A stretch of DNA of 64,000 bases. It comes from Pseudomonadales bacterium (GTDB lineage: Bacteria > Pseudomonadota > Gammaproteobacteria > Pseudomonadales > UBA5518). Each line of letters starts with the position of its first letter. Position 1 is the stretch's first letter. Both the position numbers and the translations under genes were made by a program. The DNA is taken from positions 234,078 through 298,077 of the forward strand of contig JACKOP010000005.1 in assembly GCA_024234165.1 (NCBI GenBank), read 5' to 3'. The notes under the pieces are model-generated. The model was not told the origin of the DNA. It worked only from the letters and a program-made list of their open reading frames with translations, and ran no database searches. Shown one piece after another: positions 1 to 64,000 of the stretch.

Positions 1-1
1 G

Positions 2-550
2 AACCTGTCGTTCGTGCAGTCACGGCCGGGCTGCCCGCTGCCATTTCCCGACGACCACTTCGATCTCGTCTGTTCGTGGTCGGTATTCGAGCACGTCACC
101 GACGTCTCCTCGGTACTTGTCGATCTGCTGCGTGTCACCAGACCCGGCGGCGCTCTGTACGTCCAGATCGAGCCGCTGTTCCACGGCCCGTACGGATCGC
201 ACCTGCGTCGACTCGTGGATCAGCCATGGGCACATCTGCTGATGGACGAAGAGACGTTCCTGGACATGGCGAGATCGGCGCACGACAACGTGGCGGCACC
301 GGAGCAGGACATCCTGTACCGCAACAACGAATTCGAACGGGTGAAGAACTACCTTCTCGGGGAATACCGGTCCCTGAACAGGATCACGGCAGAGGAGTTG
401 CTGCAGGCGATCGCCGATGCCGGCTTCTCGATCGAGTCCGGCATCATCATCAAGGTGGGCAATCTCACGCCGCCGCAGCGGCTCGTCGAGCAATACGGCA
501 GCGAGCTGTTGCTGACCAACGAGATCCTGGTCTGCGCCCGCAAGCGCTGA
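2..550 (+). CDS. class I SAM-dependent methyltransferase, C-terminal part (5' end outside the window)
   Basis: The ORF is open to the window edge. FPDDHFDLVCSWSVFEHV and PGGALYV motifs are typical of the Methyltransf_11/25 fold. Confidence 0.7.
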   Translation, partial: NLSFVQSRPGCPLPFPDDHFDLVCSWSVFEHVTDVSSVLVDLLRVTRPGGALYVQIEPLFHGPYGSHLRRLVDQPWAHLLMDEETFLDMARSAHDNVAAPEQDILYRNNEFERVKNYLLGEYRSLNRITAEELLQAIADAGFSIESGIIIKVGNLTPPQRLVEQYGSELLLTNEILVCARKR

Positions 551-568
551 GCGCAGACCGCTCGCGGC

Positions 569-1831
569 TCAGCCGTAGACAGGAAAGCGCCGGCAGATTG
601 CCAGCACCTTCGCGCGCACCTCGGTGATCACCCGATCGCTGCTGCCGTCTTCCAGCGAGGCCAGCACATCGCACATCCAGTGCGTGAGCTCCACCGTCTC
701 GGCGATGCCGAAACCGCGGGTGGTGATCGCGGGCGTACCCACACGCAGTCCGCTGGTCACCGCGGGCGGGCGCGGGTCGTTCGGCACGGCGTTCTTGTTC
801 ACCGTGATGTGCGCCTCGCCAAGCACTTCGTCGGCGTCCTTGCCGGTGTAGGACTTACCGATCAGGTTCACCAGCATCAGGTGGTTGTCGGTGCCACCGG
901 AGACTATGTCGATGCCGCGCTCGATGAACGTGCGCGCCATCGCGCGTGCGTTGTCCACCACCTGCTGCTGGTAGACGCGGAACCCGGGTTCCAGTGCTTC
1001 CTTGAAGCTGACCGCCTTGGCGGCGATCACGTGCATCAGCGGCCCCCCCTGGCCACCGGGGAATACCGCCGAGTTGAACTTCTTCGTCAGCTCGTCGTTG
1101 CGTCGCGCGAGGATCATCCCGCCACGCGGGCCGCGCAGTGTCTTGTGCGTGGTCGTGGTCACCGCGTCGGCGTACGGCACCGGATTCGGATAGAGGCCGA
1201 CTGCAACCAGCCCGGCTACGTGTGCCATGTCGACCAGCAGGTAGGCTCCCACCTTGTCGGCGATCGCGCGAAAGCGCGCCCAGTCCATCACGCGCGAGTA
1301 CGCGGAGAAGCCGGCCACGATCATCCGCGGGCGGTGCTCCAGCGCCAGCCGCTCGACTTCGGCGTAGTCCACCTCGCCGGTCGCGGCGTCGAGACCGTAT
1401 TGCACCGCGTGGTAGAGCTTGCCGGAGAAATTCGGCTTTGCGCCGTGCGTCAGGTGCCCACCGTGCGCGAGGCTCATCCCGAGGATGGTGTCGCCCGGCT
1501 GGCACAGCGCCAGGTACACGGCGTTGTTCGCCTGCGACCCCGAATGCGGTTGCACGTTGGCAAAATCGGCGCCGAAGAGCTGCTTCGCACGCTCGATCGC
1601 AAGTTCCTCGGCGCGGTCGACAAATTCACAGCCGCCGTAGTAACGCTTGTGCGGGTAGCCTTCGGCGTACTTGTTCGTCAGCACGGTGCCCTGCATCTGC
1701 ATCACGCGCGGGCTGCAGTAGTTCTCCGAGGCGATCAGCTCGATGTGCTCTTCCTGTCGCCGCTCCTCGTGACAGATCGCGTCCCACAGTTCGGAATCAT
1801 AGTCAGCGACACTGAGATGGCGGTCGAACAT
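569..1831 (-). CDS. glyA: serine hydroxymethyltransferase
   Basis: 420 aa. The N-terminus [17 protein letters not shown] and the [14 protein letters not shown]-lysine motif are present. Confidence 0.97.
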
Positions 1832-1911
1832 GGCGTCTCCTCCGGGACAAGGCCCCTGCGATGGTCGGAAAAGCCGCGCATTCTACCCGATCTCACCAGG
1901 CCGGGCGGGGT

Positions 1912-2547
1912 TCAGAAGCCGAACAATTCCCCCAGCACCGATCCGATATCGACGTCGATCAGTCGATAACCTGTCGGCACCTCGAACAGGCCTGGCTGCT
2001 GTGCGCCCACCCGCAGATCCCGCAGCTCCAGCTCGATCAGCCGCGTGCGCCCGGCGCGGTCGGTGACCGGGAAACGCTCCTTCACGTGCACGCCGGCCGC
2101 GTTCTGCCAGAAGTGACCCTCGTGACGGGTTCCGTCGCGGGTCTGGAACAGCGCTCGATACTTCATTGCACTCTGCCCGCCGACGGCCTCCTCACCCAGC
2201 GGCTCGGCTTCGACGATGCGCACGTTTGCGGGTGTATCCATGCGCGAGACGTCGGCTTCGGCGTAAACCATCATCAGCGGCACCAACTGCCAGGCAACAT
2301 TGCGGTCGCTGCGCAGGATCAGCGTCAGCTCGACGCCAGCGACGTCGGTCACGATGCGCTCCTGCAGCCGCGTGTGGTTCACGTGGGTGACGAACTCGCG
2401 CCCGTCGATGCGCACGATCCGCGTCGCCGACCACGAAGCGCCATCGAGCAGTGCGTACGCAGGCGCGCCCAGCACTGCCCCCAGCCAGAACAACAAGACG
2501 TACAGCGGCGTCAAGGGCTGTCGCAAAAGCCCTTCGAACATCGACAT
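1912..2547 (-). CDS. hypothetical membrane-anchored protein
   Basis: Internal ATG (MSMFEGLL...) of the 391-aa ORF, followed by a hydrophobic segment LYVLLFWLGAVLGAPAYALL. The upstream part of the ORF runs through a repeat element and looks non-coding. Confidence 0.5.
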   Translation of the reverse strand: MSMFEGLLRQPLTPLYVLLFWLGAVLGAPAYALLDGASWSATRIVRIDGREFVTHVNHTRLQERIVTDVAGVELTLILRSDRNVAWQLVPLMMVYAEADVSRMDTPANVRIVEAEPLGEEAVGGQSAMKYRALFQTRDGTRHEGHFWQNAAGVHVKERFPVTDRAGRTRLIELELRDLRVGAQQPGLFEVPTGYRLIDVDIGSVLGELFGF

Positions 2548-2565
2548 GACCGGCGCGTGGCGAGG

Positions 2566-2668
2566 CCTTTGCACCGGTGGGACACCGCAAATGCATCCCT
2601 GCAGGCTCGAGTGCCGCATCCCTGCGGCACACGCCCCCCGATGCAAAGGCCTCGCCACACGCCTCGCC
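2566..2668. repeat. ~100-nt intergenic repeat element, copy 1 (second copy at 45742-45842)
   Basis: CACCGGTGGGACACCGCAAATGCATCCCTGCAGGCTCGAGTGCCGCATCCCTGCGGCACACGCCCCCCGATGC aligns with 45750-45825 in the same orientation. It is flanked by the inverted GAGGCCTTTGCA / TGCAAAGGCCTC. Confidence 0.55.
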
Positions 2669-2875
2669 ATCTGTTGCGACATGTTCTTCATCCCCGCCTC
2701 CGGAACCACACCAGCAGCGGGTCGAGTATACGGAGGCGCACCCGCGGCTTCGCGTGACTGTGCAATCGTGCCATGCGTGCGTGCCATGCGTGTTGCGTGC
2801 CATGCGTGTTTGCCAAGTGCCCGGCTCTGGGGTAACTTCGCCGCCCCATTGATATTCCCGGCGGACGGACACGAG

Positions 2876-4540
<1,665 letters not shown>

Positions 4541-4558
4541 GTCTCTGCTGCACCCCGC

Positions 4559-4775
4559 GTAGGTCGGGTTTCAACCCATGTAGGTCGGGTTTCAACCCGA
4601 CAGGTGCCCGATCGGAGGCATACATCGTCGGCATGAATGCCGACCTACGCCCAACGCATGAATGCCGACCTACGCCCAACGCATGAATGCCGACCTACAC
4701 CCAACGCATGAATGCCGACCTACACCCAACGCATGAATGCCGGCCTGCGCCCAACGCGCGAATGCCGGCCTACGG
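4559..4775. repeat. REP-like hairpin cluster plus a 25-bp tandem array
   Basis: Two copies of GTAGGTCGGGTTTCAACCC (4559 and 4580). They are followed by about 5.8 tandem copies of GCATGAATGCCGACCTACGCCCAAC starting at 4631. Confidence 0.85.
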
Positions 4776-5237
4776 GGCCGTACTCCACGGCATGATCGGC
4801 ACGGTGGAGATCGAATTCTGCGGCGAACCCTCGATCAGCCGATCCGAATAGCTGAGGTAGACCAGCGTATTGTTCGGCCGGTCGAAGAAACGCACCACCT
4901 GCAGCCGCTTGAACACCAGCGAGCGGCTCTCCCGGAACACATCCTCGCCGTCCTCCAGCTTGCCGCGGATCGTGATCGGACCGACCTGGCGGCATGCGAT
5001 CGCTGCATCCGACGTGTCCTCGGCAAGACCAACGGCACCCTTCACACCACCGGTCACGGCACGGCTGACGTGACACACAACACCATCGACCTTCGGATCA
5101 CGAAAGGATTCGATACAGATCTTGTCGTTGGGTCCGACCCACTTGAACACGGTCGACACGCACCCGACCTCGTCGGCATGCACCCCGCAGGCCAAAGCCG
5201 CAAGGACGAGCACCCCGACACTCCGACACGGCTTCAT
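4770..5237 (-). CDS. creA: CreA family periplasmic protein
   Basis: Starts MKPCRSVGVLVLAALACGVHA (signal peptide). Carries the CreA-like motifs VSTVFKWVGPNDKI, CHVSRAVTGGVKG, LAEDTSDAAIACRQVGPI and SISTVPIMPW. Confidence 0.85.
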   Translation of the reverse strand: MKPCRSVGVLVLAALACGVHADEVGCVSTVFKWVGPNDKICIESFRDPKVDGVVCHVSRAVTGGVKGAVGLAEDTSDAAIACRQVGPITIRGKLEDGEDVFRESRSLVFKRLQVVRFFDRPNNTLVYLSYSDRLIEGSPQNSISTVPIMPWSTAP

Positions 5238-5269
5238 CGAAACTCCGTTACGCATCGTGCCCACCCCAT

Positions 5270-5674
5270 TCAGTTTACTGGTTCTGCGCCACGGGCCTCG
5301 CGCAGCGCCGACTCGATCCGCAGCGGGTTGAAGCCCTGGATCCGTCGCGTACCGATCACGACCACCGGCACCCCGTGCGCACCGCTGGCATAGAACGCCT
5401 CGCGCGTCTCGACGGTCGCGTTCACATTGTGCTCGGTGTACTCGATGCCACGCGCCTGCAGGTATTTGCGCAGCATCTTGCAGTAGGTGCACGACGGCGT
5501 GGTGTAGATCTCGACGAGCGGCTGTGCCCCCTGCTCGACGGTGGCGGGCGCTTCGGTCGGCGCAGTGCTGGCATCCGCCGGCGATACCGGCATCAGCAGC
5601 ACAAGCAATGCCGAGAGGAGCAGACAGCCTGCCCCTGTACACACGAATCCTTGGCTTGAAAAAACAGGTTTCAT
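5270..5674 (-). CDS. secreted glutaredoxin-family protein
   Basis: Signal-like N-terminus, a CTYC redox motif, and GVPVVVIGTRRIQGFN typical of the glutaredoxin fold. Confidence 0.75.
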   Translation of the reverse strand: MKPVFSSQGFVCTGAGCLLLSALLVLLMPVSPADASTAPTEAPATVEQGAQPLVEIYTTPSCTYCKMLRKYLQARGIEYTEHNVNATVETREAFYASGAHGVPVVVIGTRRIQGFNPLRIESALREARGAEPVN

Positions 5675-5756
5675 GGATGGATCAGCTCATCCTCGGGTTC
5701 CCGCAGCACTACTGCCTGGCGCATAATGTGTATATATAAACGCTGGAGTACACACC

Positions 5757-5951
5757 ATGCGAACCAACATTGTAATTGACGACGAGCTCATGAAGGACAC
5801 CCTTCGGGTCACGGGGCTGAGGACCAAGCGGGAGGTAGTCGAGCTCGGTCTTCGTACCATCCTTCGTCTCGACCAGCAAGCGCAGGTGCGCAGGCTACGG
5901 GGCAAGCTTGCGTGGGAGGGCGACCTCGAGGCCATGAGAACAGACAAGTGA
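5757..5951 (+). CDS. vapB: type II antitoxin, VapB (DUF2191-like)
   Basis: 64 aa, MRTNIVIDDELMKDTLRVTGLRTKREVVELGLR. Its stop overlaps the PIN gene start. Confidence 0.8.
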   Translation: MRTNIVIDDELMKDTLRVTGLRTKREVVELGLRTILRLDQQAQVRRLRGKLAWEGDLEAMRTDK

Positions 5952-6349
5952 TTCTGGTTGACTCCAGCGTGTGGATCGACTTCTTTCGGGGAAAATCGAA
6001 TCCACAAGTCGAACGCCTGGACGCCTTGCTCGGGAATGAGCCTCTAGCCATTGGCGACCTCATACTAACCGAGGTCCTCCAGGGTTTCACATCTGATCGA
6101 GATTTTAACGAAGCACGAAAGATGCTGGATGCGTTCACACTCGTGAAATTGGGCGGAAAGGACATTGCCATTGAAGCAGCGCGAAATTTCCGTCTGCTCC
6201 GCGCTCAAGGCATAACGGTTCGGAAGACGATAGACACGATCATCGCGACGCGCTGCATCGTTAGCGGCTATTCGCTGCTGCACTCCGACCGCGATTTCGA
6301 TGCATTCGCAGAACACATCGGGCTCAGGGTAGTTTCCTTGAAAACCTGA
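5948..6349 (+). CDS. vapC: type II toxin, PIN-domain ribonuclease VapC
   Basis: GTG start overlapping the vapB stop (GTGA). VILVDSSVWIDFFRG ... LLHSDRDFD carries the PIN acidic residues. Confidence 0.85.
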   Translation: MILVDSSVWIDFFRGKSNPQVERLDALLGNEPLAIGDLILTEVLQGFTSDRDFNEARKMLDAFTLVKLGGKDIAIEAARNFRLLRAQGITVRKTIDTIIATRCIVSGYSLLHSDRDFDAFAEHIGLRVVSLKT

Positions 6350-6562
6350 CCCTGGTCAGACCCGACACGATTCATTCCCATGCTGATGGCGGCGTCTTCA
6401 AGGGGTGTCGGCGAATAAAGTTCTCCAGCTCCCACCACTGAAGGTGGAGATCACAAAGTATCTGTTGAGCGACTCCCGCCTCCCGCGTTTGCCGTTCGCC
6501 GAATCGCGACGATACTATGCAGCAGAGTCCTGTAGTCCCGCTGATCGAGGAGAACGCGCGCA

Positions 6563-6922
6563 ATGAGCGATTTCGTTTCGTATTCCCGGATCGAGAACGA
6601 ACTGGCACCAGGGCTGCGCAACAGCCTGAACCATGCCGAATCGGTGGGCGACGTGAAGAACTTCTTCAACTACACCGTGCGGGAGCTGCTCGAGCGAACG
6701 CTCGGCGACGATATCGGCCTCGAGTACGAGGACATCACGCTCGCCAGCGACGGCGAGACTTTCACGGTCAGTGAGCGCCTGCGCAGTCACAGCGCGTTCG
6801 CGAACGCAACACAGTCATCGGACCTGAACGCGATCCTCGGCCGTTTTGCGCTGGCTGCCCAACATCGGCTGCGCCATCTCGAAGGACATCCGGAACGCAC
6901 GAACGCGAAGATCCGCGGCTAG
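6563..6922 (+). CDS. hypothetical protein
   Basis: 119-aa ORF with a GAGGAG Shine-Dalgarno 10 nt upstream. I recognise no family. Confidence 0.5.
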   Translation: MSDFVSYSRIENELAPGLRNSLNHAESVGDVKNFFNYTVRELLERTLGDDIGLEYEDITLASDGETFTVSERLRSHSAFANATQSSDLNAILGRFALAAQHRLRHLEGHPERTNAKIRG

Positions 6923-6940
6923 CGCGCATGGCAGCGCGCC

Positions 6941-8302
6941 TCACAGCGCCGCCAGCGCCTCGGACAATCGCGTCACGCCGACGATCTCCATGCCGTCGAT
7001 CGGCTTGCGCGGCACGTTGGCCAGCGGGACGATCGCGCGCGTGAACCCGTGCTTGGCGGCTTCCGCCAGTCGTTCGCCGCCGCTGGGAACGGGGCGGATC
7101 TCGCCGGCGAGGCCGACTTCACCGAAGCTGACCAGGCCGGCGTCGATGCGCCGATCGCGGTAGCTGGAGACGATCGCGAGCAGCAGCGCAAGGTCAGCAG
7201 CAGTCTCGCCGACCTTGATGCCACCGACGACGTTCGCGAACACGTCCTGGTCACCGAGCTGCATGCCGCCGTGACGGTGCAGCACCGCGAGCAACAGTGC
7301 GAGCCGGTTCTGGTCCACACCGACCGCCACACGGCGCGGATTCGCACCGAGGCTGTCGTCGACCAGCGCCTGGATTTCGACCAGCAGCGGTCGTGTCCCC
7401 TCCCAGACCACCATCACGACGCTGCCCGGGGCGATGTCGGTGCCGCGCGAGAGAAAGATGGCCGAAGGGTTGCGCACTTCGCGCATGCCACGATCGGTCA
7501 TCGCGAACACGCCGAGCTCGTTCACCGCGCCAAAGCGGTTCTTGCCCGCACGCAGCGCCCGAAAGCGGCTGTCGCCTTCCTCCTCGAGCATGATCGAGCA
7601 GTCGATGATGTGCTCCAGCACCTTGGGTCCGGCGAGCGTGCCGTCCTTCGTGACGTGTCCGACGAGGAACAGCGCGCTGCCGGCAGACTTCGCAAACCGG
7701 GTGAAACGGGTCGCACTTTCGCGCACCTGCGATACGCCGCCGGGCGCCGACGGCACATCGTCACAGTGCACGACCTGTACCGAATCGACCACCATCACGC
7801 GCGGCGCGAACTGCGCCGTCACCTCGAGGATCGCCTCGACGCTGGTCTCGGCAAGCATGCGCAGGCGGTCGGTCGGCAACCCCAGTCGGTGCGCTCGCAG
7901 CGCAACCTGTTGCAGCGACTCTTCGCCCGTCACGTAGAGCGCATCCATCTGTTGCGACAACGCGCACATCACCTGCAGCAGCAGCGTACTCTTGCCGGCA
8001 CCAGGCTGGCCGCCGATCAGATTCACCGACCCGGGCACGATGCCGCCGCCCAGCACGCGGTCGAACTCGACGTAGCCGGTCGAGAAACGTGGGACCTCGG
8101 CGAGGTCGATCTGATCCAGCGTCTGCAGCGCCGTCACATCACCCGCATAACCGCCGCGGCGCGTTGCGGTGCCGCGCGGCGCACCGGGCTCGACGAACTG
8201 GGTCATGGTGTTCCAGGCGCCGCAATCCGGGCATTGTCCGGCCCACTTGGCCTGCTCCGAACCGCAATCCTGGCACACATAGACGACTCTGGACTTTGCC
8301 AC
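6941..8302 (-). CDS. radA: DNA repair protein RadA/Sms
   Basis: Zinc-finger N-terminus CQDCGSEQAKWAGQCPDCGAWNT, Walker A GGQPGAGKSTLLLQ, and a Lon-like C-terminus. Confidence 0.97.
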   Translation of the reverse strand: MAKSRVVYVCQDCGSEQAKWAGQCPDCGAWNTMTQFVEPGAPRGTATRRGGYAGDVTALQTLDQIDLAEVPRFSTGYVEFDRVLGGGIVPGSVNLIGGQPGAGKSTLLLQVMCALSQQMDALYVTGEESLQQVALRAHRLGLPTDRLRMLAETSVEAILEVTAQFAPRVMVVDSVQVVHCDDVPSAPGGVSQVRESATRFTRFAKSAGSALFLVGHVTKDGTLAGPKVLEHIIDCSIMLEEEGDSRFRALRAGKNRFGAVNELGVFAMTDRGMREVRNPSAIFLSRGTDIAPGSVVMVVWEGTRPLLVEIQALVDDSLGANPRRVAVGVDQNRLALLLAVLHRHGGMQLGDQDVFANVVGGIKVGETAADLALLLAIVSSYRDRRIDAGLVSFGEVGLAGEIRPVPSGGERLAEAAKHGFTRAIVPLANVPRKPIDGMEIVGVTRLSEALAAL

Positions 8303-8407
8303 ACCCGATCCTTACGCTTGGTGCCCATTCATTCTCCGGCGGTCGATTGTGGCAGGGCAAACGCCCCGGCACTACGCCCCCGGACCCGGCAGTTCCCAGA
8401 AGATCCC

Positions 8408-9508
8408 ATGGCAGCGAGTCTGATCCAGGAACGGGCTCTCGTCGTCTCACCGACGCTGGCAGCGACGATCGGCCTCGAAGAGGCGGTGATGCTGGCGCTG
8501 TTGCACGACGCAGCTCAGTTTGCGCCGCGGCGCGGGCCGTGGTGCGAAATCGACAAGGCAGAGCTGCTGCGCCTGCTGCCGTTCTGGGGCGAGCGCGATT
8601 GTCAGCGCATCAGTGCCAGTCTGCGCGACAAGGGCGTGCTTGCGATCGACTCACCACCGCTCGAGCAGAGCGCCTGCCTGCGATTCGCGCTCGATGCGCC
8701 TGCGCAAGCGACGACGCACCGTGCAGGCACCACGGCTCCCGCCAGGGCACCCGGCAAGGCACCGATCGCCACACGCTGGCGGCCCGACGAACAGTTGCTG
8801 CGTCAGCTCGCGCTGCACGGGATTCCTTCGGTGTTCATCGAGAGCGAGCTCGACGACTTCGTGGCCTACTGGTCCGAGCGCGGAGAACCCGCATTCGCGT
8901 GGAACGCAAAGTTCCGCTCGCAGGTGATACGACGCTGGCGGGAGCAGGAGTCGCGCGACGCCGCACGCGAAAGCGGTCCGCAACCGATCGGCCAGGACTG
9001 GGAACCCGGGCCCGATGCACTCGAGATCCTGCTTCGCGCCGGTGTGAGTCGCCATTTCATCGAGGATGCGGTACCGGAATTCGTTTTGTACTGGACCGAA
9101 CGCGGCGAGGCGGCACGCACCTGGAACTCGCGCTTCGTATCGCACGTGAAGCGCCAGTGGGCACGCTACAGCGCGACCATGGACCTCGACAGCGAGCCGC
9201 GGCGACTGCCGGCCGACTGGCAGCCGTCGGCCGATGTCTGGGACATCCTGCGCATGGCCAACATCGACAGCGCGTTCGCACGCACGCTGCTGCCCGAGTT
9301 CCAGATGTTCTGGACCGACGCCGGCGAAGCGCATCCTTCCTGGAACAGCAAGTTCCTGCAGCACGTGAAGTATCATTGGGCACGCAGCCACCGGGCAGCG
9401 AGCACCGCGGAGCACAGGCATGGAACACGGCAAGGATCTGGCGGAACGGGCACTACGCGATCTCGAAGCATCGTCGAAGACCTCACGGACCGCAGCTGGG
9501 CCGACTGA
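8408..9508 (+). CDS. DnaT-like ssDNA-binding domain protein with three tandem domain repeats
   Basis: Starts MAASLIQERALVV. Three ~60-aa repeats have the form W.P....L......FI....PEFV.YW.ERGE....WN.KF..HV...W. Confidence 0.7.
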   Translation: MAASLIQERALVVSPTLAATIGLEEAVMLALLHDAAQFAPRRGPWCEIDKAELLRLLPFWGERDCQRISASLRDKGVLAIDSPPLEQSACLRFALDAPAQATTHRAGTTAPARAPGKAPIATRWRPDEQLLRQLALHGIPSVFIESELDDFVAYWSERGEPAFAWNAKFRSQVIRRWREQESRDAARESGPQPIGQDWEPGPDALEILLRAGVSRHFIEDAVPEFVLYWTERGEAARTWNSRFVSHVKRQWARYSATMDLDSEPRRLPADWQPSADVWDILRMANIDSAFARTLLPEFQMFWTDAGEAHPSWNSKFLQHVKYHWARSHRAASTAEHRHGTRQGSGGTGTTRSRSIVEDLTDRSWAD

Positions 9509-10088
9509 GGCGCGCCGCGATCAGGCGCAGGTCGATGCAATCAATCAGGTCTTCGCGCTGTTTCGCCTGAACTACCACAATCAGTACTACAGCGCCTACG
9601 GCGACGCCACGCAACTCAACCAGATCAAGCGTCTGTGGCTGGACAGCCTGGCGCAGTTCAGCACGGAAACGATACTGCTCGGCGCGCGGCGCTGCATCGA
9701 GACCTCGGAATACCTGCCCACGCTGGCGCGCATGCGCGAATGCTGCAACGACGCGCGCATGGCAGCCCAGGGCCTGCCCGACGCACGCAGTGCGTACCAC
9801 GAGGCCTGCCTGGCCGGCGAACCGCGCCACGCGCAGCGCTGGAGTCATCCGGCCGTGTATCACGCGGGACGCGAAACCGGCTGGTTCCTGCTCGCATCCA
9901 CACCGGAGCGCAAGGCGTTTCCGCTGTTCGAGAGCAACTATCAGGCGATCTGCGAACGGCTCGCCAACGGCGAAGTGCTGGAATTGCCGGCCCCGGCGAC
10001 CGCCGCGACACGCGCGCCGGCACCGCCTTCGCCCGAAGCGCAGCACGACCATCTCGAGCAGCTGCGACGGCAGACCGGAATCGGCTGA
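9420..10088 (+). CDS. replication protein P-like (lambda P family helicase-loader-like)
   Basis: QVDAINQVFALF...IKRLWLDSL...YLPTLARMRECC parallels lambda P (INGVFSQLL...IRRQWVLAF...FLPSPGQFVAWC). The only canonical start gives an 89-nt overlap with the upstream gene. Confidence 0.6.
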   Translation: MEHGKDLAERALRDLEASSKTSRTAAGPTEARRDQAQVDAINQVFALFRLNYHNQYYSAYGDATQLNQIKRLWLDSLAQFSTETILLGARRCIETSEYLPTLARMRECCNDARMAAQGLPDARSAYHEACLAGEPRHAQRWSHPAVYHAGRETGWFLLASTPERKAFPLFESNYQAICERLANGEVLELPAPATAATRAPAPPSPEAQHDHLEQLRRQTGIG

Positions 10089-10149
10089 AGGCACGCGCAC
10101 ACCCCGGCGTCTCGAAGATCATTTTTTACCCGCACAGGAGGACTTCAAC

Positions 10150-10917
10150 ATGACCGGCAACGCCTTTTCGATTCGCGGCCGTACTGCACTCATCACCGGC
10201 GCCTCGCGCGGCATCGGACTCGCGATCGCCGAACTGTTCGCCGACGAGGGCGCAGAGGTCGTACTGGTCGCGCGCAAGCAGGAATCGCTGGACGAAGCGG
10301 CTGCGGCGATCCGCGCGCGCGGAGGCAAGGCGCATGCGATCGCCTCGCACATGGGCAAGAGCGAGGACATCCAGCACCTGGTCGCCGCACTCGACGAACG
10401 CGGACTCGCGATCGATATCCTGGTCAACAACGCCGGCATCAGCCCGCCGCACACCGAATCCTTCGCCGACACGCCGGAATCGCTGTGGGACAAGATCATG
10501 GACGTGAACCTGAAGGGTCCGTTCCTGCTGAGCGGTGCGATCGGCAAGCGCATGGTCGCACGCGGCAAGGGCAGCATCATCAACATCAGCACGACATCGG
10601 CGCTGATGTCGCAGCCCGAGATCGGCGCGTACTGCGTGTCGAAGGCCGGCCTGAATACCGTGACGCGCTGCTTCGCGCGCGAGTTCGGCCCGCACGGTGT
10701 GCGCGTGAACGCGATCTCTGCGGGCGTCATCAGAACCGTGATGGGCGATCACACGCTGAACGACCCAGGGCGCTACGCCGACATGATGAAGATCAACCCG
10801 CTGAAGCGTGCCGGCCTGCCCGAGGAAGTGGCGAACGCGGTGCTGTTCTTCGCCAGCGACGCGTCGAGCTACTCGACCGGGACGATCTTCCAGGTCGACG
10901 GCGGCGTGCTGAGCTGA
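10150..10917 (+). CDS. SDR family oxidoreductase
   Basis: TGASRGIGLAIA cofactor motif, NNAG, and the YCVSK catalytic motif. Confidence 0.9.
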   Translation: MTGNAFSIRGRTALITGASRGIGLAIAELFADEGAEVVLVARKQESLDEAAAAIRARGGKAHAIASHMGKSEDIQHLVAALDERGLAIDILVNNAGISPPHTESFADTPESLWDKIMDVNLKGPFLLSGAIGKRMVARGKGSIINISTTSALMSQPEIGAYCVSKAGLNTVTRCFAREFGPHGVRVNAISAGVIRTVMGDHTLNDPGRYADMMKINPLKRAGLPEEVANAVLFFASDASSYSTGTIFQVDGGVLS

Positions 10918-10935
10918 GCGCGGACACAGACGCCG

Positions 10936-12582
10936 ATGAACACGCACCACACCGTCACCGACATCTTCCGTTCCCGCGCAGAAGACGGGCACGTCGCACT
11001 GCGCCATGGCGACCAGCAGTGGAGCTACCGCGAGCTGATCGCTGCTGGCGCCGAACGCGCTGCGTTCCTGCTCGCCAACCGCCGCGCGGGCCCGTTCCAC
11101 GTCGGCATCCTGCTCGACAACGTGCCCGAGTTCCCGCTCTGGCTCACCGGCTGCATTCTGGCCGGCGCGACCATGGTGGGTCTGAACCCGACCCGCCGGG
11201 GTGCCGACCTCGCGCGCGACATCACGCACACCGACTGCCAGTTCGTGATCAGCGCAGAAGCGTACCGCGCCGAGCTTGCGGGCCTGCGTGATGCGATCGG
11301 CAGCGCTCGCATCGTCGACATCGACTCCGGGGAGCATGCCGCGCTGCTCGCGCCATTCGCAGGCGCAGCGCTGCCCGCGGTCACGGTGAACCCGAGCGAT
11401 ACCTTCGCGCTGATCTTCACCTCCGGTTCGAGCGGGGCGCCGAAGGCGTGCATCTGTTCGCATGGGCGTGTTGCGGCGCTCGCCACGCTGGTGTCGCAGT
11501 TCTTCGGTTTCGGCCGGGATTGCGTGAGCTATGTATCGATGCCGTGGTTCCACAACGCCGCAATCAGCATGGGCTGGCTGCCCACGGTGGTCGGCACGGG
11601 GACAACCATCATCCGCAGGTTCAGCGTCTCGGGCTTCCTGCCGGATGTGCGCCGTTACGGTGTCACGCATTTCAACTACGTGGGCAAGCCGCTCGCGTAC
11701 CTGTTGACCGCTCCCGAGCAGGCCAACGACCACGACAACTCGCTGCGCATGGTGTTCGGCAACGAAGGAGCGATCGCGGACCAGGAGAATTTCGCCAGGC
11801 GCTTCGGCTGCACCGTGATCGACGGTTACGGTTCTACCGAAGGCGGCATCTCGATCGCGCGCACACCGGACATGCCGCGCGGCTGCCTCGGCGTATCGCA
11901 ACAGCCCGGGGTGAAGGTGCTGAACCCCGAAACCGGCGCGGAATGCCCGCGGGCGCGCTTCGACACCGACGGCAGGCTGCTGAACCCGAATGACGCGATC
12001 GGTGAACTTGCCAACGTCGATGGCGCACAAGGCTTCGAGGGTTACTGGAACAACCCCGAGGCCAACCATCGTCGTGTACACGACGGCGTGTTCTGGACCG
12101 GAGACCTCGCGTACCGCGACGAGCAGGGTTATTTCTGGTTTGCCGGTCGTGACGACGACTGGTTGCGCGTGGACGGTGAGAACATCGCGTCGGCACAGAT
12201 CGAGCAGGCCCTGTTCCGCCATCCCGACGTCGTGCTTGCAGGCGTCTACGCGGTGCCCGACGACGTGGTCGGTGACCGCGTGATGGCTGCGCTGCAACTG
12301 CGCCCCGGTGCCCGTTTCGACGTCGCGGAGTTCGAACGCTTCCTTGCCGCGCAGACCGACTTCGGCACCAAATGGATGCCGGCGTTCGTGCGCGTGATGC
12401 AGGAGATCCCGGTCACTGCCACCGCCAAGGTGATGCGCAGGCAGTTACGCGAGCAGCGCTGGCATACCGATGATCCGCTGTGGTGGAAGCCACGCATGGA
12501 CGAGCCGTACCGGCGCATGAGCGCAGAAGATGTTGCAGCCTGGGAAGCGCGCTTCGCACCGGGGACGCTGACGCGCCTGTAG
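10936..12582 (+). CDS. AMP-dependent acyl-CoA synthetase/ligase
   Basis: 548 aa. IFTSGSSGAPKA AMP-binding motif, GYGSTEG, and TGDLAYRDEQGYFWFAGR. Confidence 0.9.
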   Translation: MNTHHTVTDIFRSRAEDGHVALRHGDQQWSYRELIAAGAERAAFLLANRRAGPFHVGILLDNVPEFPLWLTGCILAGATMVGLNPTRRGADLARDITHTDCQFVISAEAYRAELAGLRDAIGSARIVDIDSGEHAALLAPFAGAALPAVTVNPSDTFALIFTSGSSGAPKACICSHGRVAALATLVSQFFGFGRDCVSYVSMPWFHNAAISMGWLPTVVGTGTTIIRRFSVSGFLPDVRRYGVTHFNYVGKPLAYLLTAPEQANDHDNSLRMVFGNEGAIADQENFARRFGCTVIDGYGSTEGGISIARTPDMPRGCLGVSQQPGVKVLNPETGAECPRARFDTDGRLLNPNDAIGELANVDGAQGFEGYWNNPEANHRRVHDGVFWTGDLAYRDEQGYFWFAGRDDDWLRVDGENIASAQIEQALFRHPDVVLAGVYAVPDDVVGDRVMAALQLRPGARFDVAEFERFLAAQTDFGTKWMPAFVRVMQEIPVTATAKVMRRQLREQRWHTDDPLWWKPRMDEPYRRMSAEDVAAWEARFAPGTLTRL

Positions 12583-12754
12583 GTCGGATTTCAATCCGAC
12601 GGTGTTGTGGGTCGGGTTTCAGCCCGACCGGGGCCGGCACAATCCCTGTCGGCATGAATGCCGACCCACATTTCCGTCGGCACGAATGCCGAGCCACGTA
12701 GGTCGGGTTTCAACCCGACAGGTGTGGCGATTCCCGTCGGCATGAATGCCGACC
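12579..12754. repeat. REP-like hairpin cluster (same families as 4559-4775)
   Basis: GTAGGTCGGATTTCAATCCGAC overlaps the TAG stop. It is followed by GTCGGGTTTCAGCCCGAC, GTCGGCATGAATGCCGAC (x2), GTCGGCACGAATGCCGAG and GTAGGTCGGGTTTCAACCCGAC. Confidence 0.85.
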
Positions 12755-12778
12755 CACGCAAAAAAGGAGCTGGTTGCA

Positions 12779-13210
12779 GTGAGTGGAGCACTCGATACGG
12801 AACAGATGATCGAATACATGCGCCTGCGTGCGGGGGCGTTCATGCGCATCCTCGACGGCAGCGTGGAAGCGATCGATCAGCAGCGCGGCTGGGCACGGCT
12901 GCGCTGGTATCCGACCGAAGCATGCTGCCATTCGGGAACGATCGTGCAGGGCGGTTTCGTGACCTCGATGCTCGATGCGGCGATGGCACACGCGATCACG
13001 GCGAAGGTCGGCGTCGGCATGATGGCGCCGACGCTGGAACTGAAGGTGTCGTTCTTCAGGGTCTGCAGCCCCGGGGTGTGCTTCAGCGAAGGCCGCGTGG
13101 TGCACAGCACGCGTTCGATCGTATTTGCCGAGGCAGACCTGACCGACGCGGACGGCACGCCGATCGCACGTGCTTCGGCCACCTGCAAGGTGGCGCCGCT
13201 GAAGGGCTGA
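12779..13210 (+). CDS. PaaI-family hotdog-fold thioesterase
   Basis: GTG start 8 nt after AAGGAG. HSGTIVQGGFVTSMLDAAM motif. Confidence 0.8.
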   Translation: MSGALDTEQMIEYMRLRAGAFMRILDGSVEAIDQQRGWARLRWYPTEACCHSGTIVQGGFVTSMLDAAMAHAITAKVGVGMMAPTLELKVSFFRVCSPGVCFSEGRVVHSTRSIVFAEADLTDADGTPIARASATCKVAPLKG

Positions 13211-13255
13211 ACCGCACCGGCACACTGCCTCTGTCCGAGGCAAAGTGCGGTGCGG
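13211..13255. terminator. long imperfect hairpin between convergent genes (possible bidirectional terminator)
   Basis: ACCGCACCGGCACACTGCCTC-TGTCC-GAGGCAAAGTGCGGTGCGG. There is no clear U-tract. Confidence 0.35.
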
Positions 13256-13278
13256 CGGGTGCGGCGGGAAGGCGGGCC

Positions 13279-14016
13279 TCAGCCGCGCAGGTCGCCGGCA
13301 CGGCCCGCGCGCAGGCGATCGAGCGCGGGGTCGAGACGGCGCGAACGCACGATCTGCGGTGCACGCACCAGATAGAACAGGCTCGCAAAACCGCTCCAGA
13401 CATGGACCAGCCGGGTGAACGGGAACACCAGGAATACGGTCATCCCCAGAAACATGTGCGCCTTGAATACCCAGCCCACGTCGGCCAGCAGCGGAACGGC
13501 GCCGCCACGGAACGTCACGACGCGCTGAGCCCATCCAGCCAGTTTGAGCATCGTGCTGCCATCGAGATGCTGGGCGGAAAGCGGGATGGTGGCCAACCCG
13601 AGCAGCAGTTGCAGCCACAGCAGCACGGCGATCAGGATGTCACCGGGGCGCGATGCGGCACGGATGCGCTCGTCGAACAACCTCCGCTGCAACAGCAGCG
13701 TCAACCCGATGAAGCCCAGCGTGCCGGCGATTCCACCCGAAACCATCGCCAGCAGCTGCTTTGCACCGCTGCTGATGAAGGGTTCGTAGATGAAGTGCGG
13801 TGTCAGCATGCCGACCAGGTGGCCGAAGAACAGGAACAGCACGCCGATGTGGAACAGGTTGTTCGCCAGGCGCAACTGCCCGCGTCGCAGCAACTCCGAG
13901 GAATCGCTCTTCCACGTGTACTGGTCACGGTCGAAGCGGATCAGGCTGCCGACCAGAAAGACGGCCATGCAGATATACGGATAGATTCCAAACAGCAGGT
14001 AATCGAGAGCGTTCAT
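13279..14016 (-). CDS. narI: respiratory nitrate reductase gamma subunit
   Basis: MNALDYLLFGIYPYICM..., multi-TM with the conserved heme histidines. ATGA overlap with narJ. Confidence 0.95.
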   Translation of the reverse strand: MNALDYLLFGIYPYICMAVFLVGSLIRFDRDQYTWKSDSSELLRRGQLRLANNLFHIGVLFLFFGHLVGMLTPHFIYEPFISSGAKQLLAMVSGGIAGTLGFIGLTLLLQRRLFDERIRAASRPGDILIAVLLWLQLLLGLATIPLSAQHLDGSTMLKLAGWAQRVVTFRGGAVPLLADVGWVFKAHMFLGMTVFLVFPFTRLVHVWSGFASLFYLVRAPQIVRSRRLDPALDRLRAGRAGDLRG

Positions 14017-14750
14017 GACGGGGCTCCGTTGCTGGAAACAGGTACGGCGACGCGCTGCGGCTCGCCAACCAATCGAACCGGGTCGGCGGAAGCGACCGGC
14101 TGTGGTCGTGCGCGATACGGCGTGCAGCCGTCGAAGGCGGGCGGCTCTTCCCACAATGCATCGAGTGCGGGCTCTGGAGCCGACTCCACGGCAGTCGGCT
14201 CCTCACCGGCAAGCTCGACGATCGCCGCGATCGCCGACGCGTACGGCGACTCCAGGCGACGCAGCGCGCTGTGGATCGCATTGAGGATATGGGTCAGCTC
14301 GCCAAGGAACCCGCGCGTCTGCGTTGCCGGCTGGGTCGAGGCAAATTCGAGCACTGCCGGCAGGTAATCGGGCAACTCGCCTGGCGCGAGCAGCAGCCCC
14401 GCCTGTTCGTAGCTGTGGCGCAGATCGACCAGTGCCGGACCGCGCTCGCGCGAGTCTCCGTGCACATGCTCGAACAGGTGCAACGAGCAGGCACGGGAGG
14501 AATCGAACACCCTCACGTACTCTGCTTCGGCATCGAGCGGGTCGCTGTCCGCAAGGCTCCTTGCCAGCCGATCGAGTTCCGCGAGGCGATCGTCCGACAG
14601 CGGAGCACCCGCCCGGCGCGCGGCATGCAGCGTTGCACGCAGCTCCGGCAGCGCCTGGCGCAATTCGCCGTCCGGGTAATCGATCAGGCGTGCAAGGGCG
14701 CGCAACGCAGCGCCCGCAGCACGATCCGGAGCCTGGGCAAAGGCATTCAT
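14013..14750 (-). CDS. narJ: nitrate reductase molybdenum cofactor assembly chaperone
   Basis: Its position between narH and narI. AEYVRVFD and LPDYLPAVLEF motifs. Confidence 0.9.
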   Translation of the reverse strand: MNAFAQAPDRAAGAALRALARLIDYPDGELRQALPELRATLHAARRAGAPLSDDRLAELDRLARSLADSDPLDAEAEYVRVFDSSRACSLHLFEHVHGDSRERGPALVDLRHSYEQAGLLLAPGELPDYLPAVLEFASTQPATQTRGFLGELTHILNAIHSALRRLESPYASAIAAIVELAGEEPTAVESAPEPALDALWEEPPAFDGCTPYRARPQPVASADPVRLVGEPQRVAVPVSSNGAPS

Positions 14751-14761
14751 GGGCACACTCC

Positions 14762-16285
14762 TCACTCGACCAGCTTCACGGGAATCGTGCGGCGGCGACC
14801 GCTTCCGAACAGGCTGGCTTCGCTGCTGCCGTCCGAGCAGCCGTTGCCGAAGCTGAAGCCACAGCCGCCACGCAGCTCGAACGCGTTCTCGGCGTACTCG
14901 CGATGCGTCGAAGGAATCACGAAGCGGTCCTCGTAGTTCGCGATTGCGAGCAGTCGGTACATGCTCTCGGCCTCTGCCTCGTCGAGTCCGACCTGCGCCA
15001 GCACCGTCGCATCGGGCGCGCCATCCACGTGACGCGAGCGTTGCCACGCGCGCATCGCGAGCATGCGTTCCAGCGCAGAAATCACCGGTGCCGGATCGCC
15101 TGCGGTCAGCAGGTTCGCGAGGTACTGCACCGGGATGCGCAGCTCGTTGACGTCGGGAATCACGCCCTTGGTGGCGAGCTGCCCGGCAGCAGCCGCCGCA
15201 GTGATCGGCGACAGCGGCGGCACGTACCAGACCATCGGCAGCGTGCGGTATTCGGGATGCAGCGGCAGCGCAATCTTCCAATCGACCGCCATGCGGTAGA
15301 CCGGACTCGAGCGCGCCGCTTCCAGCCACGCTTCGGGCACGCCGTCGCGGCGCGCCGCGGCGATCACCTGCGGGTCCGAGGGATCGAGGAAGACGCCGAG
15401 CTGCGCCGGGTAGAGATCCTTTTCGTCGGCAACGGCCGCTGCCTCGGCGATGCGATCGGCGTCGTAGAGCAACACGCCGAGATAACGGATGCGGCCAACA
15501 CAGGTCTCCGAACACACGGTGGGCATACCCGCTTCGATGCGCGGGTAGCAGAAGGTGCACTTCTCGGCCTTGCCGGACTTCCAGTTGTAATAGATCTTCT
15601 TGTACGGACAGCCGGACACACACATGCGCCAACCACGGCACTTGTCCTGGTCGATCAGGACCACGCCGTCTTCCTCGCGCTTGTAGATCGAACCCGAGGG
15701 ACAGCTCGCGACGCACGCCGGGTTCAGGCAGTGCTCGCAAAGCCGCGGCAGATACATCATGAAGGTGTTTTCGAACTCGCCGTACATCTGCTTCTGTACC
15801 TGCTCGAAGTTCGTGTCTGCGGAGCGGCTGGCGAACTCACCACCGAGGATTTCCTCCCAGTTCGGCCCCCATTCGATCTTCTCCATGCGCTGGCCGGTGA
15901 TCAGGCTGCGCGGGCGTGCCGTTGGTGCTGCACTCATTTCGGGTGCCGAGTGCAGGTGTTCGTAATCGAAGGTGAACGGTTCGTAGTAGTCGTCGATCTC
16001 CGGCATGTTCGGGTTCGAGAAGATGCGCGACAGCAGCTTCAGTTTGCCGCCCTGGCGCAACTCCAGACTGCCGTCCTCACGAAGCACCCAGCCACCCTGC
16101 CACTGTTGCTGGTCCTCCCAGTGCTTGGGGTAGCCGATCCCCGGCTTGCTCTCGACGTTGTTGAACCACGCGTACTCCACGCCGGGACGACTGGTCCAGA
16201 CGTTCTTGCACGTCACCGAGCAGGTATGACAGCCGATGCACTTGTCGAGGTTCAGCACCATGCCGATCTGCGCGCGTACTTTCAT
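14762..16285 (-). CDS. narH: respiratory nitrate reductase beta subunit
   Basis: MKVRAQIGMVLNLDKCIGCHTCSVTCK, with multiple Fe-S cysteine clusters. Confidence 0.97.
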   Translation of the reverse strand: MKVRAQIGMVLNLDKCIGCHTCSVTCKNVWTSRPGVEYAWFNNVESKPGIGYPKHWEDQQQWQGGWVLREDGSLELRQGGKLKLLSRIFSNPNMPEIDDYYEPFTFDYEHLHSAPEMSAAPTARPRSLITGQRMEKIEWGPNWEEILGGEFASRSADTNFEQVQKQMYGEFENTFMMYLPRLCEHCLNPACVASCPSGSIYKREEDGVVLIDQDKCRGWRMCVSGCPYKKIYYNWKSGKAEKCTFCYPRIEAGMPTVCSETCVGRIRYLGVLLYDADRIAEAAAVADEKDLYPAQLGVFLDPSDPQVIAAARRDGVPEAWLEAARSSPVYRMAVDWKIALPLHPEYRTLPMVWYVPPLSPITAAAAAGQLATKGVIPDVNELRIPVQYLANLLTAGDPAPVISALERMLAMRAWQRSRHVDGAPDATVLAQVGLDEAEAESMYRLLAIANYEDRFVIPSTHREYAENAFELRGGCGFSFGNGCSDGSSEASLFGSGRRRTIPVKLVE

Positions 16286-19200
16286 CGGGTCATCTCCTGT
16301 GCAGGGGGCACGTTCACACTGGTACCGGCCGGCGTATCCAGCCAGTCCACCTTTGCCATGCGGCGCACGACGACAAACTCGTCGCGGTTGGTGCCGATCG
16401 TGCCGTAGTAGTTGAAGCCGTAGCTGAGCTGTGCGTAACCGCCGATCATGTGCGTCGGCTTCAGCACCACGCGCGTGACCGAGTTGTGGATGCCGCCACG
16501 CGCTCCGGTGATTTCCGAGCCGGGCGTGTTGATGATCTTCTCCTGCGCGTGGTACATCATGACCATGCCGGGCTTGACGCGCTGGCTGACTACCGCGCGC
16601 GCAGCGATGGCCCCGTTCAGGTTGAACAGCTCGATCCAGTCGTTGTCGACGATTCCGGCACGGCGTGCGTCGTCTTCGGACATCCACACACACGGGCCAC
16701 CGCGGCTCAGCGTCAGCATCAGCAGGTTGTCCGTGTACGTCGAGTGGATACCCCACTTCTGGTGCGGCGTGATGAAGTTCAGCACCACTTCCGGGTTGCC
16801 GTTCGAGCGCACGCCATGGATACCGGCAGTGGCCTTCAGATCCACCGGCGGGCGATAGCTCGCCAGCCCCTCGCCGAATGCGAGCATCCACGGGTGGTCC
16901 TGGTAGAACTGCTGGCGACCGCTCAGCGTGCGCCACGGAATCAGCTCGTGCACGTTGGTGTAGCCGGCGTTGTAGGACACGTGCTCCGACTCCAGCCCGC
17001 TCCAGGTCGGCGAGCTGATGATCTTGCGGGGCTGCGCCTGGATATCGCGAAAACGGATCTTCTCGTCCTCGCGCGGCAGCGCGAGGTGCGTATGGTCACG
17101 CCCGGTCTGGCGACCGAGTGCGGCCCATGCCTTCACGGCGACGTGGCCATTGGTTTCGGGTGCCAGCATCAGCACCGTCTCGGCGGCGTCGATGTCGGTC
17201 AGGATGCGCGGCATGCCCTGCGTTGCACCTTCTTCGCGAACCGTACCGTTCAGCGCTGCGAGGGCATCGACTTCGTCGCGGGTATTCCACGCGATTCCCT
17301 TGCCGCCGTTGCCGATGCGCTGCATCAGCGGTCCGAGCGCCGTGAACTGCCTGTATACGTTCGGATAGTCGCGCTCGACGACGCCGATCTGCGGCGCCGT
17401 GCGCCCGGGAACGAGCGGCACTTCACCGCGTTTCCAGTCTCGCACCTCGAGCGCCTGCCCGAGTTCGCCCGGTGAATCATGCATCAGCGGCGTCAGCACC
17501 ACCTCGCGCTCCAGACCGAGGTGCCCCTGGCACACCTCGCTGAACGCACGCGCGAAGCCCTTGTAGATTTCCCAGTCACTGCGTGCCTCCCACGCCGGGT
17601 CGACCGCGGTCGACAGCGGGTGGATGAACGGGTGCATGTCGCTGGTATTGAGGTCGTTCTTCTCGTACCAGGTGGCGGTTGGCAGCACGATATCGGAGTA
17701 CAGACAGGTGGTGCTCATACGGAAGTCGAGCGTTACCAGCAGGTCGAGCTTGCCTTCGGGTGCCTGCTCGTGCCAAACCACCTCGGCCGGCCGTGCGTCG
17801 TCGGCGCCGAGGTCGCGCCCCTGCACGCCGTGCGATGTACCGAGCAGATGCTTCAGGAAGTACTCGTGACCCTTGCCGCTCGAGCCGAGCAGGTTCGAGC
17901 GCCACACGAACATGTTGCGCGGCCAGTTGTCCGGATGATCCGGATCCTCGCAGCTCATGCGCAGCGTACCGTCGGCGAGTGCATCGGTGACGTACTGCAC
18001 TGCATCCTTGCCGGCAGCCTGCGCATCGCGCACGAGCTCGAGCGGATTCCGCTGCAACTGCGGCGCCGATGGCAGCCAGCCCATGCGCTCGGCGCGCACG
18101 TTGTAGTCGATCATGCTGCCGCCGAAGGCGCTGCGGTCAGCGAGCGGCGACAGCACCTCGTCGACCGCGAGCTTCTCGTAGCGCCACTGGTCGGTATGCG
18201 CGTAGAAAAAGCTGGTCGAGTTCATCTGCCGCGGCGGGCGGATCCAGTCGAGTGCGAACGCCAGTGCGGTCCAGCCGGTCTGCGGCCTGAGCTTTTCCTG
18301 CCCGACGTAATGTGACCAGCCGCCACCCGATTTGCCGATGCAACCGCAGAGCATCAGCATGTTGATGACGCTGCGGTAGTTCATGTCGGAGTGGTACCAG
18401 TGGTTCATGCCGGCACCGATGATCACCATCGAACGCCCCTTGGTACGCTCGGCGTTGTCCGCAAACTCGCGTGCAATCGCAATCACCTGCGCGCGAGGCA
18501 CGCCGGTTATCTTCTCCTGCCATGCGGGCGTATAGGGTGCGTCCGCGTCGTAGTCGGGCCGCGCGGCCTCGCCACCGTCGCCACGCGCAACACCGTAGTT
18601 CGCGGCCAGCAGGTCGAACACCGTGGCAACCACGAGCTCCGGGGCAGCAGCGGCGGGATCGAGCGCGATGCGCTGCACCGGCACCTCGCGCACGACGATC
18701 TCGTCACCCGGGTTATTGTCGAAATGCGGTGTCTGGATGCCGCCGAAGTACGGGAAGCCGATGCGCTGCAACTCCGCTGCCTGACCGCCTTCGGTCACCG
18801 ACAGGCGCAGGCGCACCTCGTTGCCACCCCCCGCTTCCTTCGCCTCCAGGTTCCACTGCCCGGCATCCGGACGTCCGTCCGGGCCCCAGCGGAAGCCGAT
18901 GGCACCGTTCGGTACGACGACCTTGCCGTCGGCGTCGCAGGCCAGCGTCTTCCACTCGGGGTTGTTGCTCTGGCCGAGCTGTCCGACCAGGTCCGACGCG
19001 CGCAGATAGCGATCGGGCACCAGCAGCGGCTTGCCGTCCGGACCCGTGCGCTGCTTCAGCACCACCAGCATCGGCAGGTCGGTGAAGCGGCGTGCGTAGT
19101 CGTCGAAATACGCGCTGCGGCGCTCGAAGTAGAACTCACTGAGAATCACGTGCCCCATCGCCATCGCAACGGCTGCATCGGTTCCCTGGCGCGGGTGCAG

Positions 19201-20082
19201 CCACGAATCGGCAAGCTTCGCGACCTCGGAATAATCGGGCGTGATCGCAACCGTCTTGGTACCGCGGTAGCGCACCTCGGTGAAGAAGTGCGCATCCGGG
19301 GTACGCGTCTGCGGCACGTTGGATCCCCACGCGATGATGTAGCCGCTGTTGTACCAGTCGGCCGATTCGGGAACGTCGGTCTGCTCACCCCAGATCTGCG
19401 GGCTCGACGGCGGCAGGTCGCAGTACCAGTCGTAGAAGCTCATGCAGACGCCACCGATCAGGCTCAGGTAACGGCTGCCGGCGGCATAGCTGACCATCGA
19501 CATCGCCGGGATCGGTGAAAAGCCGACGACGCGATCCGGTCCGTGGCGGCGGATCGTGTACACGTTGGCAGCCGCAACGAGCTCGTTGACCTCGTCCCAG
19601 CTCGCGCGCACGAAGCCGCCCATGCCACGCCGGCTCTGGTAGTCGCGTCGCTTCGCCTCATCGGTGGCGATCGCCGCCCACGCGGCCACCGGATCCAGCG
19701 TGCGGCGCGCCTCGCGCCAGTGACGCAGCAGCCGTGCGCGCACCATCGGATACTTCACCCGGTTGGCGCTGTAGAGGTACCACGAATAGCTCGCACCGCG
19801 CGCACAGCCGCGCGGCTCGTGGTTCGGCATCTCGGGGCGCGTGCGCGGATAGTCGGTCTGCTGCGTCTCCCACGTCACCAGCCCGCCCTTGACGTGGATC
19901 TTCCACGAGCAGGACCCGGTGCAGTTCACGCCGTGCGTGGAGCGCACCACCTTGTCGTGCGCCCAACGGTTGCGGTACGCATCCTCCCAGGTACGGTCCT
20001 CGCCGGTGGTAGTCCCGTGCCCGTCTGCAAAGCTCTCGCGACGACGGGAAAAATACTTCAGGCGATCGAGAAAATGGCTCAT
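16282..20082 (-). CDS. narG: respiratory nitrate reductase alpha subunit
   Basis: 1266 aa. MSHFLDRLKYF... and HGVNCTGSCSW FS0 cluster motif. ATGA overlap with narH. Confidence 0.98.
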   Translation of the reverse strand: MSHFLDRLKYFSRRRESFADGHGTTTGEDRTWEDAYRNRWAHDKVVRSTHGVNCTGSCSWKIHVKGGLVTWETQQTDYPRTRPEMPNHEPRGCARGASYSWYLYSANRVKYPMVRARLLRHWREARRTLDPVAAWAAIATDEAKRRDYQSRRGMGGFVRASWDEVNELVAAANVYTIRRHGPDRVVGFSPIPAMSMVSYAAGSRYLSLIGGVCMSFYDWYCDLPPSSPQIWGEQTDVPESADWYNSGYIIAWGSNVPQTRTPDAHFFTEVRYRGTKTVAITPDYSEVAKLADSWLHPRQGTDAAVAMAMGHVILSEFYFERRSAYFDDYARRFTDLPMLVVLKQRTGPDGKPLLVPDRYLRASDLVGQLGQSNNPEWKTLACDADGKVVVPNGAIGFRWGPDGRPDAGQWNLEAKEAGGGNEVRLRLSVTEGGQAAELQRIGFPYFGGIQTPHFDNNPGDEIVVREVPVQRIALDPAAAAPELVVATVFDLLAANYGVARGDGGEAARPDYDADAPYTPAWQEKITGVPRAQVIAIAREFADNAERTKGRSMVIIGAGMNHWYHSDMNYRSVINMLMLCGCIGKSGGGWSHYVGQEKLRPQTGWTALAFALDWIRPPRQMNSTSFFYAHTDQWRYEKLAVDEVLSPLADRSAFGGSMIDYNVRAERMGWLPSAPQLQRNPLELVRDAQAAGKDAVQYVTDALADGTLRMSCEDPDHPDNWPRNMFVWRSNLLGSSGKGHEYFLKHLLGTSHGVQGRDLGADDARPAEVVWHEQAPEGKLDLLVTLDFRMSTTCLYSDIVLPTATWYEKNDLNTSDMHPFIHPLSTAVDPAWEARSDWEIYKGFARAFSEVCQGHLGLEREVVLTPLMHDSPGELGQALEVRDWKRGEVPLVPGRTAPQIGVVERDYPNVYRQFTALGPLMQRIGNGGKGIAWNTRDEVDALAALNGTVREEGATQGMPRILTDIDAAETVLMLAPETNGHVAVKAWAALGRQTGRDHTHLALPREDEKIRFRDIQAQPRKIISSPTWSGLESEHVSYNAGYTNVHELIPWRTLSGRQQFYQDHPWMLAFGEGLASYRPPVDLKATAGIHGVRSNGNPEVVLNFITPHQKWGIHSTYTDNLLMLTLSRGGPCVWMSEDDARRAGIVDNDWIELFNLNGAIAARAVVSQRVKPGMVMMYHAQEKIINTPGSEITGARGGIHNSVTRVVLKPTHMIGGYAQLSYGFNYYGTIGTNRDEFVVVRRMAKVDWLDTPAGTSVNVPPAQEMTR

Positions 20083-20122
20083 GTCCTTGTCTCCACGAAA
20101 TCACGCCACTGCAACAGGTCGC

Positions 20123-21535
20123 TCAGCACGGGCGTGCTGCGCCACGCCGCGAATAGAACAACCAGGTCAACACCACGCACACCAGGTAAAAGCCGATGAA
20201 GGTCCACAGCGCGGCATGCGGACTGCCGGTCAGCGCAATCGAACTGCCGTAGCTCTTCGGGATGAAGAATCCGCCGTAGGCACCGATCGCACCACTGAAG
20301 CCGAGCACCGCGGCGGCCTGGCGGTTGCCATCCCTGACCGCGCTCTCCTGCGCCTCGCTGCCACGCCCACGCGCCGCCTCGGTGCACTCGTCCATGAAGA
20401 TCACCGGGATCATCCTGAACGTCGACCCGTTGCCCACGCCGGTCGCGATGAACAGCAGCATGAACGCCAGGAAGAAGCCGGTGAGGTTGCCGGTCGCGCC
20501 CTCGACTCCCGGCGTGGGCAGGAAATGCAGCGCAAGCCACACCCCCACGATCATCACCGCGAAGTTCCAGAAGGTCACACGGGCCCCGCCGATCCGATCC
20601 GACAACCAGCCACCGACAGGGCGCGCGACCGCACCGGCAAATGGTCCCATCCACGCGAACTCGAGGGGATCCACTCCGGGAAACTGGCTCTTGATCAGCA
20701 GCGGAAAACCCGCCGAAAAGCCGATGAACGACCCGAAGGTACCGATATAGAGCCAGCACATGATCCAGGTGTGGCGATTGCGGAAGATCACGGCCTGATC
20801 GACGAACGAGGCTCGCGCATCGGCAATGTCGTGCATCATCAGGAAAGCGAGCAGCGCAACGATCAGGATCGGCGCGACCCACAGGAAGCCGGCGTTCTGC
20901 AGCCAGATGTGCACCGTCTCGCCGTCTGGCAGTTCGATGATTTTCGGATCGCCGCCGAACCAGCCGAACACACCAGCGCCGATCACCAGCGGCACCATGA
21001 ACTGCACCGACGATACGCCGAGGTTGCCAAGGCCTGCATTCAGGCCGAGCGCCGAACCCTTGCGCTCCTTCGGGAAGAAAAAGCTGATGTTTGCCATCGA
21101 CGAGGAGAAGTTGCCTCCGCCGAGTCCGCACGCCGCGGCCAGCAGCAGCATCACCCAGTAGGGAGTCTGCGGATCCTGCACCGCCACGCCGATGCCGATG
21201 CATGGCAGCAGCAGCAACAGCGTGGAAATCACGGTCCAGCGCCGTCCGCCGACCATCGACACGATGAAGGAATAGAAGATCCGCAATGTGGCGCCCGACA
21301 GCGCCGGCAGCGCCGTCAGCCAGAACAACTGGTCGGTGGTGTACGCGAAGCCGGCCGCAGGCAGCTTCGTCACCACGGCGCTCCACACCATCCACACCGC
21401 AAACGCGAGAAACAGCGCCGGGATCGAGATCCAGAGATTGCGATTTGCTATCGCTCGCCCCTGGGTCTCCCAGAACGCCCGATCTTCGGGTGTCCAGACG
21501 CGCAGCACATGTCTGGACGGGTTGCTGTCGATCAT
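20123..21535 (-). CDS. narK2: nitrate/nitrite antiporter (NNP family MFS), NarK2-type
   Basis: Starts MIDSNPSRHVLRVWTPEDRAFW. Carries the GGNFSSSMANISFFFP nitrate signature. 470 aa. Confidence 0.9.
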   Translation of the reverse strand: MIDSNPSRHVLRVWTPEDRAFWETQGRAIANRNLWISIPALFLAFAVWMVWSAVVTKLPAAGFAYTTDQLFWLTALPALSGATLRIFYSFIVSMVGGRRWTVISTLLLLLPCIGIGVAVQDPQTPYWVMLLLAAACGLGGGNFSSSMANISFFFPKERKGSALGLNAGLGNLGVSSVQFMVPLVIGAGVFGWFGGDPKIIELPDGETVHIWLQNAGFLWVAPILIVALLAFLMMHDIADARASFVDQAVIFRNRHTWIMCWLYIGTFGSFIGFSAGFPLLIKSQFPGVDPLEFAWMGPFAGAVARPVGGWLSDRIGGARVTFWNFAVMIVGVWLALHFLPTPGVEGATGNLTGFFLAFMLLFIATGVGNGSTFRMIPVIFMDECTEAARGRGSEAQESAVRDGNRQAAAVLGFSGAIGAYGGFFIPKSYGSSIALTGSPHAALWTFIGFYLVCVVLTWLFYSRRGAARPC

Positions 21536-22824
21536 TGCCTGCTCCCGTTGGGTGATGAGGCCAGGCCTGCGCCACGCAGACTGAAGCTCGATGCGTGTCT
21601 GCCCATGACCTCGGTCTTGCGTACCTCGGTGAAGTACATCCAGATCAGCGACATCCAGACGACGCCGTAAAGGAACATGAAGGCGCTGGAACGCACCCCG
21701 GTGAAGTCGAGCAATGCGCCGAAGATGATCGGCAGGATGAAGCCGCCGAGCCCGCCGGCAAGGCCGACCACCCCCGAGATCACGCCGATGTTGTGCGGAT
21801 AGTCGTCGGAGATGTACTTGAACACCGACGCCTTGCCGAAGGCCCACGCAATGCCGAGCACGAACATCAGGATCGAGAATGGCCAGATGCCGAGCCCGAG
21901 ATGGAAGCTGCGCGGCCCGTCGACGGTGGTGATCGTGAAGTCGGTTTGCGGATAGCTGAGGATGAACAGGCAGATCCAGCTCACCCACAGCACCCACCAG
22001 GTGACCTGGTGTGCGCCATAACGGTCGGATAGCCAGCCGCCGATTGCGCGCAACACCCCGCCCGGCAGCGAGAAGCAGGCTGCGAGCAGCGCCGCGGCAC
22101 GGATATCCAGGCCAAACTCACCGACGTAGTACTGCACCATCCACAGGCTGAGCGCGACGTAGCCACCAAAGACGATCGAGTAGAACTGGCAGAGCTTCCA
22201 CACCTTCGGATCACGCAACACCGTCAACTGCTCGCGCCAGGTCACACCGGAGTCGACCCGGTGTGCGGGATCGGAGTACGAAAACATCCAGAACAGGACG
22301 GCGGTCACCAGCATCACCACCGCGTAGGTCTGCGGCACCAGGGTCCAGCCGAAGGCAACCACGATCGCAGGAGCAACGAACTTGTTCACCGCGGCGCCGG
22401 AATTGCCGGCGCCGTAGATTCCCATCGCGAAGCCCTGGCGTTCGCGCGCAAACCAGCGTGCGACGTAGGGTGTGCCGACCGAGAACGAGCCGCCGGCCAG
22501 ACCGACGAACAGACCGAGCACGAGGAACTGCCACAATTCGGTGGCGTAACCGATCAGCCAGATCGGCACCACGCACAGCATCATCAGGATGAACAGCACG
22601 ATGCGCCCGCCGAAGCGATCGGTCCACATGCCGAGCGGCACGCGCACCAGCGAACCGGTCAGCACCGGAGTTGCCGCCAGCAGCCCGAACTCGGTCGCAT
22701 TCAATCCCAGAGCGTCGCGGATCGGGATACCGATCACGCCGAACATCATCCAGACCATGAAGCACACCGTGAAAGCGAGCGTGCTCACGATCAGCACCGA
22801 AAGCGCCTGTGCATTCCTGTTCAT
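21532..22824 (-). CDS. narK1: nitrate transporter (NNP family MFS), NarK1-type
   Basis: Starts MNRNAQALSVLIVSTLAF. 430 aa. Its stop overlaps the narK2 start (ATGA). Confidence 0.9.
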   Translation of the reverse strand: MNRNAQALSVLIVSTLAFTVCFMVWMMFGVIGIPIRDALGLNATEFGLLAATPVLTGSLVRVPLGMWTDRFGGRIVLFILMMLCVVPIWLIGYATELWQFLVLGLFVGLAGGSFSVGTPYVARWFARERQGFAMGIYGAGNSGAAVNKFVAPAIVVAFGWTLVPQTYAVVMLVTAVLFWMFSYSDPAHRVDSGVTWREQLTVLRDPKVWKLCQFYSIVFGGYVALSLWMVQYYVGEFGLDIRAAALLAACFSLPGGVLRAIGGWLSDRYGAHQVTWWVLWVSWICLFILSYPQTDFTITTVDGPRSFHLGLGIWPFSILMFVLGIAWAFGKASVFKYISDDYPHNIGVISGVVGLAGGLGGFILPIIFGALLDFTGVRSSAFMFLYGVVWMSLIWMYFTEVRKTEVMGRHASSFSLRGAGLASSPNGSRQ

Positions 22825-23251
22825 CTGCGCCCCCCAATCGATGTGCCGACTGTAGGTGGCCGCGTCACGCCGCGGCATCCGCCGGCAGGGATGGGTCAGG
22901 CAAGGCAGAAGGAGGATGCGGCATCGTCCGAAGGAACTATGCCCATCGGCGGCGCGTCATCGTGACTCGACGGCGCAAGCTGACTGTTGGAGCAAGCAGC
23001 TCCCACGGGAGCGAGAGGAAATGGACGCCATGTTCTGGTCATCCGGCAGCATGCGTGCTATACGGCAAGTTGCCGCGAAAAAACACGGCGAACTTGCGAA
23101 CCTGATCGAAAGGAAAGACGAGCAGGATGTTGTTTTTCATGACTTTGGATTCTGGAGATTTTTTATCAGTGTTTGGATGGCGCTCGAAGTCGCTGCGTGC
23201 TAGATGGATGAGTGCCGTGTTACAACACGGACGATTCCCGTCCACTCACTG

Positions 23252-23624
23252 TTAGTTTCGCTCCGCTTTTCGTGCAGAAGACAAAGTTGATGCTGTTCAG
23301 CGCGCAGGCGTTGTTGCACCAGAAAGCGCTCGCCGTGATTTCGCCGAGTCGTGGTTCAAACCGAGCGGCTATCGGCCAACGGTGATATGCACCAGTTTTG
23401 GGGCATTTGCCGTTGTCAGCCGCTGACGTCAGTTGTTCCGCGCGCGACGGAGTCTGAGCCAGGCTTGTGTGCGTTTGGAGATATCGCAACGGGGCTTGCA
23501 AGCGTGTGGCCGCGCGCGGCAGAGTAAGGCTGGATAGCGCGCTGTGCGTGAAGTTTGGAAAGTCGAAACTAACCCATCGCTGCAGGCACGACGGCCCTGT
23601 CGGGCCGCGGCCTGAGCTCAAACG
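23252..23624 (+). mobile_element. gene cassette 1 (373 bp, no convincing ORF)
   Basis: Begins TTAGTT after G23251. Its attC R'' is AACTAAC, the exact complement of G+TTAGTT. Confidence 0.6.
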
Positions 23625-23630
23625 TTATGC
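23567..23630 (+). other. attC recombination site of cassette 1
   Basis: R'' is AACTAAC and R' is GTTATGC. Internal stems CAGGC/GCCTG and GGCCC/GGGCC. Confidence 0.7.
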
Positions 23631-23700
23631 GCTCTTGTGGCCGCGCAGCCTGATTCATGTGAAAATCTACGCCATTCTTCCTAGTCGGCACCCAATCTCC

Positions 23701-24339
23701 ATGAAATCCCCGAAGTTTGACCGTTCTAAGCATGTGTACCGAAACGATGCGTTCGCCGAATTGGTAAAGGACGCAGTTCGTTTCTTCAACGGGACCCCGG
23801 TTCATACGCTGCCTCCCCCAGAAGAATTTTTTGGAACGGGGGTATATGCGTTGTATTACACGGGCAAGAATCCGCAATACAAAAAGTACGCAGACCTAAA
23901 TCGGCTGGCTTACAGCCATCCAATTTATGTTGGCAAGGCTGTGCCAAAAGGCTGGCGGCAATCGCGAATCTCAGATGGCGAGGGGGTGCAGTCGAAGGAA
24001 CTGTATACGCGGTTGCGCGAGCATTCGAGGAGTATTACGCAGGGTGCCGGCTTAGAGCTTAAGGATTTCTCCAGCCGTTTCGTAATCTTCGAAAAAGAAG
24101 GCTCCGATATGATCGGAACCATTGAGGCTGCGCTAATTAAGTTAAACCGGCCGCTTTGGAATACCGCTGTTGATGGGTTTGGCAATCATGATCCCGGTAG
24201 TGGGCGCTATGAGCAGGCCAAGTCAGATTGGGATGTCATCCATCCTGGTCGATCTTGGGCAGAAAAATGTAATGGCCGTCCTACAGACAAGCGCACGATT
24301 CTCAGCAATATTGAGCGTCATCTTAAAAGTCTCGGGTGA
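23701..24339 (+). CDS. GIY-YIG restriction endonuclease, Eco29kI-like
   Basis: KFDRSKHVYRND, GVYALYYTG, PIYVGKAVPKGWRQSRI, IEAALIKLNRPLWNT, WDVIHPGRSWAEKC. From memory this resembles Eco29kI. It is immediately upstream of a C5-methyltransferase. Confidence 0.8.
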   Translation: MKSPKFDRSKHVYRNDAFAELVKDAVRFFNGTPVHTLPPPEEFFGTGVYALYYTGKNPQYKKYADLNRLAYSHPIYVGKAVPKGWRQSRISDGEGVQSKELYTRLREHSRSITQGAGLELKDFSSRFVIFEKEGSDMIGTIEAALIKLNRPLWNTAVDGFGNHDPGSGRYEQAKSDWDVIHPGRSWAEKCNGRPTDKRTILSNIERHLKSLG

Positions 24340-25511
24340 TTGCAATGCGTTCTTTGGAAGTGTTCTCGGGGGCCGGCGGCCTCGCAAAGGGCCTTGAGCA
24401 AGCGGGCTTCGAGCACTCTGCTTTTGTAGAGTTCAACAAGCATGCATGTGCATCACTCTCAGAGAACTTCACGCCAGAGAGAGTTTTCTTTGGAGACATA
24501 AGAGATTTTGATTTGGGTAGCGTGGGGTCTGTTGATGTTGTTGCAGGTGGCCCGCCGTGTCAGCCGTTCTCTCTTGGTGGCAAGCACAAAGCAGATCAAG
24601 ATGATCGAGACATGTTTCCTTATGCCATTAGAGCAATTGAGTTCCTTACGCCTAAGGCCTTTGTTTTTGAGAACGTAAAGGGCCTGCTTAGGCCAAGTTT
24701 CGCTGAGTATTTTGAATACATTATTCTTCGCCTTACTTATCCGGGCTTCTCAGCGAAGCCAAAGATGGCGTGGCAAGATCATCTGGCGCAACTTAGAGCG
24801 GCGAACAAGTTCGCGTACGCCGGCGTTAAGTATGACGTTCAATATAAACTCATAAACGCTGCGGACTATGGCGTTCCTCAAACCCGCGAGCGTGTGGTTA
24901 TCGTTGGAATTCGTTCAGACCTTAAGAAAACATGGTCCTTCCCGGCTGCAACACACTCGGAAGATCGGCTGCTTTGGGAAATGCATGTGTCGGGAGAGTA
25001 CTGGCGGCGGCACCGAGTGGCGCTTGCAAAGCGCCCCAGCATCGAACCGTCCATGCAAGAGCGGATCGCGCGCATCAACGAGCGTTATGGGCTCTTTGAG
25101 CCCGAACTTCTACCTTGGAAAACTGTGCGAGACGCGCTCCATGACGTTCCTGATCCACGGAGCAAGCATGGCATTGCAGACCACATCTTTAAGGATGGGG
25201 CGCGTAGTTACGCTGGCCACACTGGCAGTGATTATGACTGGCCTTCAAAGACCATTAAGGCCGGAGGCCATGGCGTGCCGGGCGGGGAGAACATGATCCG
25301 CTACGCGGATGAAAGCATTCGCTACTTCACCGTCTTTGAAGCAAAACGCATCCAAACCTTCCCGGATGATTTCATTATCAAAGGTGCGTGGGGCGAGGCA
25401 ATGCGTCAAATTGGCAACGCCGTCCCGGTTGCTCTAGGTGAAGTCTTTGGCACCCATCTTTGGTCGCTGCTCTCGAAAAAATATTCCGCTGCTAAGGCGT
25501 CTGCCAAGTAA
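24336..25511 (+). CDS. DNA (cytosine-5)-methyltransferase
   Basis: LEVFSGAGGL (motif I), GGPPCQPFS (motif IV), ENVKGL (motif VI), QTRERV, and GNAVPV (motif X). The GTG at 24336 overlaps the upstream stop. An alternative ATG lies at 24345. Confidence 0.93.
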   Translation: MIAMRSLEVFSGAGGLAKGLEQAGFEHSAFVEFNKHACASLSENFTPERVFFGDIRDFDLGSVGSVDVVAGGPPCQPFSLGGKHKADQDDRDMFPYAIRAIEFLTPKAFVFENVKGLLRPSFAEYFEYIILRLTYPGFSAKPKMAWQDHLAQLRAANKFAYAGVKYDVQYKLINAADYGVPQTRERVVIVGIRSDLKKTWSFPAATHSEDRLLWEMHVSGEYWRRHRVALAKRPSIEPSMQERIARINERYGLFEPELLPWKTVRDALHDVPDPRSKHGIADHIFKDGARSYAGHTGSDYDWPSKTIKAGGHGVPGGENMIRYADESIRYFTVFEAKRIQTFPDDFIIKGAWGEAMRQIGNAVPVALGEVFGTHLWSLLSKKYSAAKASAK

Positions 25512-25535
25512 TTGGCAATTAGTTTGAGTGTTCGC

Positions 25536-25589
25536 GCATAACGAATAGGGATAGGTCGCGCGCAGCCGCGACCTGATCCCGGGTTGAAC
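25536..25589 (+). other. attC recombination site of the R-M cassette
   Basis: GCATAAC-GAATAGGGATAGGTCGCG-CGCAGC-CGCGACCTGATCCCGG-GTTGAAC. The R'' GCATAAC is the complement of the cassette start G|TTATGC at 23624-23630. Confidence 0.85.
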
Positions 25590-25813
25590 AAGCCCGTGCC
25601 CTGGAGTGGCGAACGCTTTTTTATAGGGGAAAGCTTTTCGGACGTGTGAGGGCATCGTTGCCCGATCAGGCGGATGATTTTCACCAGACGAACGCGGCCC
25701 GCACCCGCGAGCGCAGCGTGTCTTGCCTGTCTGGATCCATCAGTGGCGCGAGGTCCTCCTCGGGAGTGGATTGCCGGCGAGCACACCACGCTCTCCGGGC
25801 CAGCGGATCATGT
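25584..25813 (-). mobile_element. truncated second copy of the recombinase/IS91 unit (transposase-distal end only)
   Basis: It is the reverse complement of about 31300-31536, with few mismatches. IS66 cuts it at 25814. Confidence 0.75.
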
Positions 25814-25834
25814 GTAAGCGGTCAAACGACGCCG

Positions 25835-27448
25835 TTATATCTTTCCGCAGGCGAGTATGGATTTCATGGGATCGTGGGCGAAGCGTGCCTTCCATTCTCG
25901 CGGCGTGAGCTCGACCGCCCGACTCGCCGGATGCACGCTGATGCGCTGCAGCACATCGACCAGGTAGGTGTAAGGATCCACGCCCTGTAGGCGGCAACTC
26001 ACCAGCAGGCTCTGGATAACCGCTACCCGCTCGGCACCGACCTCGGTCCAACAGAAGAGCCAATTGCGCCGTCCCATTGGAACCGCCCGCAGGCTGCGCT
26101 CCAGGTGGTTGGTGTCGATCGGCACATCCGGATCCGACAAGAACACCCGCAGGCTCGTCACCCGCGCCTTCGCGTACTGGATCGCCTTGGCGAGCGGGTT
26201 ACTCGGCAACAGATCCATGCGGTGGCACTGGTCGTCACACCAGTGCCAGAAGCGGTCGACGATCGGCTCGCTGTGCTGTGTTCGGTAAGCGAGCTTGTGT
26301 TCCCGGTCCAGGTTCTGTTCCCGGATGATCTGCTCGTGCCGGTACAGCGCGGCAATCATCGCCAGCGCCTCGGCCGCCGCCTGCGGTTCGGCATCCTGTG
26401 CCTGCTCGAAGCCTCGGCGGCAATGCGCCCAACAACTCGCGTGGGTAACGCCACCTTTGCGTGCCGCATAGGCGCTGTAGGCGGCGTAGCCGTCCGAGAG
26501 CAGCGTTCCCCGGAAGTCCGGCCCCAGGATTTTCTCGACATGGTGGTGCGCCCGGGTCGGCGCGTAGTGGAAGACGATCTCGTCGTCCTCGCCGTAGATC
26601 GGCCAGAGGTAGGCTGGCGCATCTTGCCCTGCTTCTCGCGTCCGCCTTGATCGGGGTCTCGTCCATCGCCACCACCGATCCGATCCGAGGAGGATGTGGG
26701 CGTGCTGGGCCGCTGCGATGGGGCGCAGCAGATCGATGGCCCGTCCGCTCCAGTTGCTGAGGCTGGTACGGCTCAGCTGGATGCCGCACTGGGCGATCCG
26801 CTGGTGCTGGCGATACAGCGGCAGGTGGTAGCAGAACTTGTCGACGAGCATTCCGGCCAGCAGGCTCACATCGGCCACGCAGCGCTCGAGCACGCTTGCC
26901 GGTGCCGGGGTGCTGACGATGCGCTGCTCTTCGACCAGCTTCCGGTCTGGTAGTGGTACTCGATGATCCCGTAGCTGCCCGGGCGTTGCGCCGCGGCGGT
27001 AGCTGACGCGCTCGGAGACCAGCTCGCGCCGATCCTCGGGTACGGCAGCAATCGCTGGATCGACGATGGTGACCACGTCGCGGGTGACATCCGGGCCAAA
27101 GCGCAATCCTGAGTCGTTCACCGCCGCATCGCGCACCTTGCGCTGGCGCGTGTAGGTGATCGACTGCTCGGGAGGCGGTGGGGATTTCTGCGGAGGTTCA
27201 AGCACACCGAGCGCATCGAGCAGGTTGCCCTGTACGGCGGGATCGATGACCAGTTGCTTTTCGCTCTTCTGCCCGAAGAGCTGGCGCTTGAACCAGTCGA
27301 GCTGCTGCTTCAGCGTTGCAATCTCGGCGCCGTACTGCTGCTTCAGCGTGCCGAGTTCCGTGCCAAACTTCTGCGTCATCGCGACCATCTGCACCGTAAG
27401 TTGCGCATTGGTTTGTTCGAGTTCGGCGATGCGCGAAGCGGTGTTCAA
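25835..27448 (-). pseudogene. IS66 TnpC transposase with two compensated frameshift patches
   Basis: Compared with copy 2, VVAMDETPIKAGREKQGKMRQ is replaced by out-of-frame DRWWRWTRPRSRRTREAGQDAP. LAQRPGSYGIIEYHYQTW is replaced by RGATPGQLRDHRVPLPDR. Confidence 0.75.
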
Positions 27449-27502
27449 GGGCGGAAAATACTGCAGGAAAACCGTGCCGCCATTGTACCGGAATGCCCCT
27501 GC

Positions 27503-27862
27503 TCATGCCGCTGTTCGGTAGCGTTTTCGCTGCCTTTTTATCTCGACGTCGACGCCTTCGAGCAGCGCCAGAAACTCGGTGGCGCACAGCGCACGTTTCA
27601 CGCGTCCATCGCGTGTCATCAGGCGGGCAAAGTGTCCGCGCTCGAGTCGCTTCGACCAGATCCAGTAGCCGCCCGTCTCGAAGCCGAGCACCTTGATCTG
27701 CGTGGCGCGGCGGTTGAGAAACGCGAACCATTGGCTGCTACTGCCCAGCGGGTCTTCTCCCAGGTGTTGCTTCACCCGCGCCGACAACCCATCGAACGAG
27801 CAGCGCATGTCGGTGGGCTCCAGACACAGCCAGATGCGCGATGCGCTGCTGACGCTCAGCAT
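27503..27862 (-). CDS. IS66 Orf2 (TnpB)
   Basis: MLSVSSASRIWLCLEPTDMRCSFDGLSARV. 119 aa, intact. Confidence 0.85.
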   Translation of the reverse strand: MLSVSSASRIWLCLEPTDMRCSFDGLSARVKQHLGEDPLGSSSQWFAFLNRRATQIKVLGFETGGYWIWSKRLERGHFARLMTRDGRVKRALCATEFLALLEGVDVEIKRQRKRYRTAA

Positions 27863-28200
27863 GGCGCGTCCCGGCGCAGCCGCAGCACAACGCCTGCGCC
27901 CAAATCAAGCTCTACTTCCCATGCGGGTGCGGCCGGTGACGCCTCGGTCTTGTCGACTATCGGTGCGGTCAATTCGACAAACAGCGCTTCAGGCCGAACA
28001 CCAACAGCGTCAACAACCCGTGCTCCGCGCAGCTTGCGCCGCCACAGCTCGAAGGTGCTCTTCGCCAGGCCGTGGCGGGTGCAGAACGCCTGCTGCGAAA
28101 CACCGCTTGCCTCGAACTCGCTGATCAACGCGCGCCACCGTGCCGCGCTGTGACGCGCATACTTGCGCACAGAACCTGAACCCGTCGATGCCGAACCCAT
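27856..28200 (-). CDS. IS66 Orf1 (TnpA, HTH)
   Basis: MGSASTGSGSVRKYARHSAARWRALISEFEASGVSQQAFCTRHGLAKSTFELWRRKL. Confidence 0.75.
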   Translation of the reverse strand: MGSASTGSGSVRKYARHSAARWRALISEFEASGVSQQAFCTRHGLAKSTFELWRRKLRGARVVDAVGVRPEALFVELTAPIVDKTEASPAAPAWEVELDLGAGVVLRLRRDAPC

Positions 28201-28288
28201 GGCGATACTCCTCCAACACCACTTCGTTGAAGCAGAGCATCGCGAAGGTTCAGACGGCATAACAGAACGGCGTGGTTTGGACGGTTAC

Positions 28289-28876
28289 CGCCTGATGGCG
28301 ATGCTCGAGGGCTGCGCAGAGCTCACGCTCGAGCGGCTGAACGAGGCCACGCAGGCCTGGGTCGAGATGGAGTACAACCGCCGTTCTCACAGCGAACTCG
28401 GCTGTTCTCCGCTGGCACGCTACGGCGACGGCACCGATGTCGGACGCGAGTGCCCCGGGAGCGAGCGGCTGCGCCAGGCGTTTCGCACCGAAGCCGTGCG
28501 CACCCAGCGGCGCTCCGACGGCACGTTCTCGCTCGAAGGCACACGCTTCGAGGTGCCCTCGCGCTACCGCCACCTCGCACGGCTCACGGTGCGCTACGCG
28601 CGCTGGGACCTGCGCACGGTCGAGCTGATCGATCCGCTGAGCGGGACGCCGATCTGTGCGCCCTACCCGCTGGACAAGACGGCTCACGCCAGCGCCGCGA
28701 GGCGCCTGCACGCAGTGCGCACGCCTCCGGTACCCGTGCTGCCCGACCCGCCGGCGCACAGCCCCATGGCGCCGCTGTTGCGCGCGCTCATGGTCGAGTA
28801 TGCCGCCACCGGGCTGCCCCCGGCCTACGTGCCCCTGTCCAACGACGCACCCCTTGCCGAGGATCCGCTGCGATGA
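28289..28876 (+). pseudogene. 5'-truncated Mu/Tn552-like DDE transposase (end of rve core plus Mu-transposase C-terminal domain)
   Basis: Begins abruptly at the IS66 end. WVEMEYNRRSHSELG and LTVRYARWDLRTVELID motifs. Confidence 0.65.
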
Positions 28877-29199
28877 ACAAGCAACTGCTCGCCCTTTATG
28901 GTCTGAAGTGGAATCCCTTCTCGCCCGAACTGCCCACCGAGGCGCTGCGCCTCACGCCGGCGGTGGAGAACTTCGCCTGGCGTATCGAGCACGCGCTCGT
29001 GCGCGAAGGCGGCTTCGCGCTGATCAGCGGCGATGTCGGTACGGGCAAGAGCGTGGCGCTGCGTCTGATCGCCGAGCGCCTCGCCCCCGTGCCGGATCTG
29101 ACCGTTGCCGCACTCACGCACCCGAGCGCCAACCTCGCCGACTTCTACCGCGAGCTCGGTGATCTGTTCGCCGTGGAGCTGCGCCCGCACAACCGCTGG
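28873..29199 (+). pseudogene. ExeA/TniB-like AAA ATPase, N-terminal fragment
   Basis: MNKQLLALYGLKWNPFSPELP, with Walker A GDVGTGKS. The reading frame is broken after ...RPHNRW by the 29200-31577 insertion. Confidence 0.75.
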
Positions 29200-29311
29200 T
29201 TGAACGAAGCCGCTTCGCGGCAGGAACAAGACGAGAAGAACGAGACGCCAAAACCGGGAAACTTCTCCGGCACCCCCAGGCCCGGGTGTGCATCACCAAA
29301 GGAGAAGCGAC

Positions 29312-30217
29312 ATGGATTCATCGGAGCAAACCCGTTTTGACGCACTGTACGCGAAGCATCTTAGAGCACTGAAGCTTCAAGGCAAGGCAGCGAAGACGAT
29401 CGATGGTTACGCACGAGTGCTGCGCCGGGTAGCCGCACACTTCGATCGCTGTCCGGATCGACTGGACGCGGAAGACTTCAAGTCCTACTTCGCCTCGCTG
29501 ATCGACGAGCGATCGTGGAGCCTGGTGAAGATCGAACGCTGCGGACTGCAGTTCTTCTACGAACACGTCCTGGAGCGGGAGTGGCCGTGGGTGGGCATGC
29601 TCAAGCCGCCGGTGGTGCACGCGCTGCCCGATGTGCTCAGCGTCGACGAGGTCGCACAGATCATCCGGGCGAGTCGCGAGCGGCGCTACCGGACGTTCTG
29701 GCTGACGACCTACAGCCTGGGCCTGCGTCTGGGCGAAGCGCTGCGGTTGCGGATCGGTGATATCGACAGCGCCCGTGCCCAGGTCCATATCCGCAGCGGC
29801 AAGGGGCACAAGGACCGCTTCGTGGTGCTGCCGGCACTGACCCTGCAGTGCCTGCGCCGCTACTGGCGTGATCATCGCCACCATGAGCTGTTGTTTCCAG
29901 GGCGTGCTGGACCGCAGGGTATTCCGGCTGCCACCTTCATGGATCGCGGCAGCACCCAGAAGGCGTTTGCCCGTGTCGTGGCCGACTGCGGCATCCGCAA
30001 GCGGGTGTCGATCCACAGTCTTCGCCATGCCTACGCCACCCACCTCATCGAAGTCGGCCTGAATCTGCGCGGTGTGCAGGAACTGCTCGGTCATGCCTGC
30101 CCGAAAACCACGGCGCGCTATGTGCACATGACGGACAAGTGCCGTGATGATCGCCGCGTGCTGATCGACGGCTTGATGGGCGAGTTGCACCAGCGTCTGC
30201 GGGAGGCTCGGTCATGA
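29312..30217 (+). CDS. tyrosine recombinase (XerD/IntI-like, without the IntI-specific insertion)
   Basis: AAGGAG sits 7 nt upstream of the ATG. LQFFYEHVLEREWPW, GLRLGEALRLRIGDID, GKGHKDR, SLRHAYATHL, LLGHACPKTTARYVH (R-K-H-R-H-Y set). Confidence 0.85.
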   Translation: MDSSEQTRFDALYAKHLRALKLQGKAAKTIDGYARVLRRVAAHFDRCPDRLDAEDFKSYFASLIDERSWSLVKIERCGLQFFYEHVLEREWPWVGMLKPPVVHALPDVLSVDEVAQIIRASRERRYRTFWLTTYSLGLRLGEALRLRIGDIDSARAQVHIRSGKGHKDRFVVLPALTLQCLRRYWRDHRHHELLFPGRAGPQGIPAATFMDRGSTQKAFARVVADCGIRKRVSIHSLRHAYATHLIEVGLNLRGVQELLGHACPKTTARYVHMTDKCRDDRRVLIDGLMGELHQRLREARS

Positions 30218-30250
30218 CCCAAGCCCTCGCCCCCCCTGCGTCTGGCCGAG

Positions 30251-31285
30251 GTGTTCGACGCCGGACACGCCGCCCTGATGGCGCGCTACGGAGCGCGCCT
30301 GCACCCCCGACAACACCAGGCGATGGCCGCCATCCGGGGCTGCCGAAGCGGTGAGCTCGGTGAACTGCACTGGCGCTGTCCCGACTGCAGTGCACGACAC
30401 CACACGCCCCGCTCCTGTGGTCATCGCAGCTGCCCGGCCTGCCAGAACCACTGCACCTCGCAGTGGCTCGATCGGCAACGCCGTAAGCTCCTGCCCGTGG
30501 ACTACTTCATGGTGACCTTTACCTTGCCGGCACCCTTGCGTGCCGCCGCGCAGGCGTACCCCGAAACCGTCTATGCCGCCTTGTTTCGCGCCGCCTCGCA
30601 GACCCTCAACGGTTTCGCGACGCGAAAGCTCAAGGCGGAACTCGGCCAATGCGCGGTACTGCACACCCACAACCGTCGTCTCGATCTGCACCCGCACGTG
30701 CACGTCATCGTGCCCGGAGGCGCAATCGATGCGCGGCGCCGGCAGTGGCGAAAACTCTCCGGGCGTTACCTCTTCAACGCCTTTGCCCTGGCCCGGGTGT
30801 TCCGCGCCCGTATGCTGCAGGCCCTGCAGCTCGCCGGCGTGCCGATCCCTGTCGGCCTGCCGCCGAAATGGGTGGTCGACTGTCGCCGTGTCGGTCGTGG
30901 CGAGCCGGCATTGCAGTACCTCTCGCGCTACCTCTATCGGGGTGTCATCCGCGAGCGCGACCTCCTCGACTACGACCGCCTCGCCGGCACCGTCACCTTC
31001 CGCTACCGTGACGCCAAGACCCGCCAGCCCGCACAGCGCACCCTGCCCATCGCCGAGTTCCTGTGGCGCGTGCTCGCCCACGTCCTGCCGACCGGATTCC
31101 GTCGTGTGCGCGAGTACGGATTCCTGCACTGCCGAGCCAGGCGACGCCTCGTTCTCGTGCAACTCGTCTTGCATGTGCTGGTCCAGGCGGCAACGTTGCG
31201 ACCACGCCCACCGCTGTGTTGCATGCGCTGCCATACCCCGATGATCGTCGTCGCCGTCACCAAACGCCGCAGACCCGACGGCTGA
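30251..31285 (+). CDS. IS91-family HUH-Y2 rolling-circle transposase (N-terminus uncertain or frameshifted)
   Basis: Zn-finger CPDCSARHHTPRSCGHRSCPACQ, HUH motif HPHVHVIVPGG, Y2 motif YLSRYLYRG. An ATG at 30214 (ATGA with the upstream stop) is out of frame by one C in a C7 run. Confidence 0.85.
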   Translation: MFDAGHAALMARYGARLHPRQHQAMAAIRGCRSGELGELHWRCPDCSARHHTPRSCGHRSCPACQNHCTSQWLDRQRRKLLPVDYFMVTFTLPAPLRAAAQAYPETVYAALFRAASQTLNGFATRKLKAELGQCAVLHTHNRRLDLHPHVHVIVPGGAIDARRRQWRKLSGRYLFNAFALARVFRARMLQALQLAGVPIPVGLPPKWVVDCRRVGRGEPALQYLSRYLYRGVIRERDLLDYDRLAGTVTFRYRDAKTRQPAQRTLPIAEFLWRVLAHVLPTGFRRVREYGFLHCRARRRLVLVQLVLHVLVQAATLRPRPPLCCMRCHTPMIVVAVTKRRRPDG

Positions 31286-31529
31286 GGCAACGTTCGCGGA
31301 TCGCCACATGATCCGCTGGCCCGGAGAGCGTGGCGTGCTCGCCGGCAATCCACTCCCGAGGAGGACCTCGCGCCACCGATGGATCCAGCCAGGCAAGACG
31401 TGCTGCGCTCGCGGGTGCGGGCCGCGTTCGCCTGGTGAAAATCATTCCGCCTGATCGGGCAACGACGCCCTCACGCGTCTGAAAAGCTTTCCCCTATAAA
31501 AAGCGTTCGCCACTCCGGGGCACGGGCTT

Positions 31530-31577
31530 GTTCAACCCGGGATCAGGTCGCGGCTGCGCGCGACCTATCCCTATTCG
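31530..31577 (+). other. attC-like site at the end of the recombinase/IS91 unit
   Basis: GTTCAAC-CCGGGATCAGGTCGCGG-CTGCGC-GCGACCTATCCCTATTC-G. G plus the unit's first 6 nt TTGAAC gives GTTGAAC, the complement of GTTCAAC. Confidence 0.7.
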
Positions 31578-32052
31578 ATGGGCTTCAAGGCGCTGCGTAC
31601 CCGCTGGATCGCCCATCTGGAGAGCACGCGGCTTCGCCCCGTGCTGCTGATCGACGAGGCGCAACAGGTCGCCCCGCTCGTGCTCTCGGAGTTGCGCCTG
31701 CTCGCCTCGGCGCACTTCGACTCGCGCAGCCTGCTGAGCGTCGTGCTCGCCGGCGACCAGCGTCTGAACGAGTTGCTGCGCCGCGACGAACTCCTGCTGC
31801 TCGGTTCGCGCATCCGCGCACGCCTCTCGCTGGAGTACGCCAGCCGCGAGGAACTGCTGGCCTGCCTGAAGCACCTGCTCGCAAGCGCCGGCGCCCCGCT
31901 CTGATGACACCCGAGCTGATGCACACCGTCTGCGACCACGCCATGGGTAACTACCGTGCGCTCACCACCATGGCCGCGGAACTGCTCGCCGCCGCCGCGC
32001 AGCGCGAGCTCGTCCAGCTCGACGAGAAGCTGTACCTCGCGGTGTTCACGCC
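31578..32052 (+). pseudogene. ExeA/TniB-like AAA ATPase, C-terminal fragment with an additional frameshift near 31895
   Basis: GFKALRTRWIAHLESTRLRPVLLIDEAQ (Walker B) continues the N-terminal fragment. The frame changes at ...SAGAPL* / MTPELMHTVCDHAMGNYRAL. Confidence 0.65.
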
Positions 32053-32445
32053 CCGGGGCAATCCGCCGGCACGCGCCGCACCCGGCTCACCAGCGCTTGA
32101 GCCGGCAACCATGAAATCGTCCCGGCACCACCCCATCGAATTCCCGAGCAGCTCAGCGACGAGGGCGCGGCACACATCCTCGACTTCCTCTACGAGGTGA
32201 TCCGCGCCTTCGAGTCGCGCTACTTCGTGCAGATCCGTCGCCACCATCGCCACACCGCCGCTGAGTACGCCGCCCAGCGCGCCGAGCGCACCCAGCTCGA
32301 ACTGCCCTCACAATCCCCGACGAGCCGTCCGACCCGGTCTTCTGAGCCATCGTCAGACCGTCGCCACAGCGCCTCGCAGCCGCCGGGCGCTGCGGTTGCG
32401 TCGCACCCAAAACGCGGTCGACACCGGCAGCGCCAATGCCGGACA

Positions 32446-32682
32446 CCTCGCAATATCACATCACGGCTGCAGACCATCAGAAAGCGTGATCAGCTCGCCA
32501 TCGATTACCGTGGTCATGCTCAGGTTACGGACGACTTGCGGGTTCCTCCGGGTAATCGGCTCGAAGCGCTGAGGGGCAGAAGATCTGGCCAGTACAGCAT
32601 TCGTATCAACGATCAATGGCGCGTCTGTTTTCGTTGGGCCGACTCAGGTGTCGAAGACGTCGAGATCGTGGATTACCACTGA
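32446..32682 (+). pseudogene. higB: HigB-like toxin lacking its N-terminus and start codon
   Basis: [49 protein letters not shown]. There is no in-frame start, and it is fused in frame to transposon-derived sequence upstream. Confidence 0.6.
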
Positions 32683-32694
32683 GGTGATGTTGTC

Positions 32695-33033
32695 ATGAGC
32701 AAGCTCGATCCCATTACTCCCGGCAAACTTCTCTTGGAGGAGTTCCTAGCGCCTATGGGGATCAGCCAGTACCGCCTGGCGAAGGAAGTCGATGTGCCGG
32801 CGCAGCGCATCAGCGAAATCGTTTCTGGCAAGCGCGCCATTACTGCGGATACGGACTTGCGGCTGTGCCGTTTCTTCGGTCTTTCCAGCGGCTACTGGTT
32901 GCGTGCGCAGGCCGCGCACGATACGGAGGTTGCCGAGAGGGAACTCGGCCCGGTTCTGAAGCGGATCAAACCATGGGCAGCAAATGCGACCGAACAACAC
33001 GGCGCAGCGGACGCCTCTTCGAGGCGCCGCTGA
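32695..33033 (+). CDS. higA: HigA-family antitoxin (XRE HTH)
   Basis: ITPGKLLLEEFLAPMGISQYRLAKEVDVPAQRISEIVSGKRAITADTDLRLCRFFG. Confidence 0.85.
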   Translation: MSKLDPITPGKLLLEEFLAPMGISQYRLAKEVDVPAQRISEIVSGKRAITADTDLRLCRFFGLSSGYWLRAQAAHDTEVAERELGPVLKRIKPWAANATEQHGAADASSRRR

Positions 33034-33048
33034 CCGCCATCGTTAGCC
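32992..33048 (+). other. probable attC site of the higBA cassette
   Basis: R' GTTAGCC (33042-33048) defines the next cassette start. It has an imperfect hairpin GGCGCAGCGGACGCC / GGCGCCGCTGACCGCC. The R'' GAACAAC is weak. Confidence 0.45.
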
Positions 33049-33053
33049 CCGCT

Positions 33054-33371
33054 TCAAATACCGGTAATGAGCAAGTCGAGAGCAGCAATAATTTCGTCAC
33101 GCTTCGAAGAAAGATCGATCGCCTTCGCTCCAAGCATCTTCTTCGGAACGCCGGCCAGTTGCGGCGTCACCATGACGTACTGCTTACCTTCAATCTCAAA
33201 GACTGGAGTCAACGTTTCGAGGATCTTTCCTTTCATCGCAGCTACTGAGTAGAGGGGCGCCACAACTCGCGTGGCCAGATCTTCAATCAGATCGCTTTGA
33301 ACGTTGAGCAGATAAGGAACGGTGCTCTTGGTGTCAGGGTTGGCGTTCTTGTGAACGGAAAATTGCGTCAT
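33054..33371 (-). CDS. ccdB: CcdB-family gyrase toxin
   Basis: MTQFSVHKNANPDTKSTVPYLLNVQSDL...LTPVFEIEGKQYVMVTPQLAGV. 105 aa. Confidence 0.85.
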   Translation of the reverse strand: MTQFSVHKNANPDTKSTVPYLLNVQSDLIEDLATRVVAPLYSVAAMKGKILETLTPVFEIEGKQYVMVTPQLAGVPKKMLGAKAIDLSSKRDEIIAALDLLITGI

Positions 33372-33616
33372 CAGAAGTTCCGCAGTCCGTCGCTGAATAC
33401 GCCGTGCTTCTCTACGTGGTCGTTATAGGCGTCAATCGAGGCCTTATTGTCGGCTAGCCATTTGGCCTTCTGTTTCTCCCGCAGGGCATTGGCCAGAGCC
33501 TGCTCCAGGGTGGCGGACAGGTTTATGTCCAATTCCTTGGCTTTGGTGAGCAAGTCCCCGTTAACGCTGAGATTTGCAGGTCGCTTGGGGGCATGGGTAT
33601 CGTAGGTCGGCACCAT
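33371..33616 (-). CDS. ccdA: CcdA-family antitoxin
   Basis: 81 aa. KRPANLSVNGDLLTKAKELDINLSATLEQAL. Its stop abuts the ccdB start. Confidence 0.8.
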   Translation of the reverse strand: MVPTYDTHAPKRPANLSVNGDLLTKAKELDINLSATLEQALANALREKQKAKWLADNKASIDAYNDHVEKHGVFSDGLRNF

Positions 33617-33688
33617 AGCGGGCTCCCTCTGGGGTTTGTATGCGCATACGATATACGCATATCAAGGCGCAAGCCAGTGTGGTGGCGG

Positions 33689-33766
33689 GGCTAACGAATA
33701 GGTGAGCCTGACCAGACTACCCTCCGCGCTGCGCGCTCCGGCGGCGGCTCATGCACGCCGTTAGGG
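33689..33766 (+). other. attC site of the ccdAB cassette
   Basis: R'' is GGCTAAC, the complement of the cassette start G|TTAGCC. R' is GTTAGGG. Internal stem TGAGCC/GGCTCA. Confidence 0.8.
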
Positions 33767-33979
33767 TTGCTTGGCAAGTGCTTGCGCCAGCGTCATCGCG
33801 ATCGCCGGGAATTCCTTGAGTATCTTCTTGTCGGCAGTAACGAGTTTCGCGTTCAGGCGCTTTGCCAGCGCAACAAACTCACAGTCGTACGCAGAGCACT
33901 CGCTGGATTCCACCAGCCTCAGGACGTCGAGGGAGGGAACTTCATATTCCGAATCTGCGTAAGCGGTCAAACGACGCCG

Positions 33980-35590
33980 TTATATCTTTCCGTAGGCGAG
34001 TATGGATTTCATGGGATCGTGGGCGAAGCGTGCCTTCCACTCGCGTGGCGTGAGCTCGACCGCCCGACTCGCCGGATGTTCGCTGATGCGCTGCAGTACA
34101 TCGACCAGGTAGGTGTAGGGGTCAACGCCCTGTAGGCGGCAACTCACCAGCAGGCTCTGGATAACCGCTACCCGCTCGGCACCGACCTCGGTCCAACAGA
34201 AGAGCCAATTGCGCCGTCCCATTGGAACCGCCCGCAGGCTGCGCTCCAGGTGATTGGTGTCGATCGGCACATCCGGATCCGACAAGAACACCCGCAGACT
34301 CGTCACACGCGCTTTTGCGTACTGGATCGCCTTGGCGAGCGGGTTACTCGGCAACAGATCCATGCGGTGGCACTGGTCGTCACACCAGTGCCAGAAGCGG
34401 TCGACGATCGGCTCGCTGTGCTGTGTTCGGTAAGCGAGCTGGTGTTCCCGGTCCAGGTTCTGTTCCCGGATGATCTGCTCGTGCCGGTACAGCGCGGCGA
34501 TCATCGCCAGCGCTTCGGCCGCCGCCTGGGGTTCGGCATCCTGTGCCTGCTCAAAGCCTCGGCGGCAATGCGCCCAGCAACTCGCGTGGGTGACGCCACC
34601 CTTGCGTGCCGCATAGGCGCTGTAGGCAGCGTAGCCGTCCGAGAGCAGCGTTCCCCGGAAGTCCGGACCCAGGATCTTCTCGACATGGTGGTGCGCCCGG
34701 GTCGGGGCGTAGTGGAAGACGATCTCGTCGTCCTCGCCGTAGATCGGCCAGAGGTAGGCCTGGCGCATCTTGCCCTGCTTCTCGCGTCCCGCCTTGATCG
34801 GGGTCTCGTCCATCGCCACCACCGATCCACTGAGGATGTGGGCGTGCTGGGCCGCTGCGATGGGGCGCAGCAGATCGATGGCCCGTCCGCTCCAGTTGCT
34901 GAGGCTGGTGCGGCTCAGCTGGATGCCGCACTGGGCGATCCGCTGGTGCTGGCGATACAGCGGCAGGTGGTAGCAGAACTTGTCGACGAGCATTCCGGCC
35001 AGCAGGCTCACATCGGCCACGCAGCGCTCGAGCACGCTTGCCGGTGCCGGGGTGCTGACGATGCGCTGCTCTTCGACCAGCTTCCAGGTCTGGTAGTGGT
35101 ACTCGATGATCCCGTAGCTACCCGGGCGTTGCGCCAGGCGGTAGCTGACGCGCTCGGAGACCAGCACGCGCCGCTCCTCGGGTACGCCAGCAATCGCCGG
35201 ATCGACGATGGTGACCACGTCGCGGGTGACATCCGGACCAAAGCGCAGTCCCGAGTCGTTCACCGCCGCATCGCGCACCTTGCGCCGGCGCGTGTAGGTA
35301 ATCGACTGCTCGGGAGGCGGTGGGGACTTCTGCGGAGGTTCAAGCACGCCGAGTGCATCGAGCAGGTTGCCCTGCACGGCAGGATCGATGCTCAGCTGCT
35401 TCTCGCTCTTCTGCCCGAAGAGCTGACGCTTGAACCAGTCGAGCTGCTGCTTCAGCGCTGCGATCTCGGCGCCGTACTGTTGCTTCAGTGTGCTGAGATC
35501 CGCGCCAAATTTCTGCGTCATCGCGGCCATCCGCACCGTGAGTTGCGCATTGGTGTGTTCGAGTTCGGCGATGCGCGAAGCGGTGTTCAA
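33980..35590 (-). CDS. IS66 TnpC DDE transposase (apparently intact)
   Basis: 536 aa. Contains VVAMDETPIK and the C-terminal CWAHCRRGF region. Confidence 0.9.
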   Translation of the reverse strand: MNTASRIAELEHTNAQLTVRMAAMTQKFGADLSTLKQQYGAEIAALKQQLDWFKRQLFGQKSEKQLSIDPAVQGNLLDALGVLEPPQKSPPPPEQSITYTRRRKVRDAAVNDSGLRFGPDVTRDVVTIVDPAIAGVPEERRVLVSERVSYRLAQRPGSYGIIEYHYQTWKLVEEQRIVSTPAPASVLERCVADVSLLAGMLVDKFCYHLPLYRQHQRIAQCGIQLSRTSLSNWSGRAIDLLRPIAAAQHAHILSGSVVAMDETPIKAGREKQGKMRQAYLWPIYGEDDEIVFHYAPTRAHHHVEKILGPDFRGTLLSDGYAAYSAYAARKGGVTHASCWAHCRRGFEQAQDAEPQAAAEALAMIAALYRHEQIIREQNLDREHQLAYRTQHSEPIVDRFWHWCDDQCHRMDLLPSNPLAKAIQYAKARVTSLRVFLSDPDVPIDTNHLERSLRAVPMGRRNWLFCWTEVGAERVAVIQSLLVSCRLQGVDPYTYLVDVLQRISEHPASRAVELTPREWKARFAHDPMKSILAYGKI

Positions 35591-35647
35591 GGGCGGAAAA
35601 TACTGCAGGAAAACCGTGCCGCCATTGTACCGGAATGCCCCTGTTGT

Positions 35648-36003
35648 TCATGCCGCTGTTCGGTAGCGTTTTCGCTGCCTTTTTATCTCGACGTCGACGC
35701 CTTCGAGCAGCGCCAGAAACTCGGTGGCGCACAGCGCGCGTTTCACGCGTCCATCACGTGTCATCAGGCGTGCAAAGTGTCCGCGCTCGAGTCGTTTCGA
35801 CCAGATCCAGTAGCCGCCCGCCTCGAAGCCGAGCACCTTGATCTGCGTGGCGCGACGGTTGAGAAACGCGAACCATTGGCTGCCACCCAGTGGGTCTTCT
35901 CCCGGTGTTGCTTCACCCGCGCCGACAACCCATCGAACGAGCAGCGCATGTCGGTGGGCTCCAGACACAGCCAGATGCGCGATGCGCTGCTGACGCTCAG
36001 CAT
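35648..36003 (-). pseudogene. IS66 Orf2 (TnpB), frameshifted
   Basis: Relative to copy 1 it has a 3-nt and a 1-nt deletion (CCCAGGTG to CCCGGTG). This splits MLSVSSASRIWLCLEPTDMRCSFDGLSARVKQH from ...DPLGGSQWFAFLNRRATQIKVLGFE. Confidence 0.7.
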
Positions 36004-36046
36004 GGCGCGCGCCCGGCGCAGCCGCAGCACCACGCCTGCGCCCAAA

Positions 36047-36343
36047 TCAAGCTCTACTTCCCATGCGGGTGCGGGCTGGTGACGCCTCGGTCTTGTCGAC
36101 TATCGGTGCGGTCAATTCGACAAACAGCGCTTCGGGCCGAACGCCCGCCACATCAGCGTTTCGGGTTTCGCGTAGCTTGCGCCGCCACAGCTCGAAGGTG
36201 CTCTTCGCCAGGCCGTGGCGGGTGCAGAACGTCCGCTGCGAAACGCCGCTCGCCTCGAACTCGCTGATCAGCACGCGCCACTGTGCCGCGCTGTGGCGCG
36301 CATACTTGCGCACGGAATCTGAACCCGTCGATACCGAACCCAT
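36047..36343 (-). CDS. IS66 Orf1 (TnpA) with an altered, shortened C-terminus
   Basis: 98 aa. It diverges from copy 1 after ...DKTEASPA because of a 1-nt insertion. Confidence 0.6.
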   Translation of the reverse strand: MGSVSTGSDSVRKYARHSAAQWRVLISEFEASGVSQRTFCTRHGLAKSTFELWRRKLRETRNADVAGVRPEALFVELTAPIVDKTEASPARTRMGSRA

Positions 36344-36648
36344 GGCGATACTCCTCCAACACCACTTCGTTGAAGCAGAGCATCGCGAAGGTTCAGACGG
36401 GATAACAGAACGGCTTCGTTTGGCCGGTTACGAATCTGCGAGCAGAGTCTCGGCTTCAGTTTGAATGGAATAGGCGTGCTCGAAGGAAAGCAGCTCCTTT
36501 CTTATATATAGCGCAAGCACATTGCGCAGCTCGCTGCGCCAAAGTGCGGGGGCGGCCCAATGAGGTTCCTTTGCCAGCAGCTGCTCTGCCTCGGCGCTGA
36601 GGTCTGAGGGCAGGTAGAGGTAGGCAATGATGTTGCTATCAACAACGA

Positions 36649-36894
36649 TCACGGGCGGCCTTCATCTATGGCCTCGAGAATATCGGCCGCTTTGAACTTC
36701 TTGCCCTTGAGGCTCTCCCGAATCTGCCGAGCGCGGGCCATATGCTCCTCATTGCTGGCCTTGGAAGGCAGCAAGACCCGCTCCAGGCAGGCTATGGCTT
36801 CGCTGTTAATGCTCCGGTGGTGGGCATCGGCAGCCTGCTTGAGGCTGTCGTAGATCTCATCGGGTATGTTCTTGAGGGTAATGGTTGCACCCAT
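36649..36894 (-). CDS. Arc/FitA-like ribbon-helix-helix antitoxin (VapB-type)
   Basis: 81 aa. MGATITLKNIPDEIYDSLKQAADAHHRSINSEAIACLE. Its stop overlaps the disrupted PIN gene start. Confidence 0.75.
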   Translation of the reverse strand: MGATITLKNIPDEIYDSLKQAADAHHRSINSEAIACLERVLLPSKASNEEHMARARQIRESLKGKKFKAADILEAIDEGRP

Positions 36895-36956
36895 AGCGGC
36901 TTACCTTGGAACCATATTGGAACCAATATGGTATCTCTGGGCGCCGGGCGGAGCAA

Positions 36957-37010
36957 CCCTAACGAATAGGGATAGGTCGCGCGCCGCCGCGACCTGAGCC
37001 CGGGTTAGGG
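36957..37010 (+). other. attC site of the vapBC::IS66 cassette
   Basis: CCCTAAC-GAATAGGGATAGGTCGCG-CGCCGC-CGCGACCTGAGCCCGG-GTTAGGG. R'' is the complement of the cassette start G|TTAGGG at 33760. Confidence 0.88.
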
Positions 37011-37391
37011 CCGCTCTACGCGTCGTTCCGTATGCTTCTTGGTATTCTTGATGAAGTTGGCGTCGAAGGTCTTGAGCGTGTCCTGATCCTTGCTTAGTGC
37101 AAGATGAAACGCATCGGCAAAGTCGAATCCCACCTCGTGCCAGGCAATGACCTGGGCAATGAGCGTGCCGTCGCTAACTGTCACGTTTTGTAGGCCACAT
37201 ACGCGCCGGAATGCGGTGCATATGTCTGCTGGGGTTAAGTCGAAGGCGGCGCGTAATACCCACTCGGTTTCCAGCAGCACGGTGTCCGGAATGAAGATGT
37301 CTTCGGAAGCGAAGAGTTTGTGGCTGGCTTTGCTCTGGATCGCGTTGTCGCTGACCAGCAGCCGTACCAGTACATTGGTATCAATTGCCAT
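37005..37391 (-). CDS. PIN-domain toxin (VapC family)
   Basis: MAIDTNVLVRLLVSDN...IFIPDTVLLETEWVL...DFADAFHL. Confidence 0.85.
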   Translation of the reverse strand: MAIDTNVLVRLLVSDNAIQSKASHKLFASEDIFIPDTVLLETEWVLRAAFDLTPADICTAFRRVCGLQNVTVSDGTLIAQVIAWHEVGFDFADAFHLALSKDQDTLKTFDANFIKNTKKHTERRVERP

Positions 37392-37644
37392 CACGCCACT
37401 TACTCCGCATGTCGTGAGCCAATGCTGCCGCAATTTCCTCGTCCGTCTTCGGGGATACCTTATCTTTGAACATGCCAAAGACCTCGGAGAGGTCCGAGGG
37501 GGCAAAAGTGGCCTTGGGCTTAAGCAGGAGGCCGTCCCCGGTGTCTATCACCATGAGTTCAAGGCCGGGCTCCCAGTGATGGGTGCTCCGGAAGGCCTTG
37601 GGTATGATCACTTGGCCTTTGCTGGAGAGTTTAGTGGTTTCCAT
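37381..37644 (-). CDS. AbrB/MazE/SpoVT-family antitoxin
   Basis: METTKLSSKGQVIIPKAFR. 87 aa. 11-nt overlap with the PIN gene. Confidence 0.85.
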   Translation of the reverse strand: METTKLSSKGQVIIPKAFRSTHHWEPGLELMVIDTGDGLLLKPKATFAPSDLSEVFGMFKDKVSPKTDEEIAAALAHDMRSKWRDGN

Positions 37645-37715
37645 AAGGGCGCCCTAAAAGTAAGACGAAGGTAAGATTATGCCTGCGGGGCCTGCCTGTC
37701 AAATCGAGCAGGCTG

Positions 37716-37769
37716 CCCTGACAAATAGGGATAGCCCGCGCGCAACCGCGACCTGATCCCGGATTGAAC
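37716..37769 (+). other. attC site of the PIN/AbrB cassette (slightly degenerate)
   Basis: CCCTGAC-AAATAGGGATAGCCCGCG-CGCAAC-CGCGACCTGATCCCGG-ATTGAAC. R'' has one mismatch to the complement of the cassette start TTAGGG. R' has A in place of G. Confidence 0.7.
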
Positions 37770-37830
37770 AAGCCCGTGCCCCGGAGTGCCGGGCCAAAGG
37801 TTTTCCAGTCCGGCAAGCCTTGGCGGCAGG

Positions 37831-38253
37831 CTATGCGGCCGCTGTCATGTGCCGGCGGTGGACGAGATCGAACAGAACCCCGGCCACGATCAGCAGCACG
37901 ATGGCTTCCACCACCTGCACGCCCAGCAGCAGCCAGGTCGCGCCTTCCACGCCGACGAAGAACTGCATGTTGGGCAGCACGACGAACAGTCCGCCCCACA
38001 GGCCCCACCAGATCGCCTTGCCGACGCCGCCGGCCGGATAGAGCCGCATGAACAACCACAGGAACATGGTGATCTGGACCAGGTAGGTCAGGAACAGGAA
38101 GGGCATCAGCGCGGCCATTTCCGCGCTGGAGCGCTGCGGGTAGCCTTCGTACAGATTGGGCACGGCCACTGCGTGAAACGCCACATCGGCCACGAAGAGG
38201 ATCACGGCCAAAATCACGCTCGTCACCAGAAACCGCACCGTCAGCTTGTTCAT
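37831..38253 (-). CDS. small integral membrane protein (4 predicted TM segments), function unknown
   Basis: Starts MNKLTVRFLVTSVILAVILFV. Hydrophobic throughout. Confidence 0.55.
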   Translation of the reverse strand: MNKLTVRFLVTSVILAVILFVADVAFHAVAVPNLYEGYPQRSSAEMAALMPFLFLTYLVQITMFLWLFMRLYPAGGVGKAIWWGLWGGLFVVLPNMQFFVGVEGATWLLLGVQVVEAIVLLIVAGVLFDLVHRRHMTAAA

Positions 38254-38443
38254 GGATTTCCCCTCATCGATGCCGCTTTCGTGCAGTTGGTATTTGTATA
38301 CGTGCTGATCCGTAATGCAAGCAATCGCCATTTGCCGCTGCTGTCTTCGCTGTTCACCCGCGCGCCGACGTGCGCCATGTGTTTCTTCTTTGGTGATGCA
38401 TACCCCGGGATGAAGCGCTCGCGCGGGTCCGTGCCCGACTGAC

Positions 38444-38500
38444 GTGACCTACTGGATCCACCCTGAGGCTGAGGCCGAACTGGGTGATGCCGTCAGACAT
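38444..38500 (+). pseudogene. N-terminal stub of a ParE/RelE-family toxin
   Basis: V-TYWIHPEAEAELGDAV matches the usual ParE N-terminus. The similarity ends at the island/narL junction. Confidence 0.4.
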
Positions 38501-38504
38501 ACAC

Positions 38505-39176
38505 TCACTGTAATCCGTGCTCGGTGGCAATCACGGCCGCCTGTACCCGCGACGCGACGTCGAGCTTGCGCAGCACGTGCTGGACGTGGATCTTCACCGT
38601 CGTTTCGGCAATGCCCAGCTCGCGTGCAATGACCTTGTTGCTGTCGCCTCGAGCAATGCCTCGCAGGATATCGCGCTCGCGCGCGGACAGCGCATCGAGC
38701 GGCGAGGTCGGCGCCGGATTTTGCTGCAACACCGTGTCCGTTTGACGCACTGCCGACACCAGCTTGGTGGTCATCTCCGTGGCGATCACACTCTCGCCCG
38801 CCATCGCACGCCGTATCGCATCGCCGAGTACGTCACCATCGATCGTCTTCAGCAGATAACCACAGGCACCACCGCGCAGCGCATCCAGCAGGTCCTGCTC
38901 GTCCTCGCTGACGGTGAGCATCAGGATCCTCGCGGCGGGCGCCGCCTCGCGCAGAGCGGGCAGTGCGTCGACCCCGCGCACTCCGGGCAGGTGATTGTCG
39001 AGCAGCACCAGGTCCGGCTGCTGCTCGGCTGCGCGCAGCAGTGCATGACTCACGTCCGCCTCGTCGCCGATCACGAGGAACCCGGGTTCACGCGCGAGCA
39101 GCGCAGTGAGTCCACGGCGGAACAAGGTGTGGTCATCGACCACGAGGATGCGGATCGGCGTAGCCGTCTCGTTCAT
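38505..39176 (-). CDS. narL: nitrate/nitrite response regulator
   Basis: REC domain RILVVDDHTLFR and a LuxR HTH LSARERDILRGIARGDSNKVIARELGIAETTVKIHV. Adjacent to narX. Confidence 0.93.
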   Translation of the reverse strand: MNETATPIRILVVDDHTLFRRGLTALLAREPGFLVIGDEADVSHALLRAAEQQPDLVLLDNHLPGVRGVDALPALREAAPAARILMLTVSEDEQDLLDALRGGACGYLLKTIDGDVLGDAIRRAMAGESVIATEMTTKLVSAVRQTDTVLQQNPAPTSPLDALSARERDILRGIARGDSNKVIARELGIAETTVKIHVQHVLRKLDVASRVQAAVIATEHGLQ

Positions 39177-41167
39177 GTCTGTGCCTCTGTCGTAGCAGGC
39201 GGGCCGATGGAATCCGCATCAGTTGTCTTGTCCACCGCTCCCGCCAAAGGCAAGTCGAGCCTGACCCGCGTTCCCTTCCCGCACCACGAGTCGACCGCAA
39301 GTTCCGCCCCGATGCGTGCGGCCCGTTCGGCCATGATGCGCAGCCCCACGTGCGTGGCATCGGCAGGCAGCGCGTCGACAGCAACCGCTCCGTCGGCAAA
39401 GCCGATGCCGTCGTCGCTGATCTCGAAGCACCAGGCGGGCTGCTTCCACACCTCGACGCGCACCCTGCTCGCGCGCGCGTGCTTGCGCACGTTGGACAGT
39501 GCTTCCTGCACGATATGCAGCACCTGGATCTGCACATCCGGCGGCAGCGGCATCGCGTGTCCATGAACGCGCAGCTCGCCATGCAGACCGCTCTGATGCT
39601 CGAACTTGCCGAGCGTCGTCTGCAGCGCCGTTTCGATGCCACCGGCATCAGCGCGGGTACGGAAGTGCAGCAGCAACTCGCGCACATCACCGTAGCTCTC
39701 CCGAACCCCGGTATCGATATCGGCAAGAACGGCAGCTATGCGTCCGGCATCTCCCGCCGCCAGTGCATCGCGCATCAGCTGCACCTGGATCTTCAGGTAC
39801 GCGAGCGACTGTGCGATCGAGTCGTGCAACTCGCGTGCAATGAAGCCGCGCTCCTCGGCGACTGCGGCTTCCTTCGCGAGTGCAGCCAGACGGATGTTTT
39901 CCAGCCCGGCAGCAAGGTGCGCGGCCAGCGCTTCGAGCAGCGAACGCTCGGCAACGGACAGTGCGGTCCGGCTGCGGAAAAACAGATCGAGTTCGCCGCT
40001 GGTGTGCTGGTGCACACGCACCGGCACCGTTACCGCAGTCGCGAAACCGGCCTGGCGGCAGTGCTGCAGGCAGCTCGCAGGCAAGGCGTCGAGCGCGACC
40101 AGACGCAGCTCCGGTTCCCGCACACCCTGGCTCGACGCCGACACGCCGCATGCGCATTCGCCTTCGGCCAGCGTGCTCTCGGCGGCGATCATCGCCTGCG
40201 GCAAACCTTCCCAGGCGAGCGGCACGTAGTGACCACGTCCGGTGTCGTACCAGCGCAGCAGCGCCCCGTCCGCACGCGTCAGACGCAGCACGCAGCGCAC
40301 GAAGCCGTGCGCCAGCTCCTCCGTAGACGCGGCATCGGCAACGATCGCGGCGACTTCATACAGGGCTTCGAGCCGCTCGTGCTTCTCCTCCAGCTCGGCG
40401 GTCTTCTCGTGCACCCGGGTCTCGAGATTGTCGTATACGGATTGCAGGTGCTCCGCCATACCGTTGAAGCCCTCGGCCAGGGCTCCGAACTCGTCACGAC
40501 TCGCGCACCCGACCCGAGCCCCCAGATCACCCTGCTGCACGCGCCGCACGGCGCGCGCCAGCGCACTCACCGGCTCCAGCACGAACACGTAGCCGGTGTA
40601 GACGAGCGTTGCACTCGCCAGCACGGCAAACGCCAGCAGCGCCATCTGCACGAGGTGCATGATCGCGGTCCAGCGCGACATATGCCTTTCGATCGCACGC
40701 ACCAGTGCGTCGATATGGTCGGTAAAGCGCGCGGTATCCTGTTCCAGCGCGGTCGCGCTGGCCTGGAGGCTCTGCGGGGTACCCCACCGCACCCGGAAAT
40801 CCGCCCACTCCGCTTCAACCGCCGTGAAGCGCTCGCGCACCCGTGCATCCCACGGCACGAACAACGGGCGATGCGTATCGCCGACCCGCAACAGCTCGAT
40901 GCTGGCATCGAACTCCGTTACGTACTGCCGCAGCAGCGTCGCATCGCCGGCGTCCACGGCACGCGCCATGCGGTTGATCTGCATGCGCAGGCGACCCGCC
41001 TCATTGACCGCGGCCGCGCCACCATCGAGCTGCCACGACACCCAGAGGGTCACTCCGATCGAGACCCCCGTGAAGACCAGAAACGGCAGCAGCACCAGCG
41101 CGAGCTTCAGCCCGAGACTCCATTGACGCTGGTCCGTGTCCACCACGGCGTGTGCTTCTTCAGCCAA
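39173..41167 (-). CDS. narX: nitrate/nitrite sensor histidine kinase
   Basis: 664 aa. Two TM segments flank a periplasmic domain. HAMP, a central GAF-like region, HisKA_3 (ARELHDSIAQSL) and an HATPase domain. ATGA overlap with narL. Confidence 0.9.
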   Translation of the reverse strand: MAEEAHAVVDTDQRQWSLGLKLALVLLPFLVFTGVSIGVTLWVSWQLDGGAAAVNEAGRLRMQINRMARAVDAGDATLLRQYVTEFDASIELLRVGDTHRPLFVPWDARVRERFTAVEAEWADFRVRWGTPQSLQASATALEQDTARFTDHIDALVRAIERHMSRWTAIMHLVQMALLAFAVLASATLVYTGYVFVLEPVSALARAVRRVQQGDLGARVGCASRDEFGALAEGFNGMAEHLQSVYDNLETRVHEKTAELEEKHERLEALYEVAAIVADAASTEELAHGFVRCVLRLTRADGALLRWYDTGRGHYVPLAWEGLPQAMIAAESTLAEGECACGVSASSQGVREPELRLVALDALPASCLQHCRQAGFATAVTVPVRVHQHTSGELDLFFRSRTALSVAERSLLEALAAHLAAGLENIRLAALAKEAAVAEERGFIARELHDSIAQSLAYLKIQVQLMRDALAAGDAGRIAAVLADIDTGVRESYGDVRELLLHFRTRADAGGIETALQTTLGKFEHQSGLHGELRVHGHAMPLPPDVQIQVLHIVQEALSNVRKHARASRVRVEVWKQPAWCFEISDDGIGFADGAVAVDALPADATHVGLRIMAERAARIGAELAVDSWCGKGTRVRLDLPLAGAVDKTTDADSIGPPATTEAQT

Positions 41168-41346
41168 GAGCTTTCCTCGACGCGACGCCGATCGGCAGCA
41201 GATCCATCAGGGTTCCCGGCCGACCGTCATGACCGCGGGATTATGCCCGCCATGGGCTGCTGGACGCGAGCCGCGCCCTCTATACTGCCGGCCGTCCGGC
41301 TGCCCGAAGCCGGCATCCCGGCATCCATGACCGACCAGGACACACC

Positions 41347-42627
41347 ATGCAGCCGCCGACACGCGCTCCGAGTGCCGCCTACGCCAACTACGTGCTCGCC
41401 CTGTTGAGCCTGGTCTATGTGATGAACTTCATCGACCGGCAGATCCTGGCCATGCTGATCGAGCCGATCAAACAGGAATTCGGCGTTTCGGATACGGCAC
41501 TCGGGTTGCTGTCGGGCTTTGCGTTCGCGTTCCTGTACACGCTTGCGGGAATCCCGATCGCGCGCTGGGCAGACCGCAGCTCGCGTACCCGCGTCATCAC
41601 GCTGGCACTCACCATATGGAGCGTGATGACCGCTGCCTGCGGCCTGGCACGCAACTTCATCGAACTGGCTCTGCTGCGGGTACTGGTCGGCATCGGCGAG
41701 GCCGGCGGCAACCCGCCGTCGCATTCGTTGATCGCCGATTATTTTCCGCCACACCGGCGCGCCACGGCGCTATCGATATTTGCATGGGGTGTCTATGTGG
41801 GGTCTGCCATCGCGTTCCTCGCCGGCGGTTACCTGGTTGCCCACTACAGCTGGCGTACCGCATTCATGGTCGTCGGTGCGCCGGGCCTGTTGCTCGCGGT
41901 GGTGGTTGCACTGACGGTGCGCGAACCCGCACGTGGCGCCTCGGAACAACGCAGCGCCCCGCAGGCGCAGCCGCCGCTCGGTGAGGTGTTGCGCCATCTG
42001 CTGGCGCAGCGTTCGTTCATGTTCATCGTGCTCGGTGCGTCGATCCAGTCGCTTTCGGGCTATGGAGTGCTGACCTGGGGACCCACGTTTCTGTACCGCG
42101 TCCACGCGATGCCGTGGACCGAGATCGGCGTGTGGCTCGGCTGGATCATCGGTGTCGCGGGCTGCGCCGGAGCCTACGCCGGTGGCCGGCTCGCGGATCG
42201 CTTCGGCGCACGTGACGCCGCGTGGTACATGCGCCTGCCGGCGCTGCAGTCCTTGCTCGGCGTGCCGTTCGTGCTCGGTTTTGCACTGCTGCCGGCACAG
42301 CGTGACTCGATGCTGGCGTTCATCCCGTTCTATGCGCTGGGCGCCATGTACGTGGGGCCGATGTTCTCGATGGTGCAGGGGCTGGTGCCGCTGCGCATGC
42401 GTGCCACGGCTTCCGCGCTGCTGCTGTTCGTCGTGAACCTGATCGGACTCGGACTCGGGCCGCTGTCGGTCGGGCTGCTGAACGACTACGTGTTCGCCGC
42501 CGAGCACGGTGCGCTGGCGATCCGCTACTCGATGCTCGTGATCGGCGTGCTCGGCGGTGCGGCCAGCCTGCTGTTCTGGCAGGCATCACGTACGCTGGCC
42601 GCGGACCTCGCCCGCCAGCACGACTGA
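41347..42627 (+). CDS. MFS transporter (Spinster-like)
   Basis: YVMNFIDRQILAMLIEPIKQEF and GIPIARWADRSSR motifs, with 12 TM segments. Confidence 0.9.
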   Translation: MQPPTRAPSAAYANYVLALLSLVYVMNFIDRQILAMLIEPIKQEFGVSDTALGLLSGFAFAFLYTLAGIPIARWADRSSRTRVITLALTIWSVMTAACGLARNFIELALLRVLVGIGEAGGNPPSHSLIADYFPPHRRATALSIFAWGVYVGSAIAFLAGGYLVAHYSWRTAFMVVGAPGLLLAVVVALTVREPARGASEQRSAPQAQPPLGEVLRHLLAQRSFMFIVLGASIQSLSGYGVLTWGPTFLYRVHAMPWTEIGVWLGWIIGVAGCAGAYAGGRLADRFGARDAAWYMRLPALQSLLGVPFVLGFALLPAQRDSMLAFIPFYALGAMYVGPMFSMVQGLVPLRMRATASALLLFVVNLIGLGLGPLSVGLLNDYVFAAEHGALAIRYSMLVIGVLGGAASLLFWQASRTLAADLARQHD

Positions 42628-43428
42628 GTTCGCGCGCGGCACCGCCGCTTGCGGCGGCAGCGTGAGCCGCCGCGACCAGTCCTCGACCACGCCGCTCTCG
42701 AGCCGACGCGATGCAAGCAGGCGCCAGCCCTCGGACAGAACGGCGAGGTCGGCGATCGTCGCGAGCAGCACCCGGTTCAGGCAGTCGTGATACAGCACGT
42801 GCTGCAGCCGCGCCAGCGTCCACTCGGGATGCGGACGATCGTGCAGCTCGAGGCAATCGCCTGCGGCAATCGTGCCGGGCTGCAGCACCCGGTAGTACCA
42901 GCCCGTCAGCCCGCTGTCCTGCACACGCTCGGCCATGGCTGGCAGATCGAAGCGCAGATCGAGCTTCCAGCACGGCTGGCGACCCTGCGAAACCTGCAGG
43001 ACGGCGCCTCCGAGCCGGTACACGTCGCCAACGCAGACCACGTCCTCGGTCATACCGAGAGTGACCAGGTTCTCGCCGAAGCCTCCTGCAACGAAACGCT
43101 CCGCTCGCTCCGGCAGCAGCGCACGCCAGCGCGCGTAATGCTCCAGCGCGTAGTGGTGCAGAGCCTTGTCGGGGCCGCCGTGATGGCGGGTGTCGGCCTG
43201 TCGATCTGCCCGCAAGCCGTTCACATCGGCGTAGCCATCGCGAACCGGCTGCTTGTCGATTGCGCTGCGTGCCTCACCGGAACCCAGCGGTGCGACGATT
43301 CCTGCGCGCAGCTCCCGCAGCACGATCCCTGCGCTCACGGCGCTGCCCCGGTTTCGGGCCACTCGGTAGATTCGGCGATTTTCACTACGGGACCCCATGC
43401 ATGACGGCGGCATCGACATGATCGACAT
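42586..43428 (-). CDS. MOSC domain-containing protein (YiiM-like); start uncertain
   Basis: HGGPDKALHHY, GGFGENL and LQVSQGRQPCWKL motifs. Several candidate starts lie between 43338 and 43428. Confidence 0.8.
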   Translation of the reverse strand: MSIMSMPPSCMGSRSENRRIYRVARNRGSAVSAGIVLRELRAGIVAPLGSGEARSAIDKQPVRDGYADVNGLRADRQADTRHHGGPDKALHHYALEHYARWRALLPERAERFVAGGFGENLVTLGMTEDVVCVGDVYRLGGAVLQVSQGRQPCWKLDLRFDLPAMAERVQDSGLTGWYYRVLQPGTIAAGDCLELHDRPHPEWTLARLQHVLYHDCLNRVLLATIADLAVLSEGWRLLASRRLESGVVEDWSRRLTLPPQAAVPRANSVVLAGEVRGQRT

Positions 43429-43625
43429 GATAGAGGCATGCGAGCCGTGGCGCGCTTCCCGTTTCTGCTTCTGTAGTCGGCATGTGGTCAGCGCTGTCGC
43501 AAGCCTGCGGCTTTGCTAGACTGCCTCTCGCATCGACAGACGAGGCGTACGGGTCTTGCGCCGACGAGCGCACCGCCCACCGGAGTTTTGCAGCGCAAGG
43601 CGAAACGCGAGGAGACCCGCGGCAG

Positions 43626-44561
43626 ATGAGCACCACCGGCGTCGCCAGAGCGCAACCGACCTCGAGCGTCTCGTGGCGTGAGCATGTGCGCGCACACCCG
43701 CTGGTTGCCGGCGGACTTGCGATCGGCGTACTCGCCGTGTGCTTCCTGCTGGCGGAGAGTCTGGTCTCACTGAACGAAGGCGGGCCTTCCCGCGCGCTGG
43801 TGCTTGCCCTGTACGGCGGGACTGCCGGCTTCCTCACGACGGCCCTCGGCGCGTTGCCTGCGCTTTTGCTGCGCACCATGCCGCAGCGCCTCGCCGACAC
43901 ACTGATGGGAATGGCCGCCGGCATGATGCTGGCGGCAACCGCATTCTCGCTGCTGCTGCCCGGTATCGACGCCGGCACCCACATCCTGGGCAATGCACCG
44001 CTGGGCGCCTGCATCGTGGTGTTCGGCATGGCACTCGGCGTGCTGCTGATGCTGGGCCTGGAGCAGTTCACGCCGCACGAGCACGAGTCCACCGGACCCT
44101 GCGGCCCCGGGTATGCACGCTATCCGCGGATGTGGCTGTTCGTGTTCGCGATCGCGCTGCACAACCTGCCCGAAGGCATGGCGATCGGCGTGGCATTCTC
44201 ACAGGGCAGCCTGCAGACCGGCTTGCCGCTCGCGGTTGCGATCGCGCTGCAGGATATTCCCGAGGGGCTCGCGGTGGCTCTTGCACTGCGCAGCGTCGGA
44301 CTCCGCCCGGCACGCGCGGTGATGCTGGCAGCGCTGAGCGGCGTGCCCGAACCGCTCGGCGCGCTGATCGGCCTGGGCTTGGCAAGCGGTTTTCCGCTCG
44401 CCTACCCGATCGGGATGGGCCTGGCCGCCGGTGCGATGCTGTTCGTGATCTCGCACGAAGTGATTCCCGAAACCCACCGCAATGGCCACCAGACCCCCGC
44501 CACACTCGGACTGATGGTGGGCTTCGCCGTCATGATGGTGCTCGACACCACCCTTGGCTGA
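43626..44561 (+). CDS. ZIP-family metal (zinc) transporter
   Basis: ALHNLPEGMAIGVAF, LQDIPEGLAVALAL and ISHEVIPE motifs. The start is taken at MSTTGVARA. Confidence 0.85.
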   Translation: MSTTGVARAQPTSSVSWREHVRAHPLVAGGLAIGVLAVCFLLAESLVSLNEGGPSRALVLALYGGTAGFLTTALGALPALLLRTMPQRLADTLMGMAAGMMLAATAFSLLLPGIDAGTHILGNAPLGACIVVFGMALGVLLMLGLEQFTPHEHESTGPCGPGYARYPRMWLFVFAIALHNLPEGMAIGVAFSQGSLQTGLPLAVAIALQDIPEGLAVALALRSVGLRPARAVMLAALSGVPEPLGALIGLGLASGFPLAYPIGMGLAAGAMLFVISHEVIPETHRNGHQTPATLGLMVGFAVMMVLDTTLG

Positions 44562-44611
44562 AGCTGCTGCGGCCATCGCACGGCAGCAGGCCGTCTGCGC
44601 GCACGCTGCCC

Positions 44612-45607
44612 TCAGTCGAAGGGTACCGGGCGCGGGGTCGCGTCCTCCGACGGCGGCAGGATCGGCAACAGCAGGCGAGGCTGCTCGCCGGTCAGCGTCT
44701 TCAGGAACGCCACGATGCTCGCATTCTCCGTCGCGCTGAACGTACGCCCCAGTTGCAGCCGCCCCATGATATCGACCGCCGCGCCGAGCGTATTCGCAGC
44801 ACCGTCATGGAAGTACGGGTAGGTCAGTTCGACGTTGCGCAGGGTCGGCACCTTGAAGCTGAAGCGGTCGGAGTCCTTGCCGGTGACTGCCGAGCGTCCT
44901 TCTGCGTCCACCGCTGCCTTGTACGGTGCGACGACGCCCATTTTCTGGAACGAATTGCCGCCGACCGCCTCGCCGTTATGGCAGGCGATGCAGCCGCTTT
45001 CCTTGAACAGCTTGTAACCTGCCAGTTCCTGCTCGCTGAGCGCGCTCGCATCGCCCAGCAGCCACTGGTCGAAGCGCGAGTCCGGTGTCACCAGCGTCTT
45101 CTCGAACTCGGCGATCGCCTGCGTCACCTCGTCGATCGTGATCTTGTCGGTGCCGAACACCTGCCTGAATTCACGCACATAACCCGGAATCGACGCCAGT
45201 ACGCTGACAGTGAGCTGGTGTGTGAACGCCATCTCCTTGGGGTTGGCGATCGGGCCACCCGCCTGTTCCTTGAGATCCGCTGCACGCCCATCCCAGAACT
45301 GTGCGACGTTCAGGCTCGAGTTCAGCACGGTCGGCGCGTTGATCGGCCCGCGCTGCCAGTTGTGCCCGATCGAGGTCGGGATGTTGTCGGTCCCGCCCAT
45401 CGACAGGTTGTGGCAGGAATTGCAGGAAATGAACCCCGAACGCGACAGACGCGGGTCGAAGTACAGTTTCTTGCCGAGTTCGCTGAGCCCCAGATCGATA
45501 TTGCGCGCCGGCTTGACCGGCTGGATGGGCTCACTGGCATAGCTGACGCCCTGCGCCAGCATCGCGCAGAACAGGGCGACACCCGCCGTGGCTTTCGAGT
45601 ACTTCAT
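44612..45607 (-). CDS. ccpA: di-haem cytochrome c peroxidase
   Basis: Signal peptide, two CxxCH motifs (CNSCH and CIACH), and FWDGRA. Confidence 0.93.
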   Translation of the reverse strand: MKYSKATAGVALFCAMLAQGVSYASEPIQPVKPARNIDLGLSELGKKLYFDPRLSRSGFISCNSCHNLSMGGTDNIPTSIGHNWQRGPINAPTVLNSSLNVAQFWDGRAADLKEQAGGPIANPKEMAFTHQLTVSVLASIPGYVREFRQVFGTDKITIDEVTQAIAEFEKTLVTPDSRFDQWLLGDASALSEQELAGYKLFKESGCIACHNGEAVGGNSFQKMGVVAPYKAAVDAEGRSAVTGKDSDRFSFKVPTLRNVELTYPYFHDGAANTLGAAVDIMGRLQLGRTFSATENASIVAFLKTLTGEQPRLLLPILPPSEDATPRPVPFD

Positions 45608-45741
45608 GCTGTCGTCTCCTCATGACTTGATCATCTGGCAGCGATTGTCCACATCGGGACCCGACGATGCCAGAGCTTCGGATAACCGTCGCGCGAGCGC
45701 TTCAGAGTGCTGTCGCAATACACTGCGAAACATGAGGCAAT

Positions 45742-45842
45742 GCCTTCACACCGGCGGGACGCCGTAAATGCCTCCCTGCAGGCTCGAGCGCAGCCTCCCT
45801 GCGGCGCACGCCCCCGATGCGACGGCATCTCGCCGCACGCTT
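45742..45842. repeat. ~100-nt intergenic repeat element, copy 2
   Basis: Aligns with 2566-2668 in the same orientation. Confidence 0.55.
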
Positions 45843-45879
45843 GCGGCATCGACGATCGGGCGCTGTTTCGACTGCCTTT

Positions 45880-46653
45880 TCAGCCTCGTTGCCACGGGAT
45901 GATCGCAGCCAGGCCGTCCTCGTCGATCACGCGCATGCGCACCCCGTAAACGGGCTCCAGTATCGCCGGCTGCAGCACCTCGCGCGCTGCTCCGCAAGCG
46001 ATCACGGCACCGTGGTGAAGCAGCAGCACCCGATCACAGAAGCGTGCCGCCAGGCTCAGATCGTGCAACACCACCGCAACGGCGGTACCCCGCACGGCCC
46101 GCTCGGCGAGCAGTTCCATCGCGTGCAACTGGTGATACACATCGAGCGCCGCCACCGGTTCGTCGGCGAGCAGGATCAGCGGCTCGGCTGCCAGCAGCCG
46201 GGCGATCATCACACGCGTACGTTCACCGCCGGAGAGCTCGTTGACCAGGCGATGCTGCAGATCCTCGACTTCGGCATCCAGCAGCGCCGTGGCAACCGCC
46301 TCTGGGCCCGCCTCGTCGACGCTGAACCAGCCGTGCTGCCAGGGCAACCTTCCCAGCTCGACTACCGTACGCACATCGAGCGGCCAGTGCAGCGGCGCGG
46401 ACTGCGGCAGATACCCGATGCGCCGACCGCGTTCTACGGCCGGCCATGCCTGGAGCTCCCGGCCATCGAGACGCACGCTGCCGCCGGCGGGATGCAGCAG
46501 CCCGGCCATCACACGCAACAGCGTACTCTTGCCCGCCCCGTTGGGACCGATGACGCCGAGCACTTCGCCTGCCGCGAGTTCGCACGACACGCCGGCCAGC
46601 ACGGCTCGCAAGCCGAGGTGCACACGCACATCGTCGACGATCAGCGCACTCAC
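45880..46653 (-). CDS. ABC transporter ATP-binding protein (FecE/BtuD type)
   Basis: GTG start overlapping the permease stop (GTGA). GPNGAGKSTLL, LSGGERTRV, LLADEPVAALD. Confidence 0.9.
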   Translation of the reverse strand: MSALIVDDVRVHLGLRAVLAGVSCELAAGEVLGVIGPNGAGKSTLLRVMAGLLHPAGGSVRLDGRELQAWPAVERGRRIGYLPQSAPLHWPLDVRTVVELGRLPWQHGWFSVDEAGPEAVATALLDAEVEDLQHRLVNELSGGERTRVMIARLLAAEPLILLADEPVAALDVYHQLHAMELLAERAVRGTAVAVVLHDLSLAARFCDRVLLLHHGAVIACGAAREVLQPAILEPVYGVRMRVIDEDGLAAIIPWQRG

Positions 46654-47648
46654 GTCAGGCGTCCGCGCGCACCGAGCACGATCGCCAGAAACACCGGCGC
46701 GCCAAGCAACGAGGTGACCACGCCCAGCTTCAGCTCGCTGGCGCCGGGAAGGCGTTGCACCAGCACATCCGCCAGCAGCACCAGCAAGGCGCCACCAAGC
46801 GCACTCGGCACCAGCAAGCGCCCTGGCCGGTGCCCGACCAGCGGGCGCAGCACGTGCGGAACGACCAGGCCGACGAATGAAATCGTACCGCTGATCGCAA
46901 CGGCGGCACCCACACCGATCGCAACCCCTCCCATCACTCGCCACGGCAGCGAACGGGCCCCGAAACCGAGCGTATGCGCGGTGTCTTCACCGAGGCTCAG
47001 CGCTTCCAGATAGCGGCGCGTCGACACCAGCGACACCACGGCGATCAGCATGAACGGCAGGCAGAACACCAGTTCGGCAAAGCTGCGGTTGGCCACCGAA
47101 CCCATCAGCCAGTAGACGATCTCGTGCAACGCGTAGGGGCTGGGTGCGAGATTGAGGGCCAGCGCGATCGCGGCTGCAGCGAAGGCGTTCAGCGCCACGC
47201 CGGCAAGGATCAGCGTGGCAACCCGTGCGTGGTCACCGACCAGCACACGCAACAGCGCGAGAGCCGCGACTGCACCGACGATTCCGGCTGCCGGCAGCAG
47301 CAGCGAATGCTGTGGCACCAGCCCGAAATAGAGCACCAGCACGGCGCCGAGCGCGGCACAACTCGATGCACCCACCAAACCCGGCTCCGCAAGGGGGTTG
47401 CGCAGCATGCCCTGCAGCGCCGCACCGGCAATGCCGAGCGTCGCGCCGACTGCCAGCGCGGCGAGCGCACGCGGCAAACGAATCTCGCGCAGGATCAGCA
47501 GCGCCGTCGATTCCCGGCCGGCAACCCAGTCACCGAGTGCCGGCGACAGCAAGGCACCCGCCGAACCGGTATCGAGTGCCAGCAGGCCTGCGAGCACCAG
47601 TGCCACCGAGAGCGCAGGCAACAATGACCGTTCTGCCAGCACGCGCAT
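46650..47648 (-). CDS. FecCD/BtuC-family ABC permease
   Basis: 332 aa. RLPRALAALAVGATLGIAGAALQGMLRNPLAEPGLVG. Confidence 0.9.
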   Translation of the reverse strand: MRVLAERSLLPALSVALVLAGLLALDTGSAGALLSPALGDWVAGRESTALLILREIRLPRALAALAVGATLGIAGAALQGMLRNPLAEPGLVGASSCAALGAVLVLYFGLVPQHSLLLPAAGIVGAVAALALLRVLVGDHARVATLILAGVALNAFAAAAIALALNLAPSPYALHEIVYWLMGSVANRSFAELVFCLPFMLIAVVSLVSTRRYLEALSLGEDTAHTLGFGARSLPWRVMGGVAIGVGAAVAISGTISFVGLVVPHVLRPLVGHRPGRLLVPSALGGALLVLLADVLVQRLPGASELKLGVVTSLLGAPVFLAIVLGARGRLT

Positions 47649-47654
47649 CGCCGC

Positions 47655-48551
47655 TCAGCTCCCGGGACCCTGCGCGAGCAGCGTGGCGAGCGCGCTCTCG
47701 TGCCGCCCCAATGCTGGCTGGGTGCGCGCACTCGCACCGCGATAGCGGCGCAGGTACCACAGCAGCCCGAGCAGGCGGTACAACACGCGGGCACGGAACA
47801 GGCGCTCGATCGCGGCATCACCGATCGTCCCGTAGGCGAGCAGCAGACGTTCGCGGTCGAGCGTGCTGAAGTTGCACTCTTCCGCCAGCGTCGCGAGATC
47901 GACGAAAGGGTCACCGCGGGCAGCGTATTCCCAGTCGATGAAACGCAGTTCGCCGTCGGCCTCGAGCACGTTCTGCGCGGTCAGGTCATGGTGGCACAAT
48001 GCGTCGCGGTAATTGCCGAAACGGTACTGCTCGAGCACATGGCGGGCTGCTGCAAGCCAGCGTCGCGCACGCAGCCAGCCACGCGCCTCCGCAGTGTGCA
48101 GCTCGCGGGCATAGATGCGGATCCGGTCGGCGATATTCACCGAAGGTACGTCCAGCTTCTGCCGATGCAACAGCTGCAATGCCACCGCAAGCCGATCGAT
48201 GGTGTCGCCGGCGCCGAGCCCCTCGATGCGTAACGGCCGGCCTTCGATATACGCGGTCACCAGCGTCCCGCACGCAGGATTGCAATAGACGACCTCCGGC
48301 CCGAGCGCGATGCGTGCGGCGCGATCGAGCACGCGCCGCTCCACCTGACGATCGACACCGAGCTGTGCGGCCGCCTTTTCCGGAAAGCGTGCAACGTAGC
48401 GTCGTCCGGCATGGCGGATCAGGAAACTGCGGTTGCTGTGTCCGGAGCTGAACACCGCCTCGACTTCCGGCCGCTCGTCACCGTCCCCGGGACACCACTC
48501 GTCGAACAGATCGACCAGACGGCGCGGCAGAGTATGCTGCGGTTTGCTCAC
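47655..48551 (-). CDS. aminoglycoside/choline-kinase-fold phosphotransferase (candidate thiamine kinase)
   Basis: SGHSNRSF, LCHHDLTAQNVL, and FIDWEYAARGDPFVDLA (Brenner/APH motifs). The assignment also rests on its thiamine-operon context. Its 5' end overlaps the upstream gene by 74 nt. Confidence 0.7.
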   Translation of the reverse strand: MSKPQHTLPRRLVDLFDEWCPGDGDERPEVEAVFSSGHSNRSFLIRHAGRRYVARFPEKAAAQLGVDRQVERRVLDRAARIALGPEVVYCNPACGTLVTAYIEGRPLRIEGLGAGDTIDRLAVALQLLHRQKLDVPSVNIADRIRIYARELHTAEARGWLRARRWLAAARHVLEQYRFGNYRDALCHHDLTAQNVLEADGELRFIDWEYAARGDPFVDLATLAEECNFSTLDRERLLLAYGTIGDAAIERLFRARVLYRLLGLLWYLRRYRGASARTQPALGRHESALATLLAQGPGS

Positions 48552-49125
48552 GATGATGACGTTGCCACTGGAAGTACCCGAACACGACGATCACAAGATA
48601 GACCACAAACAACAGCGCGGTGAGATGCAGTCCACGGTCCAGATACAGGTACAGCGAAACGGAATCCACCACCAGCCAGTACAGCCAGTTCTCGAGCAGC
48701 TTCTGCGCAACCATCCAGGTCGTGAGTACCGCCCCCCAGGTCGTGAAGGAGTCGAGGTACGGCAGCCGCCCCAGCCCGAACGCCGTCAATGCGCTGCCGG
48801 ACAGCACCGAAGCACCGAGCAATACCGCCACGGCCAGCAGATGATTGCGCCAGGGCCAGGTGCGGATCGAAGGCGCCTGGTCACCCGTGGCCTTGCCACC
48901 ACGCCAGTGCCACCAGCCATACACCGCCATGCCGAGGTAATAGACCTGCAGCGCCGACTCCATCGGCAACCCGACGTGCCAGAACAGGAACAGGTAGATC
49001 AGCGTGCTGCAAAACGCGGCGTACCAGCACCACAGGCTTTCGCGCATCGCAAGCAGCAGGTACGCAACACCGAGCACCACCGCGAGCGCTTCCCAGGCAT
49101 GGCGGGCCGTCCAGAACGCCTCCAC
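48478..49125 (-). CDS. PnuC-family vitamin transporter (PnuT-like by context)
   Basis: About 7 TM segments. WWHWRGG and YLDSFTTWGAVLTTWMVAQKLLENWLYW motifs. Confidence 0.85.
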   Translation of the reverse strand: MEAFWTARHAWEALAVVLGVAYLLLAMRESLWCWYAAFCSTLIYLFLFWHVGLPMESALQVYYLGMAVYGWWHWRGGKATGDQAPSIRTWPWRNHLLAVAVLLGASVLSGSALTAFGLGRLPYLDSFTTWGAVLTTWMVAQKLLENWLYWLVVDSVSLYLYLDRGLHLTALLFVVYLVIVVFGYFQWQRHHREQTAAYSAAPSGRSVRRVVSRGR

Positions 49126-49134
49126 CCGCGCGCC

Positions 49135-49389
49135 TCAGGAGCCCAGGCGCACGTCGCCGGCGATGATCTTCGCCACCAGCACCGACTTGCCCCAGGTGGC
49201 CACGCTGTGCTCGAACTCCTGCGCCAGAACCGTGAGTACGTGCGTGCTCTCACCGAAAAGCTGGGTCGACAGCACACCGCGCGTCACTTCGATGCCTTCG
49301 CGCAACTGCACGCGGTGAATGAAATCGATGACGATCGGGATGAACTCTTCCTGCAGCGGATAGAGACTGATATCGACGGAGACCTGCAT
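49135..49389 (-). CDS. YkoF/MTH1187-like thiamine/HMP-binding protein
   Basis: MQVSVDISLYPL... with an ACT-like fold pattern. 84 aa. Confidence 0.6.
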   Translation of the reverse strand: MQVSVDISLYPLQEEFIPIVIDFIHRVQLREGIEVTRGVLSTQLFGESTHVLTVLAQEFEHSVATWGKSVLVAKIIAGDVRLGS

Positions 49390-49390
49390 C

Positions 49391-51541
49391 TCATTTTCCT
49401 CTTTCGAAGTGATAGGCGACGCTGACGCCGGCCACACGCGGTGGACCGAACTGCCAGTACGGTTCGTTCACGTAGAACTTGCGCGGATCATTGCCGAAGT
49501 AGAAGCCGTGCACCGCGTAGTCCTTGTCGAGTGCGTTGCGCACCCAGGCACCGACCTCGAGAGACTCGCCACGCCAGCCGGCACCCAGGTGCAGCAGGCC
49601 GAACGCATCGCTCTTCTGATCGTCGGAATCGGAAAGGTAGTAAGCATCCTTGCCCTCGCATTCGAATCGAAGATACGCGTGCTGCAGCACGACGAGCTCT
49701 GCGCCCACGCGGAATTGCCACTTCGGCGCCTGCGCCTGCGCGCGGCCACTGCGATCGACGAAGCCGCGATCGGGGTCGTTGGCCACGAAACCGTCGATCC
49801 TGGTCTCGAGCAGGCCGAGCGAAGCGTCGATGCGCAGGCGCTGCGTGGCCTGCCAGTCCAGCGTCGACTCGAAACCGTAATTGCTGCCAGTGCCCGCATT
49901 GTCGATATAGCCTACGAACTGCTGTCCCTCGATGTACCACGCCTTCAGTTGCACGTCGCGCCGGTCCATGTAGAACAGCGCAACCGCCAGGCGCAATCCA
50001 GCGTCGGGGCGCGAGTATTTCCAGCCAATCTCGTAATTGTCGAGCGTCTCGGCGGCGTATTCGCTGCGCGTGGCGAGAAAGTCCAGGATCGTCGGGTCCA
50101 ACCCGGCCTTGCGTGCCTTGCCGATCGCCTCGCCGTTCACGCCGCCAGCCTTGTAGCCGCGCGCAACCAGTGCGTACAGCATGGCATTCGCGCCCACGTC
50201 GTACTGCGCTGCGAGCTGCCCGCCACGCAGCCAGTCTGCCGGCCTTTCACGCAAGCCGAGCGAGTCCCGATAGCGTGCCTCGAAGCGCTGCACACGCAGA
50301 CCGGCATTCAAGCTCAGTCGCTCGCTCGCCTGCCACTCGATCTCGCCGTATGCAGCGAGATGACCGCTGCGGTAGTCGCTGTTGAACTCTCCCGGCCCGT
50401 CGAGATCCCAGTCGTAAAACTCGCGCTCGAGTCCTGTGTCGCGCCGCGTGGCGTACACGCCGGCGACCCAGCCGAGCGCGCCCGGATGCCCTACGAGGCG
50501 CAGATCGAGACTGCGCGCTTCGGCTGTACGCAGGTAACGATCACTCGATGCGTACTCCCAGCCTTCGCATGCACTGCCATCGCACAGCCCGGGGTACGAC
50601 CAGTCCTCGTCGTACGCGTAGTCGCTGCCGGTATCCATCCAGGTCGCGAGCAATTGCACGTCGAAGGCGGTTGCGCCACGCCACTGCGCACTGAACGCAG
50701 CCGCACTGCTGCGCTGGTAGTCGCGCCCTGGTTGATCGGACAGTGTGTGACGGTTGTTGTCGAGCGACCAGGCGTCATAGCCATTGTGCGCATCGACGTG
50801 CAACGCCGTCAGCCCAAGCTCCAGCATATCGCTCGCCTGCCAGACGAGCCGCGCGCGCAGCGTGTCTTCGTCGATGCGGGCGGTGTCGTCGCGCCGCAGG
50901 TAATCGTTCCTGGTGTAGCCGTCGCTGCGGTTGCGATGCAACGCGAGCCGCCCCTGCAGATCGGAGGTCAGACTGCCGCTGATCACCGCACCCAGCGTAC
51001 TGCCGCCGTAGTCCGATACGCCGGCCTCGATGCGTGCGAGGGGTGTATGCGTCGGTGCCGCAGAGCGCAGATTGACCAGCCCCGCGAGTGCGCTGGCGCC
51101 GAAGGCGCTGCCCTGTGGACCACGCAGGATCTCCACCTGCTCGACGTCGAACAGCGTGCCGGCGTTGCCCAGCCCGCTGAAGTCGATGCCGTCGATGTAC
51201 AACCCCACCGAGGGGTCGACCGGATCGACGAACTGGCTGCGCTCGCCGATGCCGCGGATCTGCACGAATCGCCCACGCGAAGCCCCGGCGCTGTAGTTCA
51301 CGTTCGGCGCCGCGTTCAGCAACTCCTCGAAATGCCGCGCCTGCCGTTCCCGGATCAGCGCGGCGGGCAACACGCTGACGCTGGCGGCCACCGTATCCTG
51401 CGACTTCGGCAGCAGGCGTGCGCTAACCACGACCTCCTCGATGCGCTCCGCCGTTGCTGCGACGGACACGGAGACCACGCTCCACTGTGAAAGCACCAAC
51501 AGCGCGCACACGACGCGCGGTGAAACAAAGGCACGATGCAT
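49391..51541 (-). CDS. TonB-dependent outer-membrane receptor
   Basis: Signal peptide, TonB box/plug region EEVVVSA...FEELLNAAPNVNY...RGIG, and a C-terminal ...VSVAYHF. Confidence 0.9.
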   Translation of the reverse strand: MHRAFVSPRVVCALLVLSQWSVVSVSVAATAERIEEVVVSARLLPKSQDTVAASVSVLPAALIRERQARHFEELLNAAPNVNYSAGASRGRFVQIRGIGERSQFVDPVDPSVGLYIDGIDFSGLGNAGTLFDVEQVEILRGPQGSAFGASALAGLVNLRSAAPTHTPLARIEAGVSDYGGSTLGAVISGSLTSDLQGRLALHRNRSDGYTRNDYLRRDDTARIDEDTLRARLVWQASDMLELGLTALHVDAHNGYDAWSLDNNRHTLSDQPGRDYQRSSAAAFSAQWRGATAFDVQLLATWMDTGSDYAYDEDWSYPGLCDGSACEGWEYASSDRYLRTAEARSLDLRLVGHPGALGWVAGVYATRRDTGLEREFYDWDLDGPGEFNSDYRSGHLAAYGEIEWQASERLSLNAGLRVQRFEARYRDSLGLRERPADWLRGGQLAAQYDVGANAMLYALVARGYKAGGVNGEAIGKARKAGLDPTILDFLATRSEYAAETLDNYEIGWKYSRPDAGLRLAVALFYMDRRDVQLKAWYIEGQQFVGYIDNAGTGSNYGFESTLDWQATQRLRIDASLGLLETRIDGFVANDPDRGFVDRSGRAQAQAPKWQFRVGAELVVLQHAYLRFECEGKDAYYLSDSDDQKSDAFGLLHLGAGWRGESLEVGAWVRNALDKDYAVHGFYFGNDPRKFYVNEPYWQFGPPRVAGVSVAYHFERGK

Positions 51542-51614
51542 CCGTGACCTCCCTGGCAGGAGATCCGGACCGGCTCTATGGATACGTGGACACGCAACGG
51601 AAGATGCGCACATT

Positions 51615-51696
51615 CCCATCCCTTCGCCGGCATTATCCGGATCAGGTTCAAGGGGTTCACCGGACCATTCCGGTGTCTCAGGCGTGACCCACCCCC
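51615..51696 (-). promoter_or_regulatory. TPP (THI-box) riboswitch
   Basis: The minus strand reads GGGGGTGGGTCACGCCTGAGACACCGGAATGGTCCGGTGAACCCCTTGAACCTGATCCGGATAATGCCGGCGAAGGGATGGG. It contains the CTGAGA and ACCTGATCCGGATAATGCCGGCGAAGGGA core. Confidence 0.9.
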
Positions 51697-51769
51697 AGGA
51701 GGCCCGGAGTATAACCCGGGTTTCCGGCGAACGGCGCGGGTTTTTCCGCCGGATGTTTTCCCAGCAGAT

Positions 51770-52663
51770 CTACGAACGCACGCCGAGCCGGTCCATCAGC
51801 TCTGCCAGCCGCTCGATCTCGGCGAGATCGGCGGTGACCGGAACGAACATGATCTCGTCGACGTCGAGCGCATGATAGTCGTCGATCACACGACGCACAG
51901 CGTCTGCACTGGAACGCGTCATCGAACCGGCAACCAGGTTTGCCACGTTCTCGTCGGCGATCTTCAGATAGTCGTGCACGTACTGGCGCAGACGCGGCGC
52001 CGCAGCATCGGCCAGCGAGTGCCAGAACCCGGCCATGCGGTAGGGCCGGTCCGCGCGTCCTGCGGACTCCCACGACGCGTCAGCCATCTGCAGCATGTTC
52101 GCGACCTCGTGCTTTTCGCCGTTCATCGAGAATGCGTACACACCCTGCGCCCACTCGGCGGCGCGGCGCATGCTCTTGGGTCCCATCGCGCCAGCCAGAA
52201 TCGGCGGCCCACCGGGCTGCACCGGCACCGGACCGACGGGGTCGGCACCCTCGAACGGCGGCACTCCGGCCCAGATGCGGCGCATCTCGGCGACCTGCGC
52301 GTCCATGCGTTCGTGGCGATGTGTAAACGTCGCACCCACTGCACGGTAGTCCTTCTCGCGCCCGCCGACACCGACCGTCACCGTGACGCGCCCGCCGGAT
52401 ACCACGTCGAGCGTGGCGATCTCCTTCGCCGCCCACACGGCCGAGTGCATCGGCAGCACGTACAGGGACGGCACGATGCGCACGCGCGTGGTCAGTGCGG
52501 CGGCTGCGCCGAGCAGGATGCGCATATCGCAGGTAGGGCCGGTGATGCGCTCCCCGCACGACAGGCTGTCCCACGGCCCGGCGTCGATCGCCCGGCACCA
52601 GGCGAGCAGCGTATCGCGATCGTAATCACGCTTCATGTATGGCAGGCAGACGCCGTAGCGCAT
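51770..52663 (-). CDS. LLM-class (luciferase-like) flavin-dependent oxidoreductase
   Basis: Starts [23 protein letters not shown] motif. 297 aa. Confidence 0.85.
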
Positions 52664-52808
52664 CGCTGATCCTCCGTTGAAGTGGCGCGCGTCGATGATA
52701 TCCGCCAGCCGCAGCGCCGTCTGCGTCCACGCAGGCGCTGCCGCGTTGATTTGTGATTGCGGGCAAGCTACTGTCGCGCCGTTCATCCCGCCCCGCAGGT
52801 CCATCGCC

Positions 52809-53096
52809 GTGTCCGCACCACGCAAGCCCCGCAATTTCGAGAAGGCGCTGGCCGAACTCGAAGCGCTCGTCGAACGACTGGAGCACGGTGACCTCAGCCT
52901 GGAAGAATCCCTGAAGGCCTTCGAGGCCGGCGTACGGCTGACGCAGGAGTGCCAACAGGCCTTGACGCAGGCGCGCCAGCGGGTGCAGTTGTTGACGGCA
53001 CAGGACGGCGCCATGCACGCCGAAGCGTTTGGCGACGACAGGGACGTGGATCTGGGCGCGGAACGAGGCGACGTTGACGCAGACGACGATGGCTGA
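52809..53096 (+). CDS. xseB: exodeoxyribonuclease VII small subunit
   Basis: [43 protein letters not shown] start assumed. Confidence 0.85.
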
Positions 53097-53997
53097 CGTC
53101 CCCCGGCACGACGATCCGCTGCACGCTTACCGCCAACGTGCCGAAGCGGCGCTGGCGGCACTTTTCGACACCGCCCTGATCGGCAGCGGCGATCGACGAC
53201 TGCACGCTGCAATGCGTTACAGCCTGCTTGCTGGCGGCAAGCGGCTGCGCCCGGTGCTGGTCTATGCCGCAGGCGACGCACTCGGCGGCAGCCGTGTCAG
53301 CGCCGCCGACACCGACCGCGTCGCCTGCGCGATCGAGTGCATCCACACCTACTCGCTGATCCACGACGACCTGCCGGCGATGGACGACGATGATCTGCGC
53401 CGCGGAGTTCCGACCTGTCATCGCGCCTTCGACGAGGCCACCGCGATCCTCGCCGGTGACGCATTGCAGGCGTTGGCCTTCGAACTGCTGTGCGCTCTCG
53501 AAGCGACCGACGACACACTGGCGCTGGCGCTGGTCGCAACGCTGGCACGCGCGAGTGGCAGCCGGGGCATGGTCGGCGGTCAGGCGATCGACATCGCCCA
53601 CGTCGGGCGAGCGATCGATGCTGTCACGCTGGCGTCCATGCACGAACTCAAGACCGGGGCGCTGATCGGTGCCGCGTTGCACATGGGAGCGCTGCTCGGC
53701 GGAGCACGCGGCGCGGCGTTCGAAGCGATCGATGCTTACGCACGCGCACTGGGACTCGCATTCCAGGTGCAGGACGACGTTCTGGACGCCTGCGGCAGCG
53801 CGGCTGCACTCGGCAAGACACCCGGCTCCGATGCGGCGCGCACCAAGCCAACCTATGTCACCCTGCTCGGCGAGAGCGGAGCGCGTGCATTTGCGCACGA
53901 ACTGTGCGCACAGGCGCTGGCCGCACTGACACCACTCGGCGCACAGGCCACACCGCTGGCGGACATTGCACGTTTCGTCGTCGAACGCGACCGCTGA
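53089..53997 (+). CDS. ispA: farnesyl diphosphate synthase
   Basis: GKRLRP, and the two aspartate-rich motifs [17 protein letters not shown] and FQVQDDVLD. Confidence 0.93.
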
Positions 53998-54102
53998 GCG
54001 GCGCGCGACACCCTCTGCAGGCACACCACGCGACGCGATCGGTTAGAATTGCCACCCTTCCCGGCCCGTGCTGGCCGGTCCATGCGCAGGAAGCTCGCAG
54101 GC

Positions 54103-56022
54103 ATGAAACTCTTCCAGGAAATCCCCGTGTCGCGTCCGTCCACGCCACTGCTCGACCGTGTGGATTTTCCATACGATCTGCGCGCGCTCGACGAAGCGGA
54201 TCTGCGCCAGCTCGCAGACGAGCTGCGCGAGTACCTGCTCTATGCAGTGGGTCACACCGGGGGACATTTCGGAGCCGGTCTCGGCGTGGTGGAGCTCAGC
54301 GTTGCACTGCACTACGTGTTCGACACACCGCGTGATCGACTGGTGTGGGACGTGGGGCATCAGAGCTATCCGCACAAGATCCTGACCGGTCGGCGCGAGG
54401 AGATGCTGACGATCCGCCAGGCCGGCGGACTCGCCGCATTCAACAATCGCGCCGAGAGCGAGTACGACTGTTTCGGTGTCGGACACTCGAGCACCAGCAT
54501 CAGCGCCGCACTCGGCATGGCGCTCGCGGCACGCGCACGCGGCGAAAGCCGCAGGGCGGTGGCCATCATCGGCGACGGTGCGATGACCGCCGGCATGGCG
54601 TTCGAAGCGTTGAATCATGCTTCACACACCGGCGCCGACCTGCTGGTGATCCTGAACGACAACCAGATGTCGATCTCGCGTAACGAAGGCGGGCTGGCGT
54701 CGGCCTTCGCGCGTCTGTGGGCCAGCCCCATCTACAACAACATGCGCGAGGGCGGCAAACGTGTACTGTCGCGGCTGCCGGGCCCTGCGCTGGAAATTGC
54801 GCGACGTACCGAAGAACACATGAAGGGAATGGTGGCCCCGGGAACGCTGTTCGAGGAACTGGGGTTCAACTATATCGGGCCGATCGACGGTCACGACCTG
54901 CCGTTGCTGGTCAGCACGCTGGGCAACGTGAGCGAGCTGAAGGGTGCCCAGTTACTGCACGTGATGACCGTCAAGGGCAAGGGCTTCGCGCCAGCCGAAC
55001 GCGACCCGGTCGGCTACCATGCCATCGACAAGATCGATCCTTCACCACGTGTCGCGGGCGCCCGACCACGCGCGGTACGACCGAAGTACCAGGACGTCTT
55101 TGGTGCCTGGCTGTGCGACATGGCCGAACGCGACCGCCGCCTGATCGGCATCACGCCCGCCATGTGCGAGGGTTCGGGCATGGGGGCGTTCGCGCGGCGT
55201 TTTCCGGAGCGTTTCCACGATGTGGCGATTGCCGAGCAGCACGCCGTCACGCTGGCAGCCGGGCTCGCCTGTGAAGGCATGAAACCCGTCGTCGCGATCT
55301 ACTCGACGTTCCTGCAACGCGCGTACGACCAACTGATCCACGACGTCGCGCTGCAGAACCTCGATGTACTGTTTGCGATCGACCGCGCCGGGCTGGTCGG
55401 CGAGGACGGTCCCACTCACGCCGGCAGCTTCGATCTCGGCTATCTTCGCTGTGTGCCGAACATGGTGGTGATGGCACCATCCGACGAGAACGAGACCCGC
55501 CAGTTGCTGTCGACGGGTTTCCTGCACGACGGGCCGGCTGCGGTGCGCTACCCGCGCGGCTACGGCCCAGGAACCACGATCGAACCGGCACTGGACGCAC
55601 TGCCCATCGGCAAGGGTGTGGTGCGCCGGCACGGCCGCGAGGTCGCCATGCTCGCGTTCGGCTCGATGGTCGCGCCGGCGCTTGCCGCCGCCGCCGCACT
55701 CGACGCCACCGTGGTCGACATGCGCTTCGTGAAGCCGCTGGACCAGGCCCTGATCCTCGAACTCGCCGCCAGCCATGCGCTGCTGGTCAGCATCGAAGAG
55801 AACGCGATCGCCGGCGGAGCGGGCAGCGCAGTCGGCGAGTTCCTCACCGCGCACGACATCACGCTGCCGCTGCTCATGCTCGGTTTGCCGGACCGCTTCC
55901 TCGAGCATGGCAAGCCGGCGGCGATGCTGCACGACGCAGGGCTGGACGCCGAGGGAATCGAGGCAGCGGTACGCGCGCGTCTTGCCGCATCGCGGCAGGG
56001 CAGCCTGCAAGCCTCTGCCTGA
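54103..56022 (+). CDS. dxs: 1-deoxy-D-xylulose-5-phosphate synthase
   Basis: [54 protein letters not shown]. Confidence 0.97.
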
Positions 56023-56036
56023 AGTCTGCTTTCGCT

Positions 56037-56639
56037 TCAGCCGCCCGGGTCTTCCTGCATCCAGTGACCGAGCTTGCCTGCCTTGGTTTCGAGATAGCGC
56101 ACGTTGTGCGGATTCTGGCCGGTGCGGATCGCAATACGCTCGACGACCCTGACGCCCATGTCCTCGATCGCGGCCACCTTGCGCGGATTGTTCGTCATCA
56201 GACGCAGTGCCGTGATACGCAAGTGGCGCAACATCTCCCGACAAATGCCGTAATCACGCATGTCGGCACCAAAGCCGAGCTTTTCGTTGGCCTCGACCGT
56301 GTCGGCGCCCTCGTCCTGCAGATGATAGGCGCGGATCTTGTTCAGCAGGCCAATGCCGCGCCCCTCCTGACGCAGGTAGAGCAACGCGCCGCGTCCTTCA
56401 CGCGCGATCCGTTCGAGCGCGGTGCGCAACTGCGCTCCGCAATCACAGCGCATGCTGAACAGCGCATCGCCAGTCAGGCATTCGGAATGGATACGTGCGA
56501 GCACCGGCTCACCGTCGGCGACATCGCCCATCGTCAGTACGATGTGCTCCTTTTCGTTTTCGATGTCCTCGAAGCCGTGCATGTCGAACACGCCCCACGG
56601 CGTGGGCAGGCGCGACGAGGCGATGTAGCGGATGGACAC
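56037..56639 (-). CDS. ribA: GTP cyclohydrolase II
   Basis: [23 protein letters not shown] and [19 protein letters not shown]. Confidence 0.95.
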
Positions 56640-56741
56640 TGCACGCGGCTCCGGCCGACAGAAAGGGGGGCGATTCTAGCAGTCAACCGCCGCGTGCCGC
56701 CAACGACGAACGGCCAACGACGAACGGCAAACGACGACGGA

Positions 56742-57416
56742 TCATTTCTCGCCGAGATACAGCACTCCGTCCGCCTCGCGCAGCGTGACCCGTCCCAGCC
56801 ACGACATGCCGAGCAGCACATCCGCCGGATAGTCACCCTCGATGACCGCCGCCGCGACGTTGCGCACCACGATTCCCGAGACCTCGACCCGATCGAGCAG
56901 CACCGACCAGGCAGGCACCACGCCAGCGGCGGTCTGCACCGAACTGGTCGTGCCGTGCAGCCGGTAGTCGATACCGAGACGACGCGCCTCGCGGGAGTTC
57001 ATCGCAATCACGCTGGCGCCGGTGTCTACCAGCATCCGTGTCTGACGCCCGTTCACGGTAGCAGGGACCGCATACTGGTGACGCTCGCTGCGCGCGATCG
57101 CGACCTCGCGCCGCGCAGGTGCCACGAATCCACCCGTTCCACTGCGTCCCGGAGCGAGCGTCACGCGCCGACCCCCGACCTCGACCAGCGCCTCGCGTGC
57201 ATTCGCCGCCAGCAGCTTCACGCCCTCGGGCGAGGTCTCACCCACGCGCAGCATACGTTGCGCACCGTCGATGGCGAGCAGTGCGCGCCCCTCGAACAAC
57301 GCGCTGGCGACGATGTCCGTCTGGGCATCGCCAGCGGCTGCGCCCAACGCAAGCCATGCCGCGAGCAGGCATGCCGCCGGTCCGTGCCTGTAAGCTGATG
57401 CCCGCATCGTGCTCAT
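56742..57416 (-). CDS. retropepsin-like (TIGR02281-type) aspartic protease
   Basis: MLVDTGASVIAM active-site motif, with a signal/anchor N-terminus. ATGA overlap with the thiL stop. Confidence 0.75.
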   Translation of the reverse strand: MSTMRASAYRHGPAACLLAAWLALGAAAGDAQTDIVASALFEGRALLAIDGAQRMLRVGETSPEGVKLLAANAREALVEVGGRRVTLAPGRSGTGGFVAPARREVAIARSERHQYAVPATVNGRQTRMLVDTGASVIAMNSREARRLGIDYRLHGTTSSVQTAAGVVPAWSVLLDRVEVSGIVVRNVAAAVIEGDYPADVLLGMSWLGRVTLREADGVLYLGEK

Positions 57417-58366
57417 GCGCCCGTGAAGTGCCGGTAGCCTGCACGCTGCGGCACGAAGCCTGCGGCGCGCACCCCCGCTCCCTGCTCGACGCGGCCGATG
57501 CGCGTGCACGCCAGTCCAAGCTCGTTCGCCATGGCCATGATTTCAGCCGCACGTGTCGGCGCCACCGTAAAACACAGCTCATAGTCGTCACCCCCGCCCA
57601 GCGCCAGCGAAAGCGCATCGTCACGGTCAGCGAGCTGAGCCAGCTCCGCTGCCAGCGGCAACCGGGCAGGCTCTACCACGATCGCGACACCACTGCGCTC
57701 GGCGATGTGTCCGGCGTCTGCAAGCAGGCCATCGGACACATCGATCGCCGCACTCGCCACGCCGCGCAACGCCGCACCCAGCGCAAGGCGTGGCTCGGGT
57801 TGCAGAAACACGCGCGCCGCGGCCGTCTCCACACTGCCTGCAAGGATGTGTCGCAGGCCGAGCGCCGCGAGCCCCGGCTGCCCGCTGACCCACAGTTCAT
57901 CACCGGCACACGCACCGTCGCGACGCAACGCGCTGCCCGCCGGCACGGTTCCATGCACCTGCACCGTGATCGACAGCGGACCTCGGGTGGTATCACCGCC
58001 GACCAGCGCAATGCCGAAGCGCCGAGCGAAAGCCGCGAGCGCACCGCTGAAGGCAGCCAGCCAGGGCTCGTCCACCTCGGGCAGAGTCAACGCGAGCGTG
58101 AACCACGCCGGGCGCGCACCCATTGCAGCCAGATCACTGAGATTCACCGCGAGTGCACGCTGTGCCAGATGGGCCGGATCGAAGTCCGCCGGAAAGTGCA
58201 CGCCAGCAACCAGCGTGTCGACCGAGATCAGCAGATCCTCGGCCGCAGGCACGCGCACGATGGCGCAATCGTCACCGATGCCGAGCACGACACCGGCGGC
58301 AGCAGGAACCGCAAAGCGTTCAGCAGCGAAGTAGCGCGCAATCAGCTCGAACTCGCCGAGCGCCAC
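57413..58366 (-). CDS. thiL: thiamine-monophosphate kinase
   Basis: GEFELIARYF, IGDDCAIV, and SVDTLVAGVHFP. Confidence 0.93.
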   Translation of the reverse strand: MALGEFELIARYFAAERFAVPAAAGVVLGIGDDCAIVRVPAAEDLLISVDTLVAGVHFPADFDPAHLAQRALAVNLSDLAAMGARPAWFTLALTLPEVDEPWLAAFSGALAAFARRFGIALVGGDTTRGPLSITVQVHGTVPAGSALRRDGACAGDELWVSGQPGLAALGLRHILAGSVETAAARVFLQPEPRLALGAALRGVASAAIDVSDGLLADAGHIAERSGVAIVVEPARLPLAAELAQLADRDDALSLALGGGDDYELCFTVAPTRAAEIMAMANELGLACTRIGRVEQGAGVRAAGFVPQRAGYRHFTGA

Positions 58367-58377
58367 GTCTGTCTCCC

Positions 58378-58842
58378 TCAGCGCGTGCGCGCGCTTTCCG
58401 CCGCGCGCAGATCACGTGCGACCCGGTCGAGAACGGCATTCACGAAACGGTGGCTCTCGGTGGCGCCGAACTTCTTCGCCAGCGCCACCGCCTCGTTCAG
58501 CACCACGCGGTACGGAACGTCAGGCCGCCAGGCGAGTTCCCACGTGGCGATGCGCAGCACGGCGCGCTCCACCGGCCCCAGTTTTTCCAGCTCGATGTCG
58601 AGATGCGGTTCAAAGGCGGATTCCAGCTCCGCGAGGCGGGCCGGAACACCATGCAGGATTTCGTGGAAATAGTCGCAATCAGCGCCGCGAAAGTCGAAAT
58701 CCTCGCTGAACTGACGCTCGATGTCGCTCAACGCATTGGCGCTGATCGCCCACTGGTACAGCGCCTGTACCGCATAGTGGCGCGCCTTGCGGCGTGCAGC
58801 GGCAAGCTGGCGTCGTTGCTGCTCCGGTGCGCTGTCAGTCAA
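58378..58842 (-). CDS. nusB: transcription antitermination factor NusB
   Basis: [15 protein letters not shown]...[15 protein letters not shown] start proposed 22 nt after the ribH stop. The longer ORF to 58947 would overlap ribH. Confidence 0.88.
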
Positions 58843-58864
58843 CGGGACGGTCTCCGCGAGAGCC

Positions 58865-59335
58865 TCACAGGCGGGCCAGCAGGCTGACCATTTCGAGGGC
58901 AGACAAGGCGGCCTCCTCACCCTTGTTGCCGGCCTTGGTGCCAGCACGTTCGATGGCCTGTTCGATGGTATCGACGGTCAGCACACCGAACGCAACCGGA
59001 ACGCCGGTCTGCAGCGACACCGTCGCGATTCCCTTGGTGCACTCTCCGGCAACGTGCTCGAAGTGCGGGGTTCCACCACGGATCACCGCGCCAAGCGCCA
59101 CGACCGCATCGTAGTTGCCGCTGCGGGCGACCTTCTGTACCACCAGCGGCAGCTCGAAGGCGCCCGGTGCGCGCACCAGCGTGATCCGCTCGGCTGCCAC
59201 ACCGTGGCGGCGCAGCGTATCCAGCGCGCCGGCGATCAGACTCTCGACCACGAAACTGTTGAAGCGGCTCGCCACCAGCGCAAACCGTGCCTGTCCCGGC
59301 GCGAACACGCCTTCCACCGTCCTGATCGCGTCCAT
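58865..59335 (-). CDS. ribH: 6,7-dimethyl-8-ribityllumazine synthase
   Basis: [27 protein letters not shown], and [12 protein letters not shown]. Confidence 0.96.
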
Positions 59336-59420
59336 TTGCCTGCCTTGCCGTGGGTATGCGAAAAGAGCGCCAATTCTGCCATCAAAAGCGCATGCCGACC
59401 ATCAACGATAACGGCGCGGA

Positions 59421-60530
59421 TCAATAGTCGAGATGCTCGACGATCTCGAGTCCGAAACCCGAAATTGCGCTGTAGCGCATTGGTGGGCCCATCAACCGGA
59501 TCCTGCCGACGCCGAGCTGGCGCAGGATCTGCGAACCGACACCGACCACGCTCAGCGCATTGCGCGTGCGCACCAACCCGCCCACGGCACTTTCGCCAAG
59601 TGCAACCTCCACACTGGCGAGCAACTGTTCTCCGGTTTCCGGCTGCGCGAGCAGCACCAGCACCCCGCTGCCTTCGCGCTCGATGCGCTCGAGGCAGCGC
59701 GCTGCGTTCCAGTCACGCGCCCTGCCCGGCACATCGGTACCCAGCACATCGCGCAGTGCCGCCGTCTGCTGCACGCGCACCAGCGTCGCCGCATGCGCAT
59801 CGATCTGCCCACGCGCCAGTGCAAGATGGACCTGACCGTCCTCGACATCGCGAAACACATGCAGACGGAACAGTCCCCGGGCCGTCTGCACATCACCCTC
59901 ACGGATGCGCTGCACGGTAGTCTCGTGGTTCAGGCGGAACTGGATCAATCCGGCGATGGTCCCGACGCGCAATCCATGACGGCGTGCAAATGCAAACAAT
60001 GCCTCACCGGTCGCCAGCGTGCCGTCGCCGTTCAGCACATCGACCATCACCGCTGCCGGTTCGAAGCCTGCGAGTCGCGCCAGATCACAGCCGCCCTCGG
60101 TGTGACCGGCACGCTTCAGCACGCCGCCAGGCTCGGCGCGCAACGGAAACACATGCCCGGGCTGCACCACGTCGCGCGGCTGCGCGCCGCGAGCAACGGC
60201 GACGCGAATCGTATGGGCGCGGTCGGCAGCCGAAATTCCGGTGCTGATACCCTCCGCCGCTTCGATCGATGCCGTGAACCGGCTCGCAAACGGGCCTGGC
60301 GAACCGCCAACCATCGGTGGCAACTGCAACTGCGCGCAGCGCTCGGCGCTCAGTCCCAGGCACACCAGGCCGCGCGCCTGGCGCACCATGAAGTTGATCT
60401 TGTCGGCGCCGATATCCTCCGCCGGCGCGAGCAGCACCCCGCCGAGTCGATCGTCGTCGTCGTCGACCAGCACCACCATCTCGCCACGGCGAAAGCTGTC
60501 GATCAATTCCTGTGTGGTATCGAACTTCAT
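59421..60530 (-). CDS. ribBA: bifunctional 3,4-dihydroxy-2-butanone-4-phosphate synthase / GTP cyclohydrolase II-like protein
   Basis: DDDDRLGG, RAGHTEG, and a RibA-like C-terminal domain. Confidence 0.95.
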   Translation of the reverse strand: MKFDTTQELIDSFRRGEMVVLVDDDDDRLGGVLLAPAEDIGADKINFMVRQARGLVCLGLSAERCAQLQLPPMVGGSPGPFASRFTASIEAAEGISTGISAADRAHTIRVAVARGAQPRDVVQPGHVFPLRAEPGGVLKRAGHTEGGCDLARLAGFEPAAVMVDVLNGDGTLATGEALFAFARRHGLRVGTIAGLIQFRLNHETTVQRIREGDVQTARGLFRLHVFRDVEDGQVHLALARGQIDAHAATLVRVQQTAALRDVLGTDVPGRARDWNAARCLERIEREGSGVLVLLAQPETGEQLLASVEVALGESAVGGLVRTRNALSVVGVGSQILRQLGVGRIRLMGPPMRYSAISGFGLEIVEHLDY

Positions 60531-61189
60531 GATGCGTCAAAACCGTTGCGCCGCAGGAATTCACGGCTGATGCCAGTCACGGCCGGTCGTGCCGCCGCAT
60601 CGCCGAGCAACAGGCGCTCGAGGTAGCGCGCGATCACGTCCACCTCGAGATTCACGCGCGTTCCTGCCCGGTAGTTGCCAAAAATCGTCTCACTGGCTGT
60701 GACCGGAATGATGTTGAGGTCGAAGTCGACACCGTCGACCGCGTTCACGGTCAGACTGACGCCATCGACGCAGACCGACCCCTTGTGCGCGATGTAGCGC
60801 GCGAGCGCCTGCGGCGCACGCACGCGATAGCGTGTCGAGCGCCCATCTGACTGCAGCGACACGACTTCCCCGACGCCATCGACATGACCGCTGACGATAT
60901 GGCCGCCGAGCCGCTCCCCGACGGCCATTGCCTTCTCGAGGTTCACGCGCGAGCCGGTCGCCAGCGAACCCAGCGTGGTGTGCGCAAGCGTCTCCAGCGA
61001 AACGTCGGCCGAGTACCAGTCGTCGCCGCAATCGACGACAGTGAGGCAGACGCCGTTGGTGGCGATGCTGTCGCCATGACGCACATCCTGCATCCCGAGC
61101 TGGCCGCTGCCGACATGCAGACGCACATCACCACCGCGACGCTCGATCCTGCGCAGCTCTCCGATCGCCTGGATGATTCCCGTGAACAT
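60527..61189 (-). CDS. ribE: riboflavin synthase
   Basis: MFTGIIQAIGE... with duplicated GDSIATNGVCLTV / GSVCVDGVSLTV lumazine-binding repeats. Confidence 0.93.
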   Translation of the reverse strand: MFTGIIQAIGELRRIERRGGDVRLHVGSGQLGMQDVRHGDSIATNGVCLTVVDCGDDWYSADVSLETLAHTTLGSLATGSRVNLEKAMAVGERLGGHIVSGHVDGVGEVVSLQSDGRSTRYRVRAPQALARYIAHKGSVCVDGVSLTVNAVDGVDFDLNIIPVTASETIFGNYRAGTRVNLEVDVIARYLERLLLGDAAARPAVTGISREFLRRNGFDAS

Positions 61190-61231
61190 CCGAACTCCTG
61201 CCTCGCCCAAATGAATCCGCTGCCGCCCGCA

Positions 61232-62365
61232 TCAGGCTGCTTGTGCAGCCACGCTGGCGGTGATCCGCCAGTCGTCACCGACTGCACTGACATCACTGAT
61301 ATGCAGCACCACCTTCTCGCCCATTGTGGTCAATGGCAGCTCGAACAGCGCTCGTGCCGAGCTGCCGAGCAGCGCCGGTGCGACGTAGAACACCAGCTCG
61401 TCGGCCAGCCCCGCACGCAGCACTGCGCCGGCAAGCGCCGCACCCGCCTCGATCAACACCTCGTTGCATTGCGCTGCCGCCAGGTATTCGAGCAGCGCGC
61501 GCAGATCGACCCGCCCGTCTTCGCCGGGAAGATGCAACAGCCTCGCGCCTGCGGCGGTGAGCGCTCCCTCTCGGACCGTGTCGGTACCGGCGGTGACGAC
61601 GATGGCCTCGCCGGGCGGTCCGAGCAACCGTGCCGAGATGGGCGTGCGGGCCTGCGAGTCCACAACCACGCGCAGCGGCTGACGTGGCGCCTGCTCTTCG
61701 CCAGGATTCATGGCCAGACGCACGTCGAGGCGCGGGTCATCGTGCAGTACCGTACCGATGCCGGTGATGACCGCGCAACTGCGCGCGCGCAAGCGCTGCA
61801 CGTCGGCACGCGCAGCCACACCGGTGATCCACTTGCTGCTGCCGTCGGCCATCGCAGTACGCCCATCGAGGCTCATCGCCAACTTGATCCGTACCCACGG
61901 CAAACCAGTCGTCATGCGCTTGAAGAACCCGGGATTCAGCGCGCGGGCCTCGCGTTCCAGCAAGCCACACTCCACCGTGACCCCAGCGGCACGCAGCAAG
62001 GCGATGCCGTCGCCGGCAACCAGCGGGTTGGGATCGCGCGTGGCAACGACGACCCTCGCCACCCCGGATGCGAGCAACGCTTCGGCGCACGGCGGCGTAC
62101 GCCCATGATGGCTGCAGGGTTCCAGCGACACGTAGGCCGTGGCACCGGCAGGCGATTCGTGCGCCGCCCGCAGCGCCGCGACTTCCGCGTGCTCCTCACC
62201 GGCGCGGCGATGGAAGCCGCTCGCGATCACGTGCTCGCCGCGCGCGATCACGCAGCCGACGCGCGGATTCGGTGCCGTCGTGTACAGGCCACGACGCGCC
62301 AGCCCGATCGCGTGCGCCATGTGGCGGATATCGATGCTCGTCTGCACGTCCACGCCGGCAATCAC
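61232..62365 (-). CDS. ribD: bifunctional riboflavin deaminase/reductase
   Basis: HAEVAAL and [14 protein letters not shown] zinc-deaminase motifs. ATGA overlap with the nrdR stop. Confidence 0.95.
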
Positions 62366-62844
62366 CCCGCCGTGCCAGCAGAGCCTGCGTCCTGCTCCTC
62401 GGCCAGGCGTTCGATCTCGGCGCGGAATTCATTCAGGTCCTGGAAGCTGCGGTAGACCGACGCGAAACGCACGAAAGCCACGTGGTCGACCGCCTTCAAC
62501 TGGCGCATCACCTCTTCCCCGACCACGCGCGAAGGCACCTCACGCTCACCGGTAGCGATCAGCGCGTGCTTGATCCGGCTCAGCATCTGTTCCACACGCT
62601 CGACGCTCACCGGGCGCTTTTCGATTGCGCGCACTATCCCCTGGCGCAGCTTGTCCTCGTGGAACGGTTCACGCACCCCGCTCTGCTTGATGATCCGCGG
62701 CAGCATCAACTCGGCGGTCTCGTAGGTCGTGAAGCGCTCGGAACAGCCGAGACATTCGCGGCGCCGACGCACCTGATCGCCATCGGCAACCAGCCGCGAG
62801 TCGATGACCTTGGTGTCGGCTGCGGAGCAGAACGGACAGCGCAT
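62362..62844 (-). CDS. nrdR: transcriptional repressor NrdR
   Basis: [42 protein letters not shown]. Confidence 0.95.
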
Positions 62845-63011
62845 GAACGGGAAAGTACGGATGGTGGCGAGGCGCGCATGGTAGCACAGCAAGCGTGAAC
62901 GGCCGGAGCACGAGACTGGACGGCGTCCGCATGATCCAGCCCTGCATGATCCAGACGATGCCAACCGTTCAGCGCTTGCGGTAGACTCGGCAAAAACCAC
63001 ACTATCGAGAG

Positions 63012-63857
63012 GTGTTCAGCGTGAGCACGAAGAACGGCGACAGTCACAAGACCGTGTTCATCACCGGTGCCGCCGGAGGGCTTGGCGCGAGCACGGCCCG
63101 CTACCTGGCCGAGCACGACTGGATGGTATTTGCCGCAGACTACGATGCGAAGGCGCTCGAGGAGCTCGAGAACGAAACGAACATCTATCCGCTGCGCGTC
63201 GATGTCACCGACGCCCAGAGCTGCGAGGCGGCTCGGCGCAAGGTGGCGTCCATGTGCCGCGGACTCGACGGCATCGTGAACTTCGCCGGGATTCTCGCCG
63301 TCGGTTCATTGGTCGAAATCGACCCGGAGACGGTGCGCCGCGTGCTCGAGGTCAACGTGATGGGCACGGTAAGAGTGAACCACGCGCTGTTTCGCCACGT
63401 GCTCGCACGCAAGGGACGGATCGTGAATATCAGTTCGGAAACGGGCTGGCAGACGGCGATGCCATTCAATGGGCCCTACGCGATGAGCAAGCACGCGATC
63501 GAGGCCTACTCCGACGCGCTGCGTCGCGAGCTGATGTTTCTCGACATCCCCGTGATCAAGATCCAGCCCGGGCCGTTTCGCACCGGCATGGTGGCGAGCA
63601 TCGAAGAGAATTTCGATCGCGTCACGAAGTCATCGAAATACTTCAAGGGCCTGCTGAACAACCTGAAGAAGGCGACCGTCAAGGAACAGGACAAGGCGCA
63701 CGATCCGCTGCTGCTCGCTCGCACGGTCCATGACGCGCTGACCGACCGCTGGCCACGGGCTGCGTACTCGGTGAAGCCGGATCCGCAGCGCATCGCCTTG
63801 AACAAGCTGCCGGAGTGGTCGATCGATCAGGTGCTGAAGCGGCTCCTGCGCAACTGA
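63012..63857 (+). CDS. SDR family oxidoreductase
   Basis: [16 protein letters not shown], and YAMSKHA motifs. GTG start at 63012, or possibly 63021. Confidence 0.85.
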
Positions 63858-63939
63858 GCAGGGATATCATTTGCGCCCGCGCAGCCGATCCGTATGCTGT
63901 GGCGCTCCGATCGACCAGGGTTCGCCAGAGGAACAGGGA

Positions 63940-64000
63940 ATGGACGTGCGCAGGCTCACTGACGCCATCGCGGTCACCTCGCAGATTTCCGTGCCGGATG
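63940..64000 (+). CDS. 5' end of a gene running out of the window (possibly a TIGR01244/DUF442-type phosphatase/sulfurtransferase)
   Basis: ATG after AGAGGAACAGGG. The MDVRRLTDAIAVTSQISVPD pattern resembles that family's N-terminus. Only 20 codons are visible. Confidence 0.35.
   Translation, partial: MDVRRLTDAIAVTSQISVPD

Follow-up and report, generated by a model that had tools for sequence, protein, structure and literature searches.

Genes and native flanks at the locus

The window (the whole stretch of DNA analysed, 64 kb) carries an island of about 15 kb between narL and narK1, both on the minus strand. The narL response regulator gene (38505..39176) has normal length (...EHGLQ*), and 34 relatives likewise end in GL or GV, one residue and the stop, the exception being one longer variant. 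It is preceded by the narX sensor kinase gene (39173..41167, minus strand; PilJ, HAMP, HisKA_3 and HATPase_c domains). The narK1 nitrate/nitrite transporter gene occupies 21532..22878, with a likely start at 22824, and its proximal upstream region (~22880-22950) is conserved in the relative L011. As had been supposed, narXL followed directly by narK1 is the usual order in relatives, with a gap of 100-250 bp in most of 80 genomes.

Four sister lineages (NarL 85-91% identical) have the last narL codon, the stop and ~16 bases in common with the window, followed by unrelated accessory DNA; the codon/stop stretch CAGTGAG is kept in all four. The homologous native 3' flank lies at 38489..38504 and reads GTGTATGTCTGACGGC on the minus strand. 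Similarity to the sister lineages stops at 38489|38488. The original prediction placed the island exactly on the narL stop codon, but homology runs 16 nt past the stop, to 38489. By this alignment, the variable DNA on the narL side begins at 38488 and not at the decamer. Had one integrase brought all the sister islands, the 16 nt in common might in principle represent an arm of the element.

On the narK1 side, a stretch of uncertain origin (22951..23251, GC 0.54) separates the conserved promoter region from the first cassette. It holds a species-only 60-aa ORF (23021-23203), and the stretch has no homologue outside this species. A structured element at 23198-23257, partly inside this stretch, folds better than shuffles (z ~-3) and includes the anticipated CCGTGT-TACA-ACACGG hairpin at 23216-23231. 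Because no relative aligns with 22951-23251, the narK1-side boundary is without comparative support.

Gene cassettes and attC sites

The Pfam and NCBIfam assignments bear out the expected content between the repeats: cassettes, insertion sequences and transposon debris. Identification of the attC sites was manual, from core boxes, complementarity and folding against shuffles. Each cassette start was complementary to its own inverse core (TTAGTTTCG/CGAAACTAAC, TTATGC/GCATAAC, TTAGGG/CCCTAAC and TTAGCC/GGCTAAC). The candidates at 23567-23630, 36957-37010 and 31530-31577 fold better than shuffles (z -2.1 to -3.6), and the one at 33690-33766 does not (z -0.5).

Cassette 1 (23252..23630, plus strand) starts with TTAGTTTCG and has no convincing gene. 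Its attC (23567-23630) begins with CGAAACTAAC, the exact complement, and the inverse-core side of this site is homologous to an attC in the metagenome array L117. The ten bases GTTAGTTTCG at 23251-23260 are perfectly complementary to CGAAACTAAC (23564-23573), which is the inverse core of the attC that follows. A restriction-modification cassette follows on the plus strand (23625..25541; start TTATGC, inverse core GCATAAC at 25536-25542) with genes for an Eco29kI-family endonuclease (~23701-24339) and a C5 cytosine methyltransferase (24336-25511).

The remaining units lie on the minus strand. Unit W (37716..38488), next to narL, contains a 141-aa membrane-protein gene (38255-37831) and closes with a degenerate attC-like hairpin (37769-37716). 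Upstream of the 141-aa gene, a 35-nt segment (38408-38376) matches the 5' portion of the gene for the IS91-type recombinase, and next to it lies a trhO-like 3' remnant (38376-38334). Cassette X (36957..37721) encodes a mazE/AbrB antitoxin (37644-37381) and a PIN (vapC) toxin (37505-37005), and its attC spans 37010-36957 (CCCTAAC...GTTAGGG). Cassette Y (33690..36962; start TTAGGG, inverse core CCCTAAC, attC 33766-33690) encodes a fitA-like antitoxin (36894-36649), whose partner PIN (vapC) toxin gene is interrupted by the second IS66 copy. Cassette Z (33042..33695; start TTAGCC) carries ccdA (33616-33371) and ccdB (33371-33054); all of its attC but the inverse core GGCTAAC (33048-33042) is missing.

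The narL-side cassettes read towards narK1. The two narK1-side cassettes most likely read towards narL, a polarity that rests on the resemblance of the attC sites in the left part to the aadA1 attC. As the cassettes at the two ends appear to face each other, both outer ends of the island would be cassette-start ends.

Insertion sequences and transposon debris

Two IS66-family copies were detected on the minus strand. Copy 2 (33960..36431) is flanked by an 8-bp target duplication, GAATCTGC, at 33952-33959 and 36432-36439. The flanks of copy 1 (25815..28288) are mismatched (gatcatgt / cgcctgat), and therefore a rearrangement took place there.

A transposon-like module (28289..33041, plus strand) comprises a tniA C-terminal fragment (28289-28876), a tniB-like AAA_22 gene (28873-29199 plus 31578-31904), a small ORF (31904-32200), higB (~32449-32682) and higA (32695-33033), and it is intact in the variants L002 and L151. 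In the window its tniB-like gene is split by an IS91-family element in cassette form (29200..31577, plus strand), which starts TTGAAC... and ends ...CCCTATTCG. This element encodes an IntI-like tyrosine recombinase (29312-30217) and a HUH Y2 transposase (30251-31285; NF033538, 345 bits), and an attC-like hairpin (31530-31577) forms its end. Its exact ends are fixed because tniB is uninterrupted in L002. The insertion site in tniB is G|AT, compatible with GWT, with no target duplication. In the metagenome arrays L117-L122, the IS91-type hairpin site has an attC on one side and, on the other, the TTRRRY with which the following toxin-antitoxin cassette starts. A second IS91-type element is represented by its last 273 bp (25542..25814, minus strand), 96% identical to 31305-31577; this piece lies in inverted orientation, is cut by IS66 copy 1 and is fused to the GCATAAC box after the methylase gene.

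ISfinder includes an IS91-family subgroup with an upstream tyrosine recombinase gene. As in that subgroup, a phage-integrase-family gene here precedes the HUH Y2 transposase gene and the element is found inside cassette arrays; unlike in that subgroup, the ends are base-exact and in cassette form (TTGAAC start, attC-like hairpin ending in G). Classical IS91 has a GTTC/CTTG target next to its end, but no such target adjoins the element end here. A related arrangement is ISShvi3, noted next to an attC in a Shewanella integron (PMC9229058).

No integron integrase was detected in the 64 kb; the sole tyrosine recombinase scores 145.7 bits against a TIGR02249 cutoff of 265. Contrary to the expectation of a uniformly lower GC content between the repeats, values of 0.63-0.70 were obtained for both IS66 copies, the IS91-type element and the tni debris. 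The GC content of the whole island is 0.616 versus 0.644 for the window, and its low-GC parts are only the restriction-modification and toxin-antitoxin cassettes (0.52-0.57).

The direct repeat

The decamer CACTCACTGT is present, as first reported, at 23243..23252 and 38502..38511, and the match extended by the next two bases is 11/12. These are its only two copies in the window (expectation 0.12; two copies in 0/100 shuffles). A 10-mer common to both plausible boundary zones has a probability of ~0.24, which falls to ~0.023 when the right copy is required to touch the stop codon. When the left landmark is set to the cassette start, a position defined independently, chance predicts ~4e-4 occurrences in the 189-nt zone adjoining narL.

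The left copy ends one base beyond the crossover point G23251|T23252 of cassette 1. The right copy spans the last narL codon CAG, the TGA stop (complement of 38505-38507, correctly located within it by the original prediction) and 3 nt beyond, and 8-9 of its 10 bases are conserved in the closest sister lineages. Because four sister lineages share ~16 bases past the stop, native sequence extends 13 bases beyond this copy. The right copy is thus the native narL end followed by 13 further native bases, so that the right junction proposed earlier is no junction. A G|T crossover had been proposed in both copies: G23251|TTAGTT on the left is a genuine cassette-type boundary, but the right copy offers G|TA and no attC hairpin. 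Most likely, the decamer pair is not the signature of a single integration.

Variation among sister lineages and strains

By comparison of the flanks, the spot between narL and narK1 is variable, holding unrelated accessory DNA in the four related lineages. The 141-aa gene also directly follows narL in the sister species L131, with 93% DNA identity, comparable with 92% for narX. Another sister lineage, L145, carries a higB fragment 99% identical to 32399-32522 at a different position. Strains of the same species vary inside the island and not at its ends. The different content at the same spot and the displaced higB fragment point to stepwise turnover, not to one 15-kb insertion.

If the decamer were the crossover core, the empty site would read ...GGATTACAGTGAGTGGACGGGAATCGTCCGTG..., with narK1 ~370 bp further, and a circular form of the island would show the junction ...GACATACACTCACTGTTAGTTTCG.... 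No empty site of any kind turned up in any collection searched, nor did a circle junction. The empty site predicted earlier (the decamer, then GACGGGAATCG) conflicts with the sequence after narL in the relatives.

Origin of the island

The narL-narK1 interval is probably an IS-riddled array of integron-type gene cassettes without an adjacent integrase, i.e., a CALIN, built stepwise in a variable spot. [quoted passage not shown] 2016, PMC4889954). As in a CALIN, promoter-carrying cassettes for toxin-antitoxin and restriction-modification systems are delimited by several attC-type sites, here judged by hand, an intI is lacking nearby, and insertion sequences lie within and beside the array. The present array differs in being heavily interrupted, in its two halves, which appear face to face, and in one attC family that travels with an IS91-type element.

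The course of events and the enzymes behind it can be inferred as follows. Cassettes would have been gained or swapped at G|TT core sites. The IS91-family element, with its own IntI-like recombinase and attC-like end, would have inserted at least twice, and the tniA/tniB/higBA module may have entered the attC of the ccdAB cassette. Two IS66 copies would also have inserted, with a rearrangement after one. This stepwise model does not account for the left decamer copy ending exactly at the cassette-1 crossover (G|TTAGTT), which stays unexplained.

That coincidence with an independently defined boundary favors a different reading, unlikely overall, in which a circle integrated once through a 10-bp common core by a later-lost classical tyrosine integrase or by short-homology recombination. 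The decamers would then be attL and attR and the interior was rearranged later. Like typical integrative islands, this one has a perfect 10-bp direct repeat (11/12) overlapping a gene 3' end; narL is of normal length, and ~100-125 nt from its end lies a remnant that looks like the beginning of a recombinase gene. However, this island has no integrase at either end, its repeat is only 10 bp, and the breakpoint by comparison lies 13 nt from the repeat. Lineages with other islands have kept the sequence just inside the right copy, L131 also has the 141-aa gene, and searches turned up no empty site or circle junction. An element arm of only 16 nt would be required had every sister island gone into one site.

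The original prediction, in which an integron integrase put a whole circular cassette array into a non-integron site in one step with a G|T crossover inside the decamer, is largely refuted by the sister-lineage flank and is now very improbable. Integron integrases do insert cassettes at genome (attG) sites with target GWT (Loot et al., bioRxiv 10.1101/2022.09.11.507474; discussed for CALINs in PMC4889954). The left junction, genome-G|TT-cassette, is of this type with a proper cassette start, the entry of the IS91-type element into tniB at G|AT fits GWT, and the decamer adjoins the cassette start against the chance expectation of 4e-4. The right junction would be G|TA rather than GWT, and the complete attC required just inside it is absent: the stretch does not fold (z = +1.2) and has no inverse core. 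Integron recombination neither creates nor requires 9 nt of identity upstream of the crossover, and the 10-bp repeat is therefore not predicted by it. Moreover, four sister lineages have the 13 nt inside the right copy as native sequence, L131 likewise has the first island gene directly after narL, and the narL-side cassettes and attC sites lie on the strand opposite to that scheme.

Insertion of a DDE or composite transposon with a 10-bp target-site duplication is hardly credible: transposase genes are present and 10 bp matches the duplication length of some IS4-family elements, but the absence of terminal inverted repeats at the island ends (P ~0.97) already contradicts it, the resident elements duplicate otherwise (IS66 8 bp, IS91-type none), and the flank inside the right copy is native.

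The cassette array, probably built stepwise, is an ordinary example of an already known kind, whose adjacent integron integrase was either lost or never present. As originally proposed, the island splits the regulator genes narXL from the ancestrally adjacent narK1, an adjacency that is usual in relatives.

The direct repeat and the nar genes

The decamer CACTCACTGT was found at 23243-23252 and 38502-38511, as the original prediction had it, with no other copy on either strand of the window, and the match was 11 of 12 once the next two bases were added. The expected number of copies in the window was 0.12, and two copies occurred in 0 of 100 shuffles. As narL is a minus-strand ORF at 38505-39176, its TGA stop (complement of 38505-38507) lies within the right copy, which had also been predicted. 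The narX gene (39173-41167, minus strand) adjoins narL, and narK1 occupies 21532-22878 on the minus strand. In most of 80 related genomes narK1 was situated within 100-250 bp of narL, so the adjacency of the two genes is ancestral, and the predicted normal order, narXL directly followed by narK1, is the usual one. The C-terminus of NarL read GL or GV, one residue and a stop in 33 of 34 relatives, which indicates that nothing is truncated in narL.

The island is probably of little consequence for the nitrate system, because NarL works in trans, its gene is intact with normal length and the conserved upstream region proximal to narK1 is kept. No intrinsic terminator was detected 3' of narL, and no FNR box was found upstream of narK1 at up to two mismatches in 22825-23250. 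The sole FNR-box-like match near narK1, TTGATGCTGTTCAG (23287-23300, two mismatches), lies within cassette 1, outside the conserved upstream region.

Content of the island

Family assignments of the genes agreed with the predicted content of cassettes, insertion sequences and transposon debris. On the narK1 side, cassette 1 (373 bp, starting at 23252) showed no convincing gene and was followed by an Eco29kI-family endonuclease and a C5 methyltransferase. Next were the final 273 bp of an IS91-type element, which an IS66 copy (25815-28288) with non-matching flanks has cut. A tniA fragment came after them, and then a tniB-like gene that is interrupted by a complete IS91-type element with tyrosine recombinase and HUH Y2 transposase. 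A small ORF, higBA and ccdAB followed in that order. Towards narL we observed a fitA/vapC pair interrupted by another IS66 copy (33960-36431), which has an 8-bp duplication GAATCTGC, a mazE/vapC pair and a 141-aa membrane-protein gene adjoining narL. The GC content of the island was 0.616 vs 0.644 for the window, and its IS and tni parts were as GC-rich as the flanks; the lower GC claimed for the whole island was thus overstated.

The first IS66 copy lacked the 8-bp target duplication seen at the second. An IS91-type element and tniA, both truncated, are brought together by its flanks, which points to deletion or recombination at this copy. Conspecific variants showed further differences inside the island. 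Variant L003 carried two IS66 copies in tandem, L001 had a 446-bp deletion relative to 32709-33154 that took away the greater part of higA together with the end of ccdB, and L002 and L148 contained one more tniA-tniB copy, itself intact, as well as an IS4-like transposase.

Cassettes, attC sites and the integron integrase

The TTRRRY-like start of each unit was complementary to the inverse core at that unit's own end. In cassette 1 the start TTAGTTTCG at 23252 pairs with CGAAACTAAC at 23564. The pairs were TTATGC and GCATAAC in the restriction-modification unit, TTAGGG and CCCTAAC in both vapC units, and TTAGCC and GGCTAAC in the ccdAB unit. Judged by this pairing, the units between the decamer copies are integron-type cassettes.

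The attC sites were assessed by hand from core and inverse-core boxes, complementarity to the cassette start, and folding. Four sites judged in this way were complete (23567-23630, 31530-31577, 33690-33766 and 36957-37010) and one was degenerate (37716-37769); the hairpin of the truncated IS91-type copy (25542-25590) and a lone inverse core (33042-33048) were also seen. Three of four candidate sites folded better than shuffles (z of −2.1 to −3.6), and the 33690-33766 site did not (z of −0.5). A regex-plus-energy scan, which is crude and unspecific in GC-rich DNA, gave 36957-37010 as its only clear pick.

The lone tyrosine recombinase of the 64-kb window (29312-30217) had TIGR02249 as its best family and VchIntIA as its best solved structure. 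Its nearest kin are integron integrases, yet it scored far under the family cutoffs (145.7 bits vs 265 for TIGR02249 and 102.7 bits vs 435 for PRK15417), and VchIntIA is longer by about 27 aa at the IntI-specific segment. No intI gene with the IntI-specific domain, as a complete integron with attI and first cassette would have, was found in the 64 kb, and the positions expected for intI are occupied by narK1 and narL. With integron-type cassettes, at least two hand-judged attC sites close together and a sole tyrosine recombinase far below the integron-integrase cutoff, the array provisionally fits the published CALIN category of attC clusters lacking an integron integrase (PMC4889954).

The hairpin family and the toxin-antitoxin attC sites appear opposite in polarity, and the hairpin family in the right half of the island seems to be directed towards narK1. 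The plus strand of the attC at 23567-23630 resembles the top strand of the aadA1 attC; if this polarity reading holds, both outer island ends would be cassette starts.

The native narL flank in sister lineages

A protein search gave relatives closer than the GTDB set, whose representatives reached a NarL identity of 82% at best and did not align with 22951-23251. Four lineages were readable, the window counted as the fourth. In L131 and L139 (NarL 90-91% identical) narL is followed by a 137-aa gene and then by type I restriction-modification genes with ParDE (accessory DNA at 4111-12110 of L131). L145 and L146 (91%) showed a 65-aa ORF and then a truncated higB (4835-5209 of L145), and L157 and L158 (85%) showed other small genes, including those of small membrane proteins (3124-4845 of L157).

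Common to all four lineages were the last narL codon CAG, the stop (TGA, but TAA in L157) and roughly 16 bases beyond it, which read GTGTATGTCTGACGGC in the window, GCGCATGCCTGCCGGC in L145, GCGCGTGGATGCCGGC in L131 and GCGGCGCGCCTGCCGT in L157. Beyond these bases the four sequences were unrelated. Native DNA therefore reaches 38489, 13 nt inside the island whose edge had been placed at the narL stop. On these alignments, the right decamer copy is the native end of narL. The 137-aa gene directly after narL in L131 was 93% identical at the DNA level to window 38283-37857; as this value is comparable with that of narX (92%), the first "island" gene is older than the split of the two species. The higB fragment of L145, at another position, was 99% identical to that of the window.

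In L011, another related locus, a zeta-toxin-like fragment (6673-7480) was likewise found directly after narL, and in more distant relatives the narL-narK1 spacer was 100-250 bp. The sequences compared here suggest that the narL-narK1 spot is a lineage-specific hot spot.

How the island arose

Stepwise build-up and turnover of its content is the better account of the island, because the cargo beyond the shared breakpoint differs among the sister lineages, higB is displaced in L145 and the conspecifics differ inside the island. All contigs with an identical NarL, NarK1 (both start variants) or 60-aa ORF carried the island with identical junctions, and the predicted empty junction TCCCGTCCACTCACTGTAATCCGT had no match in the metagenome scan. 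The proposed empty site, with GACGGGAATCG after the decamer, was shown by no relative.

Campbell-type integration across a 10-bp core is unlikely, with an integrase gene at neither island end. We kept it under consideration since the left copy ends exactly at the cassette-1 crossover, a coincidence for which stepwise build-up does not account; about 4e-4 chance recurrences would fall in the 189 nt next to narL, a figure that assumes the left landmark to be fixed at the cassette-1 start. If the boundaries are left free the repeat does not stand out, with a P of about 0.24, or 0.023 if contact with the stop codon is required. The adjacent stretch 22951-23251 is of low GC, was found in this species only, is structured at 23198-23257 and is of uncertain origin. 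Its structured part, considered as a full attC or attI, had no credible inverse core by eye, and the 60-aa ORF, considered as a real cassette gene, had no homologue outside the species.

One-step integron-type insertion of a cassette circle, the mechanism originally proposed, should leave genome-G|TTRRRY on the left and a complete attC-G|WT-genome on the right. The left junction fits (G|TTAGTT). A full attC is needed just inside the right junction, but 38470-38517 showed no folding (z of +1.2) and no inverse core, and the target would be G|TA, whereas genome target sites of integrase-mediated insertion are reported to read GWT (bioRxiv 10.1101/2022.09.11.507474). The chemistry of such an insertion gives no 9 nt of identity before the crossover. 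An integrative island with an att core has the direct repeat in its favour, but the native flank lies 13 nt inside the right copy, and neither an end integrase nor an empty site was seen. A duplication left by a DDE transposon is unlikely because the island ends have no inverted repeats, their local alignment scoring under the shuffle mean; no Tn402-like end was found at the borders. The decamer copies as arms of two homologous hairpins were dismissed on the extended alignment (P = 0.27). Of the original prediction, the repeat and the cassette reading thus stand, while the boundaries, the empty-site model and the one-step insertion find no support.

The IS91-type element and unit W

As tniB is uninterrupted in conspecific L002, the ends of the IS91-type element are fixed at 29200-31577, and its insertion into tniB produced no target duplication. 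The element starts with TTGAAC and ends with GTTCAAC-CCGGGATCAGGTCGCG-GCTGCG-CGCGACCTATCCC-TATTC-G. Its HUH Y2 transposase scored 345 bits with NF033538 (cutoff 125), and with neither terminal inverted repeats nor target duplication the element has the features of the IS91 family. IS91 inserts next to a GTTC/CTTG tetranucleotide; here the tniB flanks are CGCTGG| and |ATGGGC, with no such tetranucleotide. By sequence, the element ends are of cassette form, with an attC-like hairpin ending in G and a target of G|AT.

A metagenome scan for this hairpin gave six contigs, and in all six the element was followed by TTAGGC, TTATGC, TTAGGT or TTATGT. The next element copy in L117 and L119 begins directly after the 3' G of a toxin-antitoxin cassette attC. 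Across the metagenome arrays L117, L119 and L120 the element always had the 3' G of an attC on one side and the TTRRRY start of the following cassette on the other. On the reverse strand of L119 (about 3185-3235), four tandem copies of GTTGAACGACTG were present where an attC meets the element start.

Unit W (37716-38488), which adjoins narL, matched over 35 nt (38408-38376) the sequence immediately before the start codon of the recombinase gene. It also contained a remnant (38376-38334) that resembles the 3' part of a trhO-like gene of the rhodanese family. Over about 65 nt, which include a degenerate hairpin, it shared 94% identity with the 3' terminus of the IS91-type element, and the 141-aa gene together with the region upstream of it was 89% identical to a chromosomal locus in L123. 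The short matches to both element ends thus enclose the trhO-like remnant and the 141-aa gene, where the element itself has its recombinase and transposase. Unit W looks like an IS91-type unit whose genes gave way to chromosomal DNA, a possible gene capture that we regard as a lead and not as a finding.

Implications

The locus adds one more example to a known kind of element, and a tidy one: an integrase-less cassette array that holds defence and addiction modules and is being reshaped by insertion sequences. The perfect 10-bp repeat at a stop codon mimicked an integration scar, and the sister lineages expose one copy as a gene end. What deserves further study in the locus is its IS91-type element, with its cassette form. 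It is a long shot that such IS91-family elements, with an HUH transposase, an IntI-like recombinase and an attC-like end, act as self-mobilising cassettes that capture chromosomal genes and that the hot spot beside narL was seeded in this way. If true, new cassettes, and integrase-less arrays like the present one, would arise by this route among others.

Follow-up and report, generated by a model that had tools for sequence, protein, structure and literature searches.

CALINs, or integrase-less integrons, a class that reportedly goes back to the IntegronFinder classification of Cury et al. 2016, consist of cassettes delimited by core sites, lack a neighbouring intI and could be acted on in trans by a functional IntI located elsewhere. 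This is also the situation at the locus described here, which lies between narK1 and narL in a 64-kb window (the whole stretch of Pseudomonadales DNA that was analysed). With TA-rich sedentary chromosomal integrons (PMC11023631) the locus shares TA cassettes with their own promoters, several of them inverted, and embedded IS. Unlike a CALIN, however, it has kept attI and ~250 bp of the intI-attI spacer, just two or three native attC sites are left in it, and its other cassette boundaries are hybrid (R'' box plus IS91 end) or composite. As a CALIN-type structure the array is ordinary, and the point of interest is an attC-targeting subgroup of IS91 elements.

The IS1111-attC group and the group IIC-attC introns are attC-targeting mobile elements. 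The IS91 element in the window appears to share with them attC-specific insertion, an orientation fixed with respect to the cassettes, and spread over many integrons, but it carries an HUH Y2 transposase and a tyrosine recombinase, whereas they have a DEDD transposase or are retro-elements. Its insertion point, the R'' box, is also different, and by dividing a single attC into a pair of attC-like sites it comes to be flanked like a cassette. Members of the IS91 family (IS91, IS801, IS1294, ISCR, and the ISShvi3 type with an upstream tyrosine recombinase) have subterminal terIS and oriIS palindromes, create no target duplication and use a target tetranucleotide that resembles terIS (PMC13181058). 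The window element has all of this in common with them, with palindromes at both ends, as well as the Y2 HUH transposase (NF033538), the gene order terIS, upstream ORF, tnpA, oriIS, and the occurrence of defective deletion derivatives and miniature copies. It differs in its target (YAAC in the attC R'' box, not GTTC or CTTG), its accessory ORF (an IntI-like recombinase, not Orf121) and an oriIS hairpin that mimics an attC stem. The IntI insertion is absent from IS91-associated recombinases (bioRxiv 10.1101/542381). In the literature, we found the link between IS91 and attC in passing mentions only: ISShvi3 is described as "adjacent to an attC" (PMC9229058, where the IS1111-attC group and group IIC-attC introns are cited too), and an ISCR28 end was called as attC (PMC12772301).

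Array boundaries, polarity and cassette content

We consider it likely that positions 23008–37794 represent a degenerate chromosomal integron with an attI, a left-to-right array and no intI, which was invaded repeatedly, an IS91 element targeting the attC R'' box being among the invaders. From left to right, the attI region and the cassettes are as follows:

23008..23251, + strand: attI region, homologous to the true integron's intI-attI spacer, crossover between G23251 and T23252
23252..23624, + strand: cassette 1, 373 bp, no convincing ORF
23625..25542, + strand: R-M cassette, Eco29kI-family endonuclease and C5 methyltransferase, starts with TTATGC
32524..33042, + strand: higBA cassette remnant, Pfam HigB-like and HTH_3
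33043..33760, - strand (genes inverted): ccdAB cassette, Pfam CcdA and CcdB
33761..37004, - strand (genes inverted): vapBC-type cassette, FitA-like antitoxin and PIN toxin
37005..37722, - strand (genes inverted): AbrB/MazE-PIN cassette, Pfam PIN and MazE_antitoxin

To the left of the array, where the earlier note had seen only the narK1 promoter, positions 23008–23255 (248 nt) share 89% identity with the intI-attI spacer of the true integron (L035/L033), the last 75 nt of the attI region reaching ~98%, and the match stops exactly at the first cassette boundary, CACTG/TTAG (here and below a slash within a motif marks the junction). The attI region beside IntI in L021 is matched at 71% identity over 73 nt, with an alignment score of 66–70 against 18.5±3.4 (maximum 36) for shuffles, the top match in the whole window. 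Elsewhere in the same Pseudomonadales genome there is a complete integron with a genuine IntI (L035:14911-15780, 414 bits on TIGR02249, cutoff 265); assembly GCA_024234195.1 holds both loci (L003 and L038). The label "integrase-less" is not borne out as it stands: no IntI gene was found in the 64-kb window, but an IntI-like tyrosine recombinase gene (29312-30217) lies inside the array. Because attI is present, the locus is not the bare attC cluster it had been taken for; it is an integron whose intI has been lost, or else a copied attI-array segment. The IntI of the other integron, whose attI is near-identical, may act on this array in trans.

All five pairs of cassette start and R'' box reported previously were found. 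GTTAGTT (23251) and AACTAAC (23567), GTTATGC (23624) and GCATAAC (25536), GTTAGCC (33042) and GGCTAAC (33689), and GTTAGGG (33760) and CCCTAAC (36957) are exact 7-mer pairs, and GTTAGGG (37004) pairs with CCCTGAC (37716) with the one mismatch. As the 7-mer CCCTAAC/GTTAGGG is reused in three of the five, just three pairs are independent. The box rule is symmetric for either polarity and therefore proves units bounded by core sites, not the direction of the array. If the narK1–narL interval held no integron at all but a jumble of mobile elements, the AAC…GTT pairs would be by-products of IS91 target preference, and both the reuse of one 7-mer and a loose structural scan (~30 AAC-hairpin-GTT sites per strand in the GC-rich window) fit such a reading. 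It is nevertheless extremely improbable: it is at odds with the three independent exact pairs, and the homologies of attI (to two IntI-linked loci) and of the first attC (to attCs of the true integron) already contradict it.

This first attC, the native site of cassette 1, has boxes spanning 23567–23630 (R'' AACTAAC, R' G/TTATGC), folds with z = -3.0 to -3.4 and is 90–96% identical to the true-integron attCs at Urc 1761-1822 and 11044-11094. Its three bulged bases lie on the 3' arm of the minus strand, the canonical bottom-strand layout. Together with the attI homology at the left end, its identity to those attCs and its bulged bases bear out an integron-type cassette array without an adjoining intI and the left-to-right polarity proposed earlier. 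The R-M cassette (RE_Eco29kI, 237 bits; DNA_methylase, 209 bits) ends at its own R'' box, GCATAAC (25536–25542), the remainder of its native attC being lost. In the higBA remnant, the 5' end of higB was removed by an rve/AAA_22 transposon, and the expected cassette start GTTCGGT was looked for and not found; its attC (boxes spanning 32989–33048, R'' ACCGAAC, R' G/TTAGCC) forms a hairpin with z = -3.1 and 5-nt spacers. The ccdAB boundary site (33689–33766), previously counted as an attC, consists of R'' GGCTAAC, GAATAGG and 17 nt, ending in G/TTAGGG; the 17 nt are identical to the left inverted repeat of the transposon, the 17-mer occurs in L004, and no attC hairpin fold is seen (z = -0.7). This site is composite, with no clean attC. 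The vapBC-type cassette, whose PIN toxin gene is split in frame by the second IS66 copy, ends in R'' CCCTAAC (36957–36963) followed by a solo IS91 hairpin (36964–37003), and the AbrB/MazE-PIN cassette starts with TTAGGG and ends at R'' CCCTGAC (37716–37722). The cargo is indeed rich in TA and R-M modules (Eco29kI-type R-M, higBA, ccdAB, FitA-like/PIN and AbrB/PIN), and three TA cassettes (ccdAB, vapBC-type and AbrB-PIN) are inverted relative to the array.

IS91-element ends within the array

The earlier account had passed over 7.5 kb (25585-33042), a stretch made up of an IS66 copy, a truncated rve/AAA transposon and an intact IS91 element. Copies of the latter, with its tyrosine recombinase (IS91+TR), are located as follows:

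29200..31577, + strand: copy i, intact, 2378 bp, terIS end TTGAACGAAGCCGCTTCGCGGC
29312-30217, within copy i: tyrosine recombinase
30251-31285, within copy i: Y2 transposase
31538-31577, within copy i: oriIS hairpin
25543..25813, - strand: copy ii, 271 nt of the oriIS end (hairpin, GTTGAAC, region downstream of tnpA)
37723..37794, - strand: copy iii, 72-nt decayed oriIS-end remnant, right end of the island

The core GAATAGGGATAGGTCGCG…CCCGG, formerly interpreted as the signature of a native attC family, is the oriIS-end hairpin of this 2.38-kb IS91-family element. It is present at the three sites for which it had been reported (25543, 36964 and 37723), but a fourth, inverted copy had been missed; this one lies on the minus strand at 31538–31577, so that the sites do not all have the same polarity, and belongs to the intact element, which splits a transposon gene. 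The transposase of copy i scores 345 bits with the IS91 transposase model NF033538 (cutoff 125). Its recombinase keeps the catalytic residues, is similar to intI3 at the DNA level along 109 nt and falls into the same "integron-like" subgroup as IntI, whose model (TIGR02249) is its best; it differs from IntI in scoring below the cutoff (146 vs 265 bits), in lacking the ~35-residue IntI-specific insertion and in not lying beside attI.

Copy ii, inverted relative to the array and truncated by the first IS66 copy, falls in one arm of a 273-nt inverted repeat (25542–25814 and 31305–31577, 95–99% complementarity), and the class 1 integron of L031 shows a junction identical to its R''/GAATAGGG. Copy iii is 88–93% identical to the other copies, and in the solo hairpin 2 of 35 positions deviate from the intact element's own copy. 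Sites 25536 and 37716 each join a native R'' to an element end, because the element inserts right after the R'' box, and 36957 is a solo hairpin.

Empty sites and attC targeting

Two independent empty sites bear on the point of insertion. The first, ...CGCTGG/ATGGGC..., is found in L004 and agrees with the occupied window, one G being ambiguous; the corresponding insertion, in the AAA_22 gene, is clearly outside any attC. The second, attC_aadA1, is intact in L032 and in many of 3,308 matching plasmids (megablast flank pattern). In the class 1 integron of L031 it is split at GAATTG/TTAGAC, the insertion being a 2346-bp homologue whose recombinase and transposase are 53% and 45% identical to those of the window element. 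Each of the four IS91 elements of the true integron directly follows an RYYYAAC and is in inverted orientation with respect to IntI; at the first of them GTTCAA/C is followed by an attC remainder of the same type as 23567–23630, and the same arrangement is found beside IntI in L021. At 20 GTDB loci (including 8 contigs of one MAG), variable RYYYAAC-like flanks precede the hairpin, and the conserved GTTGAACAAGCCCGG comes after it. Among 70 metagenome loci, right flanks start with GTT in 17 of 18. Of the 32 distinct left flanks, 15 (only about half by this strict test) correspond to the bottom strand of an attC without R''; for control positions the figure is 49 of 827 (p = 5e-10). The empty sites, in this population and at attC_aadA1, show that the element inserts right after the attC R'' box (RYYYAAC), in the orientation opposite to the cassettes.

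The shared hairpin would also be expected in a plain CALIN with a homogeneous native attC family (GAATAGGGATAGG…), in the style of a sedentary chromosomal integron and with the IS91 element as a chance neighbour: attCs of one such integron are often alike, the hairpin has suitably spaced R''- and R'-like boxes, and one copy (36957–37010) is without an IS body. We find this very unlikely, as the two empty sites already contradict it, the hairpin having moved with the element into coding sequence (L004) and into attC_aadA1. Moreover, the true integron has a native attC family of its own (GCTGCAG…CTGAGC), unlike the core hairpin, every hairpin there is joined to an IS91 end, and conservation of the hairpin in other phyla follows the element, not the cassettes.

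Reversed polarity is another reading, and an unlikely one. The hairpin would be a true attC, with the top strand in the sense of the element, and the recombinase-IS91 unit a cassette (TTGAAC … R'' GTTCAAC-hairpin-TATTCG) moved by IntI or its own recombinase via G/TT at the core and via secondary sites (G/AT, AAA_22 gene), with no role for Y2. In that orientation the cassette rule is obeyed (start TTGAAC, R'' GTTCAAC), the single bulge of the hairpin is on the expected strand, every left flank ends in G and nearly all right flanks begin with GTT, G/AT fits the GWT rule for IntI1 secondary sites, and the recombinase is of the integron-like subgroup. However, Y2 cleavage after AAC predicts the same junctions, whose ambiguity (G, or GTT) does not distinguish Y2 cleavage (AAC/) from tyrosine-recombinase crossover (G/TT); the ends are of IS91 type (terIS/oriIS palindromes, a tetranucleotide common to target and terIS), and the recombinase is without the IntI domain that reads extrahelical bases. 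In addition, the units are inverted in every array of known polarity, an outcome that IntI capture would not yield.

Course of insertions and the IS66 and rve/AAA_22 elements

The array has received two IS66, one rve/AAA_22 transposon and at least three or four IS91-element insertions. The IS91 element enters directly behind the AAC of the attC R'', on its 3' side, duplicates no target sequence and is always inverted to the cassettes. It most likely moves by rolling-circle, single-strand transposition as in the IS91 paradigm, its Y2 enzyme presumably cutting 3' of the YAAC tetranucleotide at the target and at terIS (GTTCAAC/). Its oriIS-end hairpin then replaces the attC stem beside the preserved R'', and the rest of the native attC is pushed to the far end of the element (terIS, GTTCAA/C), hence three "attC sites" with one core and an intact start/R'' rule. 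The solo hairpin at 36957–37010 may be the scar of an excised pseudo-cassette (TTGAAC…element…GTTCAAC plus attC remainder), removed by site-specific recombination at G/TT through IntI or the element's recombinase; we put this step forward tentatively, since the bulged base of the solo hairpin is on the strand that, with this polarity, is unfavourable to recombination by a canonical IntI.

The remaining insertions are:

25814..28288, - strand: first IS66 copy, three ORFs, Pfam DDE_Tnp_IS66 and TnpB_IS66
28289..32523, + strand: truncated rve/AAA_22 transposon, with the C-terminus of the rve gene, the AAA_22 ATPase gene and a small ORF
33959-36431, within the PIN toxin gene: second IS66 copy, 8-bp target duplication GAATCTGC

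The two IS66 copies are 95% identical. No target-site duplication was found at the first, its flanks reading GATCATGT and CGCCTGAT, which implies deletion or recombination between two IS66 copies; recombination between IS66 copies may have removed what lay between the R-M cassette and the transposon. The AAA_22 gene is interrupted at 29199/31578, and an uninterrupted rve/AAA_22 transposon is carried by L004. The right inverted repeat of the transposon ends ...GTGGTCATGCTCA at 32523, a breakpoint that also occurs in Urc and L006.

The shared core and the element that carries it

The earlier note had described an integrase-less array of gene cassettes that obeys the cassette rule and shares a family of attC sites. 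The five pairs of R'' boxes and cassette starts were all confirmed in position, and in 5/5 pairs the opening 6 nt of a cassette match the complement of the R'' in its attC; four are exact 7-mer complements, and one pair contains one mismatch. As the same 7-mer recurs in three of the five, only three pairs are independent. The rule is also symmetric, since A(i) = revcomp B(i-1), where A is the left and B the right box, holds with either strand taken as the top one. It therefore shows that the units are bounded by core sites, while their polarity is not obtainable from it.

The core itself was found at 25543, 36964 and 37723, and a fourth copy, overlooked before, lies on the minus strand at 31538-31577, inside a 273-nt inverted repeat (25542-25814 and 31305-31577). 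The earlier note had skipped the interval from 25.6 to 33.0 kb, which holds an IS66 element, the C-terminal part of an rve gene, a split AAA_22 ATPase gene, a recombinase gene and a Y2 transposase gene.

Genes of the recombinase+IS91 element and positions of the rve/AAA_22 transposon
29312-30217: tyrosine recombinase gene, part of the recombinase+IS91 element
30251-31285: IS91-family Y2 transposase gene, part of the same element
28289-32523: rve/AAA_22 transposon in the window; also at ~1225-4776 of L004 (uninterrupted transposon) and 3861-7268 of Urc (reverse complement of L034+L033); present at both integron loci

Look-up of the ccdB protein in public assemblies retrieved near-identical contigs; in one of these, L004, the AAA_22 gene is intact and the empty site reads ...CGCTGG|ATGGGC.... 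In the window, 2378 bp (29200-31577) are inserted at this site with no target duplication, in the layout TTGAACGAAGCCGCTTCGCGGC…recombinase…transposase…GTTCAAC-CC-hairpin-CCTATTCG. Because the hairpin lies within the inserted 2378 bp, it is part of the element. The transposase is of the Y2 HUH type that characterises the IS91 family (NF033538, 345 bits against a cutoff of 125, with Pfam matches to Y2_Tnp and Zn_Tnp_IS91), and at two empty sites the absence of target duplication is combined with a target tetranucleotide resembling the terIS end (target YAAC|; terIS GTTCAAC|), as in that family. The notion of an attC family of native sites was thus wrong in substance: the core is the oriIS end of this element and moves with it. 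At 25536-25590, 36957-37010 and 37716-37771 everything beyond R'' is this oriIS end, and these sites do not belong to and travel with a cassette in the manner of an attC.

A pattern scan of GTDB genomes located the hairpin at 20 loci. In ~16 of these it is followed by a conserved GTTGAACAAGCCCGG…TTTATAGGGGAAAG, while the left flanks are variable and take the form RYYYAAC (GCCTAAC, GTCTAAC, GCATAAC…); one Lysobacterales MAG has hairpin copies on 8 contigs. Multicopy insertion sequences behave in this way; one array does not.

Insertion into attC sites and the probable cleavage

A homologue of the element (recombinase 53% and transposase 45% identical to the window's) is found on RCS41_p, an IncC plasmid of E. 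coli, where it lies in a class 1 integron with aadA1 on one side and qacEdelta1 on the other; its orientation opposes that of the cassettes. The insertion point was set by comparison with an intact attC_aadA1 (L032), which is uninterrupted in many of 3,308 matching plasmids, as judged by their megablast flank pattern. On the top strand of the cassette the element directly follows R'' (…TGTCTAA|C AAATAAGGATAGG-hairpin-GTGTTGAAC AAGCCC…), and the rest of the attC has been pushed to the other end (…GCTTCGTTCAA|C AATTCGTTCAAGCC…GCGTTAGAT). Exactly this arrangement is seen in the window at 25536 (GCATAAC|GAATAGGG…GTTGAACAAGCCC) and at 37716.

Scanning metagenomes with a recombinase alignment yielded 70 loci with recombinases 42-96% identical, in which the right end GCTTGTTCAAC-hairpin-CTATCCyTATTy| and the left end G|TTGAACGAAGCCGCTnCGCGGCAG are conserved throughout. 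Right flanks begin with GTT in 17/18 cases. Against strict criteria for an attC bottom strand without R'' (xxxxAAC, 3-8 nt, single hairpin, 3-8 nt, G), 15 of 32 distinct left flanks passed, compared to 49 of 827 GTT positions taken from these loci as controls (Fisher p = 5e-10), and several of the flanks failing the thresholds are attC-like by eye. Given the copy in the AAA_22 gene, we conclude that attC is a preferred target and not a required one.

IS91 is organised as terIS, accessory ORF, tnpA and oriIS with subterminal palindromes at both ends, makes no target duplication and uses a target tetranucleotide similar to the final four bases of terIS (PMC13181058). The recombinase+IS91 element has the same gene order, palindromes, lack of duplication and terIS-like target, although its tetranucleotide is YAAC rather than GTTC/CTTG. 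Read on the strand antisense to tnpA, the junctions are 5'-(target YAAC)|GAATAGGG…GTTCAAC|-3', which suggests that the Y2 transposase would make both cuts, each 3' of AAC. Judging by the architecture, transposition would proceed by a single-strand rolling-circle route from oriIS to terIS. The junctions could also have arisen from a crossover of the tyrosine recombinase at G|TT, and as the shared G (or GTT) is ambiguous, such a crossover predicts junctions identical to those of Y2 cleavage.

The recombinase of the element keeps its catalytic residues and is devoid of the ~35-residue insertion with which IntI reads extrahelical bases. This agrees with bioRxiv 10.1101/542381, which describes recombinases linked to IS91 as the closest relatives of IntI. 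At the DNA level, 29724-29832 of the recombinase gene (element positions 525-633) is 72.5% identical over 109 nt to intI3 of class 3 integrons, present on many plasmids, a similarity that fits the place of the recombinase among these relatives.

The true integron of the same organism and the direction of the array

The earlier note had proposed a search for intI elsewhere in the genome, and a genuine one was indeed found at a second locus, reached via look-up of a recombinase variant. One NCBI assembly contains both this locus and that of the window (L038 and L003), and the second locus also occurs in long metagenome contigs. Its IntI scores 414 bits on partial sequence against TIGR02249 (cutoff 265), an attI is present, and the attCs of the further cassettes have the common L boxes GCTGCAG…CTGAGC. 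The first cassette of this integron, from an environmental Pseudomonadales MAG, encodes an aadA-family aminoglycoside nucleotidyltransferase (NF012157, 497 bits, cutoff 375) and has a classic aadA-type attC (TGTCTAACAATTCGTTCAAGCC…GTTAGCA).

The aadA-family cassette gene at the two loci representing the true integron
L035, 13768-14595, minus strand: aadA-family cassette gene
L033, 19517-20302: the same gene

The locus also holds the rve/AAA_22 transposon as in the window, two IS66 copies and four recombinase+IS91 elements, all four of which are inverted relative to the cassettes and follow a RYYYAAC box. After element 1 comes GTTCAA|C AATTC GCTGCAGGCGCGACGGCCCTGACGGGCCGCGGCCTGAGCTCAAACGTTAGGT, which is what is left of an attC that shares its type with the first attC of the window. 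All four copies (Urc 8951-19890) have the same 276-nt internal deletion, equivalent to window 30158-30433, so that the recombinase gene is missing its end and the transposase gene its start; the window copy is therefore the intact one. The deleted copies are accordingly non-autonomous and spread after the deletion occurred, presumably with help in trans from an intact element like that of the window.

An attI had been reported as absent on the left of the array, and this proved incorrect: 23008-23255 shares homology with the attI regions that lie beside IntI in both the true integron (L035, 89%) and a related species (L021, 71%), with both matches stopping at G|TT. The match to the intI-attI spacer of the true integron extends over 248 nt, reaches ~98% over the last 75 nt and ends at CACTG|TTAG, the boundary of cassette 1. 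The L021 region lies next to an IntI that scores 477 bits and shares 87% identity with the L035 enzyme; the region aligns to the same segment with a score of 66-70, compared to 18.5±3.4 for shuffles (maximum 36), its best match in the entire window. Because the spacer homology starts ~52 nt downstream of the intI start, intI is wholly missing here. A promoter scan of 22850-23720 found none.

The first attC (23567-23630) is 90-96% identical to attCs of the true integron. In its fold, three bases bulge singly from the 3' arm on the minus strand, and beyond the last bulge come 3 bp, a 5-nt spacer and GTTAGTT, which is the canonical bottom-strand layout (PMC3053210). Together with the attI homology, this layout establishes that the array reads left to right, so the polarity proposed earlier holds for the array but not, in view of the minus-strand copy at 31538-31577, for every copy of the core. 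A reversed polarity of the whole array was considered on three grounds (the plus-strand hairpin bulge, three TA toxin genes ending in or just before the right-hand boxes, and the cassette-like appearance in that direction of the element in the AAA_22 gene), and was set aside in view of the attI homology, the class 1 integron and the true integron of the same organism. Inversion of the TA cassettes relative to the array is likewise correct for three TA pairs, whereas higBA is co-oriented with the array, as is R-M. The site at 32989-33048 forms a good bulged hairpin; a structural attC scan (AAC, 3-8 nt, hairpin, 1-8 nt, GTT) returned ~30 matches per strand in 64 kb and is therefore not discriminating.

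Class, rearrangement and wider significance of the array

That the array is integrase-less stands insofar as the 64-kb window contains no IntI, but a tyrosine recombinase gene linked to IS91 does lie within it (29312-30217). This recombinase is the sole tblastn match of IntI in the window, at 30% identity, scores 146 bits against the IntI cutoff of 265 and lacks the IntI insertion. There is no adjacent intI with the IntI-specific insertion, as a complete integron would have, and no integron integrase within ~4 kb, as in a CALIN. The array is an integron that has lost intI, of a well-known kind that IntegronFinder would probably report as CALIN. Sedentary chromosomal integrons are similarly rich in TA modules (PMC11023631), and integrase-less chromosomal cassette arrays are common and well described.

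Several later insertions have reshaped the array. Both IS66 copies belong to that family by their tnpA, tnpB and DDE tnpC ORFs (Pfam matches) and GTAAGCG termini, and the 8-bp target duplication typical of it is seen at IS66 #2 (33959-36431; GAATCTGC), which splits the PIN toxin gene in frame. At IS66 #1 (25814-28288) the flanks GATCATGT and CGCCTGAT differ, with no duplication, and the copy connects an IS91 end with an rve transposase gene, both of them truncated, which points to a deletion or inversion produced when two IS66 copies recombined. The rve/AAA_22 transposon (3.55 kb; 201-aa HTH protein, rve transposase, AAA_22 ATPase and 78-aa ORF; inverted repeats TGAGC[C/A]TGACCA) has its right end at 32523, and the higBA cassette has lost its 5' part to it. 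The sequence expected at the start of this cassette (GTTCGGT or GTTGTTC) occurs in the window only inside IS66; the transposon probably took the true start with it. In L006, a population variant, 383 bp (32524-32906) are missing, comprising higB and the 5' part of higA. This deletion begins exactly at the right end of the transposon, and its junction does not fall at core sites.

The site at 36957-37010 consists of R'', hairpin and G|TTAGGG with no IS body. Its simplest origin would be site-specific excision of a pseudo-cassette made of the element and the displaced attC remainder; the bulge position of the hairpin is not ideal for IntI in left-to-right polarity. The site at 33689-33766 is composite, with R'' GGCTAAC, 7 nt of the IS91 end (GAATAGG) and 17 nt identical to the transposon left inverted repeat (TGAGCCTGACCAGACTA, at 33703-33719).

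We rate the array itself as ordinary and the relationship between IS91 and attC as moderately interesting. Our literature search on IS91 with attC or tyrosine recombinases returned passing remarks only (PMC9229058, PMC12772301) and no description of attC targeting. An IS91 end hairpin beside a kept R'' resembles an attC and can be counted as one by eye; since attC calls have been reported at the end of ISCR28 (PMC12772301), attC-finding software may do the same, and apparent "attC families" as well as CALIN counts would come out too high. IS91 elements with an IntI-like recombinase hit attC sites in very different bacteria, including the E. coli IncC class 1 integron, and may themselves move as cassettes. 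Their insertion leaves two attC-like sites in place of a single attC, and they can therefore relocate cassettes, separate them or delete them.

A tentative and rather speculative extension is that recombinase-bearing IS91 elements are widespread, hitherto undescribed attC-specific parasites of integrons that build their own pseudo-cassettes. A copy inserted at R'', with its attC-like hairpin, would then form a pseudo-cassette between two attC-like sites, which IntI or the element's own recombinase could excise, shuffle and re-insert, and its hairpin could replace native attCs, as at 36957. Their recombinases being the closest known relatives of IntI, such an association would offer a testable route for the origin of the integrase and of attC recognition, or for their capture by a transposon.

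Some smaller observations were also made. At 38374-38408, upstream of a small ORF beside a 166-aa membrane-protein gene, 35 nt match, inverted and with 88% identity, the region of the ribosome-binding site and start of the recombinase gene (29281-29315), a similarity too short to interpret. A ~310-bp miniature derivative with only the terIS end and the oriIS hairpin (L013, 989-1296; Tahibacter MAG) sits in a short palindromic site, GCCTAAC-N6-G|TTAGGC, ~600 bp from an intI-like fragment. In a Verrucomicrobia genome (L020, 3424-3463) the hairpin occurs in a perfectly symmetric form that has spacers GAATA/TATTC and, at both sides, AAC/GTT boxes (TCCAACGAATAGGGATAGATCGCG…CGCGATCTATCCCTATTCGTTGGG), with no IS91 body attached. 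Finally, at ~3160-3233 of L044, four tandem copies of a 13-nt unit that includes the TTGAAC end motif (GAACGACTGGTT) directly precede the terIS end of an element, as if slippage or re-initiation had recurred at this terminus.

Follow-up and report, generated by a model that had tools for sequence, protein, structure and literature searches.

An intact Eco29kI-type restriction-modification operon of integron-cassette descent, probably joined at its R'' box to the hairpin of an inverted mobile element

The closest described relative of the locus presented here is Eco29kI, a restriction-modification (R-M) system of the small Escherichia coli plasmid pECO29 (NC_001537), which shares the recognition sequence CCGCGG with its isoschizomers SacII, Cfr42I, and NgoMIII. 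The roles of the six active-site residues of its endonuclease have been established by mutagenesis (PMC1952068), and its internal methylase promoter Met_P, within the endonuclease gene, is reported to lie about 227 nt before the start of the methyltransferase gene (PMC3113576). R-M systems have been known as integron cassettes since 2001 (Rowe-Magnus et al. 2001, as cited in PMC4176335), and defence cassettes have been described in sedentary chromosomal integrons (bioRxiv 10.1101/2024.07.02.601686). The Eco29kI family was named as an integron cassette in no paper found by our full-text literature search.

Here, we describe an intact type IIP R-M operon of the Eco29kI family at positions 23701-25511 of a 64-kb stretch of DNA (the window). 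As in Eco29kI, the endonuclease gene (R) lies directly upstream of the methyltransferase gene (M) on one strand, an order also found, with R-M gaps of -1 to 17 nt, in 74 distinct relatives. Both proteins are collinear with their pECO29 counterparts over the full length: R shares 66% of its residues with R.Eco29kI in a gap-free alignment, and M shares 64% with M.Eco29kI across 379 residues, a span that takes in the variable region between motifs VIII and IX. The likeness extends to the active-site residues, the methyltransferase motifs, and a TATGAT hexamer at the codons of the inferred Met_P -10 element. Unlike Eco29kI, the pair in the window is chromosomal and lies in a cassette array, and the promoter region upstream of its R gene is unrelated to that of pECO29.

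The R gene (23701-24339, plus strand) encodes an Eco29kI-family GIY-YIG restriction endonuclease of 212 aa. An earlier note on this DNA had read it as Eco29kI-like from its GIY-YIG pattern and had suggested a database comparison to assign the family; that comparison bears the reading out. A profile search matched R to PF09517 (E 4e-71; 238.6 bits against a curated cut-off of 30.8) across profile positions 2-164 of 164, and PDB entry 3mx1 (Eco29kIR) aligned gap-free with residues 4-206 (E 3e-92). All six active-site residues (Y49, Y76, R104, H108, E142, and N154) are kept, with numbering identical to that of R.Eco29kI, and the two tyrosines stand in the motif contexts GVY49ALYY and PIY76VGKA.

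The M gene (24345-25511, plus strand) encodes a C5 cytosine DNA methyltransferase of 388 aa, with matches above the cut-offs to PF00145 (E 1.6e-61) and TIGR00675 (E 7.5e-54). As had been claimed, it carries the canonical C5 motifs: I (FSGAGG at residue 7), IV (GGPPCQPFS at 68), VI (ENV at 109), VIII (QTRER at 179), and X (GNAVP at 357). The proposed overlap of the R stop with the M start holds only for a GTG start at 24336. By homology to M.Eco29kI, since both proteins start with MRSLE, we place the start at the ATG at 24345, 5 nt past the R stop, whereas M overlaps the R stop in Eco29kI. A 299-aa M call in L004 and L005 was considered as a possible mutation and rejected, being a difference between gene callers. 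The claim of a complete Eco29kI-like gene pair is thus upheld by full-length genes, family profiles, and motifs, and the inactivating mutations that the earlier note had allowed for were not seen: both open reading frames are full length and every catalytic residue and motif is intact.

From the 64-66% identity to Eco29kI, the likely specificity is CCGCGG; R would be expected to cut this site when unmethylated, and M to protect the sites of the host. If it behaves as Eco29kI does, the pair would act against phage and plasmid DNA entering the cell, and a cell that lost it would pay a cost, so that the island carrying it would be stabilised. In this it resembles reported R-M and defence cassettes, being a small type II system beside toxin-antitoxin cassettes; for such systems, a role in stabilisation or defence has been suggested. 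It differs from them in that the array has no integrase in the window and has been scrambled by IS66 and IS91-type elements.

The genes are probably expressed from promoters of the unit itself. Some 40 nt ahead of the R ATG, TGTGAAAAT (23658-23666, plus strand) is a candidate extended -10 element (TGnGAAAAT), predicted from its sequence, and ATG(A/T/G)GAAAAT is kept at the same place upstream of R in many relatives, in cassette and non-cassette forms alike. Within R, the hexamer TATGAT (24108-24113, plus strand; codons D136-M137-I138) falls where the -10 element of Met_P has been inferred, and it may serve as one. The same hexamer is found at the same codons in pECO29. In the window, it is followed by a putative start point some 225 nt ahead of the M ATG, compared with the 227 nt reported for Met_P.

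Could the pair be a passenger relic kept by linkage, either silent, or with an attenuated R, or with a specificity other than CCGCGG? A strict sigma-70 scan upstream of R gave no full promoter, and the TG that belongs to the extended -10 element of Met_P in pECO29 reads CG here. RNA support is also weak: RNA-labelled runs yielded exact pieces of R and M, in low-depth metagenome contigs, and DNA carry-over could explain them. In addition, CCGCGG is not avoided in host DNA (35 sites observed vs 33.6 expected, ratio 1.04, or about 0.7 sites per kb); this would suit a relic, although non-avoidance gives no information for or against R-M activity. Set against these points are the intact genes and residues described above and a sequence that is invariant across many samples. 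Moreover, with 38 CCGCGG sites in the 64 kb of the window, an intact R could not be tolerated unless M were active or R silent. Conservation of the family across phyla is also high, at 73-86%, pointing to strong purifying selection. We consider a non-working relic unlikely and regard the pair as a resident, probably active system. One of the 38 sites does lie at 23605-23610, inside the upstream attC, where the earlier note had drawn attention to it; with 37 others in the window, there is nothing special about it.

The locus is stable and widely sampled. It is 99.9-100% identical in 10 assemblies, all 10 places with an identical R protein are the same narK-adjacent locus, and at least 20 runs from activated sludge or wastewater, drawn from 14 studies, contain it. 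The pair is likely to shape the entry of phages and plasmids into this activated-sludge/wastewater host.

The R-M unit descends from an integron cassette that travels among many species. Its G+C content is about 50%, against about 65% for the host background, and its left boundary is a true cassette junction, G/TTATGC (23624/23625-23630; here and below, a slash marks the recombining bond), at which metagenome contigs diverge (23624-23626). The same TTATGC start, together with a GCATAAC R'' box after M, is found in five homologous cassettes (L012, L013, L019, L053, and L081), and the GCATAAC box also follows M in L101, which with L102 shares 82% DNA identity with positions 23628-25510. About a dozen relatives in other species (counted as L012, L013, L019, L021, L025, L045, L048, L053, L063, L079, and L081) have a G/TTATGC or G/TTGGGC start, a complementary R'' box, and a canonical attC. 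In five of these loci (L025, L081, L063, L045, and L053), an IntI homologue with 44-59% identity to IntI1 lies upstream on the opposite strand. Hence the idea that an R-M system as a cassette is uncommon does not hold: relatives stand in about a dozen arrays, and the pair in the window is one more well-conserved Eco29kI-type system among R-M cassettes of a kind described since 2001. What the relatives add is that the Eco29kI family is a recurrent integron cassette across Pseudomonadota, Nitrospirota, and cyanobacteria.

Among environmental bacteria whose integrons are complete, Eco29kI-like cassettes are found, for example, in Gallionellaceae (L025), Nitrosomonas (L063), Synechococcales (L081), Methylobacter (L053), and Pseudomonadales (L012 and L018). 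The unit in the window shares with them a G/TTATGC or G/TTGGGC start 73-96 nt before the R ATG, the ATGnGAAAAT element, and an R'' box that is complementary to the start and either coincides with the M stop or follows it closely. These cassettes end in a canonical attC of 63-111 nt with bulges on the 5' arm. In the window, by contrast, the attC body is replaced from the AA/C bond onward, and there is no intI within 64 kb, where the sole IntI1-like match is the recombinase of the recombinase/IS91 unit described below (30% identity). With no integron integrase in the window, the R-M pair is no longer a clean, independently mobile cassette.

It is at the right-hand end that our analysis departs most from the earlier note, which had described a single 1,959-bp cassette reaching to 25583 and closed by its own attC. 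The R'' box GCATAAC (25536-25542, plus strand) is complementary to the G/TTATGC start, and after it come a GC-rich stem-loop (25548-25580) and G/TTGAAC at 25583/25584 (GTTCAAC at 25583-25589, read on the minus strand), with the TTGAACAAGCCCG sequence adjoining the stem-loop on its downstream side. However, positions 25542-25814 match 31305-31577, read as its reverse complement, at 96-99% identity, unbroken through the stem-loop, and this homology starts exactly at C25542 (GCATAA/C). We identify the segment 25542-25814 (minus strand), including the stem-loop at 25542-25583, as the 3' end of an inverted tyrosine-recombinase/IS91 unit that is cut by IS66 at 25814. Consistent with an inverted orientation, the predicted fold of the plus strand places the bulged G on the 3' arm, as in L045 and L062, whereas control attCs from arrays of known intI orientation carry the bulge on the 5' arm. 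In metagenome contigs, the hairpin side, from about 25535-25539 onward, is joined to several different left flanks. In four DNA runs, a 2,065-nt contig was present at equal depth, and it may represent either another locus or a variant allele of this site. A further joint seen in contigs, from 23627 to 25539, was set aside, as one side spans 27 letters and lies in a repeat of 15-30 copies.

Only the R'' box of the R-M attC therefore remains at the 3' end of the R-M DNA, where no complete attC (R''-L''-L'-R') of the same polarity, with extrahelical bases on its L'' arm, is present. The stem-loop at 25542-25583 most probably belongs to the neighbouring inverted mobile element and not to the R-M cassette. 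With the stem-loop not the cassette's own attC, the R-M-derived DNA (23625-25541, plus strand) runs from the TTATGC start through the promoter region and both genes as far as the sixth base of the R'' box, and it most probably ends at the A25541/C25542 junction, cut off from its own attC body. Of the boundaries first proposed for the pair, the left boundary and the R'' box GCATAAC stand, and the assignment of the stem-loop falls. The by-eye rule behind that assignment, in which a start complements an R'' box, is strand-symmetric: the opposite strand shows the same complementarity, and the rule therefore cannot decide which cassette a stem-loop belongs to and may misassign one.

An independent case supports this interpretation. 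In the E. coli plasmid RCS41_p (NZ_LT985243), a related unit sits backwards in attC_aadA1 of a class 1 integron, in the order GTCTAA/C, hairpin, unit, GTTCAA/C, and the rest of the attC. In both loci, a gene stop and an R'' box are followed by the C, hairpin, GTTGAAC, and AAGCCCG of the inverted unit, and the break is at the AA/C bond of the R'' box. The RCS41_p unit is complete and the rest of its attC is visible at its other end; in the window, IS66 interrupts the unit at 273 nt, and what should remain of the R-M attC is absent. A search of both strands of the window for this remainder, which our interpretation predicts, found no second 5' end of the unit and no second site like the upstream attC (S1, see below), and this counts against the interpretation. 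In L045, positions 7611-7631 were considered as a candidate attC remainder of that locus and rejected as lying inside a coding region.

Should the stem-loop nevertheless be the cassette's own, the pair would form a single complete cassette of 1,959 bp (23625-25583) ending in GCATAAC, the stem-loop, and a G, and the inverted unit would begin with TTGAAC at 25584 as the next cassette. The composite site, 25 nt after the M stop, does have the formal layout RYYYAAC-hairpin-GTTRRRY. A hairpin of this type is an ordinary attC at 36962-37003, and the same family recurs after the R'' boxes of L045 and L062, neither of which has an IS91 or recombinase gene close by. Nonetheless, the stem-loop is identical at 42 of 42 positions to the end of the inverted unit and continuous with it, and its bulge arm is opposite to that of R-M attCs in arrays of known intI orientation. 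The R-M genes of L045 also point away from intI, as they do with a canonical attC, which misfits an attC of reversed polarity. Furthermore, the module interrupts the known attC_aadA1 at the same bond in the plasmid, and TTG(A/G)AC(A/G)A(A/G)CCCG always follows the hairpin, in four independent contexts. On balance, we regard a single complete cassette as quite improbable.

We propose instead, with reasonable confidence, that the window holds an intact Eco29kI-type pair of cassette descent whose R'' box was joined, at the AA/C bond, to the attC-like terminal hairpin of the inverted recombinase/IS91 unit. Relatives of this unit insert backwards at the AA/C bond of resident attC sites, and IS66 would have truncated the inverted unit later, so that the rest of the R-M attC is no longer adjacent; this order of events is our reconstruction. 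If so, the junction adds to the clinical plasmid a second natural case in which an inverted element carrying an attC has struck another attC at the R'' bond, and it is relevant to the way in which cassette arrays break down into clusters without an integrase.

More tentatively, and with considerable doubt, we suggest that an attC-like hairpin module of about 70 nt (C-GAWTARGG...CCGG-TTGRAC-RARCCCG), which occurs alone or as the end of the recombinase/IS91 unit, defines elements that recombine at the R'' (AA/C) bond of resident attC sites. The strand in question is the one normally not used by integrons, and Eco29kI-type cassettes (the window, L045, and L062) would be recurrent partners. Were this true, the resulting convergent attC pair would either lock a self-expressed defence cassette in place or make it part of a larger composite that still moves between species. 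In L045 and L062, both Eco29kI-like cassettes, the module likewise follows the R'' box; neither IS91 nor recombinase genes were found beside it there, and the module could be those cassettes' own site.

Upstream of the pair lies a plus-oriented attC, S1 (AACTAAC ... G/TTATGC; 23567-23630), with 5'-arm bulges on the plus strand. It most probably belongs to a preceding cassette without an open reading frame. In DNA metagenomes, its core (23577-23627) has 15-30 times the depth of the flanking sequence and is thus a multi-copy attC family. S1 agrees at 48 of 64 positions (75%) with the attC of L101, the R-M relative closest to the pair, which also fits a permuted cassette, in which the circle was opened at the R'' rather than the R' bond and inserted backwards into a minus-oriented array. 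The body of the cassette's own attC would then be S1 (23573-23623), the cassette would span 23573-25541 (1,969 bp), and circularising it would restore GCATAAC, the S1 body, and GTTATGC. The match to the L101 attC covers both L boxes and the spacer lengths, and S1 is the island's only plus-oriented attC, the hairpin-type attCs being all minus with their genes in sense. The chemical event, recombination of the R' bond of the unit with the R'' bond of the R-M cassette, is the same as in the junction that we propose. Yet similarity to L101 need not mean orthology in a family of 15-30 copies, and in L013 an attC upstream is near-identical to the R-M cassette's own in a normal array, so that a look-alike neighbour can arise without permutation. 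The unit family has also been seen directly as the mobile partner, inserting backwards. Permutation would further leave the 321-bp segment 23252-23572 without an attC body and joined to the chromosome through an R'' bond. Taken together, these points make a permuted cassette decidedly unlikely, and S1 is better read as the attC of the neighbouring cassette. Beyond that segment, the flank at 23180-23251 (S0) lacks an R'' box and has a 67-nt look-alike elsewhere; it is probably chromosomal sequence next to narL rather than an attC.

Here, we show that the restriction-modification (R-M) genes of the window are an ordinary Eco29kI-type pair, of cassette origin and probably active. The endonuclease gene (R; 23701-24339, plus strand, ATG start, 212 aa) matches the Pfam family RE_Eco29kI (E = 4e-71) and the solved Eco29kI chains (E = 3e-92), and its product is 66% identical, over 208 gap-free residues, to the enzyme of the Escherichia coli plasmid pECO29, which carries the prototype system. 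Because that alignment has no gaps, the residue numbers are those of the pECO29 enzyme, and all six residues placed in the Eco29kI active site by modelling and mutagenesis (Y49, Y76, R104, H108, E142, and N154; PMC1952068) are kept. The C5-methyltransferase gene directly after it (M; 24345-25511, plus strand, 388 aa) matches the profiles PF00145 and TIGR00675, contains motifs I, IV, VI, VIII, and X, and shares 64% identity with M.Eco29kI across 379 residues, the variable region included. These matches bear out the family assignment of the earlier note, and the two identities make CCGCGG a reasonable expectation for the specificity. That note also had the stop of R overlapping the start of M; since both methylases open with MRSLE, M starts instead at the ATG at 24345, 5 bases past the R stop, and not at the overlapping GTG at 24336.

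The pair is preceded by a cassette start, G|TTATGC (23624|23625, plus strand), and followed by an R'' box, GCATAAC (25536-25542, plus strand). Its relatives number 5,058 proteins at E<=0.001, many of them 75-86% identical, from several phyla. A screen of 71 distinct relatives looked for GTTNNNN 40-150 nt ahead of the R start codon, the exactly complementary sequence at the M stop, and a hairpin with GTT at its end. Nine loci were positive (L012, L013, L019, L025, L045, L048, L053, L063, and L081, with GTTNNNN 73-96 nt before the ATG), and L021, L079, and L101 are further cassette cases; two lineages occur, GTTATGC/GCATAAC and GTTGGGC/GCCCAAC. In L012/L018 and L013 the pair lies amid small same-strand ORFs, the cassette starts at G|TTATGCGC, and after M GCGCATAAC opens a 111-nt canonical attC. 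Upstream and on the opposite strand, L025, L081, L063, and L045 carry IntI homologues (54-59% identity to IntI1), and L053 a 58-residue N-terminal IntI piece (45%). From these cassette-type relatives and IntI homologues, the R-M pair is a genuine, widely travelled integron cassette whose normal polarity has the genes running away from intI. In the Synechococcales MAG locus L081 (4750-7900), the R-M cassette lies ~300 nt from the start of the IntI homologue (54% identity to IntI1), on the opposite strand, and apparently occupies the first cassette position of that integron. Non-cassette relatives also exist, such as L011, after metH; this closest protein relative (86% identity) has a duplicated target stretch, ~21 nt of the metH 3' end (AAAAAATGGCTGGCGAATCTG), on both sides (5895-5925 and 7829-7858).

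The numerous cassette relatives contradict the view that an R-M system is a rarity as a mobile cassette, and R-M systems in integrons have been cited since Kobayashi 1999 and Rowe-Magnus et al. 2001 (PMC4176335). According to a recent survey, chromosomal integrons have small type II and IV restriction systems among their commoner defence cassettes (bioRxiv 10.1101/2024.07.02.601686). Our literature search found no paper tying Eco29kI specifically to integrons.

The right-hand boundary is another matter. After GCATAA comes a GC-rich stem-loop (25542-25583), followed by G|TTGAAC (25583|25584), and the earlier note had read 23625-25583 as a complete 1,959-bp cassette, with start/R'' complementarity as proof of the boundaries. 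That complementarity is identical on either strand and hence cannot assign the stem-loop to a cassette. The reverse complement of 25542-25814 is 96-99% identical to 31305-31577, the 3' end of an intact tyrosine-recombinase/IS91 unit inserted in a tniB-like gene, and this identity runs unbroken through the stem-loop, halting exactly at C25542, the bond GCATAA|C. The fold of the stem-loop has one bulged base, a G, on the plus-strand 3' arm, whereas in the R-M attCs of L025, L081, and L053, with polarity set by intI, the bulges are on the 5' arm as read on the gene strand, and so are those of the attC upstream of R-M (S1; 23567-23630); by this measure the stem-loop reads on the minus strand, with the inverted unit. 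The E. coli plasmid RCS41_p (NZ_LT985243) has a related unit in reverse orientation between aadA1 and qacEdelta1, in the order aadA1-TAA-GTCTAA|C-hairpin-GTTGAAC-AAGCCCG...unit...GTTCAA|C-AATTCGTTCAAGCC...GCGTTAGAT, so that the well-known aadA1 attC is interrupted within its R'' box, at AA|C, and what is left of this attC lies at the unit's far end. The hairpin and TTG(A/G)AC(A/G)A(A/G)CCCG form one conserved module, present three times in the window, in RCS41_p, and after the R'' box of the Eco29kI-like cassettes L045 and L062. In addition, metagenome contigs join the hairpin side, from ~25535-25539 onward, to several differing left flanks. On these grounds the stem-loop is most probably not part of the R-M cassette. 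This junction is the more interesting part of the locus, yet chiefly a property of the neighbouring recombinase/IS91 element. L045 and L062 come from two further MAGs, and close to their modules (4103-4170 and 7779-7850, respectively) there is neither an IS91 nor a recombinase gene; the next gene in L045, on the opposite strand, encodes a D12-class adenine methyltransferase.

How might this arrangement have arisen? In the likeliest course of events, a plus-oriented R-M cassette would have come after the ORF-less cassette at 23252-23624; the inverted unit, or another cassette with such an attC type, would have joined the R-M attC by recombination at its R'' bond; and the first IS66 copy would later have cut the unit at 25814, removing everything beyond, including the rest of that attC, whose remainder we searched for in the window and did not find. 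Its form is probably shown by the closest DNA relative, L101/L102 (beside valS; 82% identity over 1,885 nt), with the attC GCATAAC-AATTT-GCTGCAGGC...GCCTGAGT-TCAAAC-G. S1 is identical to the L101 attC at 48/64 positions, which would suit another, less likely reading: an R-M circle opened at the R'' bond may now lie the wrong way round in a minus-oriented array, S1 being the attC that belongs to it (23573-25541). However, in DNA metagenomes the S1 core (23577-23627) has 15-30 times the depth of the unique sequence beside it, which makes S1-type sites a multi-copy family there, perhaps belonging to a large integron array of this organism or of one that co-occurs with it; in the normal array of L013, the upstream neighbour's attC is nearly identical to the R-M pair's own; and the unit family has been directly observed as a backward-inserting partner. 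All three points weigh against that second reading.

As for expression, ATGnGAAAAT, ~40 nt upstream of the R ATG and conserved in many relatives, cassette and non-cassette alike, looks like a candidate extended -10 element; a strict promoter scan gave no full sigma-70 site there. The Eco29kI system depends for its establishment on a promoter within R, whose start point lies 227 nt ahead of M (PMC3113576). pECO29 R has the hexamer TATGAT at its D-M-I codons, and it is kept here (24108-24113), but the preceding TG of pECO29 is CG in the window. The host part of the window shows no CCGCGG avoidance (35 observed vs 33.6 expected), and with ~0.7 sites per kb an active R would require an active M; one site lies inside the upstream attC (23605-23610), as had been noted. 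The R-M locus is 99.9-100% identical across 10 assemblies, and at least 20 activated-sludge or wastewater runs, belonging to 14 studies, contain every sampled word of it. Exact R and M pieces also occur in RNA-labelled runs, at a low depth compatible with DNA carry-over, and are weak evidence of transcription.

The R-M unit has ~50% G+C against a background of 65%, within a low-G+C, 15-kb insert between narK (ending at 22878) and narL (38505-39176) that also holds two IS66 copies, the recombinase/IS91 unit, and several toxin-antitoxin pairs. The window contains just one sequence resembling IntI1, namely the tyrosine recombinase of the recombinase/IS91 unit (30% identity). The whole island lies between two copies of a 10-bp direct repeat, CACTCACTGT (23243-23252 and 38502-38511), the right one overlapping the narL stop codon, and the left junction reads G|TTAGTT. 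Within the ORF-less cassette, a strong imperfect hairpin (23355-23441), with TTCAAAC and GTTGTTC at its limits, may represent another degenerate attC; the cassette would then consist of two units. An RNA-labelled sludge run has one contig in which 23253 is connected to 25540 (CACTCACTGTT|AACGAATAGG), a form without the ORF-less cassette and R-M; its shorter side has only 30 letters, and other sequence may intervene. One end of a 2,065-nt contig from four DNA metagenomes matches 23189-23255 (2 mismatches), the other 25537-25566; this contig is nearly as deep as, or slightly deeper than, the R-M form in three runs and roughly half as deep in another (31.5 vs 30.6, 7.4 vs 13.1, 19.3 vs 21.7, and 15.9 vs 16.6), and represents either another locus flanked by the same sequences or an alternative allele with ~1,970 nt of different content. 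The intact recombinase/IS91 unit (29200-31577) splits a gene for a TniB-like AAA ATPase (28450-29199 and 31578-32100), with the Walker A motif before the insert and the remaining gene after it.

Follow-up and report, generated by a model that had tools for sequence, protein, structure and literature searches.

Probable remnants of three visits by an IS91-like element with its own attC-like hairpin to an integrase-less cassette array

Introduction

The closest described relatives of the mobile unit analysed here belong to the IS91 family (IS91, IS801 and IS1294, with the ISCR relatives), and especially to its two-ORF members with an upstream gene of the phage-integrase type. The end of IS91 that lies downstream of the transposase gene is flanked by GAAC/CAAG. 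Integron cassette arrays are invaded at their attC sites by two other kinds of mobile DNA, the IS1111-attC elements and the group IIC-attC introns. The introns usually lie in the orientation opposite to the cassettes (PMC9229058).

Here we analyse a window of 64,000 nucleotides from a Pseudomonadales bacterium, which contains an integrase-less cassette array and a complete copy of the unit. We propose, with a probability of roughly three in four, that three short segments of this array, at 25542-25813, 37722-37788 and 36963-37004, are the leftovers of three separate visits of the element to attC sites.

Results

The reference copy of the unit (29200-31577, plus strand; 2378 bp), delimited from its Pfam domains and from reading of its flanks, splits a gene for an AAA_22 ATPase. 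It begins with TTGAACGAAGCCGCTTCGCGGC at 29200 and, judged from its domains, is a two-gene element of the IS91 family, with a predicted IntI/Xer-like tyrosine recombinase (29288-30217, plus strand; Pfam Phage_integrase and SAM_4) followed by a predicted Y2 HUH transposase (30251-31285, plus strand; Y2_Tnp and Zn_Tnp_IS91; PF04986, 150.5 bits, and PF14319, 92.4 bits). Only domains of the Y2_Tnp and Phage_integrase types are encoded, and Pfam detected no DEDD transposase of the IS110 family in the unit. The recombinase matches the IntI model TIGR02249 in two pieces of 84 and 60 bits, which do not reach the cut-off of 265. It lacks model positions 178-236, the IntI-specific additional domain, and aligns with the host IntI at 30% identity, with gaps across the IntI-specific insertion.

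The ends of the unit resemble those of a cassette. It starts at G|TTGAAC and finishes with GTTCAAC, a 42-nt stem-loop and TATTCG|; its inverted boxes are formed by G|TTGAACGAAGCC at the left end and by the right inverted repeat CGGGCTTGTTCAAC (31522-31535, plus strand), to which the terminal hairpin (31536-31577, plus strand) is joined. On folding, the hairpin shows one bulged base on the 5' arm of the unit's coding strand and has spacers of 2 and 5 nt, which are atypical, those of canonical attCs being about 5 and 6 nt. If the unit were circularised, its ends would form an attC-like site with the predicted junction ...CCTATCCCTATTCG|TTGAACGAAGCC, in which the R boxes would pair perfectly and, on the non-coding strand of the genes, a single G would bulge from the 3' arm. 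The site in the ATPase gene, CCGCTGG|ATGGGC, is not an attC; it was entered without target duplication, and the flank of the right end there is CCAT.

The hairpin belongs to the unit and not to neighbouring cassettes. Eight unit ends in the genome have the same final base and an identical 35-nt hairpin core, and they differ in the DNA beyond. A covariance model of the unit end found 11 sites in the 3.7-Mb genome, all of them linked to a unit, and no unit-independent copy of the hairpin; the resident attCs of the same arrays have sequences quite unlike it. The stem is supported by covariation: 93% of cells are paired, six pairs are changed on both sides, and the stem score of 0.385 was matched by none of 500 shuffles, with slid controls reaching at most 0.156. 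The relatives, whose transposases are 41-79% identical, come from Lysobacterales, Xanthomonas, Desulfobacteraceae, Motilimonas, Photobacterium and a Chloroflexota MAG. The hairpin and both unit ends are conserved, with compensatory changes, in relatives of other orders and phyla, and of 400 further genomes sampled in the class 27 (about 7%) have the hairpin.

A reading of the window from sequence only had recognized a second, inverted copy of the unit, truncated by IS66, in the array next to the restriction-modification (R-M) cassette. This copy is real: 25542-25814 aligns with 31305-31577 in inverted orientation (95.6% over 274 columns, E 2e-122 by BLASTN), and the repeat search found it as well, as three arms. 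The sequence-only reading had placed it at 25584-25813, as the reverse complement of the transposase-distal end, directly after an attC crossover at G25583|TTGAAC. The description of the segment holds; its limits, however, were too narrow, for the match runs 42 nt further left than T25584, to C25542 (equivalent to 31577), and takes in the whole stem-loop CGAATAGGGATAGGTCGCGCGCAGCCGCGACCTGATCCCGG at 25542-25583, which the sequence-only reading had given to the R-M cassette as its attC. Since this stem-loop is the unit's own end, the supposed crossover is abandoned, and the true junction, GCATAA|C (A25541|C25542), falls within R'' of the R-M attC.

The copy thus spans 25542-25813. Its terminal hairpin (25542-25583, minus strand) is identical to the other unit ends at 35 of 35 core positions and scores 67.7 bits with the covariance model; the right inverted repeat TTGAACAAGCCCG and the 3' untranslated region follow (25584-25813, minus strand; 95.6% identical to 31306-31536). 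The copy stops 20 nt short of the transposase stop codon and retains no transposase gene sequence. Its target, the R'' box GCATAAC in the attC of the R-M cassette, which is of the Eco29kI type (25536-25542, plus strand), lies 25 nt past the methylase stop codon at 25511 and complements the cassette start TTATGC at 23625. The canonical attC before the R-M cassette (23567-23630, plus strand) has spacers of 5 and 6 nt and bulged bases on the 5' arm, and is 96% identical, reversed, to the attCs at 883315-883365 and 892591-892641 of another contig (C1), which belong to an array running away from intI. These features make the plus strand the top strand of the local array, and the unit at the R-M cassette is reversed relative to this attC.

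IS66 does cut the copy at 25814, as had been claimed: IS66 copy 1 (25814-28288), identified by its IS66 transposase domains, starts at G25814 (GTAAGCGGTC...). Its flanks, GATCATGT and CGCCTGAT, contain no 8-bp duplication; IS66 copy 2 (33959-36431) has one, GAATCTGC. The remainder of the R-M cassette attC after the R'' box is absent, and BLASTN found no further fragments of the truncated unit copy in the genome, including beside other IS66 ends. The missing target duplication suggests that a deletion or recombination associated with IS66 removed the remainder of both the unit and the R-M attC, and, since no fragment lies beside another IS66 end, that the missing part of the unit copy was deleted rather than inverted elsewhere. 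An empty R-M site was not found among 80 loci of methylase relatives (70-79% amino-acid identity), which do not lie in cassettes and include no close cassette copy; one of the 80 has an attC-like site downstream. The 17 genomes of the family, searched with the 3' end of the R-M cassette and with vapBC cassette DNA, gave nothing usable and no close cassette copies. These searches having recovered an empty site for neither cassette, we propose by analogy that the copy entered a complete R-M attC.

The unit is strongly associated with attC junctions, as the sequence-only reading had held: eight of the nine right ends in the genome, with the solo hairpin described below counted, adjoin a GTTA-type R box (flank (Y)TAAC), and the same is seen in relatives, 26 of 28 of which have the flank GTT... 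The preference that had been deduced from this, for GTTGAAC/GTTCAAC R boxes, was misplaced. Those are the unit's own inverted boxes and not its target; they accompany the unit into the non-attC site and are kept in distant relatives. The targets are R'' boxes that differ from one another (GCATAA|C, ACCTAA|C, GCCTAA|C, ACATAA|C and CCCTAA|C). Nor is the 25-mer shared by the copies (37764-37788) a general attC-flanking motif: throughout the genome, both it and the hairpin occur only in linkage with the unit.

To orient arrays we could use neither the direction of genes, as the C1 array holds toxin-antitoxin cassettes both ways, one each, nor the cassette rule (the first six nucleotides complement the R'' box), by which the array strand had earlier been fixed. 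The rule is symmetric under reverse complement and so cannot tell which attC belongs to which body. On C1 the array runs on the minus strand away from a true intI (475 bits); in the plus strand the bulges of its attCs fall on the 3' arm, and that strand carries the four units. When the two flanks of unit c1c, or of unit c1d, are joined, a complete attC results (ACCTAAC...GTTAGGT and ACCTAAC...GTTAGGC, respectively) with no target duplication, and at 942-944 kb of C1 there is a displaced attC remainder similar to attC(aadA). The C1 array also holds an IS110-family transposase gene, at 876539-877474.

The same arrangement is found outside this genome. At four MAG loci (L007, L008, L020 and L025) the left flank is the bottom strand of an attC with an extra G. 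On the Escherichia coli IncC plasmid NZ_LT985243.1, a relative annotated in RefSeq as "IS91 family transposase" and "site-specific integrase" interrupts attC(aadA1) of a class 1 integron in reversed orientation: on one side stands aadA1 (...GTCTAA|C), on the other the rest of attC(aadA1) followed by qacEdelta1, and the joined flanks give an intact attC. On a Shewanella ANA-3 plasmid, a 250-nt right-end remnant that begins just past the transposase stop codon adjoins ...GCTAA|C of a cassette gene that is encoded on the other strand. Wherever the orientation of the array is clear, the unit lies backwards at the AA|C of R''.

Behind the last cassette of the array in the window lies a further remnant. 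The 25 nt at 37764-37788 that had been described there as a scar of the unit are present, though they are only the inner part of it: the full scar is the 67-nt decayed right terminus of a unit copy (37722-37788, minus strand), consisting of the hairpin, the right inverted repeat and 19 nt of the lineage-specific 3' untranslated region. Between C37722 and G37788 there are five mismatches; two disrupt the stem and a further one the GTT. The scar was recovered by the repeat search (an inverted arm of 68 nt at 93%), by BLASTN (E 5e-21) and by the covariance model (48.4 bits), and the 19-mer AAGCCCGTGCCCCGGAGTG occurs in the window at three places only, in the unit, the truncated copy and the scar, against a chance expectation of 0.05. 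The target of this third visit is the R'' box CCCTGAC (originally CCCTAAC; 37716-37722, plus strand) of the vapBC toxin-antitoxin cassette, which starts with TTAGGG at 37005 and has a PIN-domain ORF at 37005-37505 on the minus strand. The DNA beyond the scar (37789-38484) is unique in the genome, absent from relatives and without a Pfam hit; a left-end motif, the sign of a miniature element, was not found after the scar.

A trace absent from the sequence-only reading is a solo hairpin with no unit body (36957-37010, minus strand), detected by the repeat search and by the covariance model (39.9 bits). It runs from C36963 to G37004, with CCCTAAC on one side and GTTAGGG on the other, and stands in place of the attC of the PIN/antitoxin cassette interrupted by IS66.

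The orientation of this right-hand segment (32989-38440) is settled only as far as a good probability. The strand of the attC between the higBA-like and ccdAB gene sets (32989-33048) can be determined only weakly, with mixed bulges on folding and no homologous attC of known orientation found for it, and the fold of the attC at 33689 is likewise ambiguous. All four gene sets of the segment, among them a membrane-protein ORF that terminates 42 nt from the scar, are encoded by the minus strand, the top strand of the hairpins themselves. None of 66 loci with ccdAB homologues lies in a cassette, and the segment is not oriented by them.

Discussion

The above results show a mode of insertion that mirrors the usual cassette crossover at G|TT in R'. 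The element enters resident attCs within R'', at AA|C, with no target duplication, and as a consequence comes to lie backwards relative to the array and splits the attC: the upstream cassette keeps the R'' box, which adjoins the element's hairpin, and the remainder lies past the element's recombinase end. From the observed boundaries, targets and orientations we infer the following order of events. In the case of the R-M copy, in GCATAA|C, IS66 would have struck 20 nt downstream of the transposase stop codon, and the IS66-associated event would then have taken the rest of the copy together with the remaining R-M attC. The vapBC copy may have been reduced by an ordinary deletion to its last 67 nt, which would have decayed since. 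The solo hairpin would be explained most simply if the hairpin had recombined, G|TT x G|TT, with the displaced rest of the attC, so that the element body was excised.

Our first candidate for the enzyme that moves the element is its own recombinase, which would act on folded single strands, at slightly less than even odds. The HUH transposase, suggested by analogy of the TAAC| flank with the GAAC/CAAG flank of IS91, may be regarded as a serious but lesser possibility, and the host IntI is an unlikely one. A 277-bp deletion that removes the zinc finger of the transposase is common to three copies at different attCs; it is compatible with several mechanisms and separates none of them.

A different parse of the R-M junction would make the stem-loop the resident attC of the array, and the unit body from TTGAAC an ordinary cassette with reversed genes, placed there by the host IntI. 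On the plus strand, R'' (GCATAAC), the hairpin and G|TTGAAC can indeed be read as an attC that satisfies the cassette rule, and the solo hairpin (36957-37010) is the only attC-like site between two cassettes. The rule, however, lends this parse no support, because it is strand-symmetric. Moreover, the hairpin goes with every copy of the unit, the one in the ATPase gene included; it has no unit-independent occurrence in the genome, it is unrelated in sequence to the other attCs of the same arrays, and together with the preceding CGGGCTTGTYCAAC it is kept at unit ends across phyla. The present evidence largely refutes a resident attC, which we consider highly improbable. The stop codons of the right-hand segment raise another question, as they lie in or beside minus-strand R'' boxes (the TAA of vapC and of the K-toxin within CCCTAAC, the ccdB stop 5 nt away). 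If 32989-38440 were a minus-strand array, the hairpins would be forward attCs, the vapBC and membrane-protein cassettes would have acquired the element's hairpin, and the scar would be a chimeric cassette 3' end. The gene sets at 33054-38331 are all on that strand, the bulged C of the hairpins is on its 5' arm, and the structural ambiguity of the attCs at 32989 and 33689 leaves room for such an array. We think it unlikely: the unit end is backwards in every securely oriented case, toxin-antitoxin cassettes are often reversed, a canonical G|TT x G|TT event can account for the solo hairpin only in a plus-strand array, and the 19 nt of unit 3' untranslated region in the scar would still need a deleted unit copy.

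The short copies could also have been short from the beginning, as primary products of abortive rolling-circle transposition, with a putative start at the hairpin end and an early stop, or as non-autonomous right-end modules. Pieces that consist of the right end only recur in this genome (67 nt, 272 nt and, at position 947118 of C1, 320 nt), the Shewanella ANA-3 piece starts just past the transposase stop codon, 18 of 28 sampled hairpins of other genomes have no transposase within 1.5 kb, and miniatures of 450-820 nt with both ends exist. For the 272-nt copy, however, IS66 suffices, because the copy ends exactly at the IS66 terminus, and no site can be recognised where the scar ends on its inner side. 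An origin as short products is, in our judgement, distinctly unlikely.

We therefore retain three visits followed by loss as the preferred reading. An IS91-type element would then have come to this small array on at least three occasions, leaving attCs that are hybrid or replaced, and this probably alters which cassettes the integron integrase can still move. Annotation by palindrome and cassette rule gives the hairpin to the wrong cassette, so that invaded arrays are mis-parsed. It is also conceivable, though we hold it to be speculative, that by leaving its hairpin the element re-equips neighbouring genes with a new attC-like site; the solo hairpin, the hybrid of R'' and hairpin at R-M, the scar beside the membrane-protein gene and the orphan ends elsewhere would be examples. 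If so, a hairpin carried into non-attC sites such as the ATPase gene could put an attC beside ordinary genes and so open a way for attCs to be replaced and possibly for new cassettes to arise, a long-standing open question.

Compared with an integron cassette, the unit is likewise bounded by crossover-type G|TT junctions, has a 3' imperfect palindrome with RYYYAAC/GTTRRRY boxes, begins with six nucleotides (TTGAAC) that complement the R'' box in GTTCAAC, and has a hairpin with one extrahelical base on the expected arm. Unlike a cassette, it carries two genes, its own recombinase and transposase, has spacers of 2 and 5 nt, lies backwards and in R'', not in R', in every array whose orientation can be determined, and occurs in a non-attC site as well. 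With the IS91 family it shares the Y2 HUH transposase with the IS91 zinc-binding domain, insertion without target duplication (in the ATPase gene, at c1c and c1d, and in the E. coli copy) and a structured end downstream of the transposase gene. The short conserved flank next to that end, (Y)TAAC, is analogous, not identical, to that of IS91. It departs from the family in its cassette-like ends (G|TTGAAC ... GTTCAAC-hairpin-G|) and in targeting the R'' box of integron attCs in one orientation; the literature that could be searched yielded no description of such a rule. Like the IS1111-attC group of the IS110 family and the group IIC-attC introns, the unit is a specific invader of cassette attC sites, but its enzymes are unrelated to the DEDD transposase of the former and the reverse transcriptase and ribozyme of the latter, and neither of these has an attC-like hairpin of its own, as the unit does. 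The family of this element, present also in a clinical E. coli class 1 integron, would thus be a third kind of attC-specific invader.

Remnants of the element in the cassette array

The stretches 25542-25813 and 37722-37788 are remnants of an IS91/recombinase element that invades attCs. The sequence-only reading had recognised copies of such an element in the array, though it erred in their limits and in the assignment of the hairpin. It placed at 25584-25813 an inverted copy of that end of the 29200-31577 unit which lies away from the transposase, and both a repeat search and BLASTN agree, except that the copy starts at C25542 and not at T25584. Three contiguous inverted arms were found by the repeat search of the window (25542-25621/31498-31577, 99%; 25618-25674/31446-31502, 95%; 25674-25814/31305-31445, 96%), and BLASTN merges them into a single alignment (95.6% over 274 columns, E 2e-122). 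The 42-nt stem-loop CGAATAGGGATAGGTCGCGCGCAGCCGCGACCTGATCCCGG, previously taken for the attC of the restriction-modification (R-M) cassette, lies inside this inverted repeat, i.e. it is unit sequence.

The R-M cassette (23625-25541, plus strand; Eco29kI-type endonuclease and C5 methylase) meets the remnant at GCATAA|C (25541|25542). The attC before it (23567-23630, plus strand) has top-strand geometry and matches, with 96% identity and in reverse orientation, two attCs of the integrase-linked array on another contig of the genome (C1); this assigns the R-M cassette to the plus strand, so that the minus-strand unit remnant is backwards relative to the array. The rest of the R-M attC would be expected past the recombinase end of the truncated copy, but is gone along with that copy's genes; a genome-wide search found no other pieces of this copy. 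IS66 copy 1 (G25814-28288) entered it 20 nt past the transposase stop, and the absence of a duplication in its flanks (GATCATGT and CGCCTGAT) points to a later IS66-associated deletion or recombination. IS66 copy 2 (33959-36431) has an 8-bp duplication, GAATCTGC. An IS66-family element lies 20-30 nt past the transposase stop of an IS91 unit both at window position 25814 and in an unrelated Lysobacterales MAG (locus L010, 4577-6815; duplication GCTTTTCG), and IS66 may have a hotspot in the 3' untranslated region of the unit.

The second remnant, reported as a 25-nt scar, is real but longer: the match covers C37722-G37788 (67 nt) with five mismatches, two of which disrupt the stem and one of which turns GTT into ATT. 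The 19-mer after TTGAAC occurs in the window only in the truncated copy, the scar and the intact unit, against an expectation of 0.05, so that the repeats are not chance. Of the lineage-specific 3' untranslated region the scar retains 19 nt, all matching the intact window copy, and it therefore descends from a unit of the same lineage, which rules out a generic motif. It follows the vapBC cassette's R'' box, CCCTGAC (originally CCCTAAC); this cassette starts TTAGGG at 37005 and has a PIN-domain ORF on the minus strand. The sequence beyond it (37789-38484) is unique and absent from relatives; here a probable membrane protein ORF (37831-38331, minus strand, 166 aa, several hydrophobic segments, no Pfam match) ends 42 nt from the scar's inner edge. 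The scar is a deleted unit copy whichever strand the right-hand array has.

A third, hairpin-only copy (C36963-G37004) lies between CCCTAAC and GTTAGGG, where the PIN/antitoxin cassette interrupted by IS66 would have its attC, which it replaces. If hairpin-G|TTGAAC recombined with the displaced attC remainder-G|TTAGGG in a canonical G|TT x G|TT event, the body of the element would be lost and precisely this arrangement would remain.

The hairpin moves with the unit

The genome (3.7 Mb, five contigs), of which the window is C5:234078-298077, carries four further unit copies at C1:874.5-885.5 kb and one at C1:942.3-944.2 kb, a right-end piece of 320 nt at C1:947.1 kb, a left-end piece at C1:241.6 kb, and a degenerate miniature of about 200 bp (C1:867048-867251), in which unit positions 228-384 are fused to a divergent hairpin, GGGATGGGTCGCGGCTGCGCGCGGCCCATCCC. 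Unit left ends all start G|TTGAACGAAGCCGCTTCGCGGC, and all right ends terminate at the base equivalent to 31577 with an identical hairpin core (35/35), while the DNA outside the right ends varies per copy (...CACATAA, CGCATAA, CGCCTAA, TACCTAA, CACCTAA and so on). The 29200-31577 copy is not in an attC; it lies within a transposon remnant, where it splits an AAA_22 ATPase gene without duplication (CCGCTGG|ATGGGC). A covariance model built on the right inverted repeat and hairpin and run on the whole genome gave 11 sites, namely eight unit ends (67.7 bits), the scar (48.4), the miniature (43.5) and the solo hairpin (39.9). Resident attCs in the same arrays have sequences quite unlike the hairpin. 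From identical ends with differing neighbours, the ATPase-gene copy, the unit linkage of all 11 sites and the dissimilar resident attCs it follows that the hairpin moves with the unit, and it is ruled out as this array's attC type. The poorly folding attC 33689-33766, between ccdAB and the next cassette, starts GGCTAAC GAATAGG, and its first 8 nt agree with the same-strand reading of the element hairpin; the site may be hybrid, or no more than an attC that has diverged. Elsewhere in the window, arrays of 25-28-nt units with short palindromes (4555-4798, GTCGGCATGAATGCCGAC; 12575-12757, GGTCGGGTTTCAACCCGAC) look like REP-type intergenic repeats.

The architecture is kept in relatives, loci with transposases 41-79% identical, from Lysobacterales, Xanthomonas, Desulfobacteraceae, Motilimonas, Photobacterium, a Chloroflexota MAG and others. 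Their left end is TTGRACGAAGCCGCTNCGCGGC, and their right end reads CGGGCTY-GTYCAAC, spacer, stem, loop GCTNCG, return stem, TATCCYTATTC-G|TT. Given these conserved ends, the GTTGAAC/GTTCAAC boxes, earlier interpreted as a target preference, are the element's own inverted boxes and not a property of the target. The hairpin stem covaries, with 93% of cells paired and both sides changed in 6 of 13 pairs; its score (0.385) was reached by none of 500 shuffles, and slid controls gave at most 0.156. The motif is present in 27 of 400 genomes drawn evenly from the class, and at 28 sampled sites the right inverted repeat precedes the hairpin in 26 and TT follows it in 26. On a Chloroflexota MAG contig (L026, 644-740) a unit end is directly followed by another GTTCAAC and hairpin, making tandem ends; at another locus (L158, 422-468) the hairpin is fully symmetric (AAC GAATAAGGATAGATCGCG ... 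CGCGATCTATCCTTATTC GTT), and the model matches both strands.

Right-end remnant pieces measure 67, 272 and 320 nt in this genome and 250 nt in Shewanella. No transposase was found within 1.5 kb upstream of 18 of the 28 sampled hairpins of other genomes, and some transposase-less hairpins belong to miniatures, whose left end lies 450-820 nt upstream. The remnants may have arisen by deletion or by abortive transposition.

Position and orientation of insertion

C1 carries a true integron integrase gene, intI (894116-895054, plus strand; 475 bits, cut-off 265), followed by an aadA-like gene and other cassette ORFs on the minus strand. In plus-strand reading, all canonical attCs at C1 868-893 kb have spacers of 6 and 5 nt, and in the 3' arm the first bulge comes after 3 bp; such bottom-strand geometry is consistent with an array running away from intI. 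The four units there are on the plus strand and the array on the minus, so the units are backwards. At two of them (c1c and c1d) only the final six bases are missing from an otherwise complete attC on the left, the right flank gives TTAGGT or TTAGGC, and joining the flanks rebuilds ACCTAAC...GTTAGGT and ACCTAAC...GTTAGGC. Seen from the top strand, the unit has entered R'' at its AA|C bond, the mirror of the normal crossover. The arrangement at C1:942-944 kb is alike, with a displaced remainder resembling attC(aadA), and four MAG loci (L007, L008, L020, L025) each have as left flank an attC bottom strand that includes the extra G. An IS110-family transposase ORF between two IS91 units of the intI-linked array (C1:876539-877474) may be an IS1111-attC-type invader in the same array.

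The clearest backwards case is the class 1 integron of an E. coli IncC plasmid (NZ_LT985243.1), ordered intI1-aac(6')-Ib3-aadA2-cmlA1-aadA1, ...GGCAAATAATGTCTAA|C, reversed element, GTTCAA|C AATTC GTTCAAGCC...GTTAGAT, and then qacEdelta1. On a plasmid of Shewanella sp. ANA-3, the 250-nt right-end remnant (L239, NC_008573.1 42430-42679) adjoins ...GCTAA|C of an opposite-strand cassette gene; it is 94.8% identical to the E. coli plasmid element, so that environmental Shewanella, too, harbours close relatives of this clinical-plasmid element.

The right-hand segment of the window might instead be a minus-strand array, its hairpins being forward attCs of vapBC and the membrane-protein gene. The attCs 32989-33048 and 33689-33766 fold ambiguously, homologues give no orientation information, and every gene set in 33054-38331 is encoded by the minus strand, where stop codons fall within or close to R'' boxes of that strand. 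However, the backwards rule is uniform at all securely oriented sites, toxin-antitoxin cassettes are frequently reversed (the single C1 array has both orientations), and a plus-strand array explains the solo hairpin more simply, so we consider a minus-strand array unlikely.

Possible mechanism

Circularisation would bring the element's ends together, and the strand opposite its genes would then read 5'-GTTCAA|C GAATA (stem-loop, one bulged G on the 3' arm) GG GTTGAAC, resembling the bottom strand of an attC whose R boxes pair perfectly. The products seen correspond to an exchange, at RYYYAA|C, between this strand and resident attCs folded as top strands. The recombinase of the element shares 30% identity with the host IntI and does not have the insertion specific to IntI. 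Three copies at three different attCs (C1:877824-885459) have one 277-bp deletion in common, through which the recombinase gene has lost its end and the transposase its zinc finger. With 99.7% identity between two of these copies, the defective derivative has spread recently. With a zinc-finger-less derivative at three attCs, the transposase is therefore not needed in cis, and an intact copy could act in trans for transposase-defective derivatives. As the moving enzyme we favour the element's own recombinase, at slightly under even odds; the HUH transposase is a more tentative candidate and the host IntI an improbable one.

Relation to known elements

New here are the corrected boundaries of both remnants, three kinds of footprint (IS-truncated end, decayed end and solo hairpin), the demonstration that the cassette rule can neither orient an array nor assign attCs, and, as an idea, that the element replaces or donates attC-like sites. 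No rule by which IS91-type elements target attCs was found in the searchable literature. Because of its orientation and position, the element is not an ordinary cassette; an IS1111-attC element was also considered and rejected. It is a member of the IS91 family, with which it shares the transposase type and the lack of duplications. IS91 is flanked by GAAC/CAAG, and the TAAC| flank of the element recalls this.
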